Source: a virus. Taken from it: a stretch of DNA of 64,000 bases. Positions 1 to 64,000 of this stretch are shown here, piece by piece. The stretch lies in IMG/VR virus record IMGVR_UViG_3300014613_004232, positions 29,836-93,835 of that record. One strand, 5' to 3'. The position numbers and the translations under genes were made by a program. The notes under the pieces were generated by a model. It did no database searches, was not told where the DNA came from, and saw only the letters and a list, made by a program, of their open reading frames with translations. Positions within the stretch are counted from its first letter, which is position 1. Each line of letters opens with the position of its first letter.

Positions 1-3000
1 CGGGTTGCCCTCCTCCGTGCGCACGTTCTCCAGCAGCGCGGCCAACTTGGGCGGCACGGTGCAATCCAGGTCGATGCCTGCCTTCTCGGCCATGGCTTCG
101 AACTCCGTTTGCACGGTGGTGTCCATGGTGTCGACGGCGATTCGGCCGTCGGCCAGCACCTGGGCTTCGATCCGGCAAGGCAGCAACTGCAACTCGGCCT
201 CACCGTCGCGCGTCACCTTGGGCTTGCCGACGGCTTCCGGCCGGGTCAGCGGGCCAGGAGCTCGGCGCCACTCGGTGCGATTCTTCTTGTTGAACTGCTC
301 GCACACCTTGCGCGCGGCCTCGCGATCTGCCTCGCTGATCAAGTAGTAGGTGGCGCGGTCGTCGAGTTCTGGGTCCGCGATGATCAACGTCATCTTGTTG
401 ATGAGGTTGAACGGGTGGGCGATCAGCGAGATCGGCTCGCCGAACTTGGCCGCCACGGTCTGCATGGCCTCAATCTGGGCGTCCGTCGGGAACCCGGTCG
501 TCTTCATGGACTCGCGCGCACCCTGGTAGGCCAGGCGGTAGAGCTCCAGCAGGGCCTTGCTGCGCGGCGCCAACTGCACGCGCACCTGGTTCTCGGGCGC
601 CTCGGGCACGTGGATGGTGCCGCCCACGTCCTTGGCCGTCTTGATGGTGGCCACCGTGTGCAGAAGGCCGCGCAGCAGGTTGACGTTCTGCAGGCCACGG
701 AAGACACGCATGGTGCGCGGCACGCCGTCGATGCCTAACTCCTCGTCCTCCTCGATGTCGCACATGACCTCCATGAAGGCATCGGCGCCCTTGGCGCCCA
801 TGGTCAGCGCGTGCACCTTGTCCTCACCGGCGGCCAGGCACATCATGGAGTAGATCTCCAAGGGGCTGTTCGTCACCGGGGTGGCGGTAAGCACCAGCGG
901 CGGGTCGCCGCCCTCGCCCTCTCGCACGAACCAGGCCTTGATCTGCGCATCCTTGCCGCGCTGGCTGGCCTCGCTCACGCTCAGGAACTTGGCCGCGCTG
1001 AAGTCGACCGTCTCCTTGCTGTTCTTGAAGGCGTGGCCCTCGTCGATGACGATGGAGTCGATGCCCATGTCCTCGAAGAACGGGATTGCGGCCGACTTCT
1101 GACCGGTGCCGCTGGTCACCTCGGACAACTTCGACTCGGCGCGCTCCGTCTCCGCCTTCTTGTCGCTGCCGGTGTACGCAGGGTCCACGCGGCGCATGTA
1201 GGCCTCGTAGGCATCGATGGTTTCGTCCTTGAGCGGGATCGCCTTGAACGCCTCCATCGTGCAGAAGATCATCCGGTGGCGGTTCTCCAGGATGCGGGTG
1301 AAGTCGCGGGTGTAGTTGCCCGAGTCCATCTTGACGCTGCCGTCCTCCAGCACGTCCAGGCCCACCCACAGGCAGTGGTCACCCGAGGCGAAGACGGGAG
1401 GCTTGTACCCGGGCTGGTCCTTGACACCCTTTCCGGTGACCAACTCGACGCGCCACTTGGACAGGACCGAGTTGGGGACGACGAAGATGGTCTTCTTCTT
1501 GACCCCGATGGACTGCACGTAGAGCACCGCGGCCGCAGCCGTGGCCGTCTTGCCCAGGCCAACGCCGAAGCCATTGATGCCGCCGAAGGTGCGACCCTGC
1601 TTGCGAGCGTAGGCCGCCTGGTAGCCGTGGGCGCTGAAGTCGGGGTGCAGCCCCGGGATCTGCAGCGGCGATTCGTCGTCGACCTCGCGGAAGTACAGCC
1701 GCGCGGGATCATTCACCGTCTGGTGCAGGCGGTCCATGATGAGCGGGTGCGCCTTCACCCACTGGTCGAACTGCGCCGAGGCGGCCTTCGCCATGTCCTG
1801 CAGCATCTTCCGGCGCATGTCCTCCAGCGCCGGGTTGGCCAGGGCCTCGTCCTTGCTGGTCCGCGTGGACAGCGTGCCGCGCTTCAGGTACTCGGCAAAT
1901 CGCTTGAGTTGTCGCTCACGCTCGTTCGAGGGCGACTTGATGTCGCAGATGATGACCTTGTCGCCATCCTCGTCCAGGCCCACGACGAATGCCGGGTGCA
2001 TGAACCGGCGCAGGAACTCGGCCTTCTCCTCCAAGGTCACGAAGGGGCTGAAGAGGTTGTAGCGCAGGGTCTCCGGGTTGATGACGTCCACGCGCTCGGA
2101 TGCCAGGGCCTTCTGGCGCAGCAGCTTGTCGCGCACCGCCCCCGTTTCCTGCCCGATCTCGGCGTCCAGGCGGGCCAGCAGCGCGCCCAGGTTGCCCACG
2201 TAGAAGTCATCCGCCCGCATCGCTGCGGCGCCGCCGTCCACCACGCACCAGCCGTCGTCGGCCAGGGGGTCGAAGTCTGCGCCGTATATGGCGCGCAACT
2301 GCTCGACGGGGATCCGGTTGGTCTGGGCGCGGTACTTGAACGCGTCCACCTGGGCCTCCGTGTCCAGCGTGACGCCGGCCATGACGTCCTCGGCGACATC
2401 GCCGGTCCAGACGGGGCTGAAGCCGGAGCGTCGGTCGTACATGACGCCGATCTTCTTGAGCGCCGCCTTGCTGCCGGCGGTGAACTTGGCGAAGCCCTTC
2501 TTGGCTGTCGCAGCGTTCTCGCGCATGCCCTTGCTCAGGAAGGGGTACTCCGCATCGAAGTTGAAGCCGACTTCGCCGCCGTGGGCTTGAGAGACCTGGA
2601 CGACGGCCAGGCCAGTCATCAGCGTGTTCCAGTAGCCCGTCTGCTGGGCTCGGTCCACCTTGGCCACGTCAGCGTGCGCGGCGCGCAGCCAGTCGGGCAT
2701 GTCCAGTTCCTTGCCGGTGCGCTGCAGGTGCGCGACGAACTGGCCCGCCTGCTCCCAGGTGGCGCTCTGCTGGGCAGCGCTCAACGCGCTTGAGAGCGTC
2801 TGCCCCAGCCCGTCGAAGGACGAGTCCTCGGCCGCCTTGGGCAGGGCCACCCACACGCCGTTGCGCATCTCCAGGGTCTGGCCAGCGGAGACCATCGTGT
2901 CGCCCTCGGCGTACAGGATCGGTGACGTCTCGGAGGCATTGAGCAGGGCCCAGTCGATGCGGCTGCCCGGGAACTTGCGCAGCAGTTGGCCGATCTCGGC

Positions 3001-4254
3001 GGGGCCTGCATTGCTCAGCACGCGGTCGACGTCACGGAACTTCGAAGGGTCCTTGGCCTTGAACTCGCCCAGCACGAAGCGACGGCCGTCGCCCATGAAG
3101 TAGTTGCCCGCGATGAACTCGACCCACAGCACGTTGGCTTTGGTCAACACCTCGGGGCTTTGCTCCTTGAGCTCGGCGATCTTCTCGGCGGCGTCGCGCC
3201 CGAACTTGCGCAGCACGATCACGTCGGTGATGGTGTCCGCATCAGCCGTGCCGAAAACCGAATTCGGGAGGCGGTAGGCGCCCATGAACTCGGCCTTGTA
3301 GGAGATGGCGATGCGCAGTTTCTCCTCTCGCCCGCCCTTGCCACTGACAATACGCGGCGGGACGAGGAACGCGGCCAGGCCGCCCGGCTTCAGCTTCTCC
3401 ATCGAGCGCTGGATGAAGTAGCTCTCCAGCGTGTCATCCTGGTACCGGTCGTCCAACTTGCGATTGGCGCCACGGTCGTGCACGCCGCCAAACGGCACGT
3501 TCGTGATCACCGCGTCGAACTGCTCGTCGGCCGTTCGGCTGGCCACCGCCTCGAACGGGCTGACGATAGCGTTGTAGCCTGGCCCACCGTTGACCAGTTG
3601 GTTGATTCGACCGGAGACCTCTGAGAGTTCCACCGCCTCGATTGCGGCATTGGGCGGGGCAGTTGCGCCAAACACGCCGGTACCGGCCGCCGGGTCCGAC
3701 ACTTTGCCGCCGGCAAAGCCCATCTCCACCAGCAGGCTCCACATGCCCTGGGCGATGGGCTTGGGGGTGTAATACTCGTAGGCGCTACCCTTGAGGCCAT
3801 CGGCCCCGATCAGGTTGCCGCCGGTGCCGCTGTACTTGGCCAGAGTCTGCTTCTGCTCGTCCGTCAGGGAATCAGCCGACACCTCGCCAGCATCGATGCG
3901 GCGCAGCAGCGCGATCGCGTCTGCGTTGTCCTTGCGGCGGTGCGAGCTCTTGCGGTTCGGGTCGTAGTCGAAGAAGTGGGCGGTGGACACCCGCGGCTGT
4001 GCCACGGGCTCGGGACCGCCCTCAAGTTGGAAGGCCGACGCTGCGCGGCGTCCGGCTTCAAGGTCGACCCCCAACTTCCCGAGGACGACGATGATCCGAG
4101 AGGCGACCTTGGCCGACTTGAGCGCCGCCATGGGGACGCCTGGCTGGATGACTGCCTGCTCCTTGAGCAAGGCGGTCAATTCGGAGGTCAGTTTGAGTCG
4201 AGCGAGAACGCTGATGGGGGCATCGGAGGCCCCGTCAAGAACTGCATTGAGCAT
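1..4254 (-). CDS. darB: DarB-like adenine methyltransferase-SNF2 helicase fusion (runs off left edge; absent from ORF track)
   Basis: Manual translation from ATG 4254: MLNAVLDG...YEYYTPKPIA...DPAAGTGVF...VITNVPFG (N6 MTase motifs), then GVGLGKT, VIDEGHAFKN, LTATPVTN (SF2 motifs I-III). Confidence 0.85.
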   Translation of the reverse strand, partial: MLNAVLDGASDAPISVLARLKLTSELTALLKEQAVIQPGVPMAALKSAKVASRIIVVLGKLGVDLEAGRRAASAFQLEGGPEPVAQPRVSTAHFFDYDPNRKSSHRRKDNADAIALLRRIDAGEVSADSLTDEQKQTLAKYSGTGGNLIGADGLKGSAYEYYTPKPIAQGMWSLLVEMGFAGGKVSDPAAGTGVFGATAPPNAAIEAVELSEVSGRINQLVNGGPGYNAIVSPFEAVASRTADEQFDAVITNVPFGGVHDRGANRKLDDRYQDDTLESYFIQRSMEKLKPGGLAAFLVPPRIVSGKGGREEKLRIAISYKAEFMGAYRLPNSVFGTADADTITDVIVLRKFGRDAAEKIAELKEQSPEVLTKANVLWVEFIAGNYFMGDGRRFVLGEFKAKDPSKFRDVDRVLSNAGPAEIGQLLRKFPGSRIDWALLNASETSPILYAEGDTMVSAGQTLEMRNGVWVALPKAAEDSSFDGLGQTLSSALSAAQQSATWEQAGQFVAHLQRTGKELDMPDWLRAAHADVAKVDRAQQTGYWNTLMTGLAVVQVSQAHGGEVGFNFDAEYPFLSKGMRENAATAKKGFAKFTAGSKAALKKIGVMYDRRSGFSPVWTGDVAEDVMAGVTLDTEAQVDAFKYRAQTNRIPVEQLRAIYGADFDPLADDGWCVVDGGAAAMRADDFYVGNLGALLARLDAEIGQETGAVRDKLLRQKALASERVDVINPETLRYNLFSPFVTLEEKAEFLRRFMHPAFVVGLDEDGDKVIICDIKSPSNERERQLKRFAEYLKRGTLSTRTSKDEALANPALEDMRRKMLQDMAKAASAQFDQWVKAHPLIMDRLHQTVNDPARLYFREVDDESPLQIPGLHPDFSAHGYQAAYARKQGRTFGGINGFGVGLGKTATAAAAVLYVQSIGVKKKTIFVVPNSVLSKWRVELVTGKGVKDQPGYKPPVFASGDHCLWVGLDVLEDGSVKMDSGNYTRDFTRILENRHRMIFCTMEAFKAIPLKDETIDAYEAYMRRVDPAYTGSDKKAETERAESKLSEVTSGTGQKSAAIPFFEDMGIDSIVIDEGHAFKNSKETVDFSAAKFLSVSEASQRGKDAQIKAWFVREGEGGDPPLVLTATPVTNSPLEIYSMMCLAAGEDKVHALTMGAKGADAFMEVMCDIEEDEELGIDGVPRTMRVFRGLQNVNLLRGLLHTVATIKTAKDVGGTIHVPEAPENQVRVQLAPRSKALLELYRLAYQGARESMKTTGFPTDAQIEAMQTVAAKFGEPISLIAHPFNLINKMTLIIADPELDDRATYYLISEADREAARKVCEQFNKKNRTEWRRAPGPLTRPEAVGKPKVTRDGEAELQLLPCRIEAQVLADGRIAVDTMDTTVQTEFEAMAEKAGIDLDCTVPPKLAALLENVRTEEGNP

Positions 4255-4282
4255 GGCTGCGCGGCTGGTGGATTTGCCGCGC

Positions 4283-4323
4283 AGTGTGGGAATCGGCGCC
4301 CCCCTTCAGGAGGCCCGTTTTCC
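4283..4323 (-). promoter_or_regulatory. Putative activator-dependent late promoter of darB
   Basis: CGGAAAACG box, 29-nt spacer, CACACT -10. Confidence 0.65.
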
Positions 4324-4339
4324 GGTTACAGAGCCCTGA

Positions 4340-6499
4340 TCAAACGCCCTTCGCTGCAGCCACCGCCGCCGCCGTGTAGGCCTCGGCCGCACGGTTCAAC
4401 ATGCCCATCATCTCGGCGTCATCGGCGTACTTGGTGAACATGGGTTCGAGCTTGTCGAAGATGCCCGGATCCAGCAGGTCGATGGTCCCGTCGATGATCG
4501 ACTGCAGGTATGCCTGGTCCTCAGTAGGGGCTACTTCGGTAGCTTGCGGCTGGCCCGGTTCGGGCGTTGCTTGGTCGCCACCATCGCTGCCAAACGGGAT
4601 GGCGGCTGAAAACTTCTTGGTCATGGGGTTCCACTCGGAGGCATACACGGGGATGCTGTCGGCGTCGTAGCCTTGGCTTCCGGCAGACGCCTTTGCCAGG
4701 TCAAGCGTGTCGTAAGTGGTCAGAAGCACCCAAGAATCACCCTGCTTCGCCCGCCACTCGACAGAGGAGCCGACGATGTCCGTTTTGATGACAAACCGCG
4801 TTTCCTGGTGGCGTGCTTGCTTGATGACCGCCGGCGCGGCTCCCTGACCAGCCTTCTGTTCCAGTTCGGCGATGCGCTTGCGCGTCGTCCCGATCACCCC
4901 GTTGTTGTTGGACAGCATGTAGTCCGCAAAGCCGATGCGCCCCGCGAAGTCGGGCTTCTTCAGCCCCTCGATGGTCACCTGGTTGAGGCCCATCTCGATG
5001 AGCCCTTTGTCGTTGCCGGCCTTGATGAGCTTGTTGGCCTTCTTCATGAACTCCTGTTCGGCCATGAGGGCCGCAAGTTTGGCTCGCAACTTCTCCAGGG
5101 CCTGGGGGTCATCCGAGGTGATGGCGCCCTTGGGAGCAAGGCGCTTGAGAGCGTTCAGGCGGGTCAGGTCATTGTCGGCCGGGGCTGCGGGCGCCGGCTG
5201 GCTGGGCGGTGCCGGCGGGGCCAGGCGGTCGACCTCCTGCAGGATCTTGGCTGCGGTCTCCTCAGGGGAGACGCTCAGGTCATCCTCGATCTCGACATCC
5301 GAGGAGCCAGGGAACTTGACCTTGTAGGTCAAGAACGCCATGGCCTCCAACTTCAGATCCTTCTGGATGTCGATGCTGCCAGAGGATTGAATCACGCGCG
5401 CATCGCCTCGGCTGTGCGTGTCGGCGTTGTGGTCAGTGCCTCGCACCATGCCGGCGGCCTTGAGCGCTTCGCTGATGGCACCGGCCCGGATGTTGAACTT
5501 CCCTTGCTTGGCTCGGGCCTCCTCATACGGATCCACCTTTGCCACCTGGTTCTTCGCCTCGGCGATCGACTGGTTGAGATACGCCATGGTGTACTGAGGC
5601 ACCTCGTGCATGCCGGATGTGCGGACGCTCGTGGGGTTGGCCACCACCGCCTCAATCCGCTCGGGCGACAGGCCATTGTTGCGGAGGTAATCGCGCGCTT
5701 CGCCACGCCCCATGTCCTTGGTCAGGCCCTCGGCCTTCAGACGGTCCTGTCGGGCGATCGTGCTCTCTGCCTTCTCGAACAGGTACTGCGGGTCGCTGAC
5801 TCCCTCAGGCCACCCACGCTGCGCCAGTTCCTTCACGCTCTCGACGAGAGGCAGCAGGCGCTCCGAGAAATCGACTCGCAGGAGTTCGGCGTCGTGCTGC
5901 TGCTGGTAACTGGTGAGCAGATACGACAAGGTGTCGTAGGCCTCGCGAGCCTCGGCCTTGGTCACGCGCGCCTTGGAGACAGCGGGCGCCGGCGCCTCCA
6001 GGCCAGCCAGTTTGGCCGCCCCTTCCGGGGTGACGGCAAGGCCATCCTTCACGAAGACAAAGCCCAGGATGTTCAAACCGGCCATCTTCACGCGCTGGCG
6101 CTTGTAGCCGGCGGCCTCGCAGGCCTTGATCTTCGCCAGATCATCGGCGGCCCGACCAGCACCGGACGACTTCTCACCCTCGAAGGTGGCGGTCGCGGTC
6201 AACTGCATCATGCCCAGATCGACCCCCGTGCTGAAGAGCAGGTGCTGGTTGCGCCTGGGCAGCGTGCGGAACTCGGGGGGGATGGAGCTCGTGAATCGAG
6301 GGGTCCACTCCACCAACAGCGGCTCCAGCGGCACGGCGACGTCGTTCGCGACCAGTGCCGCAGGCTTGGCGGTCTCCTCGCGCGCTGCGAGGATGGACTT
6401 AGCCACATCCAGCTTCGCCAGTGCCGTCGGGGCCTGGGCCAGTTGTGTCCGCAGTGAGGGGATGCTGCCAGCGTCGTCCAGCGCAAGTGCTTGGGTCAT
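4340..6499 (-). CDS. Polyvalent head-packaged protein with DUF3560-like segment and DarA_C-like helical C-terminus
   Basis: ATG 6499 with GGAGA RBS; SDDPQALEKLRAKL...PDFAGRIGFADYMLSNNN resembles DUF3560; lies in the Dar cluster. Confidence 0.6.
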   Translation of the reverse strand: MTQALALDDAGSIPSLRTQLAQAPTALAKLDVAKSILAAREETAKPAALVANDVAVPLEPLLVEWTPRFTSSIPPEFRTLPRRNQHLLFSTGVDLGMMQLTATATFEGEKSSGAGRAADDLAKIKACEAAGYKRQRVKMAGLNILGFVFVKDGLAVTPEGAAKLAGLEAPAPAVSKARVTKAEAREAYDTLSYLLTSYQQQHDAELLRVDFSERLLPLVESVKELAQRGWPEGVSDPQYLFEKAESTIARQDRLKAEGLTKDMGRGEARDYLRNNGLSPERIEAVVANPTSVRTSGMHEVPQYTMAYLNQSIAEAKNQVAKVDPYEEARAKQGKFNIRAGAISEALKAAGMVRGTDHNADTHSRGDARVIQSSGSIDIQKDLKLEAMAFLTYKVKFPGSSDVEIEDDLSVSPEETAAKILQEVDRLAPPAPPSQPAPAAPADNDLTRLNALKRLAPKGAITSDDPQALEKLRAKLAALMAEQEFMKKANKLIKAGNDKGLIEMGLNQVTIEGLKKPDFAGRIGFADYMLSNNNGVIGTTRKRIAELEQKAGQGAAPAVIKQARHQETRFVIKTDIVGSSVEWRAKQGDSWVLLTTYDTLDLAKASAGSQGYDADSIPVYASEWNPMTKKFSAAIPFGSDGGDQATPEPGQPQATEVAPTEDQAYLQSIIDGTIDLLDPGIFDKLEPMFTKYADDAEMMGMLNRAAEAYTAAAVAAAKGV

Positions 6500-6524
6500 G
6501 GGATTCTCCGTTGAGGCGGACCGC

Positions 6525-6565
6525 ATTTGGCCCGCCCTCCGGCCTCACTCGCTCGCGGCCTTTCC
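6525..6565 (-). promoter_or_regulatory. Putative late promoter
   Basis: TTCGGAAAG, 29 nt, CCAAAT. Confidence 0.5.
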
Positions 6566-6576
6566 GAAAGCCCACC

Positions 6577-6837
6577 TCACTGGAGCTCGAACCAAGGAGG
6601 GGCGATCACCAGGAGCCCGTCCGGCCGCTGGCAGAAGTGCAGCAGGTCAGTCGGGGCCAGCCGCTCTGTGGTGAGGCTGATGCCGTCGATGTTGGTGGAG
6701 GCGCGAATCTCGCGCTCCACGTACTCGATGGCGTCTGGCTCGCCATCCAGCCTCACCCCGCGCTCGTCCTCGGGGAAGGTGGCGTCGACGGCGCCATAGG
6801 GAGTGAAGCAAACGAAGGCGTCAGGGTTGCTGGGCAT
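6577..6837 (-). CDS. Hypothetical protein (86 aa)
   Basis: ORF overlaps stop of upstream gene, acidic globular composition. Confidence 0.65.
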   Translation of the reverse strand: MPSNPDAFVCFTPYGAVDATFPEDERGVRLDGEPDAIEYVEREIRASTNIDGISLTTERLAPTDLLHFCQRPDGLLVIAPPWFELQ

Positions 6838-8647
6838 AGGTCTTCAGGGTCTCGTTCATCAGTTGACGTTCGGTTGGGCGGCCGTTCTTGATCCAGTCGA
6901 AGATGCGCGCCCGGACCTCATCCAGATCACCCACGACCTGGCAGCGGGCAACGGCGTTGTTGCCGACAAAGCCCGGACCATCCGCGATCGACACCTGGAA
7001 GATCACATGGCCCTTCTTTGGCCTGGTCCTGTCAAAGCCAGAGGTGTACTCGGTCACCTTGGCCGCCTGGTAGACGAGGTAAACCGTCGTGCCATCAATG
7101 TGAGCGCCGACGTAGGACTGCACGCTGTAGATCCTCTTGTACCCGCCTTCGATCCGCTCCATGGCAACCGGGTTGACCGAAGGCATGTCGGGCCGCAGGG
7201 TGATCCTGCTGGCCACTTCCTTGATGAGAACGGCCCGGGCGTCAGCCTGCGCCTCCATGAACTCTGCCTGCACGGTGGCGTTCTTCTCGCGCACGTCATG
7301 GATGAGCTTCATCAGCTTGTTCGCAGGCGTCTTCATGACGCCTTCGAGCAACTTGAAGATCTCCGGATCCTGCGCCATCCGCTGGCCGAGCAGCAGCGGA
7401 TCGCTCAGCGACTCCATGGCCATGGACATCACCTCGGTGGCGTCCGGGTAGAACTTGCCCACGTAGTGGCTGAAGAAGTGGTCCCGATAGGCCTTCTCAC
7501 TCGACCGGTACCCATTGTTTCCGGTCAGCGAGCGAAGGGTGTGCAGCCCCGAACCGTCGGAGCGCTTGTTGAGGAAGGCCTTCGCCGCCCACAGTATGCT
7601 CGGGTCGGACTCCAGGTGATGGCCCAACTCGTGCCACAGGGTGCGCTTGTCGAAGTCTGCGTCGATGTTGATCACTGCACTGCCGTGGCCGTGGACGCCC
7701 GTGGCGTTGGCGCGCCTCGACCCGTTGGTGCTGATCTGCACCGCCCCCAGTCGACCGGCGCTGAGCCGATAGAACTCCGCCATGTCAGCCCTGACCTGCT
7801 CCACCGGGTAGCCGCCCTTCTTCATCCGAGTGGCAGCCGCCTTGGAAATCTCCTGCTTGGCGGCCCAGTCCACCGCCTGTTGCTCGGAGACAGGAGACCA
7901 TTCCTTGAAGGCTGAGATGACCGAGTTGCCCGCTTCCCGCAAGGTAGCCCCGGCGCGGGCCAGCGCCACCTGACGCTTGCCGGCGGCCAGGGTTCGGCGG
8001 TCTTTGAACTCGTCGACAAGCTGCTGGTGAGCGTCGTAATACTCGTCGTAGGTGGAGCCACCGGGCTTGCCAGGGTTGAGGCGGTTTCGCAGTTCCTCAA
8101 AGGCGTGCTTCTGCTCGTCGTTGAGCTCAGCCATCACCTGGTTCTCTGCCGAGGTGGCCTGCTCATAGGCCTCCGCTCCCTGCGTCAGCGACTCGCGGAG
8201 GGTGTCCACGACCGTCGAGGCGCCCGCAAATCGGGCCAGTTGGGCATCAGGGAAGCCCATCGGCACATTGGGGATCGACAGTTGGGAGACCGCCCGCGAA
8301 ACCGTGTTTCCGTCGAGCTTCGCCGTGCTCGCCACCGATTCGACGTAACGCAAGACGGGCCTGAGGATGAGTTTGTCCTCAGCCACCTGCACTTCGTCAG
8401 CACCGGACTCAGCCAGGGCGTGAAAGTGCTCCGTCGCCCGCTTGATCGCGTCAAGCGGATCCATGACGTCGATGTCCTCCGCGCCGGCCGCGCGCAGCCC
8501 CAGAAGAGCAGCGCGAACCGCGGAGACGCGCTTGGTGGCCACGATCAGGTGTCCGGCGTTGTCGGCCCGCCTGGCCTCGCCTTGGGCCTCCCGTGCGGAT
8601 TGGAGGTCCCTTGCGAGACCGAGTCGGGTGAGAACAGGCGCGCTCAT
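6821..8647 (-). CDS. Polyvalent protein with zincin-like metallopeptidase domain
   Basis: WHELGHHLE (HExxH) plus downstream YVGKFY..ATEVMSM; coupled to darA stop. Confidence 0.7.
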   Translation of the reverse strand: MSAPVLTRLGLARDLQSAREAQGEARRADNAGHLIVATKRVSAVRAALLGLRAAGAEDIDVMDPLDAIKRATEHFHALAESGADEVQVAEDKLILRPVLRYVESVASTAKLDGNTVSRAVSQLSIPNVPMGFPDAQLARFAGASTVVDTLRESLTQGAEAYEQATSAENQVMAELNDEQKHAFEELRNRLNPGKPGGSTYDEYYDAHQQLVDEFKDRRTLAAGKRQVALARAGATLREAGNSVISAFKEWSPVSEQQAVDWAAKQEISKAAATRMKKGGYPVEQVRADMAEFYRLSAGRLGAVQISTNGSRRANATGVHGHGSAVINIDADFDKRTLWHELGHHLESDPSILWAAKAFLNKRSDGSGLHTLRSLTGNNGYRSSEKAYRDHFFSHYVGKFYPDATEVMSMAMESLSDPLLLGQRMAQDPEIFKLLEGVMKTPANKLMKLIHDVREKNATVQAEFMEAQADARAVLIKEVASRITLRPDMPSVNPVAMERIEGGYKRIYSVQSYVGAHIDGTTVYLVYQAAKVTEYTSGFDRTRPKKGHVIFQVSIADGPGFVGNNAVARCQVVGDLDEVRARIFDWIKNGRPTERQLMNETLKTYAQQP

Positions 8648-11600
8648 CAGCCGTTCACCTTCTCGTCAAGGTTGGCCCAGTAGGTGATGGCGTCCTGAGC
8701 CAGTTGCTCGACTTCACCGGTCAGCAGACCCGCATCGTTCAGGGCGTTCACGCAGGCCTCGATGGTCGCCAGGGTCAGGGACAGGTGGGCGGAATCGCTC
8801 TCCCCGGCCAGGATCGAGCGCAGTACGGCCACATTGCCGTCCTCGACCGCTGGGGTGGGCTCCGGCGCGGGCCCGGGTGTCGGCTCCAGCAACCACTTGA
8901 CCAGGTACTCCGGATCGGAGCCGCGCGGCGCCGGGGCGCCGTTGGGGTCCTTGACGCGCTCACCGCCCAGGTCACCGACGTAGATGATGGCCTTGCCGTC
9001 GCCGGCGATTGTCGCCACGCCGGCCTGCACGCCGTCTTTGAAGATTCGCCCCACGGCGGCCAGCTTGGCGCCGGTCTCCAGCCGGTCGAGCGCTGCCGTC
9101 GCACCGCCCACCCCCTCCTCGGGGACTGAGTCGACCGAGTCGAACGCGGCGACTTCTTCCACATCCCAGGAGACGGATGCGCCGCGCGCCTTGGCGGCTT
9201 CGTCGATGGCCTTGGCCGTCGCGAACATGCTGTAGTCCGGATCGGCGACCGTCTCGGCGATGTACTGCTTGAAGCGATCGGTCGCCTGGCCGAAGCGGTA
9301 GGCCTCGTCCACCTTCTGGGCAGGCGTGAGCTCGCCGGCGGTCTCGGCGACCTCTTCCTGGTCGGCCAGGTCATCGACTTCCTGACCGTCCGCGCCCATG
9401 ACCTTGAGCACGTAGAAGTTCAGCACTTCAACGCCGGCCAGGACCCCAGCATCGTCCAGGGCCACCTCGTGTTTGACGGCGGATCCGTCCTGTGCCACAC
9501 TTTGGCCGTCTCCAGCCGATTCGTCGGCGGAGTCCAAGGCCGGATCGGTCGGGCTTTCTCCCGACTTAACGATCCGGCTTTGTTTTTTGGCGAGCAAGGC
9601 GGACGGCGAATCGGACAGGTTGTACATGAAGCGGCCGTGCTCCATCTCGGCCAGGCTGACACCCACTTCCACCGACAGCCCGCCTACGCTCACCCAACCC
9701 ACCAGGTGGTGGAAGGCGCTGGCGCTGTCAGGGCGTGTTTTGTCGGTGGACTCCGTCCCGACGTGGTACCCCTTGCGCAGCAGATTCGGGATTGCAGCCA
9801 GCAACTTGACCCGCAACAGGTTGTAGGTCAGACCGCGCTTGACCTTGCCCCAGGACACACTGCCGTTGACCTTGATGTCGCCGATTGAGGTGTGCTTGTA
9901 GGTGTTGCCCTGCAATTCGCTGCGGAAATACTCTCGCGCGGCGTCGAAGACCTGCTTGTGCGCCGGGATCGGCTCGCCATCGTCATCGGTGGGGCGAATG
10001 CGGGAAAGCACCTCGGTACCGTCCAGTGTGGCGAGGACGGTGGTGGGCACGCCAGCCAGGGGGTTGTTCGGGTCGGGCAAGGCCGAGACAGGCTGCACCT
10101 CGGTGGCTTCACCCACCACTTCGCCCGGAACAACGATCGGATCTGGCTTGGATGCCTCGGCGTTCTCCTTGCGTTCGGTCCAGCCGGCGATCCACTGCTG
10201 AGCCTCTTCTTCGCTGAGCCCGGCCGGGGGGATCTCCGACTCTCCCCGATGCCATGCCTTCTGGCCTTGCGTGAAGGGGTCGAACTTGGAGCGCGCCAGA
10301 GTCATCGCCTCGGGGCCCACGATTCCCTCGACCAGCATGCCGAGGTCAAGCGCCTCGCGCGTCGAGAGGTCGAACTCAGCCATCATCTTCGCGCGGCGGT
10401 CGGAATAGGCGGCGTAGCCCTCGCTCGTCAGCACCTGGGCCAGTTCCTGGGCCATGGATTGAGGGTTCTTCTCACCCTCGGACGCGGCCGGGACAACAGG
10501 GGCGATGATGGCCGGCACCGCGGCGCCAGGTCCGAAGACTTCGTGGAGTTTCCGGGGGTAGACGATCGGGTACTTCGAGCCCCCGTCCGACACACGGAAG
10601 CCAGCCGCAGCCCCGAGAGACGCCCGAATGGCGTTTCGAGAAACCCCCATGTAGTCCACGAGGAACTGACCTACGGCGGACTGATCCACGTAGGCGTGCT
10701 GAGGCTGCAGTCCGAAGAGGTCGCGCAACTCAACATCGGTCGGTTGCACGCCCTGTTTCAGCTTCTCGGCCACGGCCTTCGCAAGCGCATCGCGCTGCAG
10801 GGCAAGCTCGGCGCCATCGGCTGCTTGCTTCAGGAATAGCGCCAACGAGGCGGCGGCCTCATCGATCGAATCGGCCAGATTGCCCTGGTTGCCCTGCGCC
10901 CTCGCGATCCACTTGCCTGAACCCAGGGAACCTTTGCCAGGCAAGATTTCGGTGTCAGCCGGCAGCCCGTGCTTATCGATCGCAGCGCTCATCTCGGCGG
11001 CGTTCGCGTCCGCACCAGATTGAGGGGGGACAGGGGTGATCTCGCCATCGCCCTTGGCGATCCGGGCCACCTCAACGTCGTCCTTGAGTTTCGCGAGCTC
11101 GGCCTCCAGGACTGGGATCTCGGCGTCGATCGCGGCATGCTGGGCGGCCAGGTCGGCCGCGCGGGCGTTCGCGCGCTTGAAGGCCTCGGAGTTCTTGTCG
11201 GCCAACTTCATCACGCGGCGGGCCACCTCGCGGGCGGGGATGTCGCGGCCACGCTCAGGGGCGGCCCAGATGGTGATGTCCTTCTTGTTGAGCATCCACT
11301 TCCAGGACACCAGTTCGTCCATGGGGGTGAGCTTGGCGGGCGTGGTGTCGGGGTTGTGGAACCACACGGTGACCGCCTGGCCGTCGTTCATGGCGAAGAC
11401 CACGGCAATCTGCATGGTGCCCCGCATCTTCACGGGGTCGGCGATGGTGAAGTCCACAGGCTGCACGACCGCGGCCGAGGCCTTCATGACGTTGAGCAAC
11501 TGCTCCATCTTGCGCTGCAGCATGCCGACCTCGACCACCATGGCATCCATGACTGCGCGGCCCTCGATGTCGGGGTCGGTCATCAAGTCGTCGACGGTGC

Positions 11601-12264
11601 AGGCGTCCAGCAGCAGCCCTCCGTCGTCGGCCAGCCGCATGTCGTAGATCAGGCGGGACAAGGGCTTGCTGGTGGGCAGGGCGTCAGCGCCCCATGCGAC
11701 TTGATCCATGGTTTTTTCACCTTCGTGGGGGAGTTGGTCAGGGGTGATGGCCACGGCCTTGTTGCCATGGCGCAGCCACCACTTGAGTTGATCGATCGAC
11801 AGGGGGACGATGGAGCGCAGGCCGCGCCAGCCCTTGTCGTAGGAGTGCAGGTAGCCGTCTCGGGCCTGGGCTTCAGTCGCGAAGCCGACCATGACCTTGT
11901 GCTCGTCAAAGCCGCCCTTGGCGTCGCCCTGGTTGATCACCCAGGCGCGCGTCGACTCGGGGAACGGCCCCAGGAAGATGTCGACCGCGTCGCCGTCGGC
12001 GCCTCGGGTGCCGGCGATGTAGCCGTAGTGGGCGGCCATGCGGTTTGACCAGGTCTTGCCATCCGGGCTTGTGCCGCTGCGCACGCTTCCGCGCACGTTC
12101 TCGACGCGAACGTCCAGGCCCTGAATTCGGGCACGCCCCATCTTGTAGTTCCCGGCGACCGACTGGGCCGGAGTTGGCAGCGGTCGGCAGTTGTTGCCGG
12201 TGGCGGCTTCATTGGCGGCCCGCTCCAGTTCGGAGAAGGCGCAGGGCGTCGTGTGTTTGTGCAT
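8647..12264 (-). CDS. darA: DarA-like polyvalent protein: N-terminal inorganic pyrophosphatase-like (InPase) domain, DarA_N, LPD3-like and DarA_C domains
   Basis: GNYKMG...HYGYI.GT.GADGDAVD...FDEHKV (InPase); DGQAVTVWFHNPD...WKWMLNKKDIT..APERG (DarA_N); C-terminal helical DarA_C-like tail. Confidence 0.8.
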   Translation of the reverse strand: MHKHTTPCAFSELERAANEAATGNNCRPLPTPAQSVAGNYKMGRARIQGLDVRVENVRGSVRSGTSPDGKTWSNRMAAHYGYIAGTRGADGDAVDIFLGPFPESTRAWVINQGDAKGGFDEHKVMVGFATEAQARDGYLHSYDKGWRGLRSIVPLSIDQLKWWLRHGNKAVAITPDQLPHEGEKTMDQVAWGADALPTSKPLSRLIYDMRLADDGGLLLDACTVDDLMTDPDIEGRAVMDAMVVEVGMLQRKMEQLLNVMKASAAVVQPVDFTIADPVKMRGTMQIAVVFAMNDGQAVTVWFHNPDTTPAKLTPMDELVSWKWMLNKKDITIWAAPERGRDIPAREVARRVMKLADKNSEAFKRANARAADLAAQHAAIDAEIPVLEAELAKLKDDVEVARIAKGDGEITPVPPQSGADANAAEMSAAIDKHGLPADTEILPGKGSLGSGKWIARAQGNQGNLADSIDEAAASLALFLKQAADGAELALQRDALAKAVAEKLKQGVQPTDVELRDLFGLQPQHAYVDQSAVGQFLVDYMGVSRNAIRASLGAAAGFRVSDGGSKYPIVYPRKLHEVFGPGAAVPAIIAPVVPAASEGEKNPQSMAQELAQVLTSEGYAAYSDRRAKMMAEFDLSTREALDLGMLVEGIVGPEAMTLARSKFDPFTQGQKAWHRGESEIPPAGLSEEEAQQWIAGWTERKENAEASKPDPIVVPGEVVGEATEVQPVSALPDPNNPLAGVPTTVLATLDGTEVLSRIRPTDDDGEPIPAHKQVFDAAREYFRSELQGNTYKHTSIGDIKVNGSVSWGKVKRGLTYNLLRVKLLAAIPNLLRKGYHVGTESTDKTRPDSASAFHHLVGWVSVGGLSVEVGVSLAEMEHGRFMYNLSDSPSALLAKKQSRIVKSGESPTDPALDSADESAGDGQSVAQDGSAVKHEVALDDAGVLAGVEVLNFYVLKVMGADGQEVDDLADQEEVAETAGELTPAQKVDEAYRFGQATDRFKQYIAETVADPDYSMFATAKAIDEAAKARGASVSWDVEEVAAFDSVDSVPEEGVGGATAALDRLETGAKLAAVGRIFKDGVQAGVATIAGDGKAIIYVGDLGGERVKDPNGAPAPRGSDPEYLVKWLLEPTPGPAPEPTPAVEDGNVAVLRSILAGESDSAHLSLTLATIEACVNALNDAGLLTGEVEQLAQDAITYWANLDEKVNG

Positions 12265-12287
12265 GGCGGGCGCTTTTGTGCCCGCGC

Positions 12288-12328
12288 ATGATCTTGTCGG
12301 CCGCCGGCGCCCTACCCGCCTCTTTTCC
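12288..12328 (-). promoter_or_regulatory. Putative late promoter of darA operon
   Basis: ATCGGAAAAG, 29 nt, GATCAT. Confidence 0.6.
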
Positions 12329-12330
12329 GA

Positions 12331-12521
12331 TTACGGCGACCCGATCGCCTTGATGCGAGAGACAGCCTCGCTGAAGATGCTCTCGGCCGCGGCGTCATCG
12401 ACTGCCTCCTGAATTCGGTACTTGGCGGTCAGGCGGATCCGGGCGATTTCCGAAAACCCGCTACGGTCAATCGCTGCGGGCAATGCCGCACTCAAGCCGA
12501 TCGCAAGGACAACTCGTCCGG
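12331..12521 (-). pseudogene. Possible 3' remnant of a displaced tail-assembly gene
   Basis: Open frame ...IARIRLTAKYRIQEAVDDAAAESIFSEAVSRIKAIGSP* without a credible start, just after the tailspike. Confidence 0.3.
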
Positions 12522-14972
12522 CTACAGCCTGTTGTCCCGGGCGACATATCCAACCGGTGCCGCCGTCACGTTTTGACTTATCGGCATGGCAATGCCCGGA
12601 AACTTGCAATCGACAATCGCGAGGGCAGAGACCCGGTACGGCGAGATTGCCGCAGCCCCCACGCCAACATGGTTGTCCGTGTTTGGCGCTGGCGTGAATG
12701 TCAGGTCAACCAACTTTGCCGTGTTGTTGGCCACCTCGATGTTCCCTAGGCCGACCACGGTGGCGTTGCCGAGACCGACCAATTCGCCAGTCAACTTTCG
12801 CAGTCCGAACGACGAATCCCCGTAGACGCGCCGGATGTAGTAGTAGCCGTCAAGCGTGCCGGTGCTCAGCACGTTGTTGTAGATGCGGACAATCTGCCCC
12901 GCCTTCCAGTTGCCGTGCGCAACCTGAAACACCGAGTTCTCTGATCCGGAGATGGCAGCGATGTTTCGGGGGTGTAGGGAGTTTCCGTTGACGGGGAACG
13001 AGACACCCGATACGCCAGGCGGAATGTTTTCGATTGCCCCGGTAACAAGGGTGTCGGCTGAGTTTGAAAGCATCACGGGAGACATGCTTGCGTTGAACTC
13101 AGGCCCGCACACCATCCTGCAAGCAATCGTGTTCCCCTTCGACAACTGAATTGCCGAGTCGTTTGAAACAAGTCCCCCTCCGGCAGGCACCAGCGGGAAG
13201 TAGCTTCGCAGCGTGATGCCCTCGCTGTCGGAGATCCAGAAGGAACGAAAGCGCGTTGCGGCTCCCGTTGTATCGTTGATCCTGATGTGACCGGTGATTT
13301 CAGCGCTCTTCCCAGCCACCGATTTGACGCCGTATGCGTTCACGCCGTCATGCTGCATGAATAGCTGCAAGGTGCAGCCGGCACCAGACCCACCGGTGGG
13401 CGAATTCGGGGTTGCAGGCAATACGCTGTACTCGCCTTCGTCCAGCCGGCGAACCGCTTGGACAGCCCCATTGGCGTCTACCTGGGTCACGAGAAACTTC
13501 GCTTGACGCACGTATGTGCCACCAGCCGGGTTGATCTCGTCGCCAACGGCGTAGCCGACTCCAGATCCGACAGCGACGAGGAGGCCGGTTGTCCACGGGT
13601 TGTAGCCCGTCGTGTTCAGTGGAGCGCTATCGCGATATGCAATGTCGCTAAGCTGGAACGTGTTGGCCGTCAGGTTCGCAGGCATGACCTGATAGAACCC
13701 GTTGAGTGCGTTCATGCCACCGATCGCAGGAATCAGGTGCACGACCTTGCCGGCAGTCAGCCCGTGATTGTTCAGCGTGACCACGGCAGCGGCGGCCTGG
13801 GTAACAGCAGTCGGGCTGCCAACAATGACACCGGACACAGCATCCCAGACTGCATTGCCCGCAGTGCCGACTTCAAGGTCAGCGTGGATGCGAATAGCTC
13901 GAAGATCGTCTGGGTTGCGGAAGCCAGCAGCTGCATGAGAGAAGATCGACACACCACCGTTTCTAAGCAAGCCAGACTTGCCGGACACCTGCACGTCGAC
14001 GTTCTGCACGCGCCCGGTCTTGGTGTAGTTTTCCGGTGCGCCTGAGAACGCTTTTGTGACCGGCGTGTAGACCTTGATCGCAGCGCCACGCGCGGAAACG
14101 CAAGTGATGTTGCGGGCAATGAAGTAATCAAGCCCCTGGTCGTCCATGTACAGAGCTGACCGAACGCGGTCGTCACCGGCCGCAAGCGCGTCGTCTCCCG
14201 CCTCGATGTACCAGTTGTCCCAAACGCAGCCACCGTACTGCCAGTGGGCTCCGTCCTGGTACAAGCCGGCCTGGCCAAGGATCCGGCCGTTGAGCATGCG
14301 AGCGTAGCCGCCGCCGCGCGTGGCCCAGTTTCGCGACCACTGCGATGTGATCAGCGTCAGGCCGTCAGCCACGAAGTTGCGGACGTTGTAAAGATCCAGG
14401 ACGGCAAGCGTGTCCTGGTTGTTGGCGTCCAGAACCCCGTTGCGCACAGTGATATTGTCGGCATTGCCGTACCAGGTGTTGCCAGTCTTCTTGAGCTCAG
14501 CACACAGGATTGAGCCGCGCGCTGTGAGCGCGCCAGCCCCGCTATAGTCGGCATTGCGGATCTTTTTCAGCGTGGAGCCGTTTAGATCAATGTCAATGTT
14601 TGAACGGACAAATAGGCCATCAACTAAGTACGTACCGTTGACTGGAAGCACAACCTTCAACTGACGCTTTGCTACCCTCGCAGAAGCCGACATATCGTCG
14701 ATGAACTCTTGCAGGATCGCCGTATCGTTTCCTCCGGACTCTGCGGGCCCCATATACGGGCCATAGTTGTTCCCTCCGACGCCTGGCTGGTTGGGCCGGA
14801 AGTCCTCCATGATGACCAATGGCGTTGCGCGGATCAAGCGCCCATCTTCATCGATGTAGTCCGTTTTCGATCCGGCCGTCTGAGACTGGAGCGTGCGATC
14901 GCCGATGATCACAACCGGGACTGCTGTGATTTCCTGTCCATCGACGTCGACATATTGAATGAGGCTGCTCAT
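12522..14972 (-). CDS. Tailspike/depolymerase-like beta-helix protein
   Basis: NDTAILQEFID...GTYLVDGL..SNIDIDLNGSTL, NITVRNGVLDAN, GDDALA (pectate-lyase-like beta-helix); Gly/Asn/Thr rich; lower GC than flanks. Confidence 0.7.
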   Translation of the reverse strand: MSSLIQYVDVDGQEITAVPVVIIGDRTLQSQTAGSKTDYIDEDGRLIRATPLVIMEDFRPNQPGVGGNNYGPYMGPAESGGNDTAILQEFIDDMSASARVAKRQLKVVLPVNGTYLVDGLFVRSNIDIDLNGSTLKKIRNADYSGAGALTARGSILCAELKKTGNTWYGNADNITVRNGVLDANNQDTLAVLDLYNVRNFVADGLTLITSQWSRNWATRGGGYARMLNGRILGQAGLYQDGAHWQYGGCVWDNWYIEAGDDALAAGDDRVRSALYMDDQGLDYFIARNITCVSARGAAIKVYTPVTKAFSGAPENYTKTGRVQNVDVQVSGKSGLLRNGGVSIFSHAAAGFRNPDDLRAIRIHADLEVGTAGNAVWDAVSGVIVGSPTAVTQAAAAVVTLNNHGLTAGKVVHLIPAIGGMNALNGFYQVMPANLTANTFQLSDIAYRDSAPLNTTGYNPWTTGLLVAVGSGVGYAVGDEINPAGGTYVRQAKFLVTQVDANGAVQAVRRLDEGEYSVLPATPNSPTGGSGAGCTLQLFMQHDGVNAYGVKSVAGKSAEITGHIRINDTTGAATRFRSFWISDSEGITLRSYFPLVPAGGGLVSNDSAIQLSKGNTIACRMVCGPEFNASMSPVMLSNSADTLVTGAIENIPPGVSGVSFPVNGNSLHPRNIAAISGSENSVFQVAHGNWKAGQIVRIYNNVLSTGTLDGYYYIRRVYGDSSFGLRKLTGELVGLGNATVVGLGNIEVANNTAKLVDLTFTPAPNTDNHVGVGAAAISPYRVSALAIVDCKFPGIAMPISQNVTAAPVGYVARDNRL

Positions 14973-14997
14973 GGCATGGGAGGCTAGTTGCCACGCC

Positions 14998-15037
14998 AGT
15001 CTGCAATCTCAGTTTCCACGAGAACCTCTCGGTTTCC
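14998..15037 (-). promoter_or_regulatory. Putative late promoter of tailspike
   Basis: TTTCGGAAACCG, 28 nt, CAGACT. Confidence 0.5.
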
Positions 15038-15050
15038 GAAATCATCAACC

Positions 15051-15566
15051 TCAACTTGGTAGGATCGGCTCAAGCGCGTGCAGATCGTCGCGAGGCTGCA
15101 GGAGGTACTTCCGGGTGTAGGGCGGGATGAGCACGTTGCCCACCACGTCCTCAACCGTGAAGGCCATCACCACGCCCAAACCCACCTTGAGGGCGATGAG
15201 GTCCTGGTTGTCCGGCTCGAAGAACTCAGGCGTGCCCGGCTTTGCAAGGCATGCAATCTGGGCCTCCTGCATGGCCGCCTCCGGGGCGTTGTCCCGGTCG
15301 TTGATCGATGCCGGCTGCTGGATGCCAGCGAAAAGCAGTTTCGCCTCTCCGACCAGCACGTAGTCGAACTCGGCTTCGTCCTCGTTCTTGAGCACGCCCA
15401 TGCCGCCCAGCGTCGGCGCTCCGCCCATCTCACTCGCGCCGCCACCTGGTGCGGGCTCGGTGCGAAGCACCCGCTTTCGGTAGACGTCGCAACCCATGGC
15501 GTTCGGGTGGTTGAGCACCACCTGCCGGATGTTGTGGCTGGCGCCGAGTGGCACGTTCGTGAGCAT
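15051..15566 (-). CDS. Virion structural protein (possible P1 gp7-like neck/head-closure protein)
   Basis: AAGGAGG RBS; position among P1-like tail genes. Confidence 0.5.
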   Translation of the reverse strand: MLTNVPLGASHNIRQVVLNHPNAMGCDVYRKRVLRTEPAPGGGASEMGGAPTLGGMGVLKNEDEAEFDYVLVGEAKLLFAGIQQPASINDRDNAPEAAMQEAQIACLAKPGTPEFFEPDNQDLIALKVGLGVVMAFTVEDVVGNVLIPPYTRKYLLQPRDDLHALEPILPS

Positions 15567-15576
15567 GATTCCTCCT

Positions 15577-16599
15577 TCAGGGTTTGACCTTGGCGAGCAT
15601 CGCCGCCAGTTGCTTCTGAGACAGCAACCCCATGGCGGCCAGCTTCTTGGCGTTGGCCTCGAAGTCCCGGCGGGCGCGCGCCAACTTGGCAGGGTTGATG
15701 TTGGCCGCCCCGGCCTTGGTCGACGTCGCCTGGATGGCCTTGGCCCGTGCCAGGCGCTGCGCCCGCTCGGTGGAGCTCTCCACTTGGTTGCGCTTCCAGT
15801 TTGCCTCCTTGGACTGCCGGTCGGCGATTTCCTGGGCCTCCTTGAGGCTCAAGACTTTTGCTTTACGTTGGACCTCCCCCCGTCCCTTCTCGATCCAGTC
15901 GGCCAGCCGGATGCGAACCGCCGGCGAGCTCAGCGTCTGCATGACCCGCAGCACGTGCTTGCAGGCCACCCCTACCAGGTGTGGATTCCGCTCCTTGGGA
16001 TAGCCCGTCTCGTCTCGGCCGGCGTTGAACTTGCCGATGGTGGCGATGTAGCGGAAGAAGTAGGTGTGCCGGCCGCAGTCGCAGTCGAACTTCAGCGGCC
16101 CGGTGGCCACGAACTTCGCCATGTCGGCCGGCTTGGAAGGGCTGGAGATGGCCGCGGACCAGTTGAGGAGGTCGACCTTCACGTGGTGTCGGGTGACCTC
16201 GCTCTCCGGCCCGGCATTGGTGACGAAGTGGATCAGCCCGCCCAAAGACTGCAGGGGCACAGCCGTGCGGATCTGCACGTTCGCCCTGTCGCGGTCACCT
16301 GGCAGCGAGTGATCGATCACCGACTTCGCCGTGATCCCGCCCTTGAACTGCTTGCCAGCCGTCTTGACGTTCGCCCTGAAGGTGCGCAGGTCCTCCAGAG
16401 TGATGTTTCGGACCTGACCGCCCAGGGTGGTCTGGAGCATGCGCCCGGCGTCGTACTCCCCCGACACCTCGGCCGGGTTGAGGATCGTGGCCGCCCGCTC
16501 CCGCCTGGCGACGTCGCCCAGGTAGCGCCCGCGCGCCTCCTTGTTGGCGCCGCGAAGGTTCTTCAGGGCCGCCGGCGAGGCCTTAGATTTCGTTGGCAT
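15577..16599 (-). CDS. P1 gp25-like tail protein with SWIM-type zinc finger
   Basis: FDCDCGRH.YFFRYIAT...RNPHLVGVACKHVL. Confidence 0.7.
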   Translation of the reverse strand: MPTKSKASPAALKNLRGANKEARGRYLGDVARRERAATILNPAEVSGEYDAGRMLQTTLGGQVRNITLEDLRTFRANVKTAGKQFKGGITAKSVIDHSLPGDRDRANVQIRTAVPLQSLGGLIHFVTNAGPESEVTRHHVKVDLLNWSAAISSPSKPADMAKFVATGPLKFDCDCGRHTYFFRYIATIGKFNAGRDETGYPKERNPHLVGVACKHVLRVMQTLSSPAVRIRLADWIEKGRGEVQRKAKVLSLKEAQEIADRQSKEANWKRNQVESSTERAQRLARAKAIQATSTKAGAANINPAKLARARRDFEANAKKLAAMGLLSQKQLAAMLAKVKP

Positions 16600-16873
16600 C
16601 GAATCCGGCCCGCAACTTCATGGCCCGAAGCTGATCCGGGGTCGGCAGGACCAGGGTTCGCTCGGACATGGGGGTCTCAGGGGAGTCAAGCCCGGCAGCG
16701 GCCTGAATCACCAGGCTCTCATCCCAGGTCCCATACACCCTCTTCGAGACCAGGGGCAGATTCGCACGCTCATCCGGCAGCGTGGGGTACCGGATGGCTG
16801 CGCCCCAGGCGGGCGTCTGCTGGGCGAACCGACGCACCAAGCCAAAGAGCATGTTGCGCGAGAAGTCCCTCAT
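16583..16873 (-). CDS. P1 gp26-like LysM-type baseplate protein
   Basis: YPTLPDE...LVSKRVYG.....VIQAAAGLD....LVLP. Confidence 0.65.
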   Translation of the reverse strand: MRDFSRNMLFGLVRRFAQQTPAWGAAIRYPTLPDERANLPLVSKRVYGTWDESLVIQAAAGLDSPETPMSERTLVLPTPDQLRAMKLRAGFDANEI

Positions 16874-17574
16874 TCGACGGCGCCCTGCTCATCCCAGACG
16901 ATGGCCTGGACTCCCTCAGCCGAAGTGGCGGCAGCGATCTGCGCTTCAAGAATGCCCTTGCGCTGCAGCTTGGCCAGCGTGGCAGCGTAGGCGTCCATGC
17001 CCACCTTGCGGATCTGCTCGGACGTATGGAGTTGATAGGACCATTGGCCCTCGCCATCCCGGCACCAGAAAGGAGCGCGCCACGCGGGGTCGATGTCCGC
17101 GATCTCTCGGGCCACAGAAACGGAGGCCTGCAGGTTGGCCTGGTCGGTGAGCTTGCATGGGTAGAAAAACTCCTCACCCAGGGCATCGGACGGGAACCCG
17201 GCCACGATTGCGGCCTCGCAGTCGGCCACGATATCGGCGATGCGCTTGGTCTTGACGTCGCTCAGGCTTGGGCCAGGGTCTGCGTCGAGCGCGCCGGCGG
17301 GCGGCTCGATGCCGGCCCGCTTGATCTCATGGCGACTGCGGTCAGCCAGCCAGTAGACATGGCCTGTCCAGTCGGGGATCACCTCCCAGGCGGTGCGCTC
17401 GGGATTGATCTTCGCGATCTCCCTGGGGCCGGTGGGTGGCGGAGCGAACTTGACCGAGTTGACGGGGTAGGTCCATTGGTCCTCAGTGAAAGGGACCAAG
17501 TAGGAGTCATCCAACTCCAGCGGTCCGGTGCTGAGGTCGTCGTGATCGAAGGTATGAACGATGGGATTGGTCAT
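16870..17574 (-). CDS. Tail fibre assembly chaperone with DUF4376-like C-terminus
   Basis: WEVIPDWTGHVYW (Tfa-like), GF.SDALG...Y.....DQANL...HT.EQI..VG.D. Confidence 0.75.
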   Translation of the reverse strand: MTNPIVHTFDHDDLSTGPLELDDSYLVPFTEDQWTYPVNSVKFAPPPTGPREIAKINPERTAWEVIPDWTGHVYWLADRSRHEIKRAGIEPPAGALDADPGPSLSDVKTKRIADIVADCEAAIVAGFPSDALGEEFFYPCKLTDQANLQASVSVAREIADIDPAWRAPFWCRDGEGQWSYQLHTSEQIRKVGMDAYAATLAKLQRKGILEAQIAAATSAEGVQAIVWDEQGAVE

Positions 17575-17576
17575 GA

Positions 17577-18674
17577 TCAAGTCTTGATGACGCCAGCGAA
17601 GGCGGTCGAGCGGCCTCGGGTTTCAGTGGCGATCCGCGGTGCACCGTACCCACCGAGTTCACCCACCCAGGGGGTGTAGATCTCCCAGCCATGGCCATTG
17701 CCATTGGTGGTGGTGTCGCTGACGTCGCCTTCCGAAGGCCCGTTTTTGAAACCATGGCTGTGACCCTGGAACGCGTCCTGCAGCCAGGCGCCAAAACTCT
17801 GACCGGGAAGCACCCCGCGGAGGTCATCCCAGAACCGGATGTGCTCGCCTCGAACATCTGCGGAAGCGAACGTACCGTCGCCGTTGTCCTTGTAGAACAA
17901 GGTGCCGGCGGTCCAGCCGCTGGAGAGCATCAAGCCGTGATGCTTCGCCCAGTGGTAGAGCGCCAAGGTGTTCGGCAGGCCAGTCACGCCGGTCTTGATC
18001 CAGGCGTTACGCGGGGTGGGCTGGGTGTCAGGCCTGAGCCAGCCGATGTCGACAGAGGCGTACCCGATGTAGTTCGCCCCGTTCGCCGTGAAGGACTGCC
18101 AAGTCATCAGGGAGTTGAAAGCCGCTGACCAGATGGGCCCCTCGTCAACGGTAGGCAGCGCCGCGGCTGCGCCGAAGTGCCGGATGTACTGGACGTGCGG
18201 GTGGGGGTTGCTCAAGTGCTGGGCCATGATGGCCAGCGCCAGCGCGCCACCCGGATCAACCTCGATGGTCACCGACCCGGCTGGCACCCGGGTGACCTTC
18301 ATCGCGAACTGACCCACCCAATCGATGGTGTTGCGCTGGAAGATGGTGGTGCCCGGCGCCGAGTGGACCGCAAAGAGCACCCCGCCTGCATCCGGGTCGC
18401 CGGCATAAAAACCGATCTCGCCCACGTTGTAGGGGGCGCCAGCGTATGACGGCAAGTATGCGGAGACCAGGAAGCCGCCTGAGCCAGTGGAAACTGAACC
18501 AGAGATGGCCACCTTCTCCTTGCGAAGCACCAGCGCCACCGCATTGTCGGCCGGGGCGTACTGCCCCTGTCCGAGAACGATGTGGGTGATCTTGAGCTGG
18601 ATGCCGTCGGCGTCAGCATTCACCGCCGCAGCGAGACCGGCGTCGGTGATCTTGGGGGAGATGACGGTTGGCAT
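17577..18674 (-). CDS. Tail fibre protein
   Basis: ATG 18674 MPTVISPKITDAGL...EIGFY...LFAV (baseplate-attachment N-terminus), HPHVQY, C-terminal DVRGEHIR...QGHSH...ETR collar-like domain. Confidence 0.8.
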   Translation of the reverse strand: MPTVISPKITDAGLAAAVNADADGIQLKITHIVLGQGQYAPADNAVALVLRKEKVAISGSVSTGSGGFLVSAYLPSYAGAPYNVGEIGFYAGDPDAGGVLFAVHSAPGTTIFQRNTIDWVGQFAMKVTRVPAGSVTIEVDPGGALALAIMAQHLSNPHPHVQYIRHFGAAAALPTVDEGPIWSAAFNSLMTWQSFTANGANYIGYASVDIGWLRPDTQPTPRNAWIKTGVTGLPNTLALYHWAKHHGLMLSSGWTAGTLFYKDNGDGTFASADVRGEHIRFWDDLRGVLPGQSFGAWLQDAFQGHSHGFKNGPSEGDVSDTTTNGNGHGWEIYTPWVGELGGYGAPRIATETRGRSTAFAGVIKT

Positions 18675-18707
18675 GTCAGGGTCGTTCCGGGGCTTGAAAA
18701 CACCCGA

Positions 18708-18748
18708 AGCATTCACGTCACGCCAGCCTGGTCGGCCGCCCGTTTTCC
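18708..18748 (-). promoter_or_regulatory. Putative late promoter of tail fibre operon
   Basis: AACGGAAAACG, 29 nt, AATGCT. Confidence 0.6.
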
Positions 18749-18750
18749 GT

Positions 18751-19224
18751 TTACACGGTGAAGGCGGAGATCTCCTCCATGAAGGCCAGGGCCCCATTGA
18801 CAGTTCGCTGACGGCTCGCAGCAAGGCAGGCGAACATGACGGCGACCTGGGCGCAGGTGATGTCCGGGGAGATCCGGTACCGGACGCCGCCCTCGTCGAC
18901 GCCGTCGCGCTCGATCTTGTTCGATGGGTTGTGGCGCGCCGCCTTCTCACTCAACGCGAGCAACTTGAGCCCGTCCATCTCGAAGAATGCCCGAATGGCC
19001 GCCTGCAGGTCATCGTCGGACACCAGGTCATCTCGGTGCGTGTCACGCTCCTGGTTGCTGATCTTCAAGAGCTCGGGCGCTTCGCCCGGGTCGTAGGTCT
19101 TGCTGTCTTGCACCAGCAGCAGGTCCTCCTCATGGTCGAAGGCCCCGTACAAGGACACAGGCTCTCCGCTGAAGCCCGCGATGTTGACGCGAAGCAGGAC
19201 GGTCGAATCCTTCTCGTCAATCAT
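18751..19224 (-). CDS. Hypothetical morphogenesis protein
   Basis: Coupled ORF in structural operon. Confidence 0.6.
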   Translation of the reverse strand: MIDEKDSTVLLRVNIAGFSGEPVSLYGAFDHEEDLLLVQDSKTYDPGEAPELLKISNQERDTHRDDLVSDDDLQAAIRAFFEMDGLKLLALSEKAARHNPSNKIERDGVDEGGVRYRISPDITCAQVAVMFACLAASRQRTVNGALAFMEEISAFTV

Positions 19225-19985
19225 GGCCTGATCCAGTCCTCTTCGTGCACGTAGCCGGCCCTCGGCGCGTTGGCACCCAGGGCCTGCACCACGACCAAGA
19301 AGCCGTCCGGGTCATCCGCGGTACCGGAGCCCTGGCCATCCCCGCCGGAGGCCGGGGCCTGCAGCAGAGGCACGGTCGCTCGCAACTGGAAGTCCACGGT
19401 CAGGATGGTGAGGTTCTTGGCCTCGCCCGCGGGCGTGTTGATCGCCTGGATGTCGGGCGTCTCCAGCACCACTGGCCAGTGATCGTCCATGCCGGCCAGC
19501 CGGAAAATCGAGTGGAACCGGCGGTTCTCGGTCGCACCAGCAAACATCTGCAACTGCATGGCGACTGAGCGAGCCGTGGGGTCCTCCGGCGCGCAAATGG
19601 CCACCTGGGCTCGGATGTCGGCAGTGACCGCCCGCATCTTGAAAACGCGGTGCTTGGGGTCGCCGGGGATGATCACATCCACCGGGTTGAGCATCTGACG
19701 GCCGTAGTCGGCTGGCGCCGGCATGTAGTCCTTCGACATCGCGGCGATCATCACCGGCAGCTTCGGGTGCGGTGTGTCGCTGTCGTCGTTGTCGTTCTTG
19801 CGCCAACTCGACAGCATCTCCTCCACCTGATCGACCATGCGGCCTGGGGCCCACACTGCCGACTTGGCGAAACCGCGCTGACGAAACTCCGCGAGCGCGG
19901 GGGTGTCCGCCACCAAGTGCTCGCTGTAGAAGCGCCCCAGGTAGCGCCCGAAGGCGGCCTTGATGGGATCAGTGAAGTTCGCCAT
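19221..19985 (-). CDS. P1 gp24-like tail completion/terminator protein
   Basis: PKLPVMI..., IRAQVAI..., LTILTVDFQLRATVPLL pattern; context. Confidence 0.5.
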   Translation of the reverse strand: MANFTDPIKAAFGRYLGRFYSEHLVADTPALAEFRQRGFAKSAVWAPGRMVDQVEEMLSSWRKNDNDDSDTPHPKLPVMIAAMSKDYMPAPADYGRQMLNPVDVIIPGDPKHRVFKMRAVTADIRAQVAICAPEDPTARSVAMQLQMFAGATENRRFHSIFRLAGMDDHWPVVLETPDIQAINTPAGEAKNLTILTVDFQLRATVPLLQAPASGGDGQGSGTADDPDGFLVVVQALGANAPRAGYVHEEDWIRP

Positions 19986-19988
19986 GGG

Positions 19989-20846
19989 TCAGTTGCGCAG
20001 CAGGCGGGTGACCAGGCCGGACAGCGGCCCGGATGGTTCGGAGCTCTTGTCCGACGGCAGGGCCTGAAGGGTCGCCAGAGGCATGCTGGTGAAACGGTCC
20101 CAATCCTCGGGCATGGCGTGCCTGTCTGGAGCGATGCGGGCATCCTCCAGGTGGATGCTGTCAAGGTTCACCGCCCCACCCTTGGCAATCATCGCGATCA
20201 GTGCCTCGTTGTCCTGTGCCGACTTCTCCAGCGCGGCCAGGGCCTGCTGCAGTTGTGCGTGCACGGAGTCGAAGAGTTGCGCCAGAACGCCGGAGCCCTG
20301 GGCGTAGTCCCCCACGACGCCATCGAGCATCACAAGCAACTCCTCCTCGGCGTCAGGCCCGGCCGAGTCCAGGGCGAGCTTGTGGCCACGGTTGAAGGTG
20401 AAGTTCGGCTCCAGGACGTAATCGAAGCCGTAGAACCCCGTCGGGATAGCCGGACTGGTGTTCGGGGAGGTCACGATGGCCGAGGAGAAGCCGCCGGTCT
20501 GCGACTGGTACAGGGCCTTGGCCACGACCCCGCCTGGGGTGTTCAGGAACTCGGCACGGTGGGTGATGGTCCCATCCGGTTCGGCGCGCAGTTCGACCGT
20601 GCGGATGGCCGGATCGATCGAGACGACCTTGCCGTCGACAATCCCGCCCTCGGCCGGCTCCATGCCGAACTTCAGGCGCGGCCAGTGGCCGTAGTAGCCG
20701 ACCATGTCACCATGCTTGACCTTCTCCTGCACGCCGGCGGAGTTGATCAGACGGGCAAGGGCCACGGTGTCGAAGTTGCGATCCTTGCCCCGGGCGGCGC
20801 GCCCGCGCTCACGCACGTTGAAGGTGATGGGGTCGGTGACGAGCAT
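19989..20846 (-). CDS. pro: Prohead (head-processing) protease, P1 Pro-like
   Basis: ATG 20846 with AGGAGGAG; GYYGH.PR, GGFSSA, GFDYVLEPNF. Confidence 0.8.
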   Translation of the reverse strand: MLVTDPITFNVRERGRAARGKDRNFDTVALARLINSAGVQEKVKHGDMVGYYGHWPRLKFGMEPAEGGIVDGKVVSIDPAIRTVELRAEPDGTITHRAEFLNTPGGVVAKALYQSQTGGFSSAIVTSPNTSPAIPTGFYGFDYVLEPNFTFNRGHKLALDSAGPDAEEELLVMLDGVVGDYAQGSGVLAQLFDSVHAQLQQALAALEKSAQDNEALIAMIAKGGAVNLDSIHLEDARIAPDRHAMPEDWDRFTSMPLATLQALPSDKSSEPSGPLSGLVTRLLRN

Positions 20847-20857
20847 GCTGCTCCTCC

Positions 20858-21484
20858 TTAGACGAAGTTCGTGGTGAAGGTTTGGATGGCCGCGCCGGTG
20901 TAGAAGCCGCATGCCAGGCCGAGTTCGGCCTCGCTGCGCTGCTCCAGGGTGATGCTCAGGACGATTCGCGCGGGCACCACGGATCGCAGCGCCGGCGCCA
21001 CGGCGTCGACATCGGCGCCAGATGTCACCCCCGAGGAGATGACGACGTTGACCCGGCTGGTCAGGAAGTGGTTGCCACCGTCGGAGAGGACCAAGTCCAC
21101 CGGATAGGTCCCGCCCTTGAGGCACCACAACTGGTCGACGCGCCAGCCCTCCGGCCACAACAGCCGAAGGTAAAGGCGCAGCATGTGCAAGCCACGCTTG
21201 GGGTTGCGCGCCTTCCAGGCCCTGAAAAGGAAGCGCATGGTTTCCTCGTCGCCGCGGCGGACCAGGGCCAAGCCCTCGTTCTTCACTGCGCGCTCGAACT
21301 GCTCCAGGGAACCCAGTTGCGGCATGCCGATCGTCTTGATCTCCCGCTCGGCCGGGCGGATGAAGGTCTCCACCAGGTGCACGAACAAGCCCTTGAGCTC
21401 GGACTCCATGATGTCCGCCTCGTGGGACTCGCGCAGCGGCGTGAGGTCCGGCTCGGGCTGGGGGATCAGCGGGAAGTCGGCCAT
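20858..21484 (-). CDS. Baseplate wedge protein (P1 gp16-like)
   Basis: PKRGLHMLRLYLRLLWP...FLTSRV; follows BplA-like gene. Confidence 0.65.
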   Translation of the reverse strand: MADFPLIPQPEPDLTPLRESHEADIMESELKGLFVHLVETFIRPAEREIKTIGMPQLGSLEQFERAVKNEGLALVRRGDEETMRFLFRAWKARNPKRGLHMLRLYLRLLWPEGWRVDQLWCLKGGTYPVDLVLSDGGNHFLTSRVNVVISSGVTSGADVDAVAPALRSVVPARIVLSITLEQRSEAELGLACGFYTGAAIQTFTTNFV

Positions 21485-22914
21485 CAGTAGCTCCACAGGG
21501 AGTTGCCGAACTTCGCGCTCTTGACGTCAACCGTGAGGCTCGCCCCGGTCACGTGCAGGTACTGCTCGGGCAGAAGCGTCACTGGGATAGTCACGGTGGC
21601 CTTGAAGTCTGCCGATGCGTCCTGGAGCGCTGGCACCTTCGCCTCCAGGAGCTTGTTGAGGTCCTGGTTGGGAACGGGATTGCGCATGCCCCGCGAGACC
21701 GCCTTGGCCCCATCTCCGTACTCGCCCAGCACGGCGGTGGTGATCTGGGCCTCCACGGCGGCGATGTCGTGCACCACGGACACGCTCGCGTCCACCGTGA
21801 CAGGGATCGGCGTCAGGACAGTCGGCACGAACCGGACCCTGTAGGAGTCGTCCGCCCGCTTGACCAGTTCGCGGACTCGGGCCTCGAACTGGGCATTGCT
21901 CATCCCATCGACCAGGCCAGAGACGAACAAGGTGTTGATGTTGTCGACGTTGGCGCCCCGCACGCTCTCCTCGATCTGCTCGTTCCAGACGCTCAGGAAT
22001 CGAGGAGTGAGGTAGCGACGCAGTAGCGCATCGAACTCGGCCAGGAACACCGCGTTGTGGTCGTAGATCGCGGGGTAGCGCGCCATCACCCGCAGATCCG
22101 CCATGGATGGGGGGTTGGCACCGGTGTCTTCCACCGAGGTCAGGGAGGCCTTCACCAGTCCATCCCCGGGCGTCAGGATGTACTGCAGAGTGAAGGTGTC
22201 GCCTGCGCTCAGGTCGCTGATCTCGCCCTCGCATTCGGTCATGCGCAACTCGAAGACGTCGCCGGCGGTCACGCTGAAGCCCACGCGCGTCGAGTCACCC
22301 ATCCGGACCCACAGTCGACGTAGCTCGTCGGTTTCCAGGGTGTAGGCGAGTTGGCCAGCCGTGATGTTGAAGAACTCGGGCGAGTAGGTGAACTCCACCC
22401 CGCTCTTCCAGACGCTGAGCATGGTGAGGTGAGAGGAATCGCTCACCGGCACCTGGATCTCGTAGAACGGCTGGGCGATCTGCACCTGGTGCGTCACGGT
22501 CCGGGTGCTCTTCTGGGTGAGGGCGACCGAGCCGGTCTGGCCCGCGGGGATGGTCACCGAGGCGTCCGCCTGGTACAGGCGCCCCTTGTTGTCCATGAGC
22601 AGGCGCCCGGCGATGACCGTGAAGGCGGAGGGGCCGTCGTTCTTGAGGGCGATCGTGCCGCGCCACGGGCGCGCGAGCGGCAGGATGCCCTTGAGCGCCG
22701 CGTCGGCCAGCACCGTCGAGTCCAGGGTCTTCGTGAACGCCTCGAACCGCCCAACCTCGGAGTGCTGGGCCAGCAAGAAGGACATCTCCACCTGCGCGCC
22801 GATCTGCGCCAGCACGCGAGGGTCGCCAGCCTGGGCGGCCAGGGCGATGGACGGGAACTGGGACAGCGCATTGAGCGCTGCCTGTCGGATCTGATCCTTG
22901 GTCGGTGCGCTCAC
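21484..22914 (-). CDS. bplA: Baseplate wedge protein BplA / baseplate-J-like
   Basis: LRVMARYPAIYDHNAVFLAEF, LSVWNEQIEE...NINTLFVS; size and order pmgA-bplA-gp16. Confidence 0.7.
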   Translation of the reverse strand: MSAPTKDQIRQAALNALSQFPSIALAAQAGDPRVLAQIGAQVEMSFLLAQHSEVGRFEAFTKTLDSTVLADAALKGILPLARPWRGTIALKNDGPSAFTVIAGRLLMDNKGRLYQADASVTIPAGQTGSVALTQKSTRTVTHQVQIAQPFYEIQVPVSDSSHLTMLSVWKSGVEFTYSPEFFNITAGQLAYTLETDELRRLWVRMGDSTRVGFSVTAGDVFELRMTECEGEISDLSAGDTFTLQYILTPGDGLVKASLTSVEDTGANPPSMADLRVMARYPAIYDHNAVFLAEFDALLRRYLTPRFLSVWNEQIEESVRGANVDNINTLFVSGLVDGMSNAQFEARVRELVKRADDSYRVRFVPTVLTPIPVTVDASVSVVHDIAAVEAQITTAVLGEYGDGAKAVSRGMRNPVPNQDLNKLLEAKVPALQDASADFKATVTIPVTLLPEQYLHVTGASLTVDVKSAKFGNSLWSY

Positions 22915-23204
22915 AGGGCCTCCACGTCGATGCTTTGGCCCAGGACGTCGATGCGGATGACCTTGCGGTCGAAGTCAGCATCCACCGCGCTCACGCTCAC
23001 GGTCCCAGCAGGCGCCACCGACAGAATCGGGATGTCCATCCGCATCTTGGCGATGAGGTCATCGGCCGCAGGAGAAGACATCGGCTGCATCAGCATCGAC
23101 TTGACGTCCGAGCCATAGTCGGACCCAAGGTAGCCATTGGGTGGGCACCCAAGGTGGTGGGTGACCATCCCTTGCAGGTCTTGGGGGGTGAGGGTCTGAG
23201 CCAT
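22911..23204 (-). CDS. pmgA: PmgA-like (T4 gp25-like) baseplate protein
   Basis: PPNGYLGSDYGS...L..P....D.LIAKMRMDIPIL. Confidence 0.65.
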   Translation of the reverse strand: MAQTLTPQDLQGMVTHHLGCPPNGYLGSDYGSDVKSMLMQPMSSPAADDLIAKMRMDIPILSVAPAGTVSVSAVDADFDRKVIRIDVLGQSIDVEAL

Positions 23205-23211
23205 GGCGGCG

Positions 23212-23252
23212 ATTTGGCCTCTTGGCACGCCACGGTGCGGCGGTCACTTTCC
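23212..23252 (-). promoter_or_regulatory. Putative late promoter (leaderless pmgA)
   Basis: TTCTGGAAAG, 29 nt, CCAAAT, 7 nt before ATG. Confidence 0.5.
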
Positions 23253-23255
23253 AGA

Positions 23256-23296
23256 AAGGCGAAAGCCCCCGAATGAAGAACCGACATCCGGGGGCC
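23256..23296 (-). terminator. Intrinsic terminator
   Basis: GCCCCCGGATG-loop-CATTCGGGGGC followed by TTTCGCCTTT. Confidence 0.6.
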
Positions 23297-23447
23297 CTCT
23301 TGCTCCATGAGACTAGACGCCACCACCTCTCGGCGGCTTTCGGCGCCCTGGAGCCTGCTCTACACCTGTTCAGACCTGGGGGCACAGTGGTACGACTGTG
23401 CCGGCACTTCACCCTGCCGGCAGACCCTGAACTGGCCTTGCTTGGGT
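23256..23447 (-). ncRNA. Candidate ~190-nt structured sRNA
   Basis: Lies between a late-type promoter and an intrinsic terminator; nested stems GTTCAG/CTGAAC, TGCCGGCA x2, GGCACAGT/ACTGTGCC, GCTCCA/TGGAGC; no credible ORF. Confidence 0.55.
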
Positions 23448-23453
23448 GAGGCC

Positions 23454-23494
23454 AGTTTCATCGGGCTCAGGCGCCCGGCCCTGGCACGCTTTCC
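23454..23494 (-). promoter_or_regulatory. Putative late promoter of candidate sRNA
   Basis: ATTCGGAAAGCG, 29 nt, GAAACT. Confidence 0.55.
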
Positions 23495-23835
23495 GAATCC
23501 ACCGCCGATGGAGGAATCAGGGCAGAGGGCTGGCAGTGCCAAACCTGGATCGTCTCCACTACGGCGCCTCCCTCTTGCGGGTGGATCTCGACGCCCTGGA
23601 CGTACATCCCGGTCGCATCGATCTTGAGCACCTGGACGTCAAAGATTGGCTGAAAGACGTTGGGCTTGACCTGCCCGTAGAAATCTGCCTTCAACTCTGC
23701 CTGGAGCCGAACGCGCCCTTTCTCGTCACCCGGCAGGCGATCAAAGATGGACAGGTCGCCCTCTTGTGGCGGCTGAAGTTCAGATCGCTTGAGGCGGCGG
23801 CCCTGATCTCGTAGGCGGGTGACTTGGCAACGCAT
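23467..23835 (-). CDS. Hypothetical protein
   Basis: 122-aa beta-rich ORF after tRNA-Arg. Confidence 0.6.
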   Translation of the reverse strand: MRCQVTRLRDQGRRLKRSELQPPQEGDLSIFDRLPGDEKGRVRLQAELKADFYGQVKPNVFQPIFDVQVLKIDATGMYVQGVEIHPQEGGAVVETIQVWHCQPSALIPPSAVDSESVPGPGA

Positions 23836-23869
23836 GGACGCATTCTGCCTCCACCATCAGCCTGGCATG

Positions 23870-23945
23870 TGGCGCGCCGGAGAGGACTCGAACCCCCAAC
23901 CCTGGGCATAGGAAACCCCTGCTCTTTCCGTTGAGCTACCGGCGC
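23870..23945 (-). tRNA. tRNA-Arg(CCT)
   Basis: GCGCCGG acceptor, GTAGCTCAACGGAAAGAGC D arm, TT-CCT-AT loop, GGTTCGAGTCC, encoded CCA. Confidence 0.85.
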
Positions 23946-23955
23946 GCGGAAGTGA

Positions 23956-24276
23956 TCAGCCGGCCTGGGCAGCCAGGCGCTCTTTCAGGGCGTAGCCCAT
24001 GAGCACCCACAGCTTGTGCACGGCGTTTTCGTAGGCCACCTTCTCGCCGATCTGCGGGCGGTCGTTCTCGGGGGACACCGAAACCGATGGGTCGCCCGTC
24101 ACAGCGAAACCGCTCTTCGTCGTGATGACGGCCCAGCGCAGCACCTGGCCGCCCGTGGAAACGTGCTTCACGTACTCGACGTCGACGATGTTGGCTTTCA
24201 GGTCCTCGGGCGTGACGCGCGGGGACTTGTCGGCGCCGTGTTCCTTGATCATCTGCTCGGTCTGCTGGTCGCTCAT
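23956..24276 (-). CDS. Phage gp49/gp66-family protein
   Basis: GFAVTG.PSVSVSPEN...IGEKVAYENAV.KLW.LMGY.LKE. Confidence 0.8.
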   Translation of the reverse strand: MSDQQTEQMIKEHGADKSPRVTPEDLKANIVDVEYVKHVSTGGQVLRWAVITTKSGFAVTGDPSVSVSPENDRPQIGEKVAYENAVHKLWVLMGYALKERLAAQAG

Positions 24277-24422
24277 GAGTGCTTTCAGGTTGATGGTGAG
24301 AAACTGAAGGGCAGGCTACCTTCGTCATTTGCAAGGCCGCTTGTCTCGCCCGGTTGCACCGGGGTCATCGGAGCTCGTCGCCCGCGTGCGCCAGCGTGTG
24401 GCCACGGAATCCAGTCATGTGC

Positions 24423-24574
24423 CCTTCACTTCAGCGGGCAGGGCTTGATACCTGCTAGGTGAAGGCGTCCACTCGATCGCACCCAGCGCTACCCGGCTCC
24501 CTCGCAGGTCCGGACGGTGTTGTCCACTAGGACGCATCAGCGCGTGTCCATCCACGCCGCCGCTGAAGTGAAGG
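24423..24574 (-). ncRNA. tRNA-like structured RNA with extended 15-bp terminal stem
   Basis: CCTTCACTTCAGCGG/CCGCTGAAGTGAAGG stem, D-like GCGTG-GATGGA-CACGC, T-like GCAGG-TATCAAGC-CCTGC, long insert instead of an anticodon arm. Confidence 0.6.
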
Positions 24575-24706
24575 TCCCCGCTACTTTCCCGGGGTGGTCA
24601 AGACCCTGTCTCAGGAGGGCGTGGCCTGGGAGGGTTTGCATGGATCGGGGCAGACCCCTCGCGTAACTGCTGCCCGTGCTCTGTGAGGCGGCTTTCGCCA
24701 CCAGGA

Positions 24707-24997
24707 TCAGTCGACCTTGCGCACCCAGCCGATGTTGGCGCCCACGCTGACCTGGACCAGGCTGGTCATCTGGCCGTTGTCCCATTCGCCGGTGAGGTAG
24801 CCGCTCAGGTTGCCGGAGATCTCGAAGCCTTCCTTGGCGTCGGGCAGCAGGTCGATGACGGCGTTGGCGTTGGCCAGGATGGCCGCTTGGTCGGCTGCGT
24901 GCACCGGCTGGGCATGGACGATCTCGGCGACTTTCTCGGCGACTTGGGCTTTGGCTGCGGCCTTGTCGGCGGCGCGGATGCTGATGCTGTAGGACAT
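24707..24997 (-). CDS. Hypothetical protein
   Basis: AGAGG RBS, phage-like codon usage. Confidence 0.7.
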   Translation of the reverse strand: MSYSISIRAADKAAAKAQVAEKVAEIVHAQPVHAADQAAILANANAVIDLLPDAKEGFEISGNLSGYLTGEWDNGQMTSLVQVSVGANIGWVRKVD

Positions 24998-25069
24998 GGG
25001 GAACCTCTGGTGGTTGATGGTGAAGGAGGCAGGCGATGCGGTCCTGCCTGGTGAGAAGCGTGGAGGCGG

Positions 25070-25456
25070 CTACTTCAGCGCCTTGATCTCGTAAGCGAAC
25101 GGGCTCCACACCTGCACGAGGGCGGGGTCCGTGAAGTGGGCCGGCTTGACCTTGGCGCGCGCCACCTCGGACGTGATGGCGCTCACCGAGGGGGCACTGA
25201 ACAAGGCAGCAACCGCTCGCTGGGTGGTGACCGCGTTGCACGTGGCCTTGGTGCACACGAACATTGTGGGCAACTCCTCACCCGGGCAGTACCAGGCGAC
25301 AAAGGCGCCCTTGGCGGGGAACTTGAACAAGGCCGACGTGCCCGCGCCGAATGGCTTGGGCACACAGGTGACAGGGGCCGCCTGGCTGACCGAGACGGCG
25401 AGCAAAGCGGCGCACAAGGCCAGCAGAGATGGAAGGAAGCGACGGGTACGGCTCAA
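25070..25456 (-). CDS. Putative exported protein
   Basis: TTG start with GGAG RBS; signal peptide RRFLPSLLALCAALLAVSVSQA; paired Cys. Confidence 0.6.
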   Translation of the reverse strand: MSRTRRFLPSLLALCAALLAVSVSQAAPVTCVPKPFGAGTSALFKFPAKGAFVAWYCPGEELPTMFVCTKATCNAVTTQRAVAALFSAPSVSAITSEVARAKVKPAHFTDPALVQVWSPFAYEIKALK

Positions 25457-25591
25457 GGTGGCTCCAAGGTTGTGCGATGTCGGAAGAGTTCGAGGACGCC
25501 GAGACAATGCAGGGTGAAACAAAGATCCAGAACCCGCGAACGGGCTCAAGCGTGCGTGCCACAACCTGAGAATCAATGCAGGGTGTCTGGC

Positions 25592-25678
25592 GCCCTCGGG
25601 TCTGCATTCGCCTGGGTGCTCCTGGCTCGGGCTCTTGCCCTGGTGTTCCCTGACTAGAGAGAATGCAGACCCGAAGGC
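25592..25678 (-). repeat. Long hairpin (18-bp arms)
   Basis: GCCTTCGGGTCTGCATTC...GAATGCAGACCCGAGGGC. Confidence 0.75.
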
Positions 25679-25958
25679 CCTGGCGAACTGCGCCAGGAAT
25701 CAGGGCAGGCCTTCCACCTGCTCGGCATGGCTCGGGGGTTCCGCTGCAGCAGGATCCCATCACGGACTCACACCGCTATGCCGGGCACTTCAACGCTGCA
25801 TCCCGGTCAGGCCCCAGCGCGGGCTTTCTACGCTCAGTCGTCGAAAGCACACGGCATGCGCTTTCGGCGACTGGCGCCGGAGACAAGAGCCCGGTGGGCC
25901 GCCTCGTTGCGCACCGACCGAGGATCGCGCAACCGTTCAATCTCACCTCGGTTGATGC

Positions 25959-26033
25959 TGGAGCGGGCTGGGGGAATCGAACCCGCCATGAGTGGCTTGG
26001 AAGGCCACGGCCTGACCATTCGGCCAAGCCCGC
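25959..26033 (-). tRNA. tRNA-Gly(TCC)
   Basis: GCGGGCT acceptor, GTGGC-CTTCCAA-GCCAC anticodon arm, GGTTCGATTCC, CCA end. Confidence 0.9.
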
Positions 26034-26040
26034 ATGAATG

Positions 26041-26117
26041 TGGTTGCGGTGTCTGGATTCGAACCAGAGACCTTCGGGGTATGAACCCGACGCGCTACCA
26101 GGCTGCGCCACACCGCC
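26041..26117 (-). tRNA. tRNA-Met(CAT), initiator-like
   Basis: TCGGG-TTCATAC-CCCGA with three G-C pairs, unpaired 1:72 (G:A), GGTTCGAATCC, CCA end. Confidence 0.85.
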
Positions 26118-26120
26118 ACA

Positions 26121-26182
26121 CCTTCAAGGCTGCCGCCGTTGCACCCCCCGGGATCCCCCAGAAGCAGCAGCAGTCTTGAAGG
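26121..26182 (-). repeat. Long hairpin directly 5' of tRNA-Met
   Basis: CCTTCAAGACTGC...GCAGCCTTGAAGG. Confidence 0.7.
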
Positions 26183-26356
26183 CCCCGGCTTCCCGGGATC
26201 GTCAAGGGCAGTTCGATGCCAGCGCTTCTCCGCGTTGCCGCGTCGGTTCGATGTCAGGTGCGCTCACACAAAGCAGTGGCTTTCACAACAAAGGGAGGAG
26301 ACTTCAACATGCACGCCCGGCGCTAACCCGGATCGACGCCCCTGCATCGCGTCGCC

Positions 26357-26397
26357 AGTTTGTGAGGGTGTCAAACCGTGGTGCCGAACCGTTTTCC
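26357..26397 (-). promoter_or_regulatory. Putative late promoter of tRNA/ncRNA island
   Basis: TTTCGGAAAACG, 29 nt, CAAACT. Confidence 0.65.
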
Positions 26398-26413
26398 GAA
26401 ATAGACCGCGCCT

Positions 26414-27001
26414 TCAGTAGGCGCTGCCAGGCTGGCCTGGATCGTTGGAGCCGGTGCAGGCGTTGGCGCAGGAGTTCGCCTGAGGGCAGCGCTTGTTCCC
26501 GCAGGTCGGGCACAGCACCATGCGGACCGACCCGATGTCGGCAAGGCTCACCGGCCGACAGGTGTGGCACTGGCCGCACGGCTTCGGCCTGGACGACAGA
26601 AGCCGGAAGGCCTCGGCAGCCACGGCCCCGAAGGTGTCGGCCCGGATCTCTTCGGCTTCCTCGTCCTCGTCCGGTTCTCCCGTGACGTGGCCAACCTCGT
26701 GGGCGAGCATGTGGAGGACGTCACCAGGTGCGGCCGCGGGGTCTGCCCAGGCGTGGATGGTCCGGGTCTCCGTGTCGACGAAGCCCCACATGCCCATTTC
26801 GCGGATGCTGTCCACGACCTGCTCGACGGTCATGGCCTCGTCGTCTCCGTTGGGCGAGGTCACGCCGATCACGGTGGTCGCGGGGAACTCGGCGGCCGTG
26901 ATGCCCTCGGCAAGGCAGGCGGCCTCCCACATGGCGTAGAAGACGTTCTCCGGGGTCGTGTGCCAGACGATGCACAGGGGTTCGATGGGTTCGATGATCA
27001 T
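26414..27001 (-). CDS. HExxH metallopeptidase-like protein with C-terminal Cys-rich Zn finger
   Basis: LAHEVGH; CGQCHTC...CPTCGNKRCP..C.GSNDPGQPGS. Confidence 0.6.
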   Translation of the reverse strand: MIIEPIEPLCIVWHTTPENVFYAMWEAACLAEGITAAEFPATTVIGVTSPNGDDEAMTVEQVVDSIREMGMWGFVDTETRTIHAWADPAAAPGDVLHMLAHEVGHVTGEPDEDEEAEEIRADTFGAVAAEAFRLLSSRPKPCGQCHTCRPVSLADIGSVRMVLCPTCGNKRCPQANSCANACTGSNDPGQPGSAY

Positions 27002-27186
27002 GCTCGTGGTTTCCAGTTGCGGCGGGCCTTGATCCGCCAGAAGAGGCGCCAGCGGCGCGCGTGGTCGTTGCGGGACTTGCAGGCTGTGCCGGTGTGCACC
27101 CGGCCGTCGATCAGCCGTGCGACCCGCCTTGAAGGGATGGGGCGGGCGCGCAGCTTGTCGCCCACCTGCTCATAGGCGCGGCGCAC
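26998..27186 (-). CDS. Small basic hypothetical protein
   Basis: Fills gap between coupled genes. Confidence 0.45.
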   Translation of the reverse strand: MRRAYEQVGDKLRARPIPSRRVARLIDGRVHTGTACKSRNDHARRWRLFWRIKARRNWKPRA

Positions 27187-27187
27187 G

Positions 27188-27445
27188 TCAGCCGGCCGAG
27201 GAGTTGGGCCAGGGCCCGGCCCCGGGCTGCTCCTTGTTCACCACGACGATGCTGCGAGCAACCCGAGGGGTGATGCGGATCGCGCCCTTGCGAGCGAGGG
27301 CCTGCAGGTGGTCCTCGGCGGCGTTGGTCGAGGAGAAGCCCATGGCCTCCGCGATCTCCGAGCGGGTGGGCGCGAAGCCGTGGTTGCCGATGTAGCGCTT
27401 GATCCAGTCGAGGACCTTGGTCTGTGCTTGCGTGAGTGCCTTCAC
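27188..27445 (-). CDS. LexA-like DNA-binding domain only (no peptidase domain)
   Basis: MKALTQAQ..V...I......GFAPTRSEIA..MGF.S.NAAEDHL.ALARKG.I closely follows the LexA N-terminal winged helix. Confidence 0.85.
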   Translation of the reverse strand: MKALTQAQTKVLDWIKRYIGNHGFAPTRSEIAEAMGFSSTNAAEDHLQALARKGAIRITPRVARSIVVVNKEQPGAGPWPNSSAG

Positions 27446-27654
27446 TTCTCGGCTTCCGTGGTGCGTTTGTAGTTGGGGCGCAGCCCGTTCTTGGACAGGC
27501 CGCCCAGGTCGCCTTGGGCACGGCGGACGGCCTCCGGGTCGTCGGACTCAAGGTCGCGCTGGCGCCCTGCCACCCGGGCCTGCCTGATCTTGGCGGCCTT
27601 GAGCATGTCGTCCACCTTGAGGACCGGGACGTAGTTCTTGCTGAATGCGTTCAT
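27442..27654 (-). CDS. Hypothetical protein
   Basis: Overlapping start/stop coupling. Confidence 0.6.
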   Translation of the reverse strand: MNAFSKNYVPVLKVDDMLKAAKIRQARVAGRQRDLESDDPEAVRRAQGDLGGLSKNGLRPNYKRTTEAEK

Positions 27655-28754
27655 GGAGTGGTTCCTGGGAAGCCGTCATGTTGCGCGCCAGCCAGCAGGC
27701 GGCCGGCGGCCTTCTTCCCGATTCGGAAGCAGGTCATGGCCTCTGCGCCCTGGCGGTACGCCATCGGCTCGGTCACACCATGGACTGAGCCGTCCAGGTG
27801 AAGCACCACCCCGTCCACCGTGCAACGACGCCCATAGATGTCGTCCAGGTTGGACTGATCCTCATGAGGCTTTGCCTTCACGTTGGAGACAAAGAGGCTG
27901 GTGTGCTCGGCCTCGTCCATCTGGCCAATGGGCTTCCACTCGCCCCACTGCTTGAACAGGAATGGGACGCCCGCAGCCGCGCACTGATCGCGCAGGGACT
28001 GAGCCCAGTCCGGGTGCATGGGGCGCGCGCCAGGGCCGCTCTCGCCGCCCGCGATGACCCAGTCCAGCGGCTGGGCCTCCTTCTTTCTGGGGCCGTTGTC
28101 CCACTTCCAGACACCGGTGAGGGCGTCGGCCTTCGCAGCAAAGAGGTGAGGCGTTACGCGAGTCAGGTCTACCGGCCCCAGCAGCGGCTCCATGCTCAGG
28201 AAGCGGACGCGCGCGGGGACATCGAGCAGTTTCGGAATATCACGGTTCGCCTCGGCCTGGCTGGTGATGGTGGCGCCGATCCAGACGTTGGGCCAGGGAG
28301 CATCGGTCGTCCATAGCGCGAGCTCGCTGTTGTTGAACTCCACCGTCGCGGCGGCCTCGGCAATCATGTGCCGTGCGTTGCCAATGCGCTTTGTCAGCAG
28401 CAGCCAGTCGAGGTCCGGCGTCTTTGCGATCAGGCTGAAGAGGTCGGCCCGCCATTGGCTGGGCACCTGGTTGTCGAACACGTCCGCCAGGCTGGCGCAG
28501 AAGACGCGTTGCCGGCGGCCGTGCTGGGCCATGAACTCGGCGGCGCGCTTCTGCCACTTCTCGGGCTTGTCCCAGGTGTCTTTGCCCGTGCGGCGCCGGG
28601 GTGCCCCTGGGCCCCAGTTGGGCGCCTGGCCGCCACCGAAGCGAGCGTTGCGCGTCTCGGCATAGCAGTTGTCGCAGCCTGGGCCCACCTTCTGGCAGCC
28701 CTCCCAGGGATTGAAGGTGTGGTCGCACCACTCGATGTTGGTGTTCTCGCTCAT
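27651..28754 (-). CDS. DUF5131 (phage Gp37/Gp68) family protein
   Basis: IEWCDHTFNPWEGC.KV.PGCDNCYA, LLLTKR, RFLSMEPLLG, WVIAGGESG.GARPM, FKQWG. Confidence 0.9.
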   Translation of the reverse strand: MSENTNIEWCDHTFNPWEGCQKVGPGCDNCYAETRNARFGGGQAPNWGPGAPRRRTGKDTWDKPEKWQKRAAEFMAQHGRRQRVFCASLADVFDNQVPSQWRADLFSLIAKTPDLDWLLLTKRIGNARHMIAEAAATVEFNNSELALWTTDAPWPNVWIGATITSQAEANRDIPKLLDVPARVRFLSMEPLLGPVDLTRVTPHLFAAKADALTGVWKWDNGPRKKEAQPLDWVIAGGESGPGARPMHPDWAQSLRDQCAAAGVPFLFKQWGEWKPIGQMDEAEHTSLFVSNVKAKPHEDQSNLDDIYGRRCTVDGVVLHLDGSVHGVTEPMAYRQGAEAMTCFRIGKKAAGRLLAGAQHDGFPGTTP

Positions 28755-29269
28755 GCCAAGGCCCCCTTGCCTGCCCGCGCCTGATCGTGGGCGATCACCA
28801 AGAGTCGCGGGTCGGCGTTGGTGAGCACATCCAGAAGCAGGCGCTTCTCTTCCAGGTAGACCCGGGCAAACTTCGGGTCGTGCTTGACGATGCTGCTGGT
28901 GTTGCTGATCAGGTCAGCCACCTTGATGTTCTGGACCCACCAAGGGGCAGATGCCAGACGCTTGCGGCTCGCTGCCTTGCGCTCGGCCCGGTTCCCCACC
29001 TCCAGGTCGGAGAGGGCGAGCACGCCGGCCTGAACTTCAGGACCGAAACGGCGGCACACCTCTGCAGGGGTCACGTCCTGGTCCTCGATGCAGTCGTGCA
29101 GCCAGGCGGTCGCGATGATGGTTTGGCTGAACTCGGTGTAACCCGACACGGTGGCCACGACGCCTGCCACCTCGGCGAGGTGATCAGCGTAAGGGTTGCC
29201 GGTGTACTTGCGCGCCTGGCCGGCGTGCACCTCGCGGGCGAAATGCATTGCTTCGAAGGCAAGGCTCAT
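28751..29269 (-). CDS. HD-domain hydrolase, small alarmone hydrolase/MESH1-like
   Basis: HAGQARKYTGNPYADH...WLHDCIED...FG.EV...KVAD.ISN. Confidence 0.8.
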   Translation of the reverse strand: MSLAFEAMHFAREVHAGQARKYTGNPYADHLAEVAGVVATVSGYTEFSQTIIATAWLHDCIEDQDVTPAEVCRRFGPEVQAGVLALSDLEVGNRAERKAASRKRLASAPWWVQNIKVADLISNTSSIVKHDPKFARVYLEEKRLLLDVLTNADPRLLVIAHDQARAGKGALA

Positions 29270-29490
29270 GGCGCGACCTCCGCATCCTTGTGCAGTTCGT
29301 AGCCGCCGCGCTTGCCGTTGAAGCGCTTCAGGCTCGCCTTGGTAGAGCGAGAACCTGCGTGCCCACCGCTGCGAGCCGCCAGCATGATGGTGGCCTTCTG
29401 CTCCTGATCATTGACGCCAATGACCTCGACGTAGCGATCAAAGCGAGGATCCACCTCTTTCCAGATTTGCCCGACCTTGACCGTGCTCAT
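29266..29490 (-). CDS. Hypothetical protein
   Basis: Coupled ORF (VKVGQIW...DPR). Confidence 0.65.
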   Translation of the reverse strand: MSTVKVGQIWKEVDPRFDRYVEVIGVNDQEQKATIMLAARSGGHAGSRSTKASLKRFNGKRGGYELHKDAEVAP

Positions 29491-29750
29491 TTGTCACCGC
29501 CCTTCTTGCCGGTGAAGGACATGGCCTCCAGTTTCGCGATTTGCTTCTTCAGGCTGGCGATCTTGGCGAGGCGCTTCTTCTCGGCCGCCTGCTTGGCTTC
29601 GGCTTCGGTCTCGTGGGCATCCCGGCCCAACTTGAAACCTGAGCAGTAGCCACTCGGGAAAACGTAGCCGTAATCGCTCACTTTGCCGTCCCAATCTGCG
29701 GCCTTGATGCCGTAGGTCAGGGCGTACTTGCTGATCCACAGCGATTTCAT
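29487..29750 (-). CDS. Hypothetical protein
   Basis: Coupled ORF, C-terminal coiled coil. Confidence 0.65.
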   Translation of the reverse strand: MKSLWISKYALTYGIKAADWDGKVSDYGYVFPSGYCSGFKLGRDAHETEAEAKQAAEKKRLAKIASLKKQIAKLEAMSFTGKKGGDK

Positions 29751-30475
29751 GCTGCTGCTCCTTGAGTTTTGTCGATGAGGGGGCGGACGTCCTTCAACAT
29801 CCGGGCGTTGAGGTAGCCGTCTGCCGACCTGACGCGGACGAACACGCGGTGCAGCGAGTCACTGCCGCCCAGGTCCTTCCACACGTAGTAGCCCACCACG
29901 GTGTGCGCCACCCAGCGCTCGGAGCGGCCGAGGTGGATCAGGACCTTGTCGCCCACCTGGGGCAGCACGTCGCCATAGACCGGTTCGAGGCCCAACTGGC
30001 CCACGGCCTCGCAGACCTCCTGCAGGTGCTCGAACTCGTCGGCCAGGCCATCCAGGTACGGGCCCACGATGGAGAGCTCGTACTGGCGGTTCTCGGAGTA
30101 GCTGCCGCCACCGATGCTGTCGCGCGCCCGCTCGATCACCTCGTGCCAGCCAAAGGGGATGGCCTTCTTCTCCTCGGGCTGATCAGGCTTGATGGGCTTC
30201 GGTGATTGACTCGCCGTCTGGAAGATCCGGACGAGTTCGTCGATGGCCTCGGCCGAGGCTGAGGCGTCCCACTTCAAGTGGTTGCGCCCGTACACCACCC
30301 ACAGGGCGAGGTTCATGGGCAGCAGGCCCCAGGCAGACGTCGACACGATCCAAACCAGCCACAGCGCCTGGTTGACCAAACCAACGGCCCAGGCCTTCGG
30401 GTGCTTGTTCCCGGCCATGAGCGTCATCCAGATGGTGACGGCCGAGAGGAGGAACGGGAGGTACTGGGCGATCAT
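29747..30475 (-). CDS. Protein with N-terminal 3-TM PnuC-like segment fused to a soluble domain
   Basis: Hydrophobic Trp-rich first 70 aa (AWAVGLVNQALWLVW). Confidence 0.55.
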   Translation of the reverse strand: MIAQYLPFLLSAVTIWMTLMAGNKHPKAWAVGLVNQALWLVWIVSTSAWGLLPMNLALWVVYGRNHLKWDASASAEAIDELVRIFQTASQSPKPIKPDQPEEKKAIPFGWHEVIERARDSIGGGSYSENRQYELSIVGPYLDGLADEFEHLQEVCEAVGQLGLEPVYGDVLPQVGDKVLIHLGRSERWVAHTVVGYYVWKDLGGSDSLHRVFVRVRSADGYLNARMLKDVRPLIDKTQGAAA

Positions 30476-30909
30476 GCTTCACCGCCCTTCTTGCTTGGCT
30501 GGAACTCCTTCGGCACGCCGCGCAACTCGCGTTTGCTTGACAGGAAGGTAGGTGCCTTCTCTGACTGGACATACCGAACCCCGCTGACGCTGACTATGAG
30601 CTTGAATCGGAAGGTGTGATTTCCATCTTCACCAACGCGGCGAACGACCAGCACACCGGTCGGCGTCTTACGCACGATGACGACTTCGCAGTCAATTGAG
30701 ACGCGCCCGGTTCTCCACTCCAGGGTCACCATGCGGCACTTGGGCAGGCCAGCATCGGCGGCAACACGTGCGGCTCTCACGGTGCCAATTGCCTCGACGA
30801 GTTCACGCTCCAGACGCTTGACTGCCTCTTGAGCCGAACTGAGTTCTTGAGCCTTGGCAAGTCGTGCAGCTTCAGCAGCGACGACCTCAGGTGGCAATTT
30901 GCTCTTCAT
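30472..30909 (-). CDS. Hypothetical protein
   Basis: Coupled ORF. Confidence 0.6.
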   Translation of the reverse strand: MKSKLPPEVVAAEAARLAKAQELSSAQEAVKRLERELVEAIGTVRAARVAADAGLPKCRMVTLEWRTGRVSIDCEVVIVRKTPTGVLVVRRVGEDGNHTFRFKLIVSVSGVRYVQSEKAPTFLSSKRELRGVPKEFQPSKKGGEA

Positions 30910-31322
30910 GCAGCACCGCCCTTCGATTCGGCAACCTGCCCGCTCGCCGTCTTCAGGCCCAACGCCTTCAGGACGGCCTCCACCACGAACACACCATGGT
31001 CACCGGTCGGGTCTTCACTGAATGCCTGCAGGGCCTCGTGCACCTTGGGCTGGTCAGCGATGGCTTCCATGTCGAACCAGGTGTGCACCTTCGTGACGGA
31101 TGGGGGCAGCAGGTCCAGCACGGCGGAGGCGATCTCATCGACGCGCGACGCTTGATCAGCCACGCGGACGAAATCATCGGCGTGCATGGTCCCGATCTGC
31201 CATGCAGCCCAAACGCGCATGCAGTCATAGGCATCGCCCAGGGACTCCTGCACGGCCTCCCAGACGGCAGTGCTCAAGGCCTCATCGCGGGGGCTGGATT
31301 CAGGTGTGGTGGTGTCGCTCAT
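30906..31322 (-). CDS. Hypothetical protein
   Basis: Coupled ORF (YDCMRVWAAWQIGTM). Confidence 0.6.
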   Translation of the reverse strand: MSDTTTPESSPRDEALSTAVWEAVQESLGDAYDCMRVWAAWQIGTMHADDFVRVADQASRVDEIASAVLDLLPPSVTKVHTWFDMEAIADQPKVHEALQAFSEDPTGDHGVFVVEAVLKALGLKTASGQVAESKGGAA

Positions 31323-32578
31323 GTCGTGCTTTCGAAGTAAGGGCTGACGCTGAATCCAGCGCAGCGGTTGAAACGGGTGGAGGAGCCCGAGAGGTATTCG
31401 CCCATGAGCTCGGAGCCGAGCCAGCGCCGGCCGTTGGCCTCGGCCGCCGCAGCGGTAGTGCCCCAGCCGTGGAACGGGTCGACGACCAGGGCGCCCTCGG
31501 GGCTCAGGTAGCGGACGAGGAAGTCGGCCAGGCCCAGGGGCATCGCCGCGCCGTGCACCGGCAGGCCGGCGGCGCGGGCTGCCTCCCTGGCCCGTTTGAG
31601 GTCAGAGTCCCCGGCCGCCTGGGCGAACTGCAGGACGTTGCGCGGGATCCGCCCGGCCGTGGGTGCACCGTAGGAGCCGGGGCGCAGGGTGTAGGCGCCG
31701 TCGTTGCGCGCGCTCGATCGCTGCACACCGCCCTGCTGGATCAGACGCAGGTGGCGCGCGGTGTGCTCTTCGAGGACGCGGCGGTTGTCCGCCAAGCAGG
31801 CGCGCGGGTCGTTGGTGAAGACGTAGACCGGCTCCCATGCGACGTTGAGTTGCATGCGCTCCTTCGACGCCCACGCGACCGGGCCCGGCGGCTTGGTCGG
31901 GTTGTGCCAGACCAACTCGTCCATCTTGTGCAGGCCCAGGCGGTCGCACATGGCGATGACCAGGCGCTCCCGGTAGGTCGAGCGCGACGGCATGCCTGGC
32001 TCGAAGATGTCGTTGCTGACGTTGAGCGCGATGGTCCCGCCTGGCACCAGGTGGCGCGCGATCGGCTCCAGTTGCTCGCACAGCCAGTCCACGTAGGCGG
32101 CCAGGGGCACATTGCCGTAGGCGCGAGGCTTGGCCAGCGGGTACGGGGGGCTCGTCAGGCAGAGGGTGATGGGCTCATCGAGGGCGCCGAAGACGTCCGC
32201 GCAGGAGCCCCACAGGGCCACGCCCAGGTCGGTCGAGTACGCGACCATCACGGCGCGTGGCTGCTGGGGCGTCAGCGCCTGGCGCGCGCCCGAGGTCAGT
32301 TGCCACTCGCCACGGCGGCCCGGTACCGGCTCAAGCCAGCCTTTGGCCTTGAGGGTCTGTTGGTGCCAACGCACCCGGCGCGCGGCCGTGCTGTGCGCCT
32401 GGCCGGTGCGGCCGATGGGCTGGCGGCTCAGGAACTCGGTGACCGGCTGCCCGGCCCGACGCGCGGCGGCCTGATACAGCCCTCCATTCGAGAGGCGCCC
32501 CTCCTCGGTTCCGGCGTATGCCTTCACCACCTCGCGCAGGCTGTCCGGCAGGTCATCCAGCAAGGGGAGTTGCTGCAT
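31319..32578 (-). CDS. Beta-class N4-cytosine/N6-adenine DNA methyltransferase with N-terminal winged helix
   Basis: LTSPPY (motif IV) precedes VVDPFHGWGTT (motif I); HGAAMP. Confidence 0.9.
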   Translation of the reverse strand: MQQLPLLDDLPDSLREVVKAYAGTEEGRLSNGGLYQAAARRAGQPVTEFLSRQPIGRTGQAHSTAARRVRWHQQTLKAKGWLEPVPGRRGEWQLTSGARQALTPQQPRAVMVAYSTDLGVALWGSCADVFGALDEPITLCLTSPPYPLAKPRAYGNVPLAAYVDWLCEQLEPIARHLVPGGTIALNVSNDIFEPGMPSRSTYRERLVIAMCDRLGLHKMDELVWHNPTKPPGPVAWASKERMQLNVAWEPVYVFTNDPRACLADNRRVLEEHTARHLRLIQQGGVQRSSARNDGAYTLRPGSYGAPTAGRIPRNVLQFAQAAGDSDLKRAREAARAAGLPVHGAAMPLGLADFLVRYLSPEGALVVDPFHGWGTTAAAAEANGRRWLGSELMGEYLSGSSTRFNRCAGFSVSPYFESTT

Positions 32579-32581
32579 GGA

Positions 32582-32812
32582 TCAGCCCCCGAACGACGCC
32601 ACGAACTGGGCCATGGCCTGCAGGTCCTGGAGCTCCGCGAACATCACCGCCGGCCACAGCGCGCCGGCGACGAGGCAGGCCAGCGCCTGGGGGATGGCGT
32701 CGACAGACCAGTGCATGTCGCCCATCCAGATCAGCACGGCCATGAACGCGCCGAAAACGACGGCGCCGATGGCGACGTAGGCAGTCAGCAAGCCAGAGAG
32801 GAAGTCCTTCAC
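32582..32812 (-). CDS. Small 2-TM membrane protein
   Basis: AGGAG RBS, two hydrophobic helices. Confidence 0.6.
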   Translation of the reverse strand: MKDFLSGLLTAYVAIGAVVFGAFMAVLIWMGDMHWSVDAIPQALACLVAGALWPAVMFAELQDLQAMAQFVASFGG

Positions 32813-32863
32813 GATGTCTCCTGTTGAGGTTGAGAGAGGGAATGCAGCGGCTCAACGGGGGCG

Positions 32864-32927
32864 ACTTTCTCGCCCTCGCTGTATGTCCGTTCAGTGCGTT
32901 TTCCGAATCGGCTGGATGGCCGTTCAG
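32864..32927 (-). promoter_or_regulatory. Late-type promoter with two LexA-type boxes
   Basis: ATTCGGAAAACG, 29 nt, GAAAGT; CTGTATGTCCGTTCAG (32879-32894) and CTGGATGGCCGTTCAG (32912-32927). Confidence 0.6.
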
Positions 32928-32937
32928 TGGTTTGGCG

Positions 32938-33447
32938 TCAATCGCTGACGCCGAGGTAGTCGCGCCAGTGCACCTTGCGGCCGCCCACCAGGAAGCCCCA
33001 GGGGTTGATGCGCCGGCCCATGATGAAGAGGGTCCAGACGCCACCGTCCTTGCTCACCGAGGCGATGCGGTGAAACGTCTGCGCCGTCGCGGCGACCGTG
33101 TCACCTGGGATGCGCGAACGCCTGACACTGAAGATGTCCTCTTCGACGTAGCAGCCACGGAGGATGATCGTGCGGTAGTTGAAGGGGTTGTCGTGTAGGT
33201 CCCGGTCGTGGTCCGGCAGGCATATGTGGTGCACACGCACGGAGAACGGCATCCAGGACTTGGGCATCAGGTGCCCGCGTTCGTCTGCCTTGAGGGTCCA
33301 CCGGGGCATCAGCCACCAGCGGCGCATGTAGACGCCCTCCTCCCCGGCGATGTGGAAGTACGGCGTGCGCTGGGCCCTGGCGATGAGCCAATCCACCAGT
33401 CGGGGGCGGGCAGCGATGAAGCGGGCGATTGCGGTCCAGGACATCAC
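32938..33447 (-). CDS. Cupin-fold (double-stranded beta-helix) protein
   Basis: VHHI..PD.DRDLHD.P, FHRI, WTLFI.G. Confidence 0.65.
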   Translation of the reverse strand: MMSWTAIARFIAARPRLVDWLIARAQRTPYFHIAGEEGVYMRRWWLMPRWTLKADERGHLMPKSWMPFSVRVHHICLPDHDRDLHDNPFNYRTIILRGCYVEEDIFSVRRSRIPGDTVAATAQTFHRIASVSKDGGVWTLFIMGRRINPWGFLVGGRKVHWRDYLGVSD

Positions 33448-33710
33448 GCCTCCGTGTTCCAGTGGGCCAAGTGCGGCCGGGTGGTCTCGATCCGCACGCC
33501 GTGGTGATCAGCCACCAGGGTTTGCGAGCCTCCGAAGCGGCGCTGGAGTCGGTCCGCGATGTCTTCGTGGAACCCCTTCTGGATGTCCTCGACCTCCTTG
33601 AGGATGTCCTCCACCGGGATCACGGCCCCGGTGTTGATGGTGAGGTCGAACTCGACGCGGATGCCATTGGCCGGGCACTTCGCGAAGAACTTGGTCTTGT
33701 AGGTGTTCAC
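33444..33710 (-). CDS. QueF-like (T-fold) protein
   Basis: N-terminal CP (KCPANG) and FHE (GFHEDIAD) motifs, 88 aa; adjacent to TGT-like gene. Confidence 0.55.
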   Translation of the reverse strand: MNTYKTKFFAKCPANGIRVEFDLTINTGAVIPVEDILKEVEDIQKGFHEDIADRLQRRFGGSQTLVADHHGVRIETTRPHLAHWNTEA

Positions 33711-34456
33711 AGCAGCACCGCCTGTTCTTGCATGGTTTCAACGCGGTTGAAGTCGAAAGCGGGAGGCGCGTTGTGGGCCTCGATTCGGCCGCGCATCACC
33801 TGGGCGCGCGCCGGCTTTCCGATGGGGAGGTAGCGGCCGTTCTTCCACTGGGCGTCGATGCCCACGTTGCGGCCGATGTTGGTGGAGTCCGCACTGGCGA
33901 AGGGGAAGCGGGTGAAGACCGCCGGATCCAGCATGCGCAAGCCGTGCAGCTTGCAGGCCGGACGGCCGGTGTCGTCACACAGGACCCGCATGGCCTCGTA
34001 CATGCGCGCCCACCACTCGACGGTTCCGACCTGGGCGAACTCCCCAGAGGACCCGAGGCACACGCGCGGCCACTCCCGGGACAGACGCTCCAAGCGCTCC
34101 AGGCTCTCGTGCAGGTGCCACACGGGGGCGCCGAACCAGCGCGGCAGCGGCCACTCGGCCAGTAGGGCGTCGTTCGCCGCCTCGTCGCCATCGATGACGT
34201 CTGGCACCACGGCGAAGTCGCAATGCGGGAAGCGGCGGCAGTCCTCCGCCCATGCGTAGAAGGGAGTCCAGTCGGTGATCGGGTTGCCAGACCTCCAGGC
34301 CGTGAAGGCCCCGTTGTCGATGGCAAAGGACTGGCTGACCTCGACGGCCAGGCGAAGCTGCTCGGGGTGCCGGAAGGACACGAAAGCGTGCCCGCCCTTG
34401 ATCGCCTCGATGGCGGCCGTCTCGGGGGTGATGGGGAGACCGTGGTAATGGATCAT
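33707..34456 (-). CDS. TGT/DpdA-like guanine transglycosylase
   Basis: ATG 34456; IDNGAF (DSGGF equivalent), PDVI, PVWH, LHGLR, SADST. Confidence 0.6.
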   Translation of the reverse strand: MIHYHGLPITPETAAIEAIKGGHAFVSFRHPEQLRLAVEVSQSFAIDNGAFTAWRSGNPITDWTPFYAWAEDCRRFPHCDFAVVPDVIDGDEAANDALLAEWPLPRWFGAPVWHLHESLERLERLSREWPRVCLGSSGEFAQVGTVEWWARMYEAMRVLCDDTGRPACKLHGLRMLDPAVFTRFPFASADSTNIGRNVGIDAQWKNGRYLPIGKPARAQVMRGRIEAHNAPPAFDFNRVETMQEQAVLL

Positions 34457-36078
34457 GCTGGCACCTTCAGGCCCTTGGCCTTCGCCAGTCGGCGGCCCAG
34501 CCAGTTCACGACGTGGGTGGCCCACGAGTTGCCCAGGGCCTTGTAGCGGGGACCGTCCGGGCACTCGCTGGCGGGCTTGTTGCGCCATGGGATCTGAGTC
34601 CACCCATCAGGAAATCCTTGCAAACGCTCACATTCAGTGGGCGTAAGGCGCCTCACTTGCATGGCAGTCAGAACGTGGGGCTTGTCGCCGCCTCCGCTTG
34701 ATGCCCGCAAGCAGTTCTGCACCTCGTCGCCAAGTTCGGCAGTCGCCCCGCCTTCACGGCCTCGAAGTGCAACAGCCACCGCAAGCTGGCCGCCCCCATT
34801 GCTGTGGGACCCGGCATGGCCCATCGCGCGCATGGTGCTGGCGATCTCGCCAACACCAAACCCGGCCATGCCGCTCGCCTTGCAGTCGAAGGCAATCGCA
34901 GGCGGGTGCGCGCCAGCAGCCAGCGGATGGCAAGGGTCGCCGGGCTTTGGGTTGCTGCGGTTCGTGGCGCTGGTGACCTGGGTGGTGTCGAAGGCGACCG
35001 GCACCAGCGGCGTGCCCCGGCCCGTGCCGTCCTCGCTGGCGTCAAAGCCCTCGCCTCGCAGGGTGTGGGCGGTTTCCTGAACCAGAAAGGTCTCGCTCTC
35101 GAAGTCGCCCTTGTAGCCGCTGCCAGGCTGGGCCAGCAGGGCCGGAGAGATGTCGATGCTGCCGCTGGTGCGGTTGCCACCGAAGGCTACTACTGGACGA
35201 CTGGACTGAGGTTGCTCTCCTCCCCGCACCTCGGGCATTCCGCCGGGGCGAGCGCACGGATCTCGTCCGTCCGACGGAACTTCTCCCCGCATTCCCCGCA
35301 GATAGTGTCCGCTGGCTGGCTGGACATACCCGCTGCAGGCCTCGCCTGTTCCTGGGAAGCCACCGCCGTCAGTGCGACTTGCAAGGGTTCCGGCAGCGTC
35401 TTTCCCCGCTTGTCGGCTCGGCGGAGTATCCCGGCGCACGCCGTCCCACTCAAAAAGAACCGTGGCGGGATCGAACCGGTTTCCAGCACTTGCGACAACG
35501 AACACACGGCGGCGTCGTTGGGCCAGTCCGAAGTATTGGGCGTCCAGGGTCCGCCATGCGATTGCTCGCTTGGGTCCATACACACAACCAGCGTTCGACC
35601 ATTTTTCCCCTGGTGGTTGAAGCGGCTCATCTTCGCCGGCAAGGCCAGCCAAAAAGCACCCGAACGCGTTGTCTTTGGTGCTGAGGACGCCTGGGACGTT
35701 TTCCCAGACGATGTCAGCGGGGTCGAGTCCTGCTCGGACTCGAACATGGTCAATTGCATCTGCCAACTCCACGAACTTGAGGGTGAGGTTGCCTCGGTCA
35801 TCGTCCAGCGACTTGCGCAGGCCAGCGACGCTGAAGGCTTGGCACGGGGTGCCGCCACACAGGAGACCAGGGGCCTTGACTTCGCCCGACAGCACGCGCC
35901 GCGCGATGGTGGTCATGTCGCCCAGGTTGGGCACATGCGGGTAGTGGTGGGCCAGTAGAGCGGCGGGGAATGCCTCGATCTCGGCAAACCATGCAGCCTT
36001 CCAGCCCAGCGGATCCCAAGCGACAGACGCCGCTTCGATTCCGCTGCAAACACTTCCGAACTCCAATTCCAAGTCCAA
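34453..36078 (-). CDS. DNA cytosine-5 methyltransferase with long variable region
   Basis: SVCSGIEA (I), GGTPCQAFS (IV), WENVPG (VI), QRRRRVF (VIII), RRLTPTECERLQGFP (IX), YKALGNS (X). Confidence 0.93.
   Translation of the reverse strand: MDLELEFGSVCSGIEAASVAWDPLGWKAAWFAEIEAFPAALLAHHYPHVPNLGDMTTIARRVLSGEVKAPGLLCGGTPCQAFSVAGLRKSLDDDRGNLTLKFVELADAIDHVRVRAGLDPADIVWENVPGVLSTKDNAFGCFLAGLAGEDEPLQPPGEKWSNAGCVYGPKRAIAWRTLDAQYFGLAQRRRRVFVVASAGNRFDPATVLFEWDGVRRDTPPSRQAGKDAAGTLASRTDGGGFPGTGEACSGYVQPASGHYLRGMRGEVPSDGRDPCARPGGMPEVRGGEQPQSSRPVVAFGGNRTSGSIDISPALLAQPGSGYKGDFESETFLVQETAHTLRGEGFDASEDGTGRGTPLVPVAFDTTQVTSATNRSNPKPGDPCHPLAAGAHPPAIAFDCKASGMAGFGVGEIASTMRAMGHAGSHSNGGGQLAVAVALRGREGGATAELGDEVQNCLRASSGGGDKPHVLTAMQVRRLTPTECERLQGFPDGWTQIPWRNKPASECPDGPRYKALGNSWATHVVNWLGRRLAKAKGLKVPA
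35190..35801 (-). CDS. Nested alternate-frame ORF resembling the M.EcoHK31I beta polypeptide, with C-terminal Zn ribbon
   Basis: SLSQVLETGSIPPRFFLS.TACAGILRRADKRGK.LP..L..AL; CGECG...CPRCG; start codon uncertain. Confidence 0.55.
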   Translation of the reverse strand: MTEATSPSSSWSWQMQLTMFESEQDSTPLTSSGKTSQASSAPKTTRSGAFWLALPAKMSRFNHQGKNGRTLVVCMDPSEQSHGGPWTPNTSDWPNDAAVCSLSQVLETGSIPPRFFLSGTACAGILRRADKRGKTLPEPLQVALTAVASQEQARPAAGMSSQPADTICGECGEKFRRTDEIRALAPAECPRCGEESNLSPVVQ

Positions 36079-36134
36079 GGCAATCTCCTGCTGGTGTTGC
36101 TCGCCACAGGCATGCGGCGGCTCAACGAGGCCGC

Positions 36135-36198
36135 AGATTGCTGCGGTCGCTGTCGGTCAGTCGGGGCCGTTTTCCGAAACGGCTGTACGCCCGTTCAG
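36135..36198 (-). promoter_or_regulatory. Late-type promoter with LexA-type box
   Basis: TTTCGGAAAACG, 29 nt, CAATCT; CTGTACGCCCGTTCAG at 36183-36198. Confidence 0.6.
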
Positions 36199-36458
36199 TG
36201 GCTGACGGGGTGGCGCTCGGTCAGTCGCGCGATGGCCAGGAAGCCTCGAATCAGCACCGGGTGCTCCCTCACGGAGACGTCGATGTCGAAGTCCTGGGCC
36301 TGCCAGGAGTGGCGGCGCTGGATCGACTCGCGCACCAGTTCGGCGGCCTCGTCCTCAGCGTCGCAGGCGTCGACCTCATCGCAGGAGAGGCGGCAGAGGT
36401 AGTGCACCTCCTGCAGCCCCTCATCGAGGGCGATGTGCCCGATGCGGTCGGTGTTCAT
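36195..36458 (-). CDS. Hypothetical acidic protein
   Basis: ATG 36458 coupled to upstream stop. Confidence 0.55.
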   Translation of the reverse strand: MNTDRIGHIALDEGLQEVHYLCRLSCDEVDACDAEDEAAELVRESIQRRHSWQAQDFDIDVSVREHPVLIRGFLAIARLTERHPVSH

Positions 36459-36667
36459 GCCGGGGTCTCCAGCACGGTGAAGCGGGTCACCCTCTCGGGG
36501 TCGATGAAGGAGTGGTCCCACGTAAGGTAGAAGCCCTGGCCGTGCTCGGCATCAGCGTGCTCGGCCAGCCACCACTGCGCGACCTGATGCCCGATGACCG
36601 GGCCCCAGATCAGCAGGTCAACCTCGGCCGGCATGGCATCGGTCAGGTTCTGGGGAAGAGGCTGCAT
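36455..36667 (-). CDS. Hypothetical protein
   Basis: Coupled ORF. Confidence 0.55.
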   Translation of the reverse strand: MQPLPQNLTDAMPAEVDLLIWGPVIGHQVAQWWLAEHADAEHGQGFYLTWDHSFIDPERVTRFTVLETPA

Positions 36668-36669
36668 GG

Positions 36670-36867
36670 TCAGCGACCCTTCGCAGCAGCCCCGGCGCTG
36701 ATCAGTTCCTGCAGGTAGCCGCGCAGGGTTTCAGCGATCTCGGCGCAGGACTCGTCCGCTTCGGGTTCGTGCCCGATGACTTCCACATGCCGGGCGCACA
36801 GCGCCTCGCGGTCGTTCTTGATGTCCTCGATGTCGGACAGATGGGCGCGGGCTTCGATGATGTCCAT
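36670..36867 (-). CDS. Hypothetical protein
   Basis: AAGGAGA RBS, ATG 36867. Confidence 0.6.
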   Translation of the reverse strand: MDIIEARAHLSDIEDIKNDREALCARHVEVIGHEPEADESCAEIAETLRGYLQELISAGAAAKGR

Positions 36868-36902
36868 GGTGTCTCCTTGTGGCCCCTCAAGGCCGGTTGT
36901 GG

Positions 36903-37118
36903 TCAGCCGTGCAGCAGGCCGTAGGCGGTGGCGAAGGAGGACTGGTCTGGGTAAGTCTCTTCTACGCCAATCGCGCCAAAGACTCTGACGCTTCCCCATG
37001 CCTCCACGCACTTCCCGTCATTGAGTGAGCACGCGAAGCGCCCGCCCACGTTGTTCAGGTGGCACATGGCCGAGTAGACGGCCTCGGCCTGAGACTGGTT
37101 GAGGATCTTGTCTGCCAT
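36903..37118 (-). CDS. Hypothetical protein
   Basis: GGAGA RBS, downstream of sigma70 promoter. Confidence 0.6.
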   Translation of the reverse strand: MADKILNQSQAEAVYSAMCHLNNVGGRFACSLNDGKCVEAWGSVRVFGAIGVEETYPDQSSFATAYGLLHG

Positions 37119-37150
37119 GTGATTCTCCGTTTGCGTTGTGCGATTGATTT

Positions 37151-37179
37151 ATTGTGTGCGCACACATTAAATAAGTCAA
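37151..37179 (-). promoter_or_regulatory. Sigma70 promoter with overlapping 14-bp palindrome
   Basis: TTGACT-N17-CACAAT; TGTGTGCGCACACA at 37153-37166; AT-rich. Confidence 0.7.
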
Positions 37180-37203
37180 CACCCTTTTGTGCACCCCGAG
37201 GGA

Positions 37204-38772
37204 TCACGCCGCGACACCTGCGGCGGCGAGCTTGGCCTGCAGGCGCTCCAGCGCAGTCGCGCGTGCTCCGCTGACGGCCTTCGCGCCCGATCCCTCGCTG
37301 ACGATGTAGGCCGCGTCCTCCAGGTAGCCGAAGGACATCGAGTCCCAGATGTCGGGCGACGGCATGCCTTCCCAGGCCTGGGAGCCCTTGGGCTCGATGA
37401 CGAAGCGCGCCTTGTCGTCGAAGTGGTACGGGATGCGGCTGCCCTGGTCCAGCATCTCCGTCTCGTGGCGGGTGTCTGCGAAGGCGTCCTCCGCGATGCT
37501 GAGGAGCCCGTTCTTGGCCGCGCGGGCGATCGACACCTGGGCGTGCGCGCGCTGGTTGAAGAACAGTTCCTTGTGGGACTTCTTCCAGCAGGGATTGCCC
37601 CACAGCACCTTGACCACGTTGGGGATCCCGAGCTCGATCATTCGCTTGATGACGGGCAGGCCCATGCCGCCGCCGTCGACCAGCACGGTCGCATTCGACA
37701 GCGAGCCGGCGATGTTCATCACCTCGGCGATCAGCGCCGTGGGCTGGATGGTGTTGCTGCAGATGGGCACGCGCACCACGTGCATGCGGCGCGGGTCTGG
37801 TTCGTAGTGCGCGCCCTGGCCGGCCACCTTCGAGACGGTGACCACGGACTTGTCGCGGTACTCGCCCGCGCCCACGTCGACCTTGATGAGCCAGCCGAAG
37901 TCCTCGCCCTCGGCGATCACCGGCTTGGCGCCAATGCAGGCCTCCAGGGTGGAGCGGCCGAGCAGTTGGCCTTCCAGGTTCTCCGGGAACAGGCCCCGGA
38001 CCTTGATCATGTACTGGGGGTCTTCGCGGCTGCCGCCGTACTCCTGGACCTTCTCCAGCAGGAAGCCGTCCGACACCAGGGGCGACTCCTCGCTGTTGAA
38101 GGTCAGGTTGACCCAGACGCCGCCCCGGCCCACGCTCAGCTTGTGGTGGGTGTTGAAGAAGAACCCGGTGGGCCTGGTGGGCTGGCTGGCCATCACCATC
38201 CGGTTGTCTTCCTCGGTGAGCGAGCCGGTGATCACGCCGAAGTTGGCGTCGGGGATGCCCGAGGCCTCGTCGGCCAGCCACATCAGGTACTTCCGGTGCT
38301 GACCGGCCAGGGACTCAGGCCGGCCGCGCGGCGCCGTCTTGGGCACGATCCACCAGTTGGCCTGGTAGCCGCGGATGCTCACCTTGGTGGCCTTGACGAT
38401 GATGTGCTCGGCGATCCAGGCGTGCGGGCCCTCCTGCAGCCGGATCATCTGGTCGGCAAACTCCTTCCAGACACCCTCCTGCACGGTCTGCAGCTTGGGC
38501 CCCGTGATGACCGTGTTGCTCTTCTCGTAGCACAGCAGGTGCCACAGCGCGATGATGGAGAAGCCGTTGGTCTTGCCCGTGCCGTGACCGGAGGAGATGG
38601 ACGTGCGCGAGCCCGGCAACTCCACGGCCGCAAACATCGACTCCTGCTGAGGGGTCGGCTCGATGCCGAACACCTCGATGGCGAACCGGTTCAGGTCGTA
38701 GGCGTAGCGCTCGACGAAGGCCGGGTACCGCGGGTCCTGCAGCAGGGATAGCTGCTTTTTCTTGCGGGCCAC
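37204..38772 (-). CDS. pacB: Terminase large subunit, P1 PacB-like
   Basis: SSGHGTGKT (Walker A), LADEASG (Walker B), VDVGAG and SPDIWD nuclease motifs. Confidence 0.9.
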   Translation of the reverse strand: MARKKKQLSLLQDPRYPAFVERYAYDLNRFAIEVFGIEPTPQQESMFAAVELPGSRTSISSGHGTGKTNGFSIIALWHLLCYEKSNTVITGPKLQTVQEGVWKEFADQMIRLQEGPHAWIAEHIIVKATKVSIRGYQANWWIVPKTAPRGRPESLAGQHRKYLMWLADEASGIPDANFGVITGSLTEEDNRMVMASQPTRPTGFFFNTHHKLSVGRGGVWVNLTFNSEESPLVSDGFLLEKVQEYGGSREDPQYMIKVRGLFPENLEGQLLGRSTLEACIGAKPVIAEGEDFGWLIKVDVGAGEYRDKSVVTVSKVAGQGAHYEPDPRRMHVVRVPICSNTIQPTALIAEVMNIAGSLSNATVLVDGGGMGLPVIKRMIELGIPNVVKVLWGNPCWKKSHKELFFNQRAHAQVSIARAAKNGLLSIAEDAFADTRHETEMLDQGSRIPYHFDDKARFVIEPKGSQAWEGMPSPDIWDSMSFGYLEDAAYIVSEGSGAKAVSGARATALERLQAKLAAAGVAA

Positions 38773-39990
38773 TTACGCCTCGCCACCCTCGCCTGAGTCC
38801 GCCTTGGGGCCGAACACCCTGGCCACCCGGCCCTTGACTGCCTCGGCCCTGGCCTTCGCTGCCGCCTTCTTGGTCTCGTAGATGGCGTCCAACTCCGCCG
38901 GCGCGGCGGCCGTGAAGACGGTCTGCTCGTTGTCCGCCTCGAAGAAGCCGACGTGCCGGGCCACCTGCAGCAGGGCGTCATCCCGGTTGCTCAGCTTGAC
39001 CTTGATCCCGTCCTTGCCCTCCTCCACCCCGCCGTACAGGGCCAGCGCCCCCGGGCTCAGGTAGCGGGTGTCCTTGATCACGACCCGGCCATCCCCCTTG
39101 CCGAAACACTCGGGGCACTCCGGGTTGGGCTCCAGGCGGCCATCGAATCCCACCCCGCCCTTCTCGTCAAAGGGAGGCATGTCCTCCATGGCCAGCTTGC
39201 CCCGGCTGCGCAGCACCTTGGACTTCCAGTCTTCCTCGTGCCTGGCTTTGGCCCGCTCCATCTCCGCTGGGGTGAACTGGTACCGGTGCCCATCCCCATG
39301 GCAGTGCCGGCACGGCTCCCGGTGGAACTCGACCAACTCTCGGGGATCGGCCTCCAGCCTGGTCAGATACCGGCGCAGCACCTCATCCTGGTCCACCTCC
39401 ATGCGCTTGATGCGCTCGGCCATCCGCTGGTGAATCGCCGCGGCAACCTTTGGGTTTCTCAGTAGCTTCCACGCCTCGGTGGCGGCCGTGCTTTCCTTGG
39501 CCGTGGGCACAGCCTCCAGGTAAGCGCGGGTCCCGTTGAGGTTCAGGAGGTAGGCGTTGACGAAGATCACCTGCACCGGGGTGAGCCCGGCCATGTGGTC
39601 GACCTCGGGCTGCGCGGGTGGCTCCTCCCCTGGGGGAGCGGGCTGCGCGGGTGCGGCGGGTAGCGCCGATGCGACGGGTCGCGCGGGTGCGGTCGGTGGG
39701 GTGTCGGGCTGCTGGCTTGCTCCCCTGCCCCACTTCTCTCGGTCTGCCCTCTCGGCCGCGCTGCTGTGGTGCGGGGGCTTGGGCAGGCCCATCTCCTGCG
39801 CGGCCTGGGCTGCAGCCTTTGCGGGGCTGAGGGTGTCGGAGGTGGCGTAGATCACCCGCGCACGCGCCCAGAACTCGGGGGTGAATGGCGAACCGCGGGA
39901 CTTCTTGCCCTCCGGTGCGGGGCTCTTGTGCCCGCCCTCTTGCGGTTGCGCGCCCTCTCCTGCGGGCGTTTGTGCGGGATCTTTGCTCAT
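38773..39990 (-). CDS. Terminase small subunit
   Basis: ATG 39990; LTPVQ.IFV..YL.NLNGTRAY (TerS HTH), CRHCHG and CPECFG Zn insert; directly upstream of TerL. Confidence 0.8.
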   Translation of the reverse strand: MSKDPAQTPAGEGAQPQEGGHKSPAPEGKKSRGSPFTPEFWARARVIYATSDTLSPAKAAAQAAQEMGLPKPPHHSSAAERADREKWGRGASQQPDTPPTAPARPVASALPAAPAQPAPPGEEPPAQPEVDHMAGLTPVQVIFVNAYLLNLNGTRAYLEAVPTAKESTAATEAWKLLRNPKVAAAIHQRMAERIKRMEVDQDEVLRRYLTRLEADPRELVEFHREPCRHCHGDGHRYQFTPAEMERAKARHEEDWKSKVLRSRGKLAMEDMPPFDEKGGVGFDGRLEPNPECPECFGKGDGRVVIKDTRYLSPGALALYGGVEEGKDGIKVKLSNRDDALLQVARHVGFFEADNEQTVFTAAAPAELDAIYETKKAAAKARAEAVKGRVARVFGPKADSGEGGEA

Positions 39991-39997
39991 GCCCCGC

Positions 39998-40038
39998 AGA
40001 TTGCGGGCGCGTGCGGGTGCTTGCGGGGTGCGTTTTCC
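39998..40038 (-). promoter_or_regulatory. Putative late promoter (leaderless TerS)
   Basis: AACCGGAAAACG, 29 nt, CAATCT, 7 nt before ATG. Confidence 0.65.
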
Positions 40039-40061
40039 GGTTCGCGGTGGCTGCCCGGCCC

Positions 40062-40766
40062 CTATGCGCTTTCGGCCATCTTCTGCAGGCCGGCCATGAA
40101 CTGCTCCTTGGTCATGGGCAAGACCGCGAACTCGTCCTTCATCTGCAGGCTGACGAAGGGGCGACGCGGTGTCTGGGTTGCCAGGTAGAACAACACCCCG
40201 CCGATGTCGAACACCACGTGCACGCCGGAGCGCTTCCACTTGGCGATGAAGGCGCTGCTGCGGGACGCCCACCGCCCGCCGATGAAGGTGCGACCCTCGT
40301 GGTCGACCTGCTCCCTGCGCCCCCCAAGGCCGAGGCGAAAGGACGTGGCGTGAAAGCCGTTCTCGTCGTGGAGGTGCACCAGCCAGACCATGTGCCCGCG
40401 CGCACCGTAGAACGCCTCCCGCACCCTGGCCATGGGCTCGGGCATTGGAGAGTGCTGCAGTTCGATCGTCACCCCGCGCCCGCCCTTGCCGGCCAGGAAC
40501 ACGTCCGCGCGGTGGCGCTCCCCTGAGGCTGCATCGACCATGGGCACCTCGCGGGCCTCCATGGGGAACTGCTCCTTCCAGGCGAGGTGCCAGGGGCCCT
40601 CACTCTCGCTCCAGGTGTCGCAGTCCTTGCGGGACACGTGGCGCCAATGGGCCCGCTTCTCCAGGGACAGCACCCCCGTGAGTGCGCCCCCACAAAGACG
40701 GCACGTCGTGCGCTCGCCCGAGGCGATGGGTTGCCGTCGCTCGCCGTTGATCCACTCGTAGAACAT
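40062..40766 (-). CDS. CoiA-like PD-(D/E)xK nuclease
   Basis: CRLCG...HWRH....CD.W.ESEG.WH..WK, RADV, IELQHS. Confidence 0.75.
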   Translation of the reverse strand: MFYEWINGERRQPIASGERTTCRLCGGALTGVLSLEKRAHWRHVSRKDCDTWSESEGPWHLAWKEQFPMEAREVPMVDAASGERHRADVFLAGKGGRGVTIELQHSPMPEPMARVREAFYGARGHMVWLVHLHDENGFHATSFRLGLGGRREQVDHEGRTFIGGRWASRSSAFIAKWKRSGVHVVFDIGGVLFYLATQTPRRPFVSLQMKDEFAVLPMTKEQFMAGLQKMAESA

Positions 40767-40819
40767 GCGCCCTCCGCTGTTGTTCGCACATCCTAGCGAG
40801 GGACTTTGGTACCGGATTG

Positions 40820-40851
40820 CAAGGGGCTCGGAAGGGGCTTCGAAGGGCCTT
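40820..40851. repeat. Three 11-bp iteron-like repeats
   Basis: CAAGGGGCTCG GAAGGGGCTTC GAAGGGCCTT, same unit as within the initiator gene. Confidence 0.7.
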
Positions 40852-41104
40852 ATTCAGTGGGTATCAAGTCCCTTGCAAGTACCTCATCGACCACTTCCAC
40901 GCTCGACACCTCGGGAAGGACTACTGCCCGCGCCCCGGTACCAGCCAGCAGGTCGCCCACGATGCGGCGCATGCGCTCTGCCTTCTGCTTGCCCATGGCG
41001 TGGGTGGTCCTGATGATCACGACGTCGCCCGGCTTGGGCTGCAGGACGGTGATGGCGGCGGCCATGCCCAGGGGGCCCTGGTCGTTGTCTTGGATGGTGG
41101 TCAT
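40850..41104 (-). CDS. Hypothetical protein
   Basis: ATG 41104 coupled; LQPKPGDVVII. Confidence 0.55.
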   Translation of the reverse strand: MTTIQDNDQGPLGMAAAITVLQPKPGDVVIIRTTHAMGKQKAERMRRIVGDLLAGTGARAVVLPEVSSVEVVDEVLARDLIPTE

Positions 41105-41298
41105 CGCTTGAGGTCCAGACTCATCTGGCGCGGGTCGGTCTCGGGCTGCTTGATCGCAGGCGAGAAGATACCCCGCAGCTTCGGGTTGAGGAGCCCGGCC
41201 TTGACGGCACAAACCCGGCCCCATCCTTGTGGGCCCAGGGCAGTGTCGACGACCTTGGCGGGGTTGGTGAGCGGGCGCTCGCAGCGTATGCACTTCAT
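41101..41298 (-). CDS. Small Zn-binding protein (DUF6011-like)
   Basis: CIRCERPLT.P...G.G.VCA. Confidence 0.55.
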   Translation of the reverse strand: MKCIRCERPLTNPAKVVDTALGPQGWGRVCAVKAGLLNPKLRGIFSPAIKQPETDPRQMSLDLKR

Positions 41299-41353
41299 GG
41301 GATGTGTGACGGGTTACCGGGGAAGTGGCCTGCGTGAGGTGTTTAAGCGCAGA

Positions 41354-41369
41354 CTGAACGAATCAACAG
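41354..41369. promoter_or_regulatory. LexA-type box upstream of moron
   Basis: CTGAACGAATCAACAG (CTG-N10-CAG) in AT-rich promoter region. Confidence 0.5.
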
Positions 41370-41414
41370 TTACGATTGCCGCTCTCTTTTCAGCCAACAA
41401 CCTTAGGAGGACAT

Positions 41415-41699
41415 ATGGCAGTGACCGTGAAAGACCTGAACGCGACGATCGAACTGAAGAACAAGGGCATGGAGCTCGAAATCCGCAACCCAAAGGGCGA
41501 GCACCAGGGTGATGTGGTGATGACCAAGTCGGGCGTCACCTGGTGCAAGGGCAAGACCAAGCCCGCGAACGGCGTCAAGCTCTCCTGGGAAAAGTTCGCT
41601 GAGCTGATGGAAGGCCAAGCCCCCGCGAAGAAGCCGGCAGCCAAGAAGACGGCTGCAGCCAAGAAGGCCCCGGCCGCCAAGAAGGCCAAGCCCGACTGA
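41415..41699 (+). CDS. Moron-like small protein with histone-H1-like AKK tail
   Basis: TAGGAGG RBS; opposite strand to neighbours; PAKKPAAKKTAAAKKAPAAKKAK. Confidence 0.8.
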   Translation: MAVTVKDLNATIELKNKGMELEIRNPKGEHQGDVVMTKSGVTWCKGKTKPANGVKLSWEKFAELMEGQAPAKKPAAKKTAAAKKAPAAKKAKPD

Positions 41700-41705
41700 T
41701 CGACA

Positions 41706-42110
41706 TCACGCGCGCTCCCCTGGGAACAGTTCAACCTGCTGCTGGGCGGGGTCGCGCCGCTTCATCTCAGCCCGAGCGCTGGCGCGCCACCTGGTGCGCA
41801 TGGCCTCGGCCTCAAGCCCGGTGATCTCCCGCCGTCGATCGCCGCGGTCGTGCCCGGGGCAGTAGTCGATGCTGTCGTGGAACCTTGGCCCATTCCTCAA
41901 CCGCACGAACATGCCGCCCGCCGGCGTGGCGCAGGCCCGGCACAGCGAGGTGTCGCAGGTGTGCACGGCCCGGTACCGGATGGGGACCTCTCCGCTCTTG
42001 AGCAGCAGGAGGTTCGGGGCCTCCGCCTGCATCTTGCCGCGCATGCGCTCCCAGCCCAGCCAGGAGTCGCACAGCAGTTCGGCCTTGCCGCCGCAGAAAG
42101 CGCACTTCAT
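41706..42110 (-). CDS. Cys-rich hypothetical protein
   Basis: CAFCG....LCD...TCD..LC..C...DYCP.H. Confidence 0.65.
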   Translation of the reverse strand: MKCAFCGGKAELLCDSWLGWERMRGKMQAEAPNLLLLKSGEVPIRYRAVHTCDTSLCRACATPAGGMFVRLRNGPRFHDSIDYCPGHDRGDRRREITGLEAEAMRTRWRASARAEMKRRDPAQQQVELFPGERA

Positions 42111-42445
42111 GACGCACCCTTCGGCCTGACCACCACCGGCGCGCCGTAGCTGGCGGATCCAGAGATGACGCGGTAGTGCTGGCCAGCGATGTGCTCGACG
42201 ACGCACAGCGCGGGGGGATCCCAGACGCACACGTCTCCGGCCAGGCGCTTTCCCTGGTCCTTCCAGGCATTCCAGGCCTTCCAGAACGGGGAGCGCTCGC
42301 CGGGCTGCTTGGGGTCGGGTTCGCCTCCCGCCTCTTTGAGGACGATGGGGCCGAAGCGGGGGTGATCCTCGAAGACCCATGTCTTGCCCTGGGCGTCGGT
42401 GATCGTGCGGTCTGGCCCGCCCACCGAGATGTGGATGAGCCTCAT
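42107..42445 (-). CDS. Hypothetical protein
   Basis: WVFEDHPRFGP; coupled. Confidence 0.6.
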   Translation of the reverse strand: MRLIHISVGGPDRTITDAQGKTWVFEDHPRFGPIVLKEAGGEPDPKQPGERSPFWKAWNAWKDQGKRLAGDVCVWDPPALCVVEHIAGQHYRVISGSASYGAPVVVRPKGAS

Positions 42446-43302
42446 GCCGGTACCGTCTCCCCGGTACCTGCAACCTTGCCGACCAGCACCTGCAGGGCCT
42501 GCAGGTCGCGGATGGCTCGATCGAGGGCGCCGCTGTCGACCACCCTGAGGCTGAAGTTCTTCAGGGCAGAGATGAGGTCACGCATGGAGCAATCACGGCT
42601 CAGGCCCAAAGCCTCGGCCAGTTCCTGCTGATCGGCGTCGAGGGTGGCCAATTGGCGTGCGCGCTCCTGATCCCACACCCTTCTTTCGGCGGCTGCTCTC
42701 TCACGCAGGACCACCGCCTGGCGTTCGAGTTCATCGGTTTCGTGCTGAATCCGGTGCCGGGCGCTGTCCCTGTTGGCCAGCAGGTCGGCCACCTCATCGC
42801 CGAACGCCTTGCGGGCCTTCTGCTGAAGCGCCCAGGTGTCGCCGCGCCGGGGCGCGATCTGCAGGACCGGGTCAGGGTTCGACTCCAGCAGCAACTTCAT
42901 CCAGCAGTGCATGGGCAGGTTCTCCAGCACCTGCGCTGTCGGCTTGCGGGCCGCGCGCCACGCCCCTCCCTCCCCTCGCAGAATCACGCCGCACTCGCGG
43001 GGCACCTCGGAGATGGGCACCAGCCCGCGTTCGAACGCGAACCACACCCGGTGGGCGAAGGGGCGGTAGGTCTGCCACTTGCCCGAGGTGATGTCGCGCC
43101 GGAAGTCGGACACGCTCACCTTGATCTCGTAGGCGTCGGCCTTGAAGTTGCTGAAGGACTTGTCCACCGAGTAGACGTCCGGCCGCGGGCTGCCAGCCGG
43201 GCCAAGCTGGGTGTCGGTCCAGACCATGCGGCCGGTGTTCCCCCGCAGGTGCCGGGCCAGGTCTTCCGCGAGCTCGTTGTGGCTCAACTTGATCAGGCTC
43301 AC
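42442..43302 (-). CDS. MmcB-like PD-(D/E)xK nuclease with coiled-coil tail
   Basis: RPDV...YEIKVSVSDFRRD..GKW..Y. Confidence 0.7.
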   Translation of the reverse strand: MSLIKLSHNELAEDLARHLRGNTGRMVWTDTQLGPAGSPRPDVYSVDKSFSNFKADAYEIKVSVSDFRRDITSGKWQTYRPFAHRVWFAFERGLVPISEVPRECGVILRGEGGAWRAARKPTAQVLENLPMHCWMKLLLESNPDPVLQIAPRRGDTWALQQKARKAFGDEVADLLANRDSARHRIQHETDELERQAVVLRERAAAERRVWDQERARQLATLDADQQELAEALGLSRDCSMRDLISALKNFSLRVVDSGALDRAIRDLQALQVLVGKVAGTGETVPA

Positions 43303-44003
43303 CGCGTCTCTCCCCAGAAATCGGCCCGGGGGTCATAGGCCTGGGACAGGGTCGCGGCGTCCAGGATGGCGAAGGGCTTGTCCTTGTTCTCGGGCTTCCA
43401 TGCGCCGGTGTCCAGGTAGATCGCATTGCCCAGTGACGTGATCCGCTCCACGGGCGTGTGCCCGAGCACCACGGCCCGAACCCCAGAAACTTCGGAGTCG
43501 TCCATGCTCAGGATCCGCGTTCGCCCCCAGAGGCAGTTGGCCACCACGCCGGGGTGCTGCTCCGGCTCCCTCAGAAGTGAGGCCAGGCGCTCCCACCCTG
43601 CCCCGCCCTCGTCAGCGTGCACCAAGCCCACCAGCCCCTGCTCGGTCTCCAACTCGATCGCCAGCGGCAACTCTTGGAACGCCAGCCGGTAGTCGGCCTT
43701 GCACAGTTCGGGCATGCACAGAAACCAGGCCCCGCCATTGGACAAGTGCATGCAGGGGTCGCTCTCGATGCACATATCTTCGTGGTTGCCACGAACGGAG
43801 TGGAACCAGGGCTTATTCAACCAGTCGAGCACGTCCTCGGACTGCGGACCTCGATCCACCAGATCACCCACACCGAAAACCCGGTCGAACATCGGGTTGA
43901 AGCCCACGGCCTTCAGCGAGGCCATGGCCTTGTCGAAGTGCCCGTGGATGTCCCCGATGATGAGGTCCCGCCCTCGCGGGTTCATGGTGAAGCGCTTGAT
44001 CAT
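43299..44003 (-). CDS. Serine/threonine protein phosphatase (NinI/Ppp-like)
   Basis: GDIHG, GDLVDRG, RGNHE, GHTP, DTG. Confidence 0.9.
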   Translation of the reverse strand: MIKRFTMNPRGRDLIIGDIHGHFDKAMASLKAVGFNPMFDRVFGVGDLVDRGPQSEDVLDWLNKPWFHSVRGNHEDMCIESDPCMHLSNGGAWFLCMPELCKADYRLAFQELPLAIELETEQGLVGLVHADEGGAGWERLASLLREPEQHPGVVANCLWGRTRILSMDDSEVSGVRAVVLGHTPVERITSLGNAIYLDTGAWKPENKDKPFAILDAATLSQAYDPRADFWGETR

Positions 44004-44043
44004 GCCGTGCCAGTTGAAGAGCGGCCCACGCCGCGACAAGCGA

Positions 44044-44084
44044 AGGCTATTGACGCTAAGTCCTTATGAGCGCTGACGTTTTCC
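44044..44084 (-). promoter_or_regulatory. Putative late promoter
   Basis: ATTCGGAAAACG, 29 nt, TAGCCT. Confidence 0.65.
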
Positions 44085-44124
44085 GAATCGCCAGGGCCGC
44101 TTTTGATCGGCAATGCGGCGGCTC

Positions 44125-44190
44125 GAAGGGGCTTCGAAGGCCCTTCCAAGGTCGTTTGAAGTGAGTTAGAAGCCCCTGCTGTAGGGGCTC
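44125..44190. repeat. Iteron-like repeats
   Basis: GAAGGGGCTTC GAAGGCCCTTC plus inverted GAAGCCCCT...AGGGGCTC. Confidence 0.65.
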
Positions 44191-44203
44191 GCACCTGACT
44201 CGG

Positions 44204-44782
44204 TTACCCCTTGTCGATGGCTTCGATTGCGTGGGCCGGTGGGTCGGGGCGACCGAAGAAGGGGTGCACGAACTGCACGCCAAGGTCAACGCCGACCGGC
44301 CCCTCTGCTCGATGAGCCCTTGAGGAGGGGTGGTGCCAGGCACCGTCCTTCCACTCGAAGTCCGCGATGCCGCCGTGCCTTCCGCATGTCCACCATGTGC
44401 CCTCGTCCATCCTGGCGGGGTCGAAGGGGGTCCACTCCACGTGGCGGCGCAGGCCCGGGTGGAACTCGATGGTGTCGGCCTCGGGGTCGATCACGGCGTT
44501 CTTCGGGTTGAGGAAGCAAGACATGCCGCCCATCACCCGGCCCATGAAGCCCGGGGCCTTGTCGACGATCCGCTTGAGCAAGCCGTGCAGGTGCTGCAGG
44601 TGCGCGGGGTCTTCCTCGTCGAAGAAGGTCGGAGCGTCGGGCTTGCGCTCGTCGGGCAACTCTGGGTAGTACCCCCGGTCAAGATCGCTCAGCACGTGCA
44701 TGAGGTCGTAGCCGGCGTCCATGTCGCGCTCGGAGGCCTTAGCCATGCGGACTGAGCCGCGGATCACTTTGGGTTCGCTCAT
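44204..44782 (-). CDS. Hypothetical protein
   Basis: Coupled ORF. Confidence 0.65.
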   Translation of the reverse strand: MSEPKVIRGSVRMAKASERDMDAGYDLMHVLSDLDRGYYPELPDERKPDAPTFFDEEDPAHLQHLHGLLKRIVDKAPGFMGRVMGGMSCFLNPKNAVIDPEADTIEFHPGLRRHVEWTPFDPARMDEGTWWTCGRHGGIADFEWKDGAWHHPSSRAHRAEGPVGVDLGVQFVHPFFGRPDPPAHAIEAIDKG

Positions 44783-45270
44783 TGGTCGTTCCAGGGGGTC
44801 GGCACCAGTGATGCCAGGAGGTAAAGGGGGTGGCCGGGATGGCCGTCTTTGGTAAGGCGGAGGTGGTTCAGGCGGCCGGCGATGCCGGGCAAGGCCTTCA
44901 CCACCTCATCGCGGCCCATGTGGGTGCCGTGCACACCCCAAGCAGCCACGATGACGCGGGCGCCGCGGGCAAGCTGCACCAGGTGCTGGTCGTTGTCCGG
45001 GCCCACCGGATCGGCGGCGGCCTTCATGTCGGCCGGGTCGGTGGCCCGCCAGGCGAAGAGGTTCGCCATCACCAAGCCGGTGTAGCCCCAGTCAGCAGCA
45101 AAGCGCAGGCATCGGCGGATGGTCGGGTCGTCTTCGGTCTCGTCGGCCGTGCTGGGGTTCAGGCCGATGAACATGACGTAGCCCGAGTCAGGGACAGCCC
45201 AGTCGGCACGGTCGCGGGTGAGGGAGTACCGCCAGCGGCGGCACGGGCTGAGGACGGCGGACTTCTTCAT
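44779..45270 (-). CDS. DUF1643 family protein
   Basis: RYSLTR...FIGLNPSTAD...DDPTIRRC...NLFA.RATDP...AWG...P.HPLY. Confidence 0.9.
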   Translation of the reverse strand: MKKSAVLSPCRRWRYSLTRDRADWAVPDSGYVMFIGLNPSTADETEDDPTIRRCLRFAADWGYTGLVMANLFAWRATDPADMKAAADPVGPDNDQHLVQLARGARVIVAAWGVHGTHMGRDEVVKALPGIAGRLNHLRLTKDGHPGHPLYLLASLVPTPWNDQ

Positions 45271-45497
45271 GGCTGGGCCTTTCGAAAGGCGTTGACCTTG
45301 GTCAGCGCGCGGCGCGCCGATGCGAGCTTGGCCTCCTCGGCCGCGATCTGCTCGGGCGTGATTCCCTCCATGTCTCGCATGGCACGGACCATGTCCTTGA
45401 AGGCCTCGACGGCATGCCAGAGGCTGGTGGTGTCCGACTTTGTGAGAGCCATGCGAGGCTCGGTGCGTCTGGTCGCACCATGTGGCGTCTGGCTCAT
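45267..45497 (-). CDS. Hypothetical protein
   Basis: Coupled ORF. Confidence 0.55.
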   Translation of the reverse strand: MSQTPHGATRRTEPRMALTKSDTTSLWHAVEAFKDMVRAMRDMEGITPEQIAAEEAKLASARRALTKVNAFRKAQP

Positions 45498-45498
45498 C

Positions 45499-45897
45499 TC
45501 AATGCGTCCCGATGGTTGTTTCCTGCTGCTTCTGCGGGCCTCGCCAAGAGCCTGGGCCAGTCTTTGTCCAGCCAGCCGCGAGTCGCCCCTCTTCGATCAG
45601 GGCGCGCATTGCTTCGTAGAGGCCTCCCTCCTTTTTGAGGTACATCTCCGTCAGGCGCCCCCACTCACGGACAAGCGGCCCCCACATCGGGTAGTGGTCC
45701 GCCATCTCGTGGAGCCTTTCGCGGTATGACGGGAACGCTTCCAACAGACGATGGCAGCGGCCGAAGTCGGCCCAGTCATGCGGCACATCGGCGCCAAAAC
45801 TGGGCGGTTTGCAGCCTTCCATCACATGCATGATGGTTTTGCTGCTGACGCCGGTGTCGCCGGACATCATCCAATCGAGAGGGGTAATCGGTTTCAT
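45499..45897 (-). CDS. Hypothetical phage protein
   Basis: W..SGDTGVSS...P.D..DF.RC..LL. Confidence 0.7.
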   Translation of the reverse strand: MKPITPLDWMMSGDTGVSSKTIMHVMEGCKPPSFGADVPHDWADFGRCHRLLEAFPSYRERLHEMADHYPMWGPLVREWGRLTEMYLKKEGGLYEAMRALIEEGRLAAGWTKTGPGSWRGPQKQQETTIGTH

Positions 45898-46175
45898 TGC
45901 GGTTCACTCACATTGATGGCGAACACCTGCACCGGCTCTGGGCCGAAGTGCGGGTGGGTGATGGTGGTGACGCGGTAGCCGCGCCAGGGGCGGATCAGGC
46001 GGCGCTCGTGTTCGTTGCGCTTGGGGTATCCCAGCGTGAGCACGATGCGATCGAAGGTGCGGCCCTCCAGCCGGCGGCGCCAGTACGGCGTGCACAGGCG
46101 GAACTCCTCGGGCTTCGTGCCCGCCTTGATGGCGTTGAAGTAGCAGGCCTTCAGGGGCAGGATGAGGTCAGCCAT
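45894..46175 (-). CDS. ASCH-like domain protein
   Basis: LPLK..YF.AIKAGTK.EEFR....YW..RL. Confidence 0.75.
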   Translation of the reverse strand: MADLILPLKACYFNAIKAGTKPEEFRLCTPYWRRRLEGRTFDRIVLTLGYPKRNEHERRLIRPWRGYRVTTITHPHFGPEPVQVFAINVSEPQ

Positions 46176-46395
46176 GGTGTCGAGCCTTCTTTGTTCGTTT
46201 TGACCATTGCCATGGGATGACTCGGCAGCCATCCGTTGTTGCGGTACTCGGCAGCACGATGCATCGCAGCGTCTTGCCGCGCACACCGATGACCTGGTAG
46301 CGTCGGCCGGACGCGAGTTCCAGCACGTCGCTGAATTCAGGGATCTCACCCCACGCGACGCGCAGCTTGACCTCGGCCCAGTCAGGCTTTGGCAT
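46168..46395 (-). CDS. Hypothetical protein
   Basis: ATG 46395 with GGGAG RBS. Confidence 0.5.
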   Translation of the reverse strand: MPKPDWAEVKLRVAWGEIPEFSDVLELASGRRYQVIGVRGKTLRCIVLPSTATTDGCRVIPWQWSKRTKKARHHG

Positions 46396-46561
46396 CGCCT
46401 TCTCCCTTGACCAAGTCTGAAACGTGCTTGATGGCCCAACCAACGGGCATCCAAACCGTTGCTGCGATGAGAACGATGACCACCAGGATGGCGCCGCAGT
46501 AGTCGGCGTCTGACCAGGGCTCGCGCTCGGTGCGGTAGCCGGGTGGGCGGAAGTAGTCCAT
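46382..46561 (-). CDS. Small membrane protein
   Basis: One TM helix; coupled. Confidence 0.5.
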   Translation of the reverse strand: MDYFRPPGYRTEREPWSDADYCGAILVVIVLIAATVWMPVGWAIKHVSDLVKGEGDAKA

Positions 46562-46782
46562 CAGGCACTTTCCTGCGACTGGTCTGCAGGAGTCTCTTCC
46601 AGCATGTGCAGGTCCGAGTCCAGAACCTCGCACCATACGGCGCGCGGATCACCGATCTTGCGGAACTGGTGCCAGTAGCCGTTGCCGCTCCAGTTGCGCC
46701 CCAGGTAGATCAACCGATCGGGCTGGCCCTTCCAGTTGTAGGCGCCGCCCACCTTCATGGTCGCTCGGGTGAGGGCGCTCAT
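46561..46782 (-). CDS. Hypothetical phage protein
   Basis: GG.YNWK.QPDRLIYLG...WHQF. Confidence 0.7.
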   Translation of the reverse strand: MSALTRATMKVGGAYNWKGQPDRLIYLGRNWSGNGYWHQFRKIGDPRAVWCEVLDSDLHMLEETPADQSQESA

Positions 46783-47111
46783 GCTTTGGTCTCCCCTGCC
46801 TGCTCTACAGGCGCGATGCCGAGCATCGATGCAGCAGTCAGCACGAGGTGCCGCATACGGTCAACATCGGCAGTTGCCATCGCTTCGTTCGCTGCAGCCT
46901 GCATGACCGTCGTCACTTGCTTCTCGTCCCAAGCAGACTTGGCCATCAGCGCAGATGGGTCGAGCGGCAGAGGGCAGAAGGCCGGTATGCCGCTGGTGTC
47001 GGTCAGTGGCTGTTCGATCACGGAGCACTGGTACTTGCCGCCCGACCAGTAGGCCCGGTTGGGGCATTCAGCGCACGACCTGACGCGGCCAAGGATTCGG
47101 GCCGTGCTCAT
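46779..47111 (-). CDS. Cys-containing hypothetical protein
   Basis: SCAECP...C...P.FCPL. Confidence 0.6.
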   Translation of the reverse strand: MSTARILGRVRSCAECPNRAYWSGGKYQCSVIEQPLTDTSGIPAFCPLPLDPSALMAKSAWDEKQVTTVMQAAANEAMATADVDRMRHLVLTAASMLGIAPVEQAGETKA

Positions 47112-48202
47112 GATTGCACTCCCTTCGCCTGGGCGGCTGCGAGCGCGGAAGTCAGCGCGGCACTGAACTGATGCAGCACCACGGCGTTGATGGTTTGTCG
47201 TCCACTTGCTGGCCAGAACGTCGGCACACTCAAGCGAGCGACATCATCCTGATCGTTGCGGATGGTCAGCCACGTGCGCCCTTCCTCATCGTCATGGACA
47301 TCAAAGCCCCAGTCGGTCAGCACGGCGGGCAACCCATCCGGCACGCCCGGTGCTGGGCGGGTGGCCTGCAAGTAACCGCCCAGCACACATGCGAAGTCAG
47401 CGGCCAGCGCCCCGGTGATGTAGTCGTCAAAGTCGTGGCGCTTGAGGGTGCTGCGGAAGAAGTTGCGCACCGCTTCTCGCCCGCCTGCTGATGTCTTGAT
47501 CGGCTTCCAAGCCACCGGCTCAGGCGTGGCCTGCGCTGCTGGCTGGTGCAGTTTGCACAGCGGGTGGTGCTCATCAGGTGAGCACAGGGGCTTGCCGCAC
47601 GATGTCGGGATGCCCATGCTGTCCACCTCAGCCCCCGGCTCAGATCGCGCGGCGGTGAAAGCTGGCCACTCACTGCGGCCCATCATGCTGTCGAGTGCAG
47701 CACTTGCGGCATTCGGCAGCGGCTTGCAACAAGCCTTGTCGAGGTCCGCCATTGCAACCTCGGCCGCGTCGCTCGTGTGAGGGATGAAGGGGTGTTCCAT
47801 GGACTGGAATGCATCGCCCTGCCAGCCGCCGACCGGTCGATCGGCACGCTCCAAACTGGCAATCGTCACGCCTGCATCGTGCGCCGCTGCAAGCCAATGA
47901 TCCGCGCCGGGATGAGGATGTCCCGCATGTCCTGCAGCGAGCGCACCCACGATGGCGCAGCGGGCGATGTCGCGCTCCTTGAGGATCTGCGCGTCTGTCC
48001 CGCGCCCGTCAGGTTGGACCGGTACCATCTGGACAGCTTGGTGTGGCCCATTGCGCGGGTAGAGTTGGTCGGACTCCAACGCGACATTCCTGGCGTCATT
48101 CTCATCAAGGGCGAGCGTGGCCATGCCGTTCGCGCTCAGGCAGTACCACCTGAGTTGGAGGGGTTGGCGCTCCTCCGCCTGGTTCTCGTTTCTGGTGTTC
48201 AT
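47108..48202 (-). CDS. Mosaic hypothetical protein (Ead/Ea-like)
   Basis: ATG 48202; patchwork composition. Confidence 0.55.
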   Translation of the reverse strand: MNTRNENQAEERQPLQLRWYCLSANGMATLALDENDARNVALESDQLYPRNGPHQAVQMVPVQPDGRGTDAQILKERDIARCAIVGALAAGHAGHPHPGADHWLAAAHDAGVTIASLERADRPVGGWQGDAFQSMEHPFIPHTSDAAEVAMADLDKACCKPLPNAASAALDSMMGRSEWPAFTAARSEPGAEVDSMGIPTSCGKPLCSPDEHHPLCKLHQPAAQATPEPVAWKPIKTSAGGREAVRNFFRSTLKRHDFDDYITGALAADFACVLGGYLQATRPAPGVPDGLPAVLTDWGFDVHDDEEGRTWLTIRNDQDDVARLSVPTFWPASGRQTINAVVLHQFSAALTSALAAAQAKGVQS

Positions 48203-48224
48203 GGTCTTCCCGTCGAAAGGTGGG

Positions 48225-48899
48225 TCAGCCCTGCTGGGCGTCATCAAAGAGGGGGCGCTTGATGTCCAGGCGCTCCTCGATGGTTTGGATTGCGGCCTCG
48301 GTGACCTGCTCATGGCGAGTGACCAGGGCCACGGCGTTGTCGACCTCGGTCTGGAGCTCGTCGATGGTCCGGAGGACCGTCGCGGCGCCGCGCAGTTCGC
48401 CGTCGAAGACGTCCAGGTTTGCCGCGCGCAACTGCTCGACCGCCTCGATCGCCGTCTTCGCCTTTTCGGTCAGCCGCTTCGTCTGGGTCACCGAAGGCGC
48501 CACCGACTGGTGCGTGAGCACTGCGTTGACGATGGTCCTGGCGGTCGACTCCATCAGGCCCGACACGTGGCGCAGCGCGGCTTGGCGCTCGGCCGCTCGG
48601 GGGTCGCGCTCAGGCTCATCGCTGATGCCCAGGAGATAGTCGGCTGACACCCCGAACACCTCTGCCACCTTGACGATGTTGACAATCGGCAGCAGGCGCT
48701 CGGCCTTCTCTGCCAGGGACAACTGGGTGGAATTGGTGTAGCCCAACTTCGCCGCAGCTTGTTCCTGGGACCAGCCGTTGAGCTCGCGCGCCTTCTTCAG
48801 GCGGCGGGACATCACCTTGCGCAGGTAGTCGTTCTCGTCGACGCGGGCGACACGCTGCCCAGCCTTGTCTCGAACGATCGCAAACACATCACGCTTCAT
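48225..48899 (-). CDS. XRE-family HTH regulator (candidate late activator)
   Basis: RLKKARELNGWSQEQAAAKLG...LS.AE...FGVSADYLLG; AGGAG RBS; occupies the Q-gene position. Confidence 0.75.
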   Translation of the reverse strand: MKRDVFAIVRDKAGQRVARVDENDYLRKVMSRRLKKARELNGWSQEQAAAKLGYTNSTQLSLAEKAERLLPIVNIVKVAEVFGVSADYLLGISDEPERDPRAAERQAALRHVSGLMESTARTIVNAVLTHQSVAPSVTQTKRLTEKAKTAIEAVEQLRAANLDVFDGELRGAATVLRTIDELQTEVDNAVALVTRHEQVTEAAIQTIEERLDIKRPLFDDAQQG

Positions 48900-48911
48900 C
48901 TTCTTGTCTCC

Positions 48912-49670
48912 TCACTTTGGAGCGGGGACGTTCATGGGCACCTTGCCGGCGCGCTTGAGCACGCTGTAGGTCTGCTTGGCCCACTTCAGCCCCTGCTCGG
49001 CCGCCCAGTGCTTGTCACCGAGGCGGTACTGGTCGTATTGCTCGTGGCAGCCTGGCTTGCTGCCAACGGTGGTGCACAGCGGGAAGGTCAGGTTGTCCCC
49101 GGCCTTGATGGCCATGCCCTTGCCGCGATTGATGTGCGCGGCTTGGCTTGCACCCTCTCGACCGCAGTTGCAGCACGCCAGGCTCGCCACCTCACGCAGG
49201 TACTTGGGCGATCGCACGACCCGCTCCTTGTCGTGGGCGAGCTCGCCGGCCGCGACGTCATCGATGTCTGCCAGCACGACCGCGCGGGGCCTGAGCAATT
49301 CCTCCAGCCACCCCACGGCCTTGCCCGACTTGACGTGGGCGCCGGTCACACGAAGCACTCGCCACCCCAGGATGACGGCGGCGTTCACCTTCTCGCAGTC
49401 CTCGGTAAACCCTGCGCCGGTGGTGTGGCGGCCACCCGTGTGCACGCCGCCGTCTACCTCCAAGGCAACCTTGCGCTGGGGCCAGGCGAAGTCGAAGCGC
49501 CACTGCCTCGTCGGGTGGAAGCGGTGCTGGGCCACGCTGCCGGCGTCCAACTTGACCGCGCGGATGTCGCGCGCCATGTGCGCCTCAAGGGCCTCACGCT
49601 TGGCTTTGGCCTCGGCCTTGGCGATCGCTGCGGCCACGGCAGAGACCTCGGTCTTCTTGCTCGCGGTCAT
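48912..49670 (-). CDS. Fusion of Vsr/DUF559-like endonuclease and DUF968-like Zn module
   Basis: RFHPTRQWRFDFAWP..KVALEVDGG; RSPKYL..V..L.CC.CG...AAH...PLC...CH. Confidence 0.7.
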   Translation of the reverse strand: MTASKKTEVSAVAAAIAKAEAKAKREALEAHMARDIRAVKLDAGSVAQHRFHPTRQWRFDFAWPQRKVALEVDGGVHTGGRHTTGAGFTEDCEKVNAAVILGWRVLRVTGAHVKSGKAVGWLEELLRPRAVVLADIDDVAAGELAHDKERVVRSPKYLREVASLACCNCGREGASQAAHINRGKGMAIKAGDNLTFPLCTTVGSKPGCHEQYDQYRLGDKHWAAEQGLKWAKQTYSVLKRAGKVPMNVPAPK

Positions 49671-50134
49671 CGCACCTCCTTGATCAAGCACTCCAGTGCC
49701 TCGAAGGCGAAGCTGGTGTCGACGTGGGGCCAGAGGTGCTTCAGGGCAGCATGGGTCAGAAGGTAGGCCTTCACGCGTTGGTGAAGCTCGACGAACTCGG
49801 ATCCGTCCAGTTGGTCGTAGGCCACCGACTTGACCAGTTCGAACTTCACGCCGCCGTGCTCCAGGACCTCGACGTGACGCGCGCCGCGCTCCGTCCACTT
49901 GCGAAACTCACGCTCGCAGGTGAAAACCTCCTGGTTCTCGAAGATGGTGTTGAGCAGCGCGAAGTGGCGGCGGTGGATCTCTGGCGCCCGTGGGTCGCTC
50001 CAGGAGAAGGACACCACCTCGCCCGGCTTCAGGCTCTCGACACGTCGGCGCCAGCGCTTGTAGTGGGCTGCATCGTCTTTGGTCAGGCCCTGCAACCGGC
50101 CGTTCTGGCCCAGGGTGATCGCAATCTGAGGCAT
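49667..50134 (-). CDS. NinB/DUF1367-like protein
   Basis: PR.PEIHRRHFALL...KS.AYD.LD..EF. Confidence 0.65.
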   Translation of the reverse strand: MPQIAITLGQNGRLQGLTKDDAAHYKRWRRRVESLKPGEVVSFSWSDPRAPEIHRRHFALLNTIFENQEVFTCEREFRKWTERGARHVEVLEHGGVKFELVKSVAYDQLDGSEFVELHQRVKAYLLTHAALKHLWPHVDTSFAFEALECLIKEVR

Positions 50135-50388
50135 CAGGTTCCCCCCTTCTTGAAACCGGGACAGCGCTGCGGCATGTCCGCGAACGAGCCCATGAACACC
50201 GGAGAGTGCTCCCCGAGCATTCCCGCGGCGCGCCACCTTGTGCAGACCGCTCCGCGCAGGCCCTGGCAACTCCTGCAAGTCCTCAGCGTGTCGTGCTTGT
50301 CCCGTGGCTCGGAGAGCGTTTCCACCTTCGCAGGCGGCCTGCATGGCTGGCCCGGGTGGAGTGTTTGCTTGCATAGCCTGCATGTCAT
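50134..50388 (-). CDS. Cys-rich hypothetical protein
   Basis: ATG 50388 coupled; C..C motifs, RCPGF. Confidence 0.5.
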   Translation of the reverse strand: MTCRLCKQTLHPGQPCRPPAKVETLSEPRDKHDTLRTCRSCQGLRGAVCTRWRAAGMLGEHSPVFMGSFADMPQRCPGFKKGGT

Positions 50389-50699
50389 GCCATTCCTGCT
50401 GCGAGGTTGAAGACGCTCACCGGTGCGGGCACAGCAACATGGATCGGTGCGCACTCCGATGCGTTGACCACGCGCCGGGTAAAGACGCCGGTGGCCAGCG
50501 GCATCGGATGCCACACCAATGTCCGTGTCTTGCGCACAAAGGCGGGCAGACGCGACTCAACGAGGCCACGCTCAGCCAACTTTCGCAGCGTGTGCTTTGC
50601 GAGCAACGGGCAGATCTGCAGGTGCACCGCCACCTCACCGGCCGCGAGACCGGGCACGGCGACGACGAGGTCCAAGATCTCCTTTTCAAGATCACGCAT
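50385..50699 (-). CDS. Winged-HTH protein
   Basis: ILDLV...PGL.AGEVA..L......LRKL...GLV. Confidence 0.6.
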   Translation of the reverse strand: MRDLEKEILDLVVAVPGLAAGEVAVHLQICPLLAKHTLRKLAERGLVESRLPAFVRKTRTLVWHPMPLATGVFTRRVVNASECAPIHVAVPAPVSVFNLAAGMA

Positions 50700-51357
50700 G
50701 GGGTGTTGCTCCCTTAACTGCTTTGTTGATCAACTTCGCTACGTGCTGAGCGCGAGCCAGTTGCAGGGGTGTCTGATCCGGCAGGGGTGCAGCGATTGCC
50801 TTCAGCACCTCTTGGCTGTTGATGTTTGGCAGATCGGGAACCACGTCGAGCCCCATCTTCAAACTGATCTGCTTGTTACGGACTGCCGCCTCAACCACGT
50901 TGAAGGCCTGTTGTCGGTCGGAGCCAAGTGAAACGGACCACTCAGCAGGAATGCGGTTGTCGCGGCTGTAAGAGACGGCCTTGACGTAGGCATCGCGGAA
51001 TGCGCGCGCTGCTGCGACGCGGTCACCGTCCGCCCAAGCTGGCGCTGCCATTGACCAGGCATGCGCCATCTCGTTGGTCCACACGATCGAGTCGTACTCG
51101 GACTTGGGAACCTGGGCCCATGCCTCATCGGGAGACAACCGGCCATCCTCAAGACGGTCAATGACGTCGCGGGGGGTCAGCCGGCCGCGCACTTCCTTGC
51201 GGCACCGTGCCAGGGCGCCGATGATCTGGTGATCTGGGAAGCCGGAGATGTCCTCGACGAAAATCTCCGCTGCGTCGTCCGACATGGACAGGCCCAGCAG
51301 TTCCACGGTGGCGCGGAGCGTCTTGATGACCTTGGGGGATGCGATCGCCTGATTCAT
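50692..51357 (-). CDS. Replication accessory / helicase-loader-like protein
   Basis: Follows initiator; AL.RCRKE...LTP.DVI, DEAWA, AFR.AY. Confidence 0.6.
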   Translation of the reverse strand: MNQAIASPKVIKTLRATVELLGLSMSDDAAEIFVEDISGFPDHQIIGALARCRKEVRGRLTPRDVIDRLEDGRLSPDEAWAQVPKSEYDSIVWTNEMAHAWSMAAPAWADGDRVAAARAFRDAYVKAVSYSRDNRIPAEWSVSLGSDRQQAFNVVEAAVRNKQISLKMGLDVVPDLPNINSQEVLKAIAAPLPDQTPLQLARAQHVAKLINKAVKGATPHA

Positions 51358-52382
51358 GAGCGCACCACCCTTGCTTCAACGTCAAGGACCCCGTCGTCGT
51401 CATCCATACCCAGCCCACCGTGTGCAGCTTCCGACTGCTTCAGCAGCCGGTTGAAGGCGTTGTCGTTGGTCTGGGTGCGGTCAGCCTGGGCAGCATGCGT
51501 GTTCGTGACAACTCGGCCGTTGAGCCACTGAGTGCGGATTGCCTCTGCGTCGGCCAGCAGGCAATCAACAGCATGGCACTTGCGCACGTAGAAGGCTGAG
51601 TTCATCGTCACGAAGAACGCGGCGATGCTGGGGGCCTCTTCGACGGGAACGCGCTTGATGAAGTTGGCAAGCTGTCCGTTGACCTTGGCATTGCGCGTCG
51701 GCTCGTGGCCGTAGCGTGTCCCGTAGGCCGCAGCGTAGAAGTCCCAAACCAGCGACGAGGGCGAACGCTGTTCGTCGGCCGACTTGTCTGCCGGGGCGCG
51801 GGGCTTCGCAGAAGCCGGGCGCAAACCTGCTTGCGCGTGGGCTTGCTCCTGGCCATTCGCGTTGGCTTGCTCCTGTGCACTTGCCTGCGCTTTTGCTTGT
51901 GCTTTGCTTCCGAGGGTGTTGGCACTCCCTTCGAAGGGGCTTGCCAAGGGGGGTGTTGCCCCCCTCTTCTCGGTCAAGTGAAAGTCCATGCCGTAGCGGT
52001 CGTAAAACCGCGCCAGGAAAGGGTTTTCTTCCATCGCGGCGTACTGCTTTTGCACGTTCTTGACTTGGTTGTCCGACACCTTGAGGGCCTCGCCGATCTG
52101 CTCGCGCGCCATGTCGAAGACCCAGACGAATTCGGAGTCCTCGTCGTAGTCGCACAACCCCGCTTTGATGCAGATCTGAAGCCCCTTCGAAGCCCCTTCG
52201 AAGCCCAGCCCCGTCTCGTGGCCGGCCGCCGGCAGGCTCAACGGGTAGAGGCCCAGCATGTTGGACAGCGGCGCCGTCTTGAGGTAGCCGGCCATGACCA
52301 CACCCTCGACGCCAGCGCGTCGGATGTCCTTGCAGATCTTGGAGAGCCAGAAGGCAGGCGCAAAACGCGCGTACTCACGCAT
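51354..52382 (-). CDS. Phage replication initiator (lambda O-like) containing origin
   Basis: N-terminal wHTH (NMLGLY.L....HETGL), low-complexity AQ linker, internal iterons. Confidence 0.7.
   Translation of the reverse strand: MREYARFAPAFWLSKICKDIRRAGVEGVVMAGYLKTAPLSNMLGLYPLSLPAAGHETGLGFEGASKGLQICIKAGLCDYDEDSEFVWVFDMAREQIGEALKVSDNQVKNVQKQYAAMEENPFLARFYDRYGMDFHLTEKRGATPPLASPFEGSANTLGSKAQAKAQASAQEQANANGQEQAHAQAGLRPASAKPRAPADKSADEQRSPSSLVWDFYAAAYGTRYGHEPTRNAKVNGQLANFIKRVPVEEAPSIAAFFVTMNSAFYVRKCHAVDCLLADAEAIRTQWLNGRVVTNTHAAQADRTQTNDNAFNRLLKQSEAAHGGLGMDDDDGVLDVEARVVRS
51927..52206. repeat. Iterons (11-bp GAAGGGGCTTC unit), putative origin
   Basis: Tandem GAAGCCCCTTC at 52178-52206 and GAAGGGGCTT at 51933-51942. 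Confidence 0.65.
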
Positions 52383-52914
52383 GGGCGGTCACCTCACACG
52401 TGTGGATGTTGGTGATGTACTGGCCGCTCTTCCAAGCCTTGAGCACCTTCACGCGGGCATCCATGCTGACGCCAATCGTGTAGCAGGGGTCGCTCAGCAG
52501 GAGCGCCCGCAAGTCGGCGAACTCCTTCACGGTCTGGAGCTCAGCCTCAGTGGCCTGCATGCACCCGGACTTCAGCGACCGATGGAAGACCGAATAGAGC
52601 GCGCTGCGCGTGCGCTGACAAACGGCCAGGTGCTCAGCGGACTCTTCGTAGATGCCCATCTCGAACACGACCAGAGTCTCATTGAGTTGAGCCTGCAGGC
52701 TGTAGGCATGCTGCTCGGTGGTCCGCCCGGTGCGGAGGTCTTCCAGACCAGCCACAAGCGCCACGAGATGCTTCTCGCGGGTCTCCTGAGGGATGGGCTT
52801 CACCCGCTCACTGGCTGGCATGAACCGGGCTTCCGCGATGAGGCGGAGCTCATCTTCGTTGTAGCGGCGCACACGCGCGGCTCGGCCCCTGGCGGGCCTC
52901 TTCTTGGTGGCCAT
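52375..52914 (-). CDS. Hypothetical protein
   Basis: ATG 52914 coupled. Confidence 0.6.
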   Translation of the reverse strand: MATKKRPARGRAARVRRYNEDELRLIAEARFMPASERVKPIPQETREKHLVALVAGLEDLRTGRTTEQHAYSLQAQLNETLVVFEMGIYEESAEHLAVCQRTRSALYSVFHRSLKSGCMQATEAELQTVKEFADLRALLLSDPCYTIGVSMDARVKVLKAWKSGQYITNIHTCEVTAHA

Positions 52915-53321
52915 CAGGCAGTCTCGGTAACAGTGGGTTGAAGGACTTCCCAATAGAGCACTGGGTGCCCATGGGTGCGCGGCGACTTCGCCTTGTGGTA
53001 TTCGCCAGTGCTCTTGATGCGTGCGCCTGCAGCGATGAAAACGGCAGGCATCGATCCCCACACGTGGTGCGTGTGCGGGCTGGGGTGGTTGCAGGAATCG
53101 GCGTAGGCGCGGAAGTCCTCCATGGCGAAGCGATCACCCGGGGCGAACTGCTTCAGGTAGGACTTGAACAGGAAGACCGTTGCCTGCTTCCACTCGTCCG
53201 CTTCGGCGTCAAGGGTTGCTGCTTGGCCTGCCAATTTGAGATCGCGGCCAGACCGGCGGGTCTTGGCGCAACCCGAGTAGCGCTCAGCCGCGCTGGTGGT
53301 GATGAGCGAGGCCTGAGTCAT
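52914..53321 (-). CDS. Hypothetical protein
   Basis: F..EDFR......P....WG pattern; coupled. Confidence 0.65.
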   Translation of the reverse strand: MTQASLITTSAAERYSGCAKTRRSGRDLKLAGQAATLDAEADEWKQATVFLFKSYLKQFAPGDRFAMEDFRAYADSCNHPSPHTHHVWGSMPAVFIAAGARIKSTGEYHKAKSPRTHGHPVLYWEVLQPTVTETA

Positions 53322-53749
53322 TGGGCGGCTCCCGCGCGAATCGCCTTCATCAGAACGGCGTTTTCTTGCTCCGACAGTTTCAGCCGCGCCTGGAGGTCGT
53401 CAATGACGCGCTCGGCCTCTGACTTGATCATCACGGCCGTGCAACCGACTTGGAAGTTGATCCATTCGACGTAGATCCGATTGCCAACCTCATCGCAGAA
53501 CTCGCGGATCTTGTTGGTCGGCAATGAGGCTGCGCTGTCTTCGATCTTCGACCACGTACCCGGGTCGATCTTGAGCGCGAGGTAGACCTCCTTCTTGTCC
53601 AGGCCTGCAGCGCGGCGCGCCAACTCGATGGCACTGCCAGGGCTGGAGGTTGCTCGGACCATCTCGATGGGCACGAGGAAGGCCTGCTCCCTCGCACGCC
53701 CCCCCCTTGAAAGCGGGAGCTCACTTTGGGGATCGTCAACGTGGTTCAT
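53318..53749 (-). CDS. CII-like HTH regulator
   Basis: AGLDKKEVY.AL.ID.GTWSKI; position after cro. Confidence 0.6.
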   Translation of the reverse strand: MNHVDDPQSELPLSRGGRAREQAFLVPIEMVRATSSPGSAIELARRAAGLDKKEVYLALKIDPGTWSKIEDSAASLPTNKIREFCDEVGNRIYVEWINFQVGCTAVMIKSEAERVIDDLQARLKLSEQENAVLMKAIRAGAAQ

Positions 53750-53876
53750 ATTTTTTGGCTTTCCCTTGCGGTCGTCTGTCGGACAACATTCCTCCCATCG
53801 AAACAAATGCAGGGAGGACCGAACATGAAAGACCTGGAGATCGACAGTTGGGCGAAACTCAAGGTTCAACTCACAC

Positions 53877-54191
53877 TCATGCGGTGCGCAATTCGCGCCT
53901 CTGAGTGCGTGTCGGAGGTGCGCTATCAGCGCGAACTCGATGCGGAGTCGACGACTTCGACTTGCGCTTCGCGATCTCCCGATCGTGGTGCAGGTCGTCA
54001 AGCGTGATGTCTTGCGTCAGGTGCGCTTCGAGGGCCTTGAAGTGGAAGGGCGAAGCCCATCCCCGCTTGACCCAGCGTTGCACCTCTTGGTATGGAACCT
54101 TCGTCTCGGCCGTGCTTACAAGGCGGGCCAGGGCGGTAGGGCCGTTGTGCGCCTCAACCAGGCGCGAGATCGCGGGCTTGTTCGTGTTCAT
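53877..54191 (-). CDS. cro: Cro-like repressor
   Basis: GPTALARLV...YQEVQRWVKRG; divergent from cI. Confidence 0.7.
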   Translation of the reverse strand: MNTNKPAISRLVEAHNGPTALARLVSTAETKVPYQEVQRWVKRGWASPFHFKALEAHLTQDITLDDLHHDREIAKRKSKSSTPHRVRADSAPPTRTQRRELRTA

Positions 54192-54198
54192 GCCGGCG

Positions 54199-54270
54199 AT
54201 CATCCCACAACAAAAACGTGTGTGCAAGTTTTTGTTGTGTCTTGCACAACCTTTTGTTGTGCCGGATCAT
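54199..54270. promoter_or_regulatory. OR region: PR and PRM with three 17-bp operators
   Basis: Operators 54206-54222, 54223-54239, 54245-54261 (CACAAC-N5-GTTGTG-like); TTGCAC-N17-GATGAT (minus) and TTGCAC-N17-GATCAT (plus). Confidence 0.75.
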
Positions 54271-54276
54271 TCCAAC

Positions 54277-54954
54277 ATGAGCCTGAAAGAACAAACAATA
54301 GGGCAGAGAATCGTCGCCGAACTGGAGCGACAAGAGATCAGCCAGGCTGAGTTTTGTCGGCGCATCGGCATCAGCACCGAGAGCTTGCGAAAGTGGACCA
54401 AGGGCGACACCGAGCCGAACAGAAATCGGCGCCTGGTCATCGCGGCGGAACTCGGCCGCTCAGAACAATGGGTGCAGTTCGGCTCGGACGTAGCGGATAG
54501 CGGTCAATCGGACATTCCCGAGAACGCGTCTCACTCGCACAACGCACCGGCTCCTTTCGCGACAGCCCCCCCTGTCATGGGGGGTTCTCTCCACGGCTTG
54601 CAAGTTGCTACAACTCAGACCCCGCTCAGCGGGATCACATGGGAGTTGTACGTGAACTTGATAAGAGAGGGGGTAGACCTCTCGGCCGGTATCTGGGTCG
54701 TCATCACTGACGACGCGAACTCGCCAGAGATCAACCCGAATGACGAGTGTTACATCGCTCCAGGCGAAGCAAGGCCCGGATCCTTGGCCGTGTTCCGCAC
54801 TGGCGACGGAGACGTGGTGCTCCGTCGTTACCGCAAGGTGACGACCAGCCGTTTCGAAGCTGTGGCGGCGAATCCAGGCTACGCGACGCTCAGCTCATCG
54901 ACTGATGGTTTGACGCTAATTGGCGTTGTGACAAAGCACATGCGCACCCTTTAA
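54277..54954 (+). CDS. cI: CI-like repressor (HTH plus S24-like C-terminal domain)
   Basis: ISQAEFCRRIGIS.ESLRKW.KG.TEP; C-terminal ...LIGVV. Confidence 0.8.
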   Translation: MSLKEQTIGQRIVAELERQEISQAEFCRRIGISTESLRKWTKGDTEPNRNRRLVIAAELGRSEQWVQFGSDVADSGQSDIPENASHSHNAPAPFATAPPVMGGSLHGLQVATTQTPLSGITWELYVNLIREGVDLSAGIWVVITDDANSPEINPNDECYIAPGEARPGSLAVFRTGDGDVVLRRYRKVTTSRFEAVAANPGYATLSSSTDGLTLIGVVTKHMRTL

Positions 54955-54979
54955 CGAGGGGGCATCGAAGAAAACGAGA

Positions 54980-55001
54980 CCGGCAGAAGCCGGCTTTTTT
55001 T
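54980..55001 (+). terminator. Intrinsic terminator after cI
   Basis: CCGGC-AGAA-GCCGG then T7. Confidence 0.7.
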
Positions 55002-55020
55002 CGCCTGTCGAACGGCGACA

Positions 55021-55061
55021 CACACGTTTTTGTTGCGCACACGTTTTTGTTGTGGGATACT
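55021..55061 (+). promoter_or_regulatory. OL/PL: two abutting 17-bp operators and promoter
   Basis: CACACGTTTTTGTTGCG CACACGTTTTTGTTGTG; TTGCGC-N17-GATACT. Confidence 0.75.
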
Positions 55062-55084
55062 GGCCTCACTTTCGGAGGACAGAC

Positions 55085-55627
55085 ATGCTCGCAACCCAAG
55101 AACGCCAACGACCGGCTTCCATCGTCCAGGCCCTGCGTACCCACGCGCAGATCGTCTCGACAGCCGGCGTGCAGTTGAAGCCCGCAACCCGCGCAGACTT
55201 CATTGAGGAAGTCCGCACCGACATGGTCAAGGCCATGCGGCAGGAGATCCAGTTTGTGAACGGGCTCTGCCTGCGCCCCGACATGAGCCCGACGGTCACG
55301 CTGATCAATCGGATCCACGCGGTCCAGCAGATGCTCGACTGCGACCTCTCCACCCAGGTCGTGCTGCTGATCGCCCTGCGCGAGAGCAAGTGCCAGCACG
55401 TCCGTGCCCTCGCTCAGGCCTTGCCACTGCTGGGAGGCTCGCTGCGGGAAATGACGACCTACGTTCAGGAAAAGGTTGAAAGCGACAAGGCAGTGAGCGC
55501 CCTTCTCATGGACGCCCTGGCCCTGAGCGAGTGCCACCACGTCCAGCAACTCCGCGACGTGATCTCCAGCGGCTACGCCTACATGGTGGGGCCCAGCGTC
55601 GCCGCCTGTCGCGGGGCCTCGGCATGA
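55085..55627 (+). CDS. Hypothetical early protein
   Basis: GGAGG RBS. Confidence 0.65.
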   Translation: MLATQERQRPASIVQALRTHAQIVSTAGVQLKPATRADFIEEVRTDMVKAMRQEIQFVNGLCLRPDMSPTVTLINRIHAVQQMLDCDLSTQVVLLIALRESKCQHVRALAQALPLLGGSLREMTTYVQEKVESDKAVSALLMDALALSECHHVQQLRDVISSGYAYMVGPSVAACRGASA

Positions 55628-55812
55628 GCGCATTGCGTCGCGAGACGAACCACACCGCCGCGAACGGCATTGGTTCGCCCTTCGCGCACGGCCGCAACTC
55701 CCGCCACTGCTTTCGCTGCAACAAGTGGCGACCGCAAGCGGGCGGCGAGATCTGCAAGCGCACGCGCCAGTGGGTCTGCGCCTGCTGCAAGCCCCTCGAT
55801 CTCCGGGGCTGA
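55624..55812 (+). CDS. Small Zn-finger protein
   Basis: CFRC...WVCACC; coupled. Confidence 0.55.
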   Translation: MSALRRETNHTAANGIGSPFAHGRNSRHCFRCNKWRPQAGGEICKRTRQWVCACCKPLDLRG

Positions 55813-55877
55813 ACCCAAACACATCGCAGCCGAGACATCGGCGGTTTCCGGGCGCCCGCGCCCGAATGGAGCCTGAC

Positions 55878-56054
55878 ATGAAGCAATCGAACCTCCCCCA
55901 GGACTCTGGCCTCTGGGCCATCGGCAACACGATCCTTCAGGACCTGAAGGACATGGCGGTCATCGTTGCCTTCGCCTCGTTCATGGCACTGGCTGTCGCC
56001 TGGATCAACGGCTTGCCTCCGACCAAGTTGATCGAACTCATCCTGGGGTTCTGA
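55878..56054 (+). CDS. Small membrane protein
   Basis: GGAG RBS, one TM helix. Confidence 0.5.
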   Translation: MKQSNLPQDSGLWAIGNTILQDLKDMAVIVAFASFMALAVAWINGLPPTKLIELILGF

Positions 56055-56055
56055 C

Positions 56056-56859
56056 ATGAGCGCCGCAACCGAAGTTGTCGAACTGAAGACCGCGCCGCCG
56101 GTCGTCATCCCTGCTGCTGAGGTGTCACCGCTGACGCTTCTGCACGAGGCCGTCTCCAAGGGCCTTGACGCAAACCAACTGCACCGGCTTACCGACCTGT
56201 ACGAACGGTGGCAGGAGCGCGCTGCGCGGGAGGCCTACCTCAAGGCCATGGCCGCCTTCCGTGCTGAGGTGCGACCGATCCTGAAGGACAAGCCCGTCGG
56301 CTACGACAGCACCAAGCCCGGCGGTGGGCGCACCGACTTCAAGTACGCCACCCTGGCCACCATCGACGCCCTGATCACGCCGATCCTGTCCAAGCACGGT
56401 TTGACCGCGTCATGGAAGACCGTCGAGCAGGTGAAGGACTGGATCAAGATCCGCTGCACCATCAGCCACATCGAAGGGCACCAGGAGGCCTGCGAACTCG
56501 GCGCGCCGCCCGACAAGACCGGCGGCAAGAACGACGTCCAGGCCATCGGTTCCACGCAGTCCTACTTGCAGCGCTACACCCTGATCGCCGCATGCGGTCT
56601 TGCCACGCGCGAACAGGACGACGACGGCAACGGGGGTGAGGCCCCGACGCCGGGCAAACTGGTTCGAGACGCGCTGTCCCCACTCCTGAAGCAGTCCCCG
56701 AACGACCCGACCGCCCACGTCATCTGGAAGGTCGGCAATGCCGCGCTGAAGGCGCTCGGTGAGGCCGACATCGTCGACTCTTTCAGGGACGAGGCCGTGG
56801 CAGTCCGCACGGCCCTGCGCGACAAGGGTGCCCAAGGCGCCGACGGAGGCCGCGCGTGA
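56056..56859 (+). CDS. erf: ERF-family single-strand annealing protein
   Basis: KYATL..I...I.P.L.KHGL, QAIGSTQSYLQRYTL...GL.....DDDG. Confidence 0.9.
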   Translation: MSAATEVVELKTAPPVVIPAAEVSPLTLLHEAVSKGLDANQLHRLTDLYERWQERAAREAYLKAMAAFRAEVRPILKDKPVGYDSTKPGGGRTDFKYATLATIDALITPILSKHGLTASWKTVEQVKDWIKIRCTISHIEGHQEACELGAPPDKTGGKNDVQAIGSTQSYLQRYTLIAACGLATREQDDDGNGGEAPTPGKLVRDALSPLLKQSPNDPTAHVIWKVGNAALKALGEADIVDSFRDEAVAVRTALRDKGAQGADGGRA

Positions 56860-57722
56860 TCTTTGACCACGCCAAGCAGGGCACCCCCGAGTGGCACCAG
56901 GCGCGCTGCGGCGTGCTGACGGCTTCTCTTTTCTCCGCGGCCGTCGACACGCTGCAAAGCAATCGCGATGGTCGCAAGAAGGGCGAAGCGAGCGCCGCCT
57001 CTGAGGCCCTGGCGTCCACCCTCGCGATCGAGCGGATCACGGGCCAGCCCTATCGGTCCATGTTCGACTCTGCAGCGATGCGAGAGGGCCGCGAGCAGGA
57101 AGGCTTCGCCCGGGAGTGGTACGAAAACGAGAAGGGCGTCATGGTCCAGGAGTCGGGCATTGCCCTGACCGACGACCGGCGCTTCGGGTACTCCACCGAC
57201 GGCTTCGTGTGCCACACCAAGGGTGCGATCGAGGTCAAGACCCTGGTCAGCCCCCAGCGCATCGGGACCTTCGTCACCGCGCCGGAGTTGATCGTGGAGG
57301 ACTTCAAAGACCAGTGCGACGGCGGCATGTGGCTTTGCCACCTCGACTGGATAGACCTGATCGTGTGGATCCCGGTTTTCGAGTCCACCGGCCGCAAGGC
57401 CAACGTGATCCGGATCGAGCGGAACGAAGCGCGGATTGAGCGCCTGGTGGACCGCCTCGTAACCTTTGACCGCCACGTCACCGAGTTGGAAGAGCTCTTC
57501 CGCAACTTTTCGATCGACGACATCGCCAAGCGCTGCGCGGCCAAGCTCATCCCGCAGGAGCCCATCACCACGGTCGACTTCCGCGAATCGTCGCCATCCT
57601 GGGATCGCCCAGACCTGGCCAAGCCCATCACCACGCCGATCACCTCGGCCGCCAAGAAACCAACCCCAGCGGCCAACGTGGCCGCCGTGATCGACAACCC
57701 CTTCAACTACGTGAGGACCTGA
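56856..57722 (+). CDS. YqaJ/lambda exonuclease family protein
   Basis: QGTPEW..AR.G.LTAS, AM..G.EQE..AR, GYSTDG, IEVK. Confidence 0.88.
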   Translation: MIFDHAKQGTPEWHQARCGVLTASLFSAAVDTLQSNRDGRKKGEASAASEALASTLAIERITGQPYRSMFDSAAMREGREQEGFAREWYENEKGVMVQESGIALTDDRRFGYSTDGFVCHTKGAIEVKTLVSPQRIGTFVTAPELIVEDFKDQCDGGMWLCHLDWIDLIVWIPVFESTGRKANVIRIERNEARIERLVDRLVTFDRHVTELEELFRNFSIDDIAKRCAAKLIPQEPITTVDFRESSPSWDRPDLAKPITTPITSAAKKPTPAANVAAVIDNPFNYVRT

Positions 57723-59206
57723 TGACTGCAACCACCCAACCCGAACTCAACGCGCTCGCGTCGGCGATTGCGCTGATGGACACCCCCGAAACCACCGCCC
57801 CGATGAAGTTGGAAGCCACCAAGGTGCTCGCCCGCATCGACCTGCAGGCGGTCGCGCTGGCCCGCTTCGGCGACTGGCGTGAGCACGTGGCGGACCTGGT
57901 CGAGAAGCACGGCAGTGTCGCGTTTGACCTGTCCACCGTGAAGAAACTGGACGAGGCCAAGGAGGTCCGGCGCCAGATCCGTGACGTGCGCATCGGCGCC
58001 GACAAGATCTCCAAAGCACTGAAGACCCAACTGCGCGCGATCTCCACCTCAGTCGGCGAGGAGGCTGAGGCCGTCGCCCTGGCCGTGAAGGGCGTCGAAG
58101 CCCACGTCCACGAACAGATCGAAGCCGAAGAAACCCGCAAAGCTGAAGCAGCGACCAAGGAACGCGAGCGCAAGTCGGCCCACGAGTTGAACCTCGCGCG
58201 CATCCGCGGCTACGTCGACCTCGCCAAGGACAAGACCTCCGACGAGATCGCCCAGGCCATCCAGTTCGTTCAGGACAATGTCGTCATCGACGACACCTGG
58301 GAAGAGTTCAAGGAGCGCGGCACTGCAGCCCTCGCTGAGACCTTGGACGCACTGCGCGAACTCCGTGACACGACCGCCGAGAAGGAGCGCCAGGCAGAAG
58401 AAGCCGAGAAGTTGCGCCGCGACACGGAAGCCAAGGCCCTCGAAGTCAAGACTGTGGGCGCCATCCAGCAGGCAGCCATGGGCGCCTTCGGCAAGCGCTC
58501 GACGGAAATCGAGCGCGTTGCCACTGATCTCCAGGAGCAGCACGGCAGCAACGAGAACCCTCAGGTCCAGGTCGCGCTGCAGACCACGCTGGCCACGCTC
58601 AACATGATGGCCACCGCTGCCAAGCAACAAGAGCAGATGCTGGCCGACGTCGCCCCCGTCGAGGCAGCCAACATCGTCGCGAAGGCTGAAGCCATCGTGG
58701 CCACGGCCTCACAGGCCCCCATCACTCGCATCCACTCCCGCGCCTTCCGCCCAGCCTCCAAGCCCCAAGAAGCAGCACCGCCAGCAGCTCCTGCGGCCGA
58801 GGCAGAACCCGCACGTGAGGAATTTGCCGCCGGTCCTGCCTCCTTTGACGACATGGACGACGACAGCGATGTCATCGACGTAACTGCCGCACCGGCGGCG
58901 ACCGCCGCAACCGTCAGCGTGGAAGTTGACCTCACGTTGCCCATGACCGTCCGTGAAGTTGAAGTGGTGCAGACGCTGACCACTGAAGACGAATCGGCTG
59001 ACGAGGTTGAAACCGATGAGGTGCTGCTGACCACCCAGGATCTCTGCATTCGCCTGGGCATGCAGGTGCCCTTCGCCCTCCTGGTGGGCACCGGCGCCAC
59101 GTTTGAAGAAGACGCCGATGGGCAGCCTTTCTGGCGCCTGTCCGACTTCGACCTGATCGTGGACAGCCTGATCGAACACCTGGAGTCCCTGAAGGGCAAG
59201 CACTGA
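57722..59206 (+). CDS. Coiled-coil phage protein
   Basis: Long Ala/Glu-rich helices, acidic C-terminus. Confidence 0.7.
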   Translation: MTATTQPELNALASAIALMDTPETTAPMKLEATKVLARIDLQAVALARFGDWREHVADLVEKHGSVAFDLSTVKKLDEAKEVRRQIRDVRIGADKISKALKTQLRAISTSVGEEAEAVALAVKGVEAHVHEQIEAEETRKAEAATKERERKSAHELNLARIRGYVDLAKDKTSDEIAQAIQFVQDNVVIDDTWEEFKERGTAALAETLDALRELRDTTAEKERQAEEAEKLRRDTEAKALEVKTVGAIQQAAMGAFGKRSTEIERVATDLQEQHGSNENPQVQVALQTTLATLNMMATAAKQQEQMLADVAPVEAANIVAKAEAIVATASQAPITRIHSRAFRPASKPQEAAPPAAPAAEAEPAREEFAAGPASFDDMDDDSDVIDVTAAPAATAATVSVEVDLTLPMTVREVEVVQTLTTEDESADEVETDEVLLTTQDLCIRLGMQVPFALLVGTGATFEEDADGQPFWRLSDFDLIVDSLIEHLESLKGKH

Positions 59207-59247
59207 CACCAGCAGGGCCCAGGCCCTGCTCCACCACCAAACCGGAT

Positions 59248-59577
59248 ATGCAGCACATGACTCAGACACTCAGCCTGGCCCTGCAAAACGTCAGCAAGGC
59301 GGCAGAACAAGCCAACCAGAGCGCCAAGACGCTCGAAGCCCTGGGCACCCTGTTGAAGCAGGCCAGCGCCGGGACCGCCTCCCTGGATGTGGAGACGCTC
59401 GCACGCCTCCTCCTGACCCTCGGCCTTTGCATCGTTCACCGCGATGTGGTCATCCAGGCCCTGGATGTCGTCAAGCAGACCGAAGACGTCGACGGGCTGT
59501 CGTGTGAGGGCCTGAAGCAGTTGGAGACCAAGTTGGCCCTAGCGCGCGACGGCATCGCGCAGGAAGGCGCGGCATGA
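59248..59577 (+). CDS. Hypothetical protein
   Basis: ORF in early operon. Confidence 0.6.
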   Translation: MQHMTQTLSLALQNVSKAAEQANQSAKTLEALGTLLKQASAGTASLDVETLARLLLTLGLCIVHRDVVIQALDVVKQTEDVDGLSCEGLKQLETKLALARDGIAQEGAA

Positions 59578-60320
59578 GCACCCGCAAGACTCAGTTCCCG
59601 ACCGAGTCCTCCCAGCAGCAAGGCGCGTGCGATCCGCACAGGGTGTACCAGCACCCAGCTTTCGCAACGCTGCAAGTCAGCGAATTAAGCGGTGGCAGCA
59701 GAGTCCTTTTTGGCTCCGATGTGGATCACCAGTATCGGATCGCGATGAGGGTAACCGAGGCGCGCCTCCACCGTGATCTCAGCCACGACTGGATTCACTC
59801 TAGCCCTCGGACCATCGTCGAATTCGAGATGACGCACGCGCAGTTCGCGGCGCTTGCCGGTAGCGTTGGTAAGGGGAGCGGGGTGCCTGTGACCCTGACC
59901 TACAAGCCCATATCGACCGGGCTGGAAATGGTGCCGGCGATTGGCCGAGTCGACAGCAAACTGGACGTGATCTCCCGCGAGGTCGAGGAGTGCGCCAAGC
60001 GACGGCTTGCCCAGATGCAATCTGAGGTGGACCGCCTGGGCGCCCTGATTGAAGGGGGCAAAGCAGGCATCAAGGAACTACGCGCGGTTCACCGTGGGCT
60101 CAGCAACGCCGCCACCGGCCTACCTTCGAGCCTCGGCTACACAGTCAATCAAGCGAAGGAAATGCTGGAGAAGGCCGGCAACGATGCCAAGGCGCAGGTT
60201 GAGGCCTTCGCGGAAAGCACATTGCGCCGGGCAGGCCTTGAGGGCGTTGTGCAGTTGCCCCCCAGCGATTGCCCGCGTGCAGGCGAGGCATCACCCACGT
60301 CCGTTGGAGGTGCGTCCTGA
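59574..60320 (+). CDS. Conserved phage hypothetical protein
   Basis: HPAF...LFGSDV.H...R.LS.DWIH...G.GVPVT. Confidence 0.7.
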   Translation: MSTRKTQFPTESSQQQGACDPHRVYQHPAFATLQVSELSGGSRVLFGSDVDHQYRIAMRVTEARLHRDLSHDWIHSSPRTIVEFEMTHAQFAALAGSVGKGSGVPVTLTYKPISTGLEMVPAIGRVDSKLDVISREVEECAKRRLAQMQSEVDRLGALIEGGKAGIKELRAVHRGLSNAATGLPSSLGYTVNQAKEMLEKAGNDAKAQVEAFAESTLRRAGLEGVVQLPPSDCPRAGEASPTSVGGAS

Positions 60321-60736
60321 TGTCTCAGTACCTCATTGCACATATCGGCCACACCCAGCGCCACAACGAGCATGTGACATGGTGGAAGCCGGACAGCCGG
60401 GGCTACACCATCTGCATCGACAAGGCAGGCAGGTACAGCGAGAAAGAGGCGCGCAGCATCTGCAGCACTGGTGAATGCATCGCAGTGCCTGTCGCGTCCG
60501 TCGAGCCATTGGCCCGTAGCACGCCCTATTTCCGCGTCCCTGGCGGAAGGCTGGCGAACCTGTACGACGGTGGCCCGCATCGCCCGGTGGAGAACGAGTC
60601 TCAGGCATGGCGCCAGTTGCTGAATAGCCGACTGCTATGCAGCAGGACCACCGAGAGGCCAACCCCCATGCCCTCCAGCAAGGCGCGCGCGATCTATCTG
60701 GACGCTCTAGTGGAACAGCAGGAGAAGCAGTCTTGA
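60320..60736 (+). CDS. Hypothetical protein
   Basis: WWKPDSRGYT....AGRY. Confidence 0.65.
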   Translation: MSQYLIAHIGHTQRHNEHVTWWKPDSRGYTICIDKAGRYSEKEARSICSTGECIAVPVASVEPLARSTPYFRVPGGRLANLYDGGPHRPVENESQAWRQLLNSRLLCSRTTERPTPMPSSKARAIYLDALVEQQEKQS

Positions 60737-61026
60737 ACACCATCAGCCAACTGAAAGCCCTGCCCCAGATCCTCATCGTCATCATCATGGCGGCCGTGGT
60801 CTGGGCGCTGCAAGTCGAGCGCCGCCGCATTCACCGCCTGGAGCAGGCCGCCGGCATGAAGGTCACCCGCGTCGAGCGCGGCGTCTTCGGTGAGACCGTC
60901 CACTACGCCCCGGGTAAGCCCCCATCGTCAGACACGCCGATGGCTTGGTCTGACGTCTGGGGGTGGGTGCGAGACATCTGGTCCGACAGTGCGCAGCACC
61001 CGAGTGGATCTGAGGGTTCGCGATGA
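60733..61026 (+). CDS. Membrane-anchored hypothetical protein
   Basis: TTG start with AGGAG; one TM helix. Confidence 0.55.
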   Translation: MNTISQLKALPQILIVIIMAAVVWALQVERRRIHRLEQAAGMKVTRVERGVFGETVHYAPGKPPSSDTPMAWSDVWGWVRDIWSDSAQHPSGSEGSR

Positions 61027-61610
61027 AGATCGATGAACAACTCAACCTCGTCGAGCTCGAACATCTGCCGGTCAAACCGCCCAGGCCCGGGACGCCAGGG
61101 GAAGGCATCTACCTCGATCTCTGGAGGGATTACCTCGCAGCGAACCCGCGGCGCCTCGATTCGATCCTGCGCGACACGATGTCGGAGCCGACCCAGCGCG
61201 ACGCAACTGTGTGCGCCTCGTTCATGGTCTTCATGGGCTGCAATGGTGGGCGCGACCTGGCTGGGAACGCTCAGCGCCTCCTGAGCTCAAGCCGCATGCG
61301 CTCTCACGAAGCATTCATGGCCGCCTGGGCCAACTTGAACGAGCGACGGCGCGGTGTCGACCATGGTCTTCGAGCCATCGAGTACATCCTCGCCCCTGAG
61401 CATCCCATTCGGCATCCATCGGTAGGCGGCTGCGCTGTGGACTGGCAGAAGGTCCCCGAAATCACTATGCAAGACATCGATGTCATCGAGTGCATGGTGG
61501 TCTGGTGGTCCACGGCCGATGCGGCCGAAATGCGCTCCATCGCCGAGCCAATGATCGAAGCCGCGACCAAGAAGCATCTGTCCGAAATCTTTCGACGCAG
61601 CGAACCATGA
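61023..61610 (+). CDS. Hypothetical protein
   Basis: Coupled ORF. Confidence 0.65.
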   Translation: MKIDEQLNLVELEHLPVKPPRPGTPGEGIYLDLWRDYLAANPRRLDSILRDTMSEPTQRDATVCASFMVFMGCNGGRDLAGNAQRLLSSSRMRSHEAFMAAWANLNERRRGVDHGLRAIEYILAPEHPIRHPSVGGCAVDWQKVPEITMQDIDVIECMVVWWSTADAAEMRSIAEPMIEAATKKHLSEIFRRSEP

Positions 61611-62272
61611 ATACCTACCAACTCACCGAAGAGTCCTTCCTGAAGGAAGTCGACCAGCACGTGATGGAAGTCATCCACGAAGACGGAGTCTTCCGCCACC
61701 TGCGCTTCAAGCAACCCGGCACCGTGTGCATGCACTTCGACCTGATCACCTGGCCCGGCCGCCTTTGCTACACCGGTGACATGGGCACCTTCGTCTTCAG
61801 CCGGACCCACGACATGCTGGAGTTCTTCCGCCCGGATGCCTACGCCAGGGCGGCCCCATTCAAGCGGATCGACCGCCGCTACTGGGCTGAGAAGGTCGAC
61901 GCCAGCGGCCGTGACGGGACCACAGAGTTCAGCGAAGAGAGGTTCAACCGCGCAGTTCTGGAGCACCTGGTCACTTGGATTCGGAACCATCGAGACGACA
62001 CCACCAAGGAAGAACGGCGCGACCTCTGGGATGCCGTGATGTCCGAGGTCATCGGCGCCGATGGTGACTCGGGTGGCTACCGCAAGCAGTGCGCCGCGCA
62101 CGACTTCTTCCACCAGGTCAACCACGGACTGAAGTTCTATTTCCGCGACTTCTGGGAAGTCAACGTCGAGGAGTTCACGCACCGATTCACGTGGTGCTGC
62201 TACGCCCTTCGCTGGGCCGTCATGAAGTACGACGAAGTCAAGGCGGCCCAGCAGGCCACCGTCATCGCCTGA
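61607..62272 (+). CDS. Conserved phage hypothetical protein
   Basis: FDLITWPG.LCYTGDMGT.VF.R..DM..FFR, YWAEK. Confidence 0.7.
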   Translation: MNTYQLTEESFLKEVDQHVMEVIHEDGVFRHLRFKQPGTVCMHFDLITWPGRLCYTGDMGTFVFSRTHDMLEFFRPDAYARAAPFKRIDRRYWAEKVDASGRDGTTEFSEERFNRAVLEHLVTWIRNHRDDTTKEERRDLWDAVMSEVIGADGDSGGYRKQCAAHDFFHQVNHGLKFYFRDFWEVNVEEFTHRFTWCCYALRWAVMKYDEVKAAQQATVIA

Positions 62273-62300
62273 GAACCGAAATCGCAAAGAGGAACGCCCA

Positions 62301-63536
62301 ATGTTCTCCACATCCACCCTCTACCGCCTTGTGTGCGGTGTCCCCATCGAGTCCAGCGTCCTGGAAGACGCCCTCAACAAGGCTCAGTTCGTGCCGACTG
62401 GACCTACCCAGCAGCAGAGCGCCGGCTGGGTCGCGCCCCGCGGCGAAGAGCACGGCGCCATGGTCGAGGCGATCGGCGGCCAACTGTTCATCCGCCTGCG
62501 CACCGAGGTGCGCAAAGTGCCGGGCCCGGCCGTCAAGCGGCATGCAGATGAGATCGCCGACCAGATCGAAGAGAGCACCGGCCGCCGCCCCGGCAAGAAG
62601 CAGATGAAGGAGATCAAGGAGCAGGCGCTGCTCGAACTCCTGCCGTCGGCCATCCCAGGGCAGTTCGACACCTGGGCATGGATCGACCCCAAGTCCTGCG
62701 TGATGGTCGTGGACTCGACATCACCCGGCAAACTCGACCAGTTCGTCACCCTCCTGGTGAAGGCCATGGAAGACGTCAACTTCAGCCTGATCCAGACGGA
62801 GATGTCGCCCGCCGTGGCGATGGCCCACTGGCTGGGCACGGGCGAGCCACCGTACCAGTTCAGTGTCGACCGCGAGTGCGCGCTCAAGTCCCCCGACGAG
62901 ATGAAGTCGGTGGTCCGCTACTCCCGGCACCCCCTGGACACCGACGAGGTCAAGCAGCACATCCAGGCCGGCAAGGTGCCCACCCACCTCGCACTGACGT
63001 GGCGCGACCGCGTGTCGTTCGTGCTGACCGACTCCGGCAAGCTGAAGAAGCTGTCCTTCCTGGACATCGTCTTCGAGGGGCCCAGCAGCCCGGCCGGCGG
63101 CAAGGTAGACAAGTCCGAGGCCTTCGAGGCCGACTGCGCGATCTTCACCGGCGAGATGTTGCAGTTGATCCCCGACCTGCTGGATGCCCTGGGCGGCGAG
63201 GCCGCGCCGCTCGCGCCCCCTCAGACCGGCATGGCGGCAGAGAAAACCGACGGCGAATCGACGACCGATGCCCAGGCCCCGTGGGATCAGCACCTGGAGG
63301 CCGACGGCCCAGACCCGCTCTACCCCGACGCATGCGAAATCATCGTGGCCAATCAGAAGGCCTCGATTTCGCTGGTGCAGCGCCACCTGCACATCGGCTA
63401 CAACCGCGCCGCGCGCATCCTGGAGCAGATGGAGAAGGCCGGCCTGATCAGCCCGACCGACGCCAAGGGCAACCGTCAGATCAACGACCTGGTCAACCAG
63501 GCCGAGCGCCAGGCCATCGCGGAGGCCGCCCAGTGA
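62301..63536 (+). CDS. rdgC: RdgC recombination-associated protein fused to FtsK gamma domain
   Basis: SAGWV.PRG, RPGKK..KE.KE, LALTW.DRVSFVLT; C-terminal DPLY..A......ASIS.VQR.L.IGYNRAARI.E.ME..G. Confidence 0.88.
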   Translation: MFSTSTLYRLVCGVPIESSVLEDALNKAQFVPTGPTQQQSAGWVAPRGEEHGAMVEAIGGQLFIRLRTEVRKVPGPAVKRHADEIADQIEESTGRRPGKKQMKEIKEQALLELLPSAIPGQFDTWAWIDPKSCVMVVDSTSPGKLDQFVTLLVKAMEDVNFSLIQTEMSPAVAMAHWLGTGEPPYQFSVDRECALKSPDEMKSVVRYSRHPLDTDEVKQHIQAGKVPTHLALTWRDRVSFVLTDSGKLKKLSFLDIVFEGPSSPAGGKVDKSEAFEADCAIFTGEMLQLIPDLLDALGGEAAPLAPPQTGMAAEKTDGESTTDAQAPWDQHLEADGPDPLYPDACEIIVANQKASISLVQRHLHIGYNRAARILEQMEKAGLISPTDAKGNRQINDLVNQAERQAIAEAAQ

Positions 63537-63712
63537 TAGTCGCCAAGGAAACGATCCGCCGCACCGTGGCCGCCCTCGCCAAGGCAGATCCGGGTGCCAG
63601 CGAAGCTGAACTCCACCGCCGCGCCGCAATCTCCCTCGGAATCCAGGTCGACATGGTCCGCACCGTCATGGAGGAGGCGACCCCGTTGGGTGCTGCCGAG
63701 TCGGAAAACTGA
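63533..63712 (+). CDS. Small hypothetical HTH-like protein
   Basis: GTG start overlapping rdgC stop. Confidence 0.5.
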   Translation: MIVAKETIRRTVAALAKADPGASEAELHRRAAISLGIQVDMVRTVMEEATPLGAAESEN

Positions 63713-63743
63713 CATGCGCGCTCTACCCGTGCGCTCCCAACAT
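63703..63743 (+). promoter_or_regulatory. Late-type promoter in front of xis-like gene
   Basis: GTCGGAAAACT, 29 nt, CAACAT. Confidence 0.55.
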
Positions 63744-63778
63744 CCGGGCCAAGACGACCGCACCGGAGACCTTCGACC

Positions 63779-64000
63779 ATGAGCCTGCTTGCTCAACTGA
63801 TCCTCGCCGAGAAGTACGGCATGCGCCTGGACATGCAGGAACTCGCCAGTGAACTCGACATGGCCAAGGGCACCCTGATGAACCAGATCAGCGCCGGCAC
63901 GCTGGGCATCAAGACTTACATGGATGGCGGGAAGCGGTGGGCCGATGTGCGGGACGTGGCCGCCCACTACGACCGGATGCGCGAGAGGGCCGAGGCCTGA
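63779..64000 (+). CDS. Excisionase/PrtN-like small HTH protein
   Basis: LDMQELASEL.MAKGTL.NQIS.G...R.ADVRDVA; last gene of early operon, typical xis position. Confidence 0.6.
   Translation: MSLLAQLILAEKYGMRLDMQELASELDMAKGTLMNQISAGTLGIKTYMDGGKRWADVRDVAAHYDRMRERAEA

Follow-up and report, generated by a model that had tools for sequence, protein, structure and literature searches.

What reads the GGAAA-containing box that recurs in front of so many transcription units of this prophage, at a nearly constant distance from a hexamer resembling a -10 element? The window analysed here, a stretch of 64,000 nucleotides, belongs to a provirus of 93.8 kb, of which it lacks the upstream 29.8 kb. An initial annotation had listed thirteen such sites in the window and taken them for a single regulon of activator-dependent promoters devoid of a -35. 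The box-spacer-hexamer architecture is confirmed: about 18 promoters of this 94-kb prophage carry a GGAAAA box 29-30 bases 5′ of a weak -10. Since the same layout is found in dozens of related prophages, we regard it as genuine, and as a form not described before of a known type of phage late-gene switch. All the computational tests are consistent with one such regulon. We infer activator dependence and late timing from the anatomy of the promoters, and likewise infer the transcription starts and the identity of the activator.

Late-type promoters along the prophage

When the sequence was re-read, the thirteen sites proved correct in position, hexamer and spacing, with 29 nt separating CGGAAAN from the hexamer at 12 of them and 28 nt at the one located at 15032. 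The list lacks sites only where the element extends beyond the window: five further ones lie upstream of the window (genome positions 25789, 17836, 14878, 8389 and 4343), giving 18 in the 93.8-kb provirus, each 4-51 nt 5′ of an ORF start or before tRNA/RNA genes.

On the minus strand, a late-type promoter running from the box GGAAAACGG to CACACT (4283..4323) lies 5′ of the gene for a 2302-aa DarB-like virion protein, the Rb1 copy before the orthologue of this giant protein being 1 nt shorter, and another (CTTTCGGAAAGG, hexamer CCAAAT, 6525..6565) precedes a 728-aa ORF (4340-6526). The site at 12288..12328 (GATCAT) is found 5′ of the gene for a 1205-aa internal-head/Dar-like protein (8647-12264), whose Rb1 orthologue (51801) has its own site at 51754. 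Those at 14998..15037 (CAGACT, the spacing shorter by 1 nt) and 18708..18748 (AATGCT) stand 5′ of an 816-aa ORF (12522-14972) and of a tail-fibre gene (17577-18674), respectively. The first gene of the baseplate block (22911-23204) is served by 23212..23252 (TGGAAAG, CCAAAT), and the promoter at 23454..23494 (GAAACT) is followed by about 200 nt without a credible ORF, a possible small RNA. The exact 11-mer TTCGGAAAACG is present at 26357..26397 (CAAACT), 5′ of tRNA-Met and tRNA-Gly; at 32864..32904 (GAAAGT), 5′ of a small ORF and a DNA methyltransferase gene (31319-32578); at 36135..36175 (CAATCT), 5′ of a methyltransferase/DpdA-like/cupin operon (32938-36078); and at 44044..44084, with the poor hexamer TAGCCT, 5′ of a NinI-like phosphatase operon. 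The promoter at 39998..40038 (CAATCT), on the minus strand like all of the above promoters, precedes and would drive terS (38773-39990) and the PacB-like terL (37204-38772). The only plus-strand intergenic copy (GTCGGAAAACT, CAACAT, 63703..63743) is located 35 nt 5′ of a small ORF truncated by the end of the window.

The units behind the sites are thus virion, packaging, DNA-modification, tRNA/RNA and xis-like ones, as had been proposed for the regulon, and no site was found in the early replication, recombination and immunity region (44.1-63.7 kb). Several hexamers are poor (TAGCCT, GAAAGT, AATGCT), and GC-rich hairpins overlap or follow some of them, in a register that is not constant.

Box, spacing and hexamer

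The comparison with shuffled DNA suggested in the initial annotation singles out the spaced motif. GGAAA-N31-ANNNT occurs 11 times in the window, versus 2.52 ± 1.53 in dinucleotide shuffles, whose maximum was 6 and of which 0 of 100 gave at least 11. CGGAAA by itself is not enriched (30 observed versus 27.7 expected), and the four copies of the exact 11-mer compare with about 0.01 expected by our own composition estimate. When offsets of 10-69 from GGAAA were scanned for NANNNT, the sole peak was at +35, where 14 of 70 GGAAA are followed by it against a background of about 2; this peak is specific to the gene strand, the same scan showing none on the opposite strand. Positions +10 to +34 after GGAAA are not conserved. 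Moreover, a weight matrix built only from the capsid promoters of other genomes and run on this phage returned known sites as 12 of its top 14 matches.

No consistent -35 had been apparent, and none emerged here: at 16-18 bp spacing the best TTGACA match averages 2.06 of 6 positions versus 2.27 at random positions, no site reaches 4 of 6, and no site has the TG of an extended -10. The hexamer consensus is cAnAcT in this phage and nAgAAT in relatives of lower GC content, and the box is asymmetric (wwtCGGAAAACG in the phage, aaacccGGAAAAacc in relatives). The GGAAAA core spans about -47 to -41 and the box as a whole about -53 to -38, in agreement with the site near -42 to -47 that had been predicted. 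Class II activators such as Mu Mor/C and lambda cI contact polymerase from about -47 to -41, and the GGAAAA core would occupy this very position. In its geometry the sequence has the layout of a class II sigma-70 promoter: a box abutting or overlapping the -35 position, no -35, and a usable -10.

We consider it quite probable that these are host sigma-70 promoters without a -35, with a phage factor on the box, which together form a late regulon and for which an XRE-family protein is the most likely activator. The host sigma-70 RNA polymerase would then read promoters offering it a weak -10 only, in dependence on a phage-encoded factor bound at the asymmetric box. Taken together, the sites would make up the late regulon of this temperate myovirus of 94 kb, a distant relative of P1, reaching from head, tail and Dar-like internal proteins to the terminase, DNA-modification enzymes, tRNAs and the xis-like gene.

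Two genes begin right next to their hexamers: the ATG of terS is 7 nt past CAATCT, and that of the first baseplate gene 7 nt past CCAAAT. The baseplate-leader orthologues in Rb1 (annotated start 65072) and L021 have the same geometry, and one orthologous gene thus has its start codon 6-7 nt past the hexamer in three phages. This fits a transcription start at that point; the terS and first baseplate transcripts would be expected to start at or beside the start codon. Such likely leaderless starts bear on gene-start annotation.

Conservation in Rb1 and other relatives

Xanthomonas phage Rb1 and some 30 related prophages share the architecture. In Rb1 the spaced motif matches 12 times in the forward and 0 times in the reverse direction, with 0 and 0 for a backwards-pattern control; in P1 the motif is not enriched (7 forward and 8 reverse, versus 6 and 8 for the control). 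The +35 peak is found again in Rb1 (12 versus a background of about 2) and in nine high-GC relatives (45 pooled versus about 7). Among 28 non-redundant related prophages of Beta- and Gammaproteobacteria, 25 have a site 5′ of the major capsid gene, compared with 0-4 of 7-23 for other genes. In Rb1 the site is kept at the orthologues of the capsid, internal head protein, baseplate leader and giant protein genes.

Could the A-tract of the box then be a proximal UP-element-like sequence for the alpha C-terminal domain, making these constitutive host-type promoters with no activator regulon? The proximal UP subsite, as known from E. coli rrnB P1 studies, spans -46 to -38 with the consensus AAAAAARNR, and the A-tract, at -45 to -41, falls within it. 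We nevertheless hold this to be improbable. The GG is invariant and the flanking C/G are kept even in relatives with 40-43% GC; in the Moraxellaceae relatives a GC-rich box that is not an A-tract (TGTAACCCTC, 33 nt before the -10) takes its place at a similar distance; and the motif is limited to the late region. With neither a -35 nor an extended -10, an UP subsite alone would make a very weak promoter. A sigma factor or RNA polymerase encoded by the phage, for which the box would be the upstream recognition element, seems a very improbable reader: in its favour are the existence of large virion proteins without known function (2302 aa and 1205 aa) and the hairpins near some hexamers, but the register of the hairpins varies, no sigma-70 region 2 was found in the record, and no polymerase turned up when about 80 ORFs were scanned with PHROG and Pfam. 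Furthermore, the downstream element agrees with a sigma-70 -10 at both key positions, and the 29-nt gap fits no known sigma. Least credible of all is that the repeats are packaging, partition or replication sites in DNA, or RNA elements, rather than promoters. The likely pac region of the relatives is also marked by repeated short motifs, but the sites are strictly co-oriented with the genes, lie directly 5′ of ORF starts, stand at a constant distance from a hexamer whose second letter is A and sixth letter T, and in three phages are followed by the start codon 6-7 nt past that hexamer.

Comparison with known activator-dependent promoters

If the sites are activator-dependent late promoters, to which known system do they belong? 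The late promoters (LP) of P1 are activated by Lpa (gp10) together with the host protein SspA. The phage resembles P1 in its terL (34% identical to PacB, E 8e-90), in PmgG-, Hdf- and DarB-like matches and a sheath family match, in its genome size, about 94 kb, and in having at least a dozen promoters distributed along the genome in front of head, tail, dar, packaging and accessory units. A candidate activator gene just 5′ of terS, after an HNH-like gene, recalls pdcB-lpa-pacA-pacB. Like the P1 late promoters, the sites have a sigma-70-type -10, lack a -35, and are present in many copies before late operons. The phage differs from P1 in that it integrates, with a tyrosine integrase at genome 1-1296. 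Moreover, P1 late boxes are inverted repeats of 9 bp (AAGTnACTT type, as in ATGTGACTT and AAGTTACTT), centred near -22 and 4-9 nt from the -10, whereas the conserved box here is asymmetric and 29-30 nt from the hexamer. No Lpa homologue was found in the phage, Rb1 or four relatives' genomes: Lpa (PF25716) has no match at E<=1 in the record, Rb1 or three of the four, and the fourth has a single match at E 0.56, which is below the family cut-off and contains two stop codons. The likeness to Lpa promoters that had been drawn thus holds for the principle, an activator replacing the -35, and fails for the P1 box and for Lpa itself, both absent here.

The Mor/C promoters of Mu also lack a -35 and use host sigma-70 polymerase, as we propose here, with several late operons sharing one box; their activator site extends from about -33 to -55 and is centred at -43.5, a position close to that of our core and whole box. 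Mor and C bind dyad-symmetric sites. Some sites of the phage do contain a 9-bp palindrome, TTTCgGAAA, but the aaacccGGAAAA of the relatives is not palindromic, the box is asymmetric across the family, and no Mor/C protein (PF08765) was found in the record at E<=1. P2 Ogr/P4 Delta and T4 MotA/AsiA are likewise phage factors replacing -35 recognition at co-regulated promoters. However, neither the Ogr site (TGT-N12-ACA at about -55) nor the MotA box (at -30) matches the phage box, and the record has no Ogr/Delta zinc-finger match (PF04606) at E<=1. Lambda cI at PRM and the controller (C) proteins of restriction-modification systems are XRE/cI-type HTH activators that bind beside the -35; they activate from about -42, touching sigma region 4. 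Their promoters keep a -35 and their operators are palindromic and bound as dimers, but their fold is that of the candidate considered below.

An XRE-family protein as candidate activator

The gene at 48225..48899 (minus strand) encodes a 224-aa XRE-family HTH protein, with an HTH_3 domain (PF01381, E 4.7e-10) and a helical C-terminal domain. In the AlphaFold2 model, pLDDT is 85-95 over residues 21-90, and the C-terminal domain forms a coiled-coil-like module of three helices that has no solved relative, a feature setting the protein apart from cI and the C proteins. A fold search recognised the HTH domain alone, the best PDB matches including ImmR, SinR, C.BclI, C.AhdI and the DNA-binding domains of the lambda, 434 and P22 repressors, and gave no link of the C-terminal domain to RNA polymerase. 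Databases name the family 'helix-turn-helix domain-containing protein' or similar only.

Several observations support the earlier proposal of this gene as a candidate. Among ORFs of at least 45 aa, its product is the only recognisable DNA-binding protein common to the phage and Rb1 (E<1e-5). All 10 relatives' genomes tested encode a full-length orthologue, and in the six with the junction read the gene adjoins terS, directly upstream, the position that lpa has before pacA in P1, from which the XRE family is absent. In the Moraxellaceae orthologues, diverged residues lie in the HTH segment that, on our own reading, corresponds to helices 2-3, and this divergence appears to co-vary with the changed box, over only two box classes. 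Two points count against the candidate. In most relatives the gene shares one transcription unit with terS and terL, a layout resembling lpa-pacA of P1, and terS and terL would therefore be expressed before activation; and the box is asymmetric, whereas dyad operators bound by dimers are the usual targets of XRE/cI-type proteins. On balance the XRE protein is the best candidate, with close to an even chance of being the activator.

That the promoters are late ones, but with a box read by another factor, we find rather doubtful. This could be a phage protein too small or too fast-evolving for the ORF and similarity thresholds, such as one under 45 aa, or a phage protein in partnership with one of the host, like Lpa with SspA. 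The XRE protein would then be a secondary immunity or early regulator, or a pac-recognition helper beside terS, where GAAACC/GGTTTC repeats resembling the box are found inside terS of relatives. The asymmetry of the box, the joint XRE-terS-terL unit and a co-variation seen in two box classes all speak in favour of such a factor. Against it, the same box in Rb1 comes with no second recognisable DNA-binding protein shared with the phage. ORF 40065-40766, just 5′ of terS, has no family match and no homologue in relatives, and BLASTP of Lpa against it and against the XRE protein was negative. ORF 45897-46652 resembles Lpa in a pairwise comparison only (E 6e-5), and the Pfam Lpa model gives it no support.

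If the XRE protein is the activator, the role of Lpa appears to be filled, at the same genome position, by a non-homologous regulator paired with another promoter geometry. A wider reading, tentative and somewhat less than evenly likely, is that in a widespread P1-related temperate myovirus clade of Beta- and Gammaproteobacteria Lpa has been replaced by an XRE-HTH plus coiled-coil-like activator that reads an asymmetric GGAAAA box at about -45, box and recognition helix having co-diverged in Moraxellaceae. It might be a novel mode of RNA polymerase recruitment by a cI-like fold, to promoters without a -35, and the Lpa system of P1 would not be the sole late switch of the wider lineage.

The layout offers a usable rule for annotating late transcription units across a large group of unstudied prophages of about 90 kb, whose hosts include Burkholderiales, Rhodocyclales, Xanthomonas, methanotrophs, nitrifiers, Halomonas, Aeromonas and others. 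Xanthomonas phage Rb1, with a deposited genome and a named host strain, has the same boxes, and promoter-box pairs of this type could find use in high-GC proteobacteria as orthogonal expression parts. One extra plus-strand match in the window (29657-29697) is antisense and looks like a chance occurrence.

A spaced box ahead of probable late genes

The spaced box of the initial annotation, a GGAAAA core followed at near-constant distance by a weak -10-like hexamer, is a real feature of this provirus. All 13 sites claimed there were found, with the hexamers and spacings given for them, and the spaced motif is enriched: the window has 11 copies of GGAAA-N31-ANNNT, as compared with 2.5 ± 1.5 in 100 dinucleotide shuffles of it, none of which reached 11. 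CGGAAA alone shows no enrichment (30 seen, 27.7 expected), and the 11-mer TTCGGAAAACG is present in four exact copies. In a scan of offsets 10 to 69 from GGAAA on both strands, hexamers of the form NANNNT gave a sole peak, at +35 and on the gene strand only (14 of 70 GGAAA, background near 2), the opposite strand being flat. The whole record holds 18 sites, five of them upstream of the window. Each immediately precedes an ORF, with 4-51 nt between hexamer and start codon, or tRNA/RNA genes, and none lies in the early region (window 44.1-63.7 kb).

One further match to the spaced pattern, at window 29657-29697 on the plus strand, runs against the genes of the late block around it; it most likely arose by chance, though it may be an antisense promoter. 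The roughly 200 nt between the promoter at 23454-23494 and the next one (23257-23454, minus strand) lack a credible ORF, gave no match in Rfam and may encode a small late RNA.

The record is 93,835 bp long, the window covering its bases 29836-93835, and it has the genes of a temperate myovirus. Its left end encodes a tyrosine integrase, and the region for immunity, replication and recombination occupies window 44-63 kb. On the minus strand, a long block carries the small and large terminase genes (terS and terL), DNA methyltransferases, a DpdA-like transglycosylase and three tRNAs. The provirus further has genes for baseplate, tail fibres, large internal proteins, portal, capsid, sheath and lysis. 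PmgG-like, Hdf-like and DarB-like proteins represent P1-type families, and the large terminase shares 34% identity with P1 PacB (E 8e-90). Among deposited phages, the closest is Xanthomonas phage Rb1 (91.5 kb), whose sheath protein is 47% identical. A 2302-aa protein (window 1-4254, genome 27181-34089, minus strand) is homologous to Rb1 gp58 (45% identity over 1837 aa), and the adjoining 1205-aa protein matches DarB-like and internal-head-like families. Both probably serve as injected anti-restriction or internal head proteins, comparable to the P1 Dar system.

Conservation of the box in Rb1 and related prophages

On its late strand, Rb1 has 12 matches to the spaced motif, against none on the opposite strand and 0/0 for a backwards-pattern control, whereas P1 shows no enrichment (7/8 matches versus 6/8 for the control). 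The Rb1 sites stand ahead of the capsid gene, a DarA/Hdf-like gene, the gene for an internal head protein and the baseplate leader gene, among others, and four of the site-bearing genes are orthologues of site-bearing genes in the provirus. With an alignment of the two capsid proteins as query, 39 related prophage loci were retrieved from Beta- and Gammaproteobacteria genomes of 37-68% GC. Of 28 non-redundant loci, 25 have the GGAAA box at the same spacing no more than 260 nt upstream of the capsid gene, versus 0-4 of 7-23 cases for other genes of these loci. Relatives of lower GC content have plainer -10 hexamers (GAGAAT, CAGAAT, CACAAT, GATAAT) and their box is aaacccGGAAAAacc. When a two-block weight matrix built from the foreign capsid promoters only was run over the record, the provirus sites ranked at the top, known sites making up 12 of the 14 best matches. 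Close relatives were found neither by single-protein searches of viral_contigs and metagenome_contigs nor with the capsid alignment against viral_contigs.

The Moraxellaceae relatives have no GGAAAA ahead of the capsid gene. They have TGTAACCCTC, followed by a T-rich spacer, 33 nt ahead of a -10-like hexamer; this box is present in three copies in one locus (L037, positions 3789, 9342 and 9916) and also at position 9915 in both L042 and L043.

Some matches in the relatives were discarded as promoters. Copies of the spaced motif within the coding sequence of the XRE gene described below, at a conserved position in several loci (L014:1766, L016:701, L015:2608, L021:501), arise from W-E-K and L-K-K-L codons and are probably not promoters, and a copy in L012 falls in the terS repeat region. 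Separately, the capsid mRNA leader contains a conserved stem-loop (e.g. AGTCGGC-TACC-AGCCGGC) a few bases past the predicted start, at 9940-9975 in L014 and at the same place in L007, L011, L016, L024, L009 and L021, which may act as a 5′ stabiliser or regulatory hairpin.

Promoter anatomy

The lack of a -35 element noted in the initial annotation was upheld, as the expected region matches TTGACA at 2.06 of 6 positions on average, versus 2.27 of 6 at random positions, and no site reaches 4. The TG of an extended -10 is absent at every site. With the hexamer set at -12 to -7, GGAAAA covers -47 to -41 and the entire conserved box about -53 to -38. In the provirus, the ATG lies 7 nt past the hexamer in terS and in the first baseplate gene; for the orthologues of the latter, the distance is 6 nt in Rb1, where this codon is the annotated start (65072), and 7 nt in a Methylobacter prophage. 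The recurrence of this start-codon geometry in three distant phages supports the view that the hexamer is a true -10, and would suit transcription that starts on the start codon or beside it.

Other readings of this architecture were weighed. GC hairpins with the hexamer as their A-rich loop, as in an N4-type hairpin promoter or a terminator, do fold at several sites, but their register varies, and they were rejected as what defines the sites. Were the box the -35 of an alternative sigma factor, a -10 would be expected about 16-17 nt downstream, and positions +10 to +34 carry no information; on inspection of the sequences, the spacing is also wrong for sigma-54 and AlgU/RpoE-like promoters. 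The A-tract of the box does sit where a subsite of an UP element is expected. However, the GG of the box is invariant, its flanks are conserved even in AT-rich relatives, and the Moraxellaceae box is not an A-tract, all of which argues against an UP element. We favor activator-dependent phage late promoters, a known type of system; both late timing and activator dependence are inferred from sequence, and as far as such analysis reaches the interpretation put forward in the initial annotation holds. Our literature searches on the motif, on P1-like late promoters outside enterobacteria and on phage Rb1 returned nothing relevant, and we found no earlier description of the box, its geometry or what is probably its activator family in this widespread P1-related clade.

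A candidate activator

Among known factors, no homologue of sigma-70 region 2, Mor/C or Ogr/Delta was found in the record, and the model of Lpa, the P1 late activator, matches neither the record nor Rb1. It also fails in the genomes of four relatives, the sole match being sub-threshold (E 0.56). P1 late promoters themselves differ from the present sites, their 9-bp inverted repeat lying within a few bases of the -10. Comparison of ORF 40065-40766 and of the XRE protein with Lpa was negative. The C-terminal third of the 252-aa product of ORF 45897-46652 (minus strand, phrog_625) aligns at 27% over 88 aa (E 6e-5) with the C-terminal half of P1 Lpa, a weak pairwise match which the Pfam Lpa model does not support, and this ORF was set aside. 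The zinc-finger and other small regulators of Rb1 have no homologues in the provirus.

The sole recognisable DNA-binding protein common to the provirus and Rb1 is the XRE-type protein encoded at window 48225-48899. Full-length orthologues of about 205-250 aa are present in all ten relatives' genomes examined; in each, an HTH_3 domain precedes a conserved helical domain that carries the motif ELNP.F..M(R/K)GG. Where the junction was read, in six relatives, the gene adjoins terS where the early operon ends, the place held in P1 by lpa before pacA-pacB. In the provirus, it lies about 8 kb from terS, with other genes in between, and terS has a box of its own. P1 was found to have no member of this family, which carries only generic names in databases, where closer homologues (53-95% identical) exist. 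In the AlphaFold2 model (mean pLDDT 77), the HTH has five helices and is accompanied by three long ones; solved structural relatives cover the HTH part only and include controller proteins and the lambda, 434 and P22 repressors. These proteins activate from beside the -35. The box of the provirus promoters is asymmetric, which is unusual for the XRE/cI-type HTH fold. In the Moraxellaceae, the XRE orthologues diverge in the HTH segment taken, by analogy with lambda-type HTH proteins, as helices 2 and 3, a co-variation with the box that involves two classes only. Several lines point to the XRE protein as the candidate reader of the box.

Repeats in terS

The terS genes of relatives contain clusters of GAAACC and its complement GGTTTC (L007:1955-2100, L009:2440-2520, L045:2330-2460, L014:2385-2420), kept at the DNA level though the encoded peptide varies (ETI, KVS, KP-rich). 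They look like a pac site of hexamer repeats, similar to the one within pacA of P1. The repeat (CCGGAAACC) resembles the promoter box. The provirus terS has only one GAAACC copy; its start and promoter (window 39930-40035) contain five copies of CCCGCA and one of TGCGGG, which may be a pac or TerS-binding repeat.

Follow-up and report, generated by a model that had tools for sequence, protein, structure and literature searches.

Three paralogous two-hairpin RNA modules, designated M1, M2 and M3, are present in a tRNA-containing island of a P1/D6-like prophage; they are real and apparently under selection. The window analysed is a 64,000 nt stretch of DNA, and island features are given in its coordinates. 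The modules may act in cis as hairpins that punctuate a polycistronic late transcript, either as RNase III-type sites or as stems that protect RNA ends. This is the reading tentatively preferred here, with a probability that is appreciable and below an even chance.

Module structure and maintenance of pairing

M1, M2 and M3 lie on the minus strand at 26121..26206, 25592..25704 and 24423..24602, respectively (starting at 26206, 25704 and 24602), within 1–6 nt of the coordinates originally stated. They are 86–180 nt in size. In each, a YTGAY word is followed by a 5–7 bp GC hairpin (P1), one purine and a long stem (P2, 62–152 nt), which bears out the common scaffold that had been proposed. M1 begins with CTTGAC, followed by P1 (CCCGG/CCGGG, 26197–26184), a G linker and P2 (26182–26121), with ~26 bp in three coaxial segments. 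M2 begins with CCTGAT, and its P1 (CCTGGCG/CGCCAGG, 25697–25679) is followed by a P2 (25678–25592) with an 18 bp stem. M3 again carries CTTGAC, then P1 (CCCCG/CGGGG, 24594–24576), an A linker and P2 (24574–24423), with a perfect 15 bp stem. The cargo enclosed by P2 is unrelated between copies: 30 nt in M1, a branched 51 nt in M2 and a branched 122 nt in M3, the last including seven GGA motifs and three GUGGAC repeats. The long stem had been described as opening with CCTTC, which is correct; the part common to the three copies is longer than the 5 bp noted then, forming a 13 bp base (CCUUC-NNNN-CWGC) beyond which the copies diverge.

The P2 arms of these modules rank as the top three inverted repeats in the region. 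The arms identified by the inverted-repeat search are 16 nt at 88% in M1 (26182–26167/26136–26121), 18 nt at 94% in M2 (25678–25661/25609–25592) and 15 nt at 100% in M3 (24574–24560/24437–24423). Minimum-free-energy folds of the isolated modules keep both P1 and P2, with z scores of -2.7 (M1), -4.45 (M2) and -2.6 (M3), and both hairpins are also kept when contexts of 240–520 nt are folded. Before branching, the folded helix extends for ~26 bp (coaxial) in M1, for 18 plus 5 bp in M2 and for 15–16 bp in M3, where it enters a multiloop.

Pairing is maintained between the copies. Across the three, 96.3% of 54 pair cells are paired, and at six pairs both sides have changed with pairing kept. The observed pairing values were matched by 0/500 shuffles, an outcome that shared descent can inflate in a test on three paralogues, and the pairing collapses as soon as partners are shifted by a single column or further. 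The handles of M1 and M3 (the YUGAY word, P1 and the purine) are clearly homologous as judged from their sequence alignment, which gives a local score of 29 vs 11.6 for shuffles (0/500). Pairing is also strand-specific: M1 RNA from the minus strand is ~10 kcal/mol more stable than that from the plus strand (-47.7 vs -37.7 kcal/mol), because its G.U wobbles can form only in RNA from the minus strand.

A scan using no sequence information, for a hairpin of 5 bp or more followed after 0–2 nt by a contiguous stem of 12 bp or more, covered the 93.8 kb record in full on both strands and found six sites. The longest stems are those of M2 (18 bp) and M3 (15 bp), against 12–14 bp at the remaining four sites, one of which, at 11551, lies within a DarA-like ORF (8647–12264). 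M1 is missing from the six only because one A.C mismatch breaks its stem.

The 13 bp terminal inverted repeats with conserved ends, and the YTGAY word preceding the hairpin, could also point to DNA-level elements, namely mobile or recombination hairpin sites (IS200/IS605- or MITE-like, with TIRs starting CCTTC). The G.U asymmetry favours RNA, however, and the elements have no target-site duplications or flanking direct repeats. No transposase was detected among the proteins scanned, and the record holds only three copies, clustered together. A related proposal is that the modules are decayed tRNAs or tRNA mimics, since M1 and the D/anticodon region of the neighbouring tRNA-Gly have GCCG(G/T)GGCCTTC(C)AAG in common (p = 0.006 uncorrected, nine tests). 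After correction this likeness loses significance, and M2 and M3 do not show it; the RF00005 model matches none of the modules, even when E values of up to 10 are allowed on isolated stretches, and ARAGORN calls three tRNAs only, none of them on M1–M3. Derivation from tRNA was rejected, and an explanation of either kind, DNA-level or tRNA-derived, is very improbable.

The tRNA island and its putative transcription signals

The interleaving of modules with tRNAs is confirmed. A tRNA search identified tRNA-Met(CAU) at 26041..26117, tRNA-Gly(UCC) at 25959..26033 and tRNA-Arg(CCU) at 23870..23945, and the genes and tRNAs around the modules are all encoded on the minus strand, as are the modules. 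M1 is followed after 3 nt by the tRNA-Met/Gly pair. M2 lies 135 nt before a small ORF of 128 aa starting at TTG (25070..25456), which has no match in PHROG or Pfam and is predicted from an N-terminal signal-peptide-like segment to encode a secreted protein. M3 lies 146 nt before a Gp49-family gene (PF13876; 23956..24276), and a 96-aa ORF assigned to phrog_28387 is present at 24707..24997 on the same strand. A minus-strand 15-bp GC hairpin followed by GCCTTTC (23261..23299), upstream of the baseplate operon and outside the calls of the strict terminator scan, is likely to mark the end of transcription of the region. The pyrimidine tracts noted in the original prediction are present, CTCCTCCC at 26300 and CCCTCC at 24634 and 24619.

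Upstream of the island, on the minus strand, a TTCGGAAA box with a downstream AAACTGGC (26356..26401) is a putative late promoter or activator site that would drive the island. The box occurs at eight intergenic minus-strand sites, and four relatives (L009, L010, L012 and L036) carry a single copy ~350 nt upstream of the baseplate gene. The late-type promoter originally predicted carries this recurrent, clade-conserved box but has no sigma-70 consensus. A scan for sigma-70 promoters and terminators revealed no promoter in or before the modules (zero promoter-like sites) and no canonical terminator within the island; terminator-like sites occur only outside the modules. TTGAC was considered as a -35 box and rejected, since the spacing at which a -10-like word follows ranges from 17 to 21 nt and no such word resembles TAnnnT.

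An antitermination or leader function was also considered. The modules would then be nut-like, with YUGAY as a boxA-like word, P1 as boxB and an RNase III hairpin following, or put-like, and would modify RNA polymerase. The order of single-stranded motif, small hairpin and large hairpin resembles that of the lambda N leader, and an arginine-rich 62-aa ORF is found at 26998–27186. This ORF is upstream of the island in a separate unit, however, and no N-like partner or N homologue was identified. The boxA consensus is CGCTCTTA-like, and the sequence upstream of the hairpin is only CTTGAC or CCTGAT, with nothing resembling boxA. The P1 loops (GAAG, CAGUU and GGAAAGUAG) differ, so there is no common boxB-type loop, and a common GNRA-like pentaloop is absent. 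The nut-like boxB interpretation in the original prediction is thus not upheld. The HK022 putRNA (PMC9378689) is likewise formed by a pair of neighbouring stem-loops that lie, in a nascent phage transcript, downstream of a promoter. It measures ~70 nt, has a triplex and two long stems, and is present once per operon; by description it is set apart from modules of 86–180 nt with a P1 of 5–7 bp, a variable P2 of 62–152 nt and three copies per unit. In addition, the island has no canonical terminators to override, and a single transcript would have no need of three such sites within 1.8 kb. A role in antitermination is very improbable.

Searches for homologues and the plasticity of the island

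The comparison with Rfam suggested alongside the original prediction yielded only tRNAs: against Rfam 15 at the gathering score, the island matched with its three tRNAs alone. Families not matched include C4 antisense RNA, Y RNA/YrlA, 6S, GOLLD/ROOL and small ribozymes. At E values up to 5–10, isolated stretches gave just noise (9–19 bits), and an RsmZ-like match of 9.4 bits is likewise noise. No homologues of M1–M3 were found in IMG/VR, INPHARED, PLSDB or five related phage genomes. Neither the M1/M3 handle nor the unusual D-arm of tRNA-Gly had any match when IMG/VR was scanned with exact patterns, and BLAST matches of the island to INPHARED and PLSDB were limited to tRNA, Gp49 and Zn-ribbon pieces. 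Loci without any module were recovered with every anchor used: the upstream HEXXH/Zn-ribbon ORF, the 96-aa ORF, the baseplate gene (IMG/VR and GTDB genomes) and the Gp49 gene (IMG/VR and JGI metagenomes). The closest Gp49 homologues in Logan/ENA (P0001, P0124, P0126, P0127 and P0130) have 91–97% identity.

A covariance model, R1, was built from mini-modules in which the handle and stem sequences of M1–M3 were their own and the cargo was swapped for an artificial GAAA loop. It recovers M1, M2 and M3 at 61.4, 58.3 and 39 bits, respectively, with a noise ceiling of 15.5 bits. R1 had no match in related loci totalling 462 kb, in the complete records of five related phages or in three host genomes. 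Across 302 genomes of the order and family to which the MAG carrying the closest relative belongs there were just four matches (27–32 bits), which are attributed to chance because all lie within long high-GC3 ORFs.

The nearest relatives compared, with 52–54% baseplate identity, entirely lack the modules of the island, and the conservation at homologous loci against which the original prediction was to be checked was found neither there nor elsewhere in the searches. As these relatives lack modules, the covariation evidence is limited to the three paralogues; together with the failure to find any homologue in the collections searched, this leaves the claim of a conserved RNA family unsupported beyond them.

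The site equivalent to the island in the relatives carries a different insert, comprising a tRNA-Met and a secreted ORF in the opposite orientation. This would suit a model in which the ~45-nt scaffold is a junction repeat of a hyperplastic accessory island, serving or resulting from gene shuffling and having no dedicated RNA function. The flanked tRNAs and moron-like genes occur in other contexts elsewhere, and the junctions of the island are marked by a short repeat, CATCAACC, present three times, and by a possible degenerate fourth copy of the module (25022..25047, minus strand), a GCAGG/CCTGC hairpin with CT and CCTTCAC and without P2. One of the CATCAACC repeats follows this copy. PeSLs, the composite promoter/terminator cassettes of T4-type phages, are similarly short, repeated intergenic stem-loop cassettes, found on either side of small variable genes where the genome is plastic (PMC2839356, PMC4122927). 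Unlike PeSLs, M1–M3 have no promoter/terminator consensus, and their much longer stems enclose variable cargo; no recombination event is documented, exchange at these repeats having been seen in no second genome. The perfect 15–18 bp stems, compensatory changes and strand-specific G.U pairs also argue for selection on RNA pairing, and a purely cassette-boundary role is unlikely.

Proposed punctuation of a late transcript

The unrelated cargo on a common scaffold could instead indicate scaffolded sRNAs, that is, stable RNAs in which the 5' handle and the stem base are constant and the cargo loops vary, matured from the tRNA operon and acting in trans, for example as counter-defence sponges or decoys. 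The cargo is itself branched and structured, the modules neighbour tRNAs and a Gp49-family gene, and the GGA motifs and GUGGAC repeats of M3 would be in keeping with such a role. T4 species 1 and 2 RNAs, encoded in the tRNA cluster of that phage, and the tRNA-spacer sponge RNAs of E. coli are precedents. Like these, M1–M3 are structured non-tRNA parts of a tRNA unit that would be freed by tRNA processing; unlike these, they are three paralogous copies on a common scaffold. However, an antisense search of the modules and cargo against the whole record returned only the modules' own arms and no target, terminators and Rfam matches are lacking, and no homologues were found that would show selection on the cargo. 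Scaffolded sRNAs are an unlikely explanation. A specific form of this proposal is a phage-borne, trans-acting handle-plus-cargo sRNA family, expressed from a late tRNA operon, in which a dedicated host or phage protein would bind the handle and 13-bp base and the structured cargo would be interchangeable; this is quite improbable.

The punctuation reading is favoured by the real, above-chance stems, the homologous handles, the kept pairing, the strand-specific G.U pairs, the same-strand neighbours and the placement of each module before a unit. It is further favoured by the position of the island downstream of a recurrent, clade-conserved box, with no internal sigma-70 promoter or canonical terminator. 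One late minus-strand transcript, starting near the TTCGGAAA box at ~26400, would carry the three tRNAs and three small accessory genes. In each module the handle is stacked on the double-stranded P2 stem, which could be cut by host RNase III or form a barrier to exonuclease and RNase E. Such cutting or shielding would detach the tRNA precursor from the mRNAs that follow it and yield ends protected by hairpins, giving each unit its own stability. As M1 ends 3 nt before tRNA-Met, it would leave with the leader on RNase P cleavage. The original interpretation, a polycistronic RNA processed into tRNAs and sRNAs or nut-like boxB with RNase III sites, is as a whole partly supported.

Precedents for punctuation include the RNase III sites in T7 and, in lambda, the RNase III hairpin that belongs to the N leader. 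As in the T7 early and late intercistronic sites and the lambda hairpin after nutL, the modules are intergenic, lie on the sense strand, place extended dsRNA just upstream of the next unit and occur as several related copies within one phage. Unlike these, the M2 and M3 stems are shorter before branching, there is no sequence similarity, and cleavage of M1–M3 is hypothetical. RNase III sites typically span roughly two helical turns, with ~20 bp or more of near-continuous dsRNA. The ~26 bp of coaxial helix in M1 and the 18 plus 5 bp in M2 speak for such a role, and the shorter 15–18 bp of the M2 and M3 stems before branching speak against it. RNase III also does not explain the conserved YUGAY-P1 handle or the sequence-conserved stem base; to our knowledge, neither the base nor an upstream handle of this kind is a feature of known RNase III sites. 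The handle is conserved and is probably bound by a factor from the host or the phage.

As the three modules are paralogues of one another and orphans confined, as things stand, to a single genome, their wider significance is unproven. If they are scaffolded sRNAs, they would represent a new class of phage RNA with a regulatory or decoy function. If they are processing or stability signals, the sequence-conserved handle would imply a recognition factor new to science, and a P1/D6-like phage of a high-GC host would give tRNAs and unrelated genes separate RNA fates from one late promoter.

Architecture and pairing of the modules

Reading of the minus strand, inverted repeats and folds confirms the original prediction of three minus-strand modules with one architecture. 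Each of these (M1–M3) has a YTGAY motif, a short GC hairpin of 5–7 bp (P1) and a long stem (P2) around cargo differing between modules. M1 (26206-26121) comprises CTTGAC-GAT, P1 CCCGG-GAAG-CCGGG, G and P2 CCTTCAAGACTGCTGC...GCGGCAGCCTTGAAGG, ending 3 nt short of tRNA-Met. In M2 (25704-25592), CCTGAT-T is followed by P1 CCTGGCG-CAGTT-CGCCAGG, G and P2 CCTTCGGGTCTGCATTC...GAATGCAGACCCGAGGG, and in M3 (24602-24423), CTTGAC-CA by P1 CCCCG-GGAAAGTAG-CGGGG, A and P2 CCTTCACTTCAGCGG...CCGCTGAAGTGAAGG. Among inverted repeats in the region, the P2 arms rank highest. Minimum-free-energy folding of each module alone yields both P1 and P2 (z = -2.7, -4.45 and -2.6 for M1, M2 and M3, respectively), and both are retained on folding with 240-520 nt of context. 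When the full record was scanned on both strands, blind to sequence, for a short hairpin, 0-2 nt and a contiguous stem of at least 12 bp, six sites emerged, the longest stems being those of M2 (18 bp) and M3 (15 bp); M1 escapes through one A.C mismatch alone. The other four have 12-14 bp stems, and that at 11551 is inside the DarA-like ORF 8647-12264. No additional module copies were found in the record beyond M1–M3.

The handles (YUGAY, P1 and one purine) of M1 and M3 align with a score of 29, compared with 11.6 for shuffles (0/500), and GCC(G/A)GGGCCTTC is common to M1 and M2. For the pairing test, the three copies were aligned as mini-modules, consisting of handle and stem with an artificial GAAA loop in place of the cargo. 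The paralogues are few, and their common descent inflates tests of this kind. Of 54 pair cells in the alignment, 96.3% contain standard pairs, six pairs are changed on both sides and none of 500 shuffles reaches the observed pairing values; sliding the partners by one column lowers pairing to 46-57%. The shared base of P2 opens with CCTTC, as predicted, and extends to 13 bp rather than five pairs (consensus CCUUC-NNNN-CWGC), with covariation of the three pairs following CCUUC (AAG/CUU, GGG/CCC and ACU/AGU). G.U wobbles (six in M1, one in M2) are paired in the minus-strand RNA only, and the folding energy of M1 is -47.7 kcal/mol for minus-strand RNA versus -37.7 for plus-strand RNA. Despite there being only three paralogues, the pairing evidence points to selection on sense-strand RNA structure. 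M1–M3 are a real, non-random RNA architecture, which is probably under selection.

Alternatively, the modules might mark cassette boundaries in a plastic island as PeSL-like repeats (PMC4122927). This seems unlikely given the compensatory changes among copies and the absence of promoter and terminator signals at M1–M3: no sigma-70-type promoter was found anywhere in 23000-27200, and the two terminator-like sites in that region are weak and both outside the modules. An origin as DNA-level or tRNA-derived elements is highly improbable, as target duplications and a transposase were not found and the tRNA model gives no match to M1–M3. The cargo, being structured and unrelated between copies, would suit trans-acting sRNAs on a common scaffold, but a target search in the phage found none, making this reading improbable. 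Antitermination elements resembling nut or put (PMC9378689) are very unlikely; boxA is absent, no loop is common to the P1 copies and the size is unfit, and the nut-like boxB suggestion of the original prediction is not upheld.

The island and its genome setting

The provirus record is 93.8 kb (IMG/VR), and the window, bases 29836-93835, has a G+C content of ~65%, and almost all its genes are minus-strand. Encoded proteins include DarA-like and DarB-like large proteins, small and large terminase, baseplate and tail-fibre. Comparison of the baseplate protein places Xanthomonas phage Rb1, Acinetobacter phage ABMM1 and the P1-like coliphage D6 nearest among named phages. From gene content, G+C and baseplate kin, the phage is read as a P1/D6-like myovirus with a high-GC proteobacterial host. 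P1-type antirestriction and head-internal proteins occupy 1-12264 (-), among them a DarB-like N6-methylase/SNF2 protein of >1417 aa, extending beyond the window edge, and a DarA_N/LPD3/pyrophosphatase polyvalent protein of 1205 aa. Near the right-hand early region, AAGCCCCTTCGAAG-type words are repeated at 51929-52203 and 40842-40867, tandem and inverted across 264-275 nt, and may be operators or iterons.

The interleaving of modules with tRNAs is borne out by the minus-strand order: box, ~190-nt leader, M1, tRNA-Met, tRNA-Gly, ~250 nt, M2, 135 nt, a 128-aa secreted-type ORF, a 96-aa ORF, 105 nt, M3, 146 nt, a Gp49-family gene and tRNA-Arg. Every module therefore lies shortly before a functional unit. 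The tRNA-Met(CAU) (26041-26117, -) has initiator-like features, namely a mismatch (G1.A72) and an anticodon stem with three G-C pairs in a row at its foot. A database protein identical to that of the Gp49-family gene is seen on a 214.9-kb contig belonging to an NCBI/IMG genome.

Short repeats mark island junctions, one being a hairpin followed by CCTTCAC, lacking P2, at 25047-25022. CATCAACC occurs three times in non-coding stretches (25957, 25019 and 24295, -), two of these in 5' UTRs, and the 96-aa ORF and the Gp49 gene have TCACCATCAACC in common in their 5' UTRs, 15-19 nt upstream of the start codon. Downstream of M2 on the minus strand, an exact 12-nt direct repeat, CACCCTGCATTG (25574-25585 and 25505-25516), resembles the M2 5' arm (GGGTCTGCATTC), so that alternative pairing with the 3' arm is possible, over only 7 bp; a weak terminator-like hairpin, CCCGTTCGCGGG then TTCTGGATCTTTGTTT, lies between the copies. 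An imperfect 17-bp hairpin (25835-25873) is situated between tRNA-Gly and M2, and the entire 521-nt stretch containing it folds better than shuffles (z -2.83).

The 'late-type promoter' predicted upstream of the island (26357-26397) lacks a consensus -10 and contains a recurrent TTCGGAAA box, with the island downstream. This box, TTCGGAAA(acg), is found on the minus strand in eight intergenic places ahead of operons (44087, 36178, 32907, 26400, 23497, 15040, 12454 and 6568), subsets sharing the downstream words AAACTGGC ~31 nt on and CGTTGAGCCGC ~52 nt on. The closest relatives have a single copy ~350 nt upstream of the baseplate gene (L009:820; L010/L012/L036:5648). It is plausibly a late promoter or activator site of the phage clade. 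Directly upstream of the island, a 195-aa ORF (26414-27001, -) carries an HEVGH (HEXXH) motif and, at the C-terminus, a Cys-rich Zn-ribbon, with kin in other viral contigs (L002-L008) for the C-terminal part only. Beyond it are a very arginine-rich 62-aa ORF (26998-27186, -), whose reality is uncertain, and an adjoining gene (27188-27445, -) for an 85-aa protein that resembles the DNA-binding N-terminal domain of LexA and lacks the peptidase domain (phrog_362).

Search for relatives

At gathering score, the Rfam check recovered only the three tRNAs; M1–M3 matched no family, with noise at permissive thresholds. Five anchor genes were used to fetch loci from IMG/VR, JGI metagenomes and GTDB genomes, and none of these loci contains a module. 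The best relatives among these (baseplate identity 52-54%) have another insert at the same position, made up of tRNA-Met and a small secreted-protein ORF that are oppositely oriented; in the closest (L012/L036, 5100-5600, minus strand), this hot spot upstream of the baseplate operon also holds a canonical terminator in opposite orientation. In phage Rb1, only two small hypothetical genes part the baseplate operon from a DarB-like gene just upstream of it, and neither tRNA nor module is present there. An unrelated metagenome contig (L048, 244-320) has a tRNA (Pro) beside a Gp49-family gene. Much closer relatives exist: Logan/ENA contigs as long as 76 kb encode Gp49 homologues of 91-97% identity.

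Scanning of IMG/VR gave no matches to the exact M1/M3 handle pattern or to that of the unusual tRNA-Gly D-arm, and BLAST matches in INPHARED and PLSDB were confined to tRNA and protein-coding pieces. R1, a covariance model built from the mini-modules, gives its own sources M1, M2 and M3 scores of 61, 58 and 39 bits; background in the window does not exceed 15.5 bits. No match to it came from the related loci (462 kb), the five complete records of related phages or the three host genomes searched. The order and family of the MAG carrying the closest relative, with 302 genomes searched, gave only four matches (27-32 bits), all within long high-GC3 reading frames and therefore chance matches. Thus, among the collections searched, M1–M3 are an orphan set of three paralogues of one genome.

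A putative role in transcript punctuation

Sense orientation, strand-specific pairing, placement before units, the absence of promoter and terminator signals and the long perfect stems point to a cis-acting RNA role. We tentatively favour a putative function in transcript punctuation, as RNase III-type sites or barriers, at somewhat less than even probability. The P2 dsRNA stems would be cleaved by an RNase III-type enzyme or would block exonuclease and RNase E, parting the tRNA precursor from downstream mRNAs and leaving hairpin-protected ends. At T7 intercistronic sites and in the lambda N leader, hairpins part transcript units and leave protected ends. Since M1 abuts tRNA-Met, it would be released along with the leader by RNase P. 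A weak point of the RNase III reading is stem length in M2 and M3, just 15-18 bp before the first branch. RNase III also cannot account for the YUGAY-P1 handle or the stem base, and conservation of both suggests a specific binding factor. By sequence, M1–M3 are a new family among the collections searched, and most plausibly represent a variant form of the hairpins that serve intercistronic processing or stability in phages.
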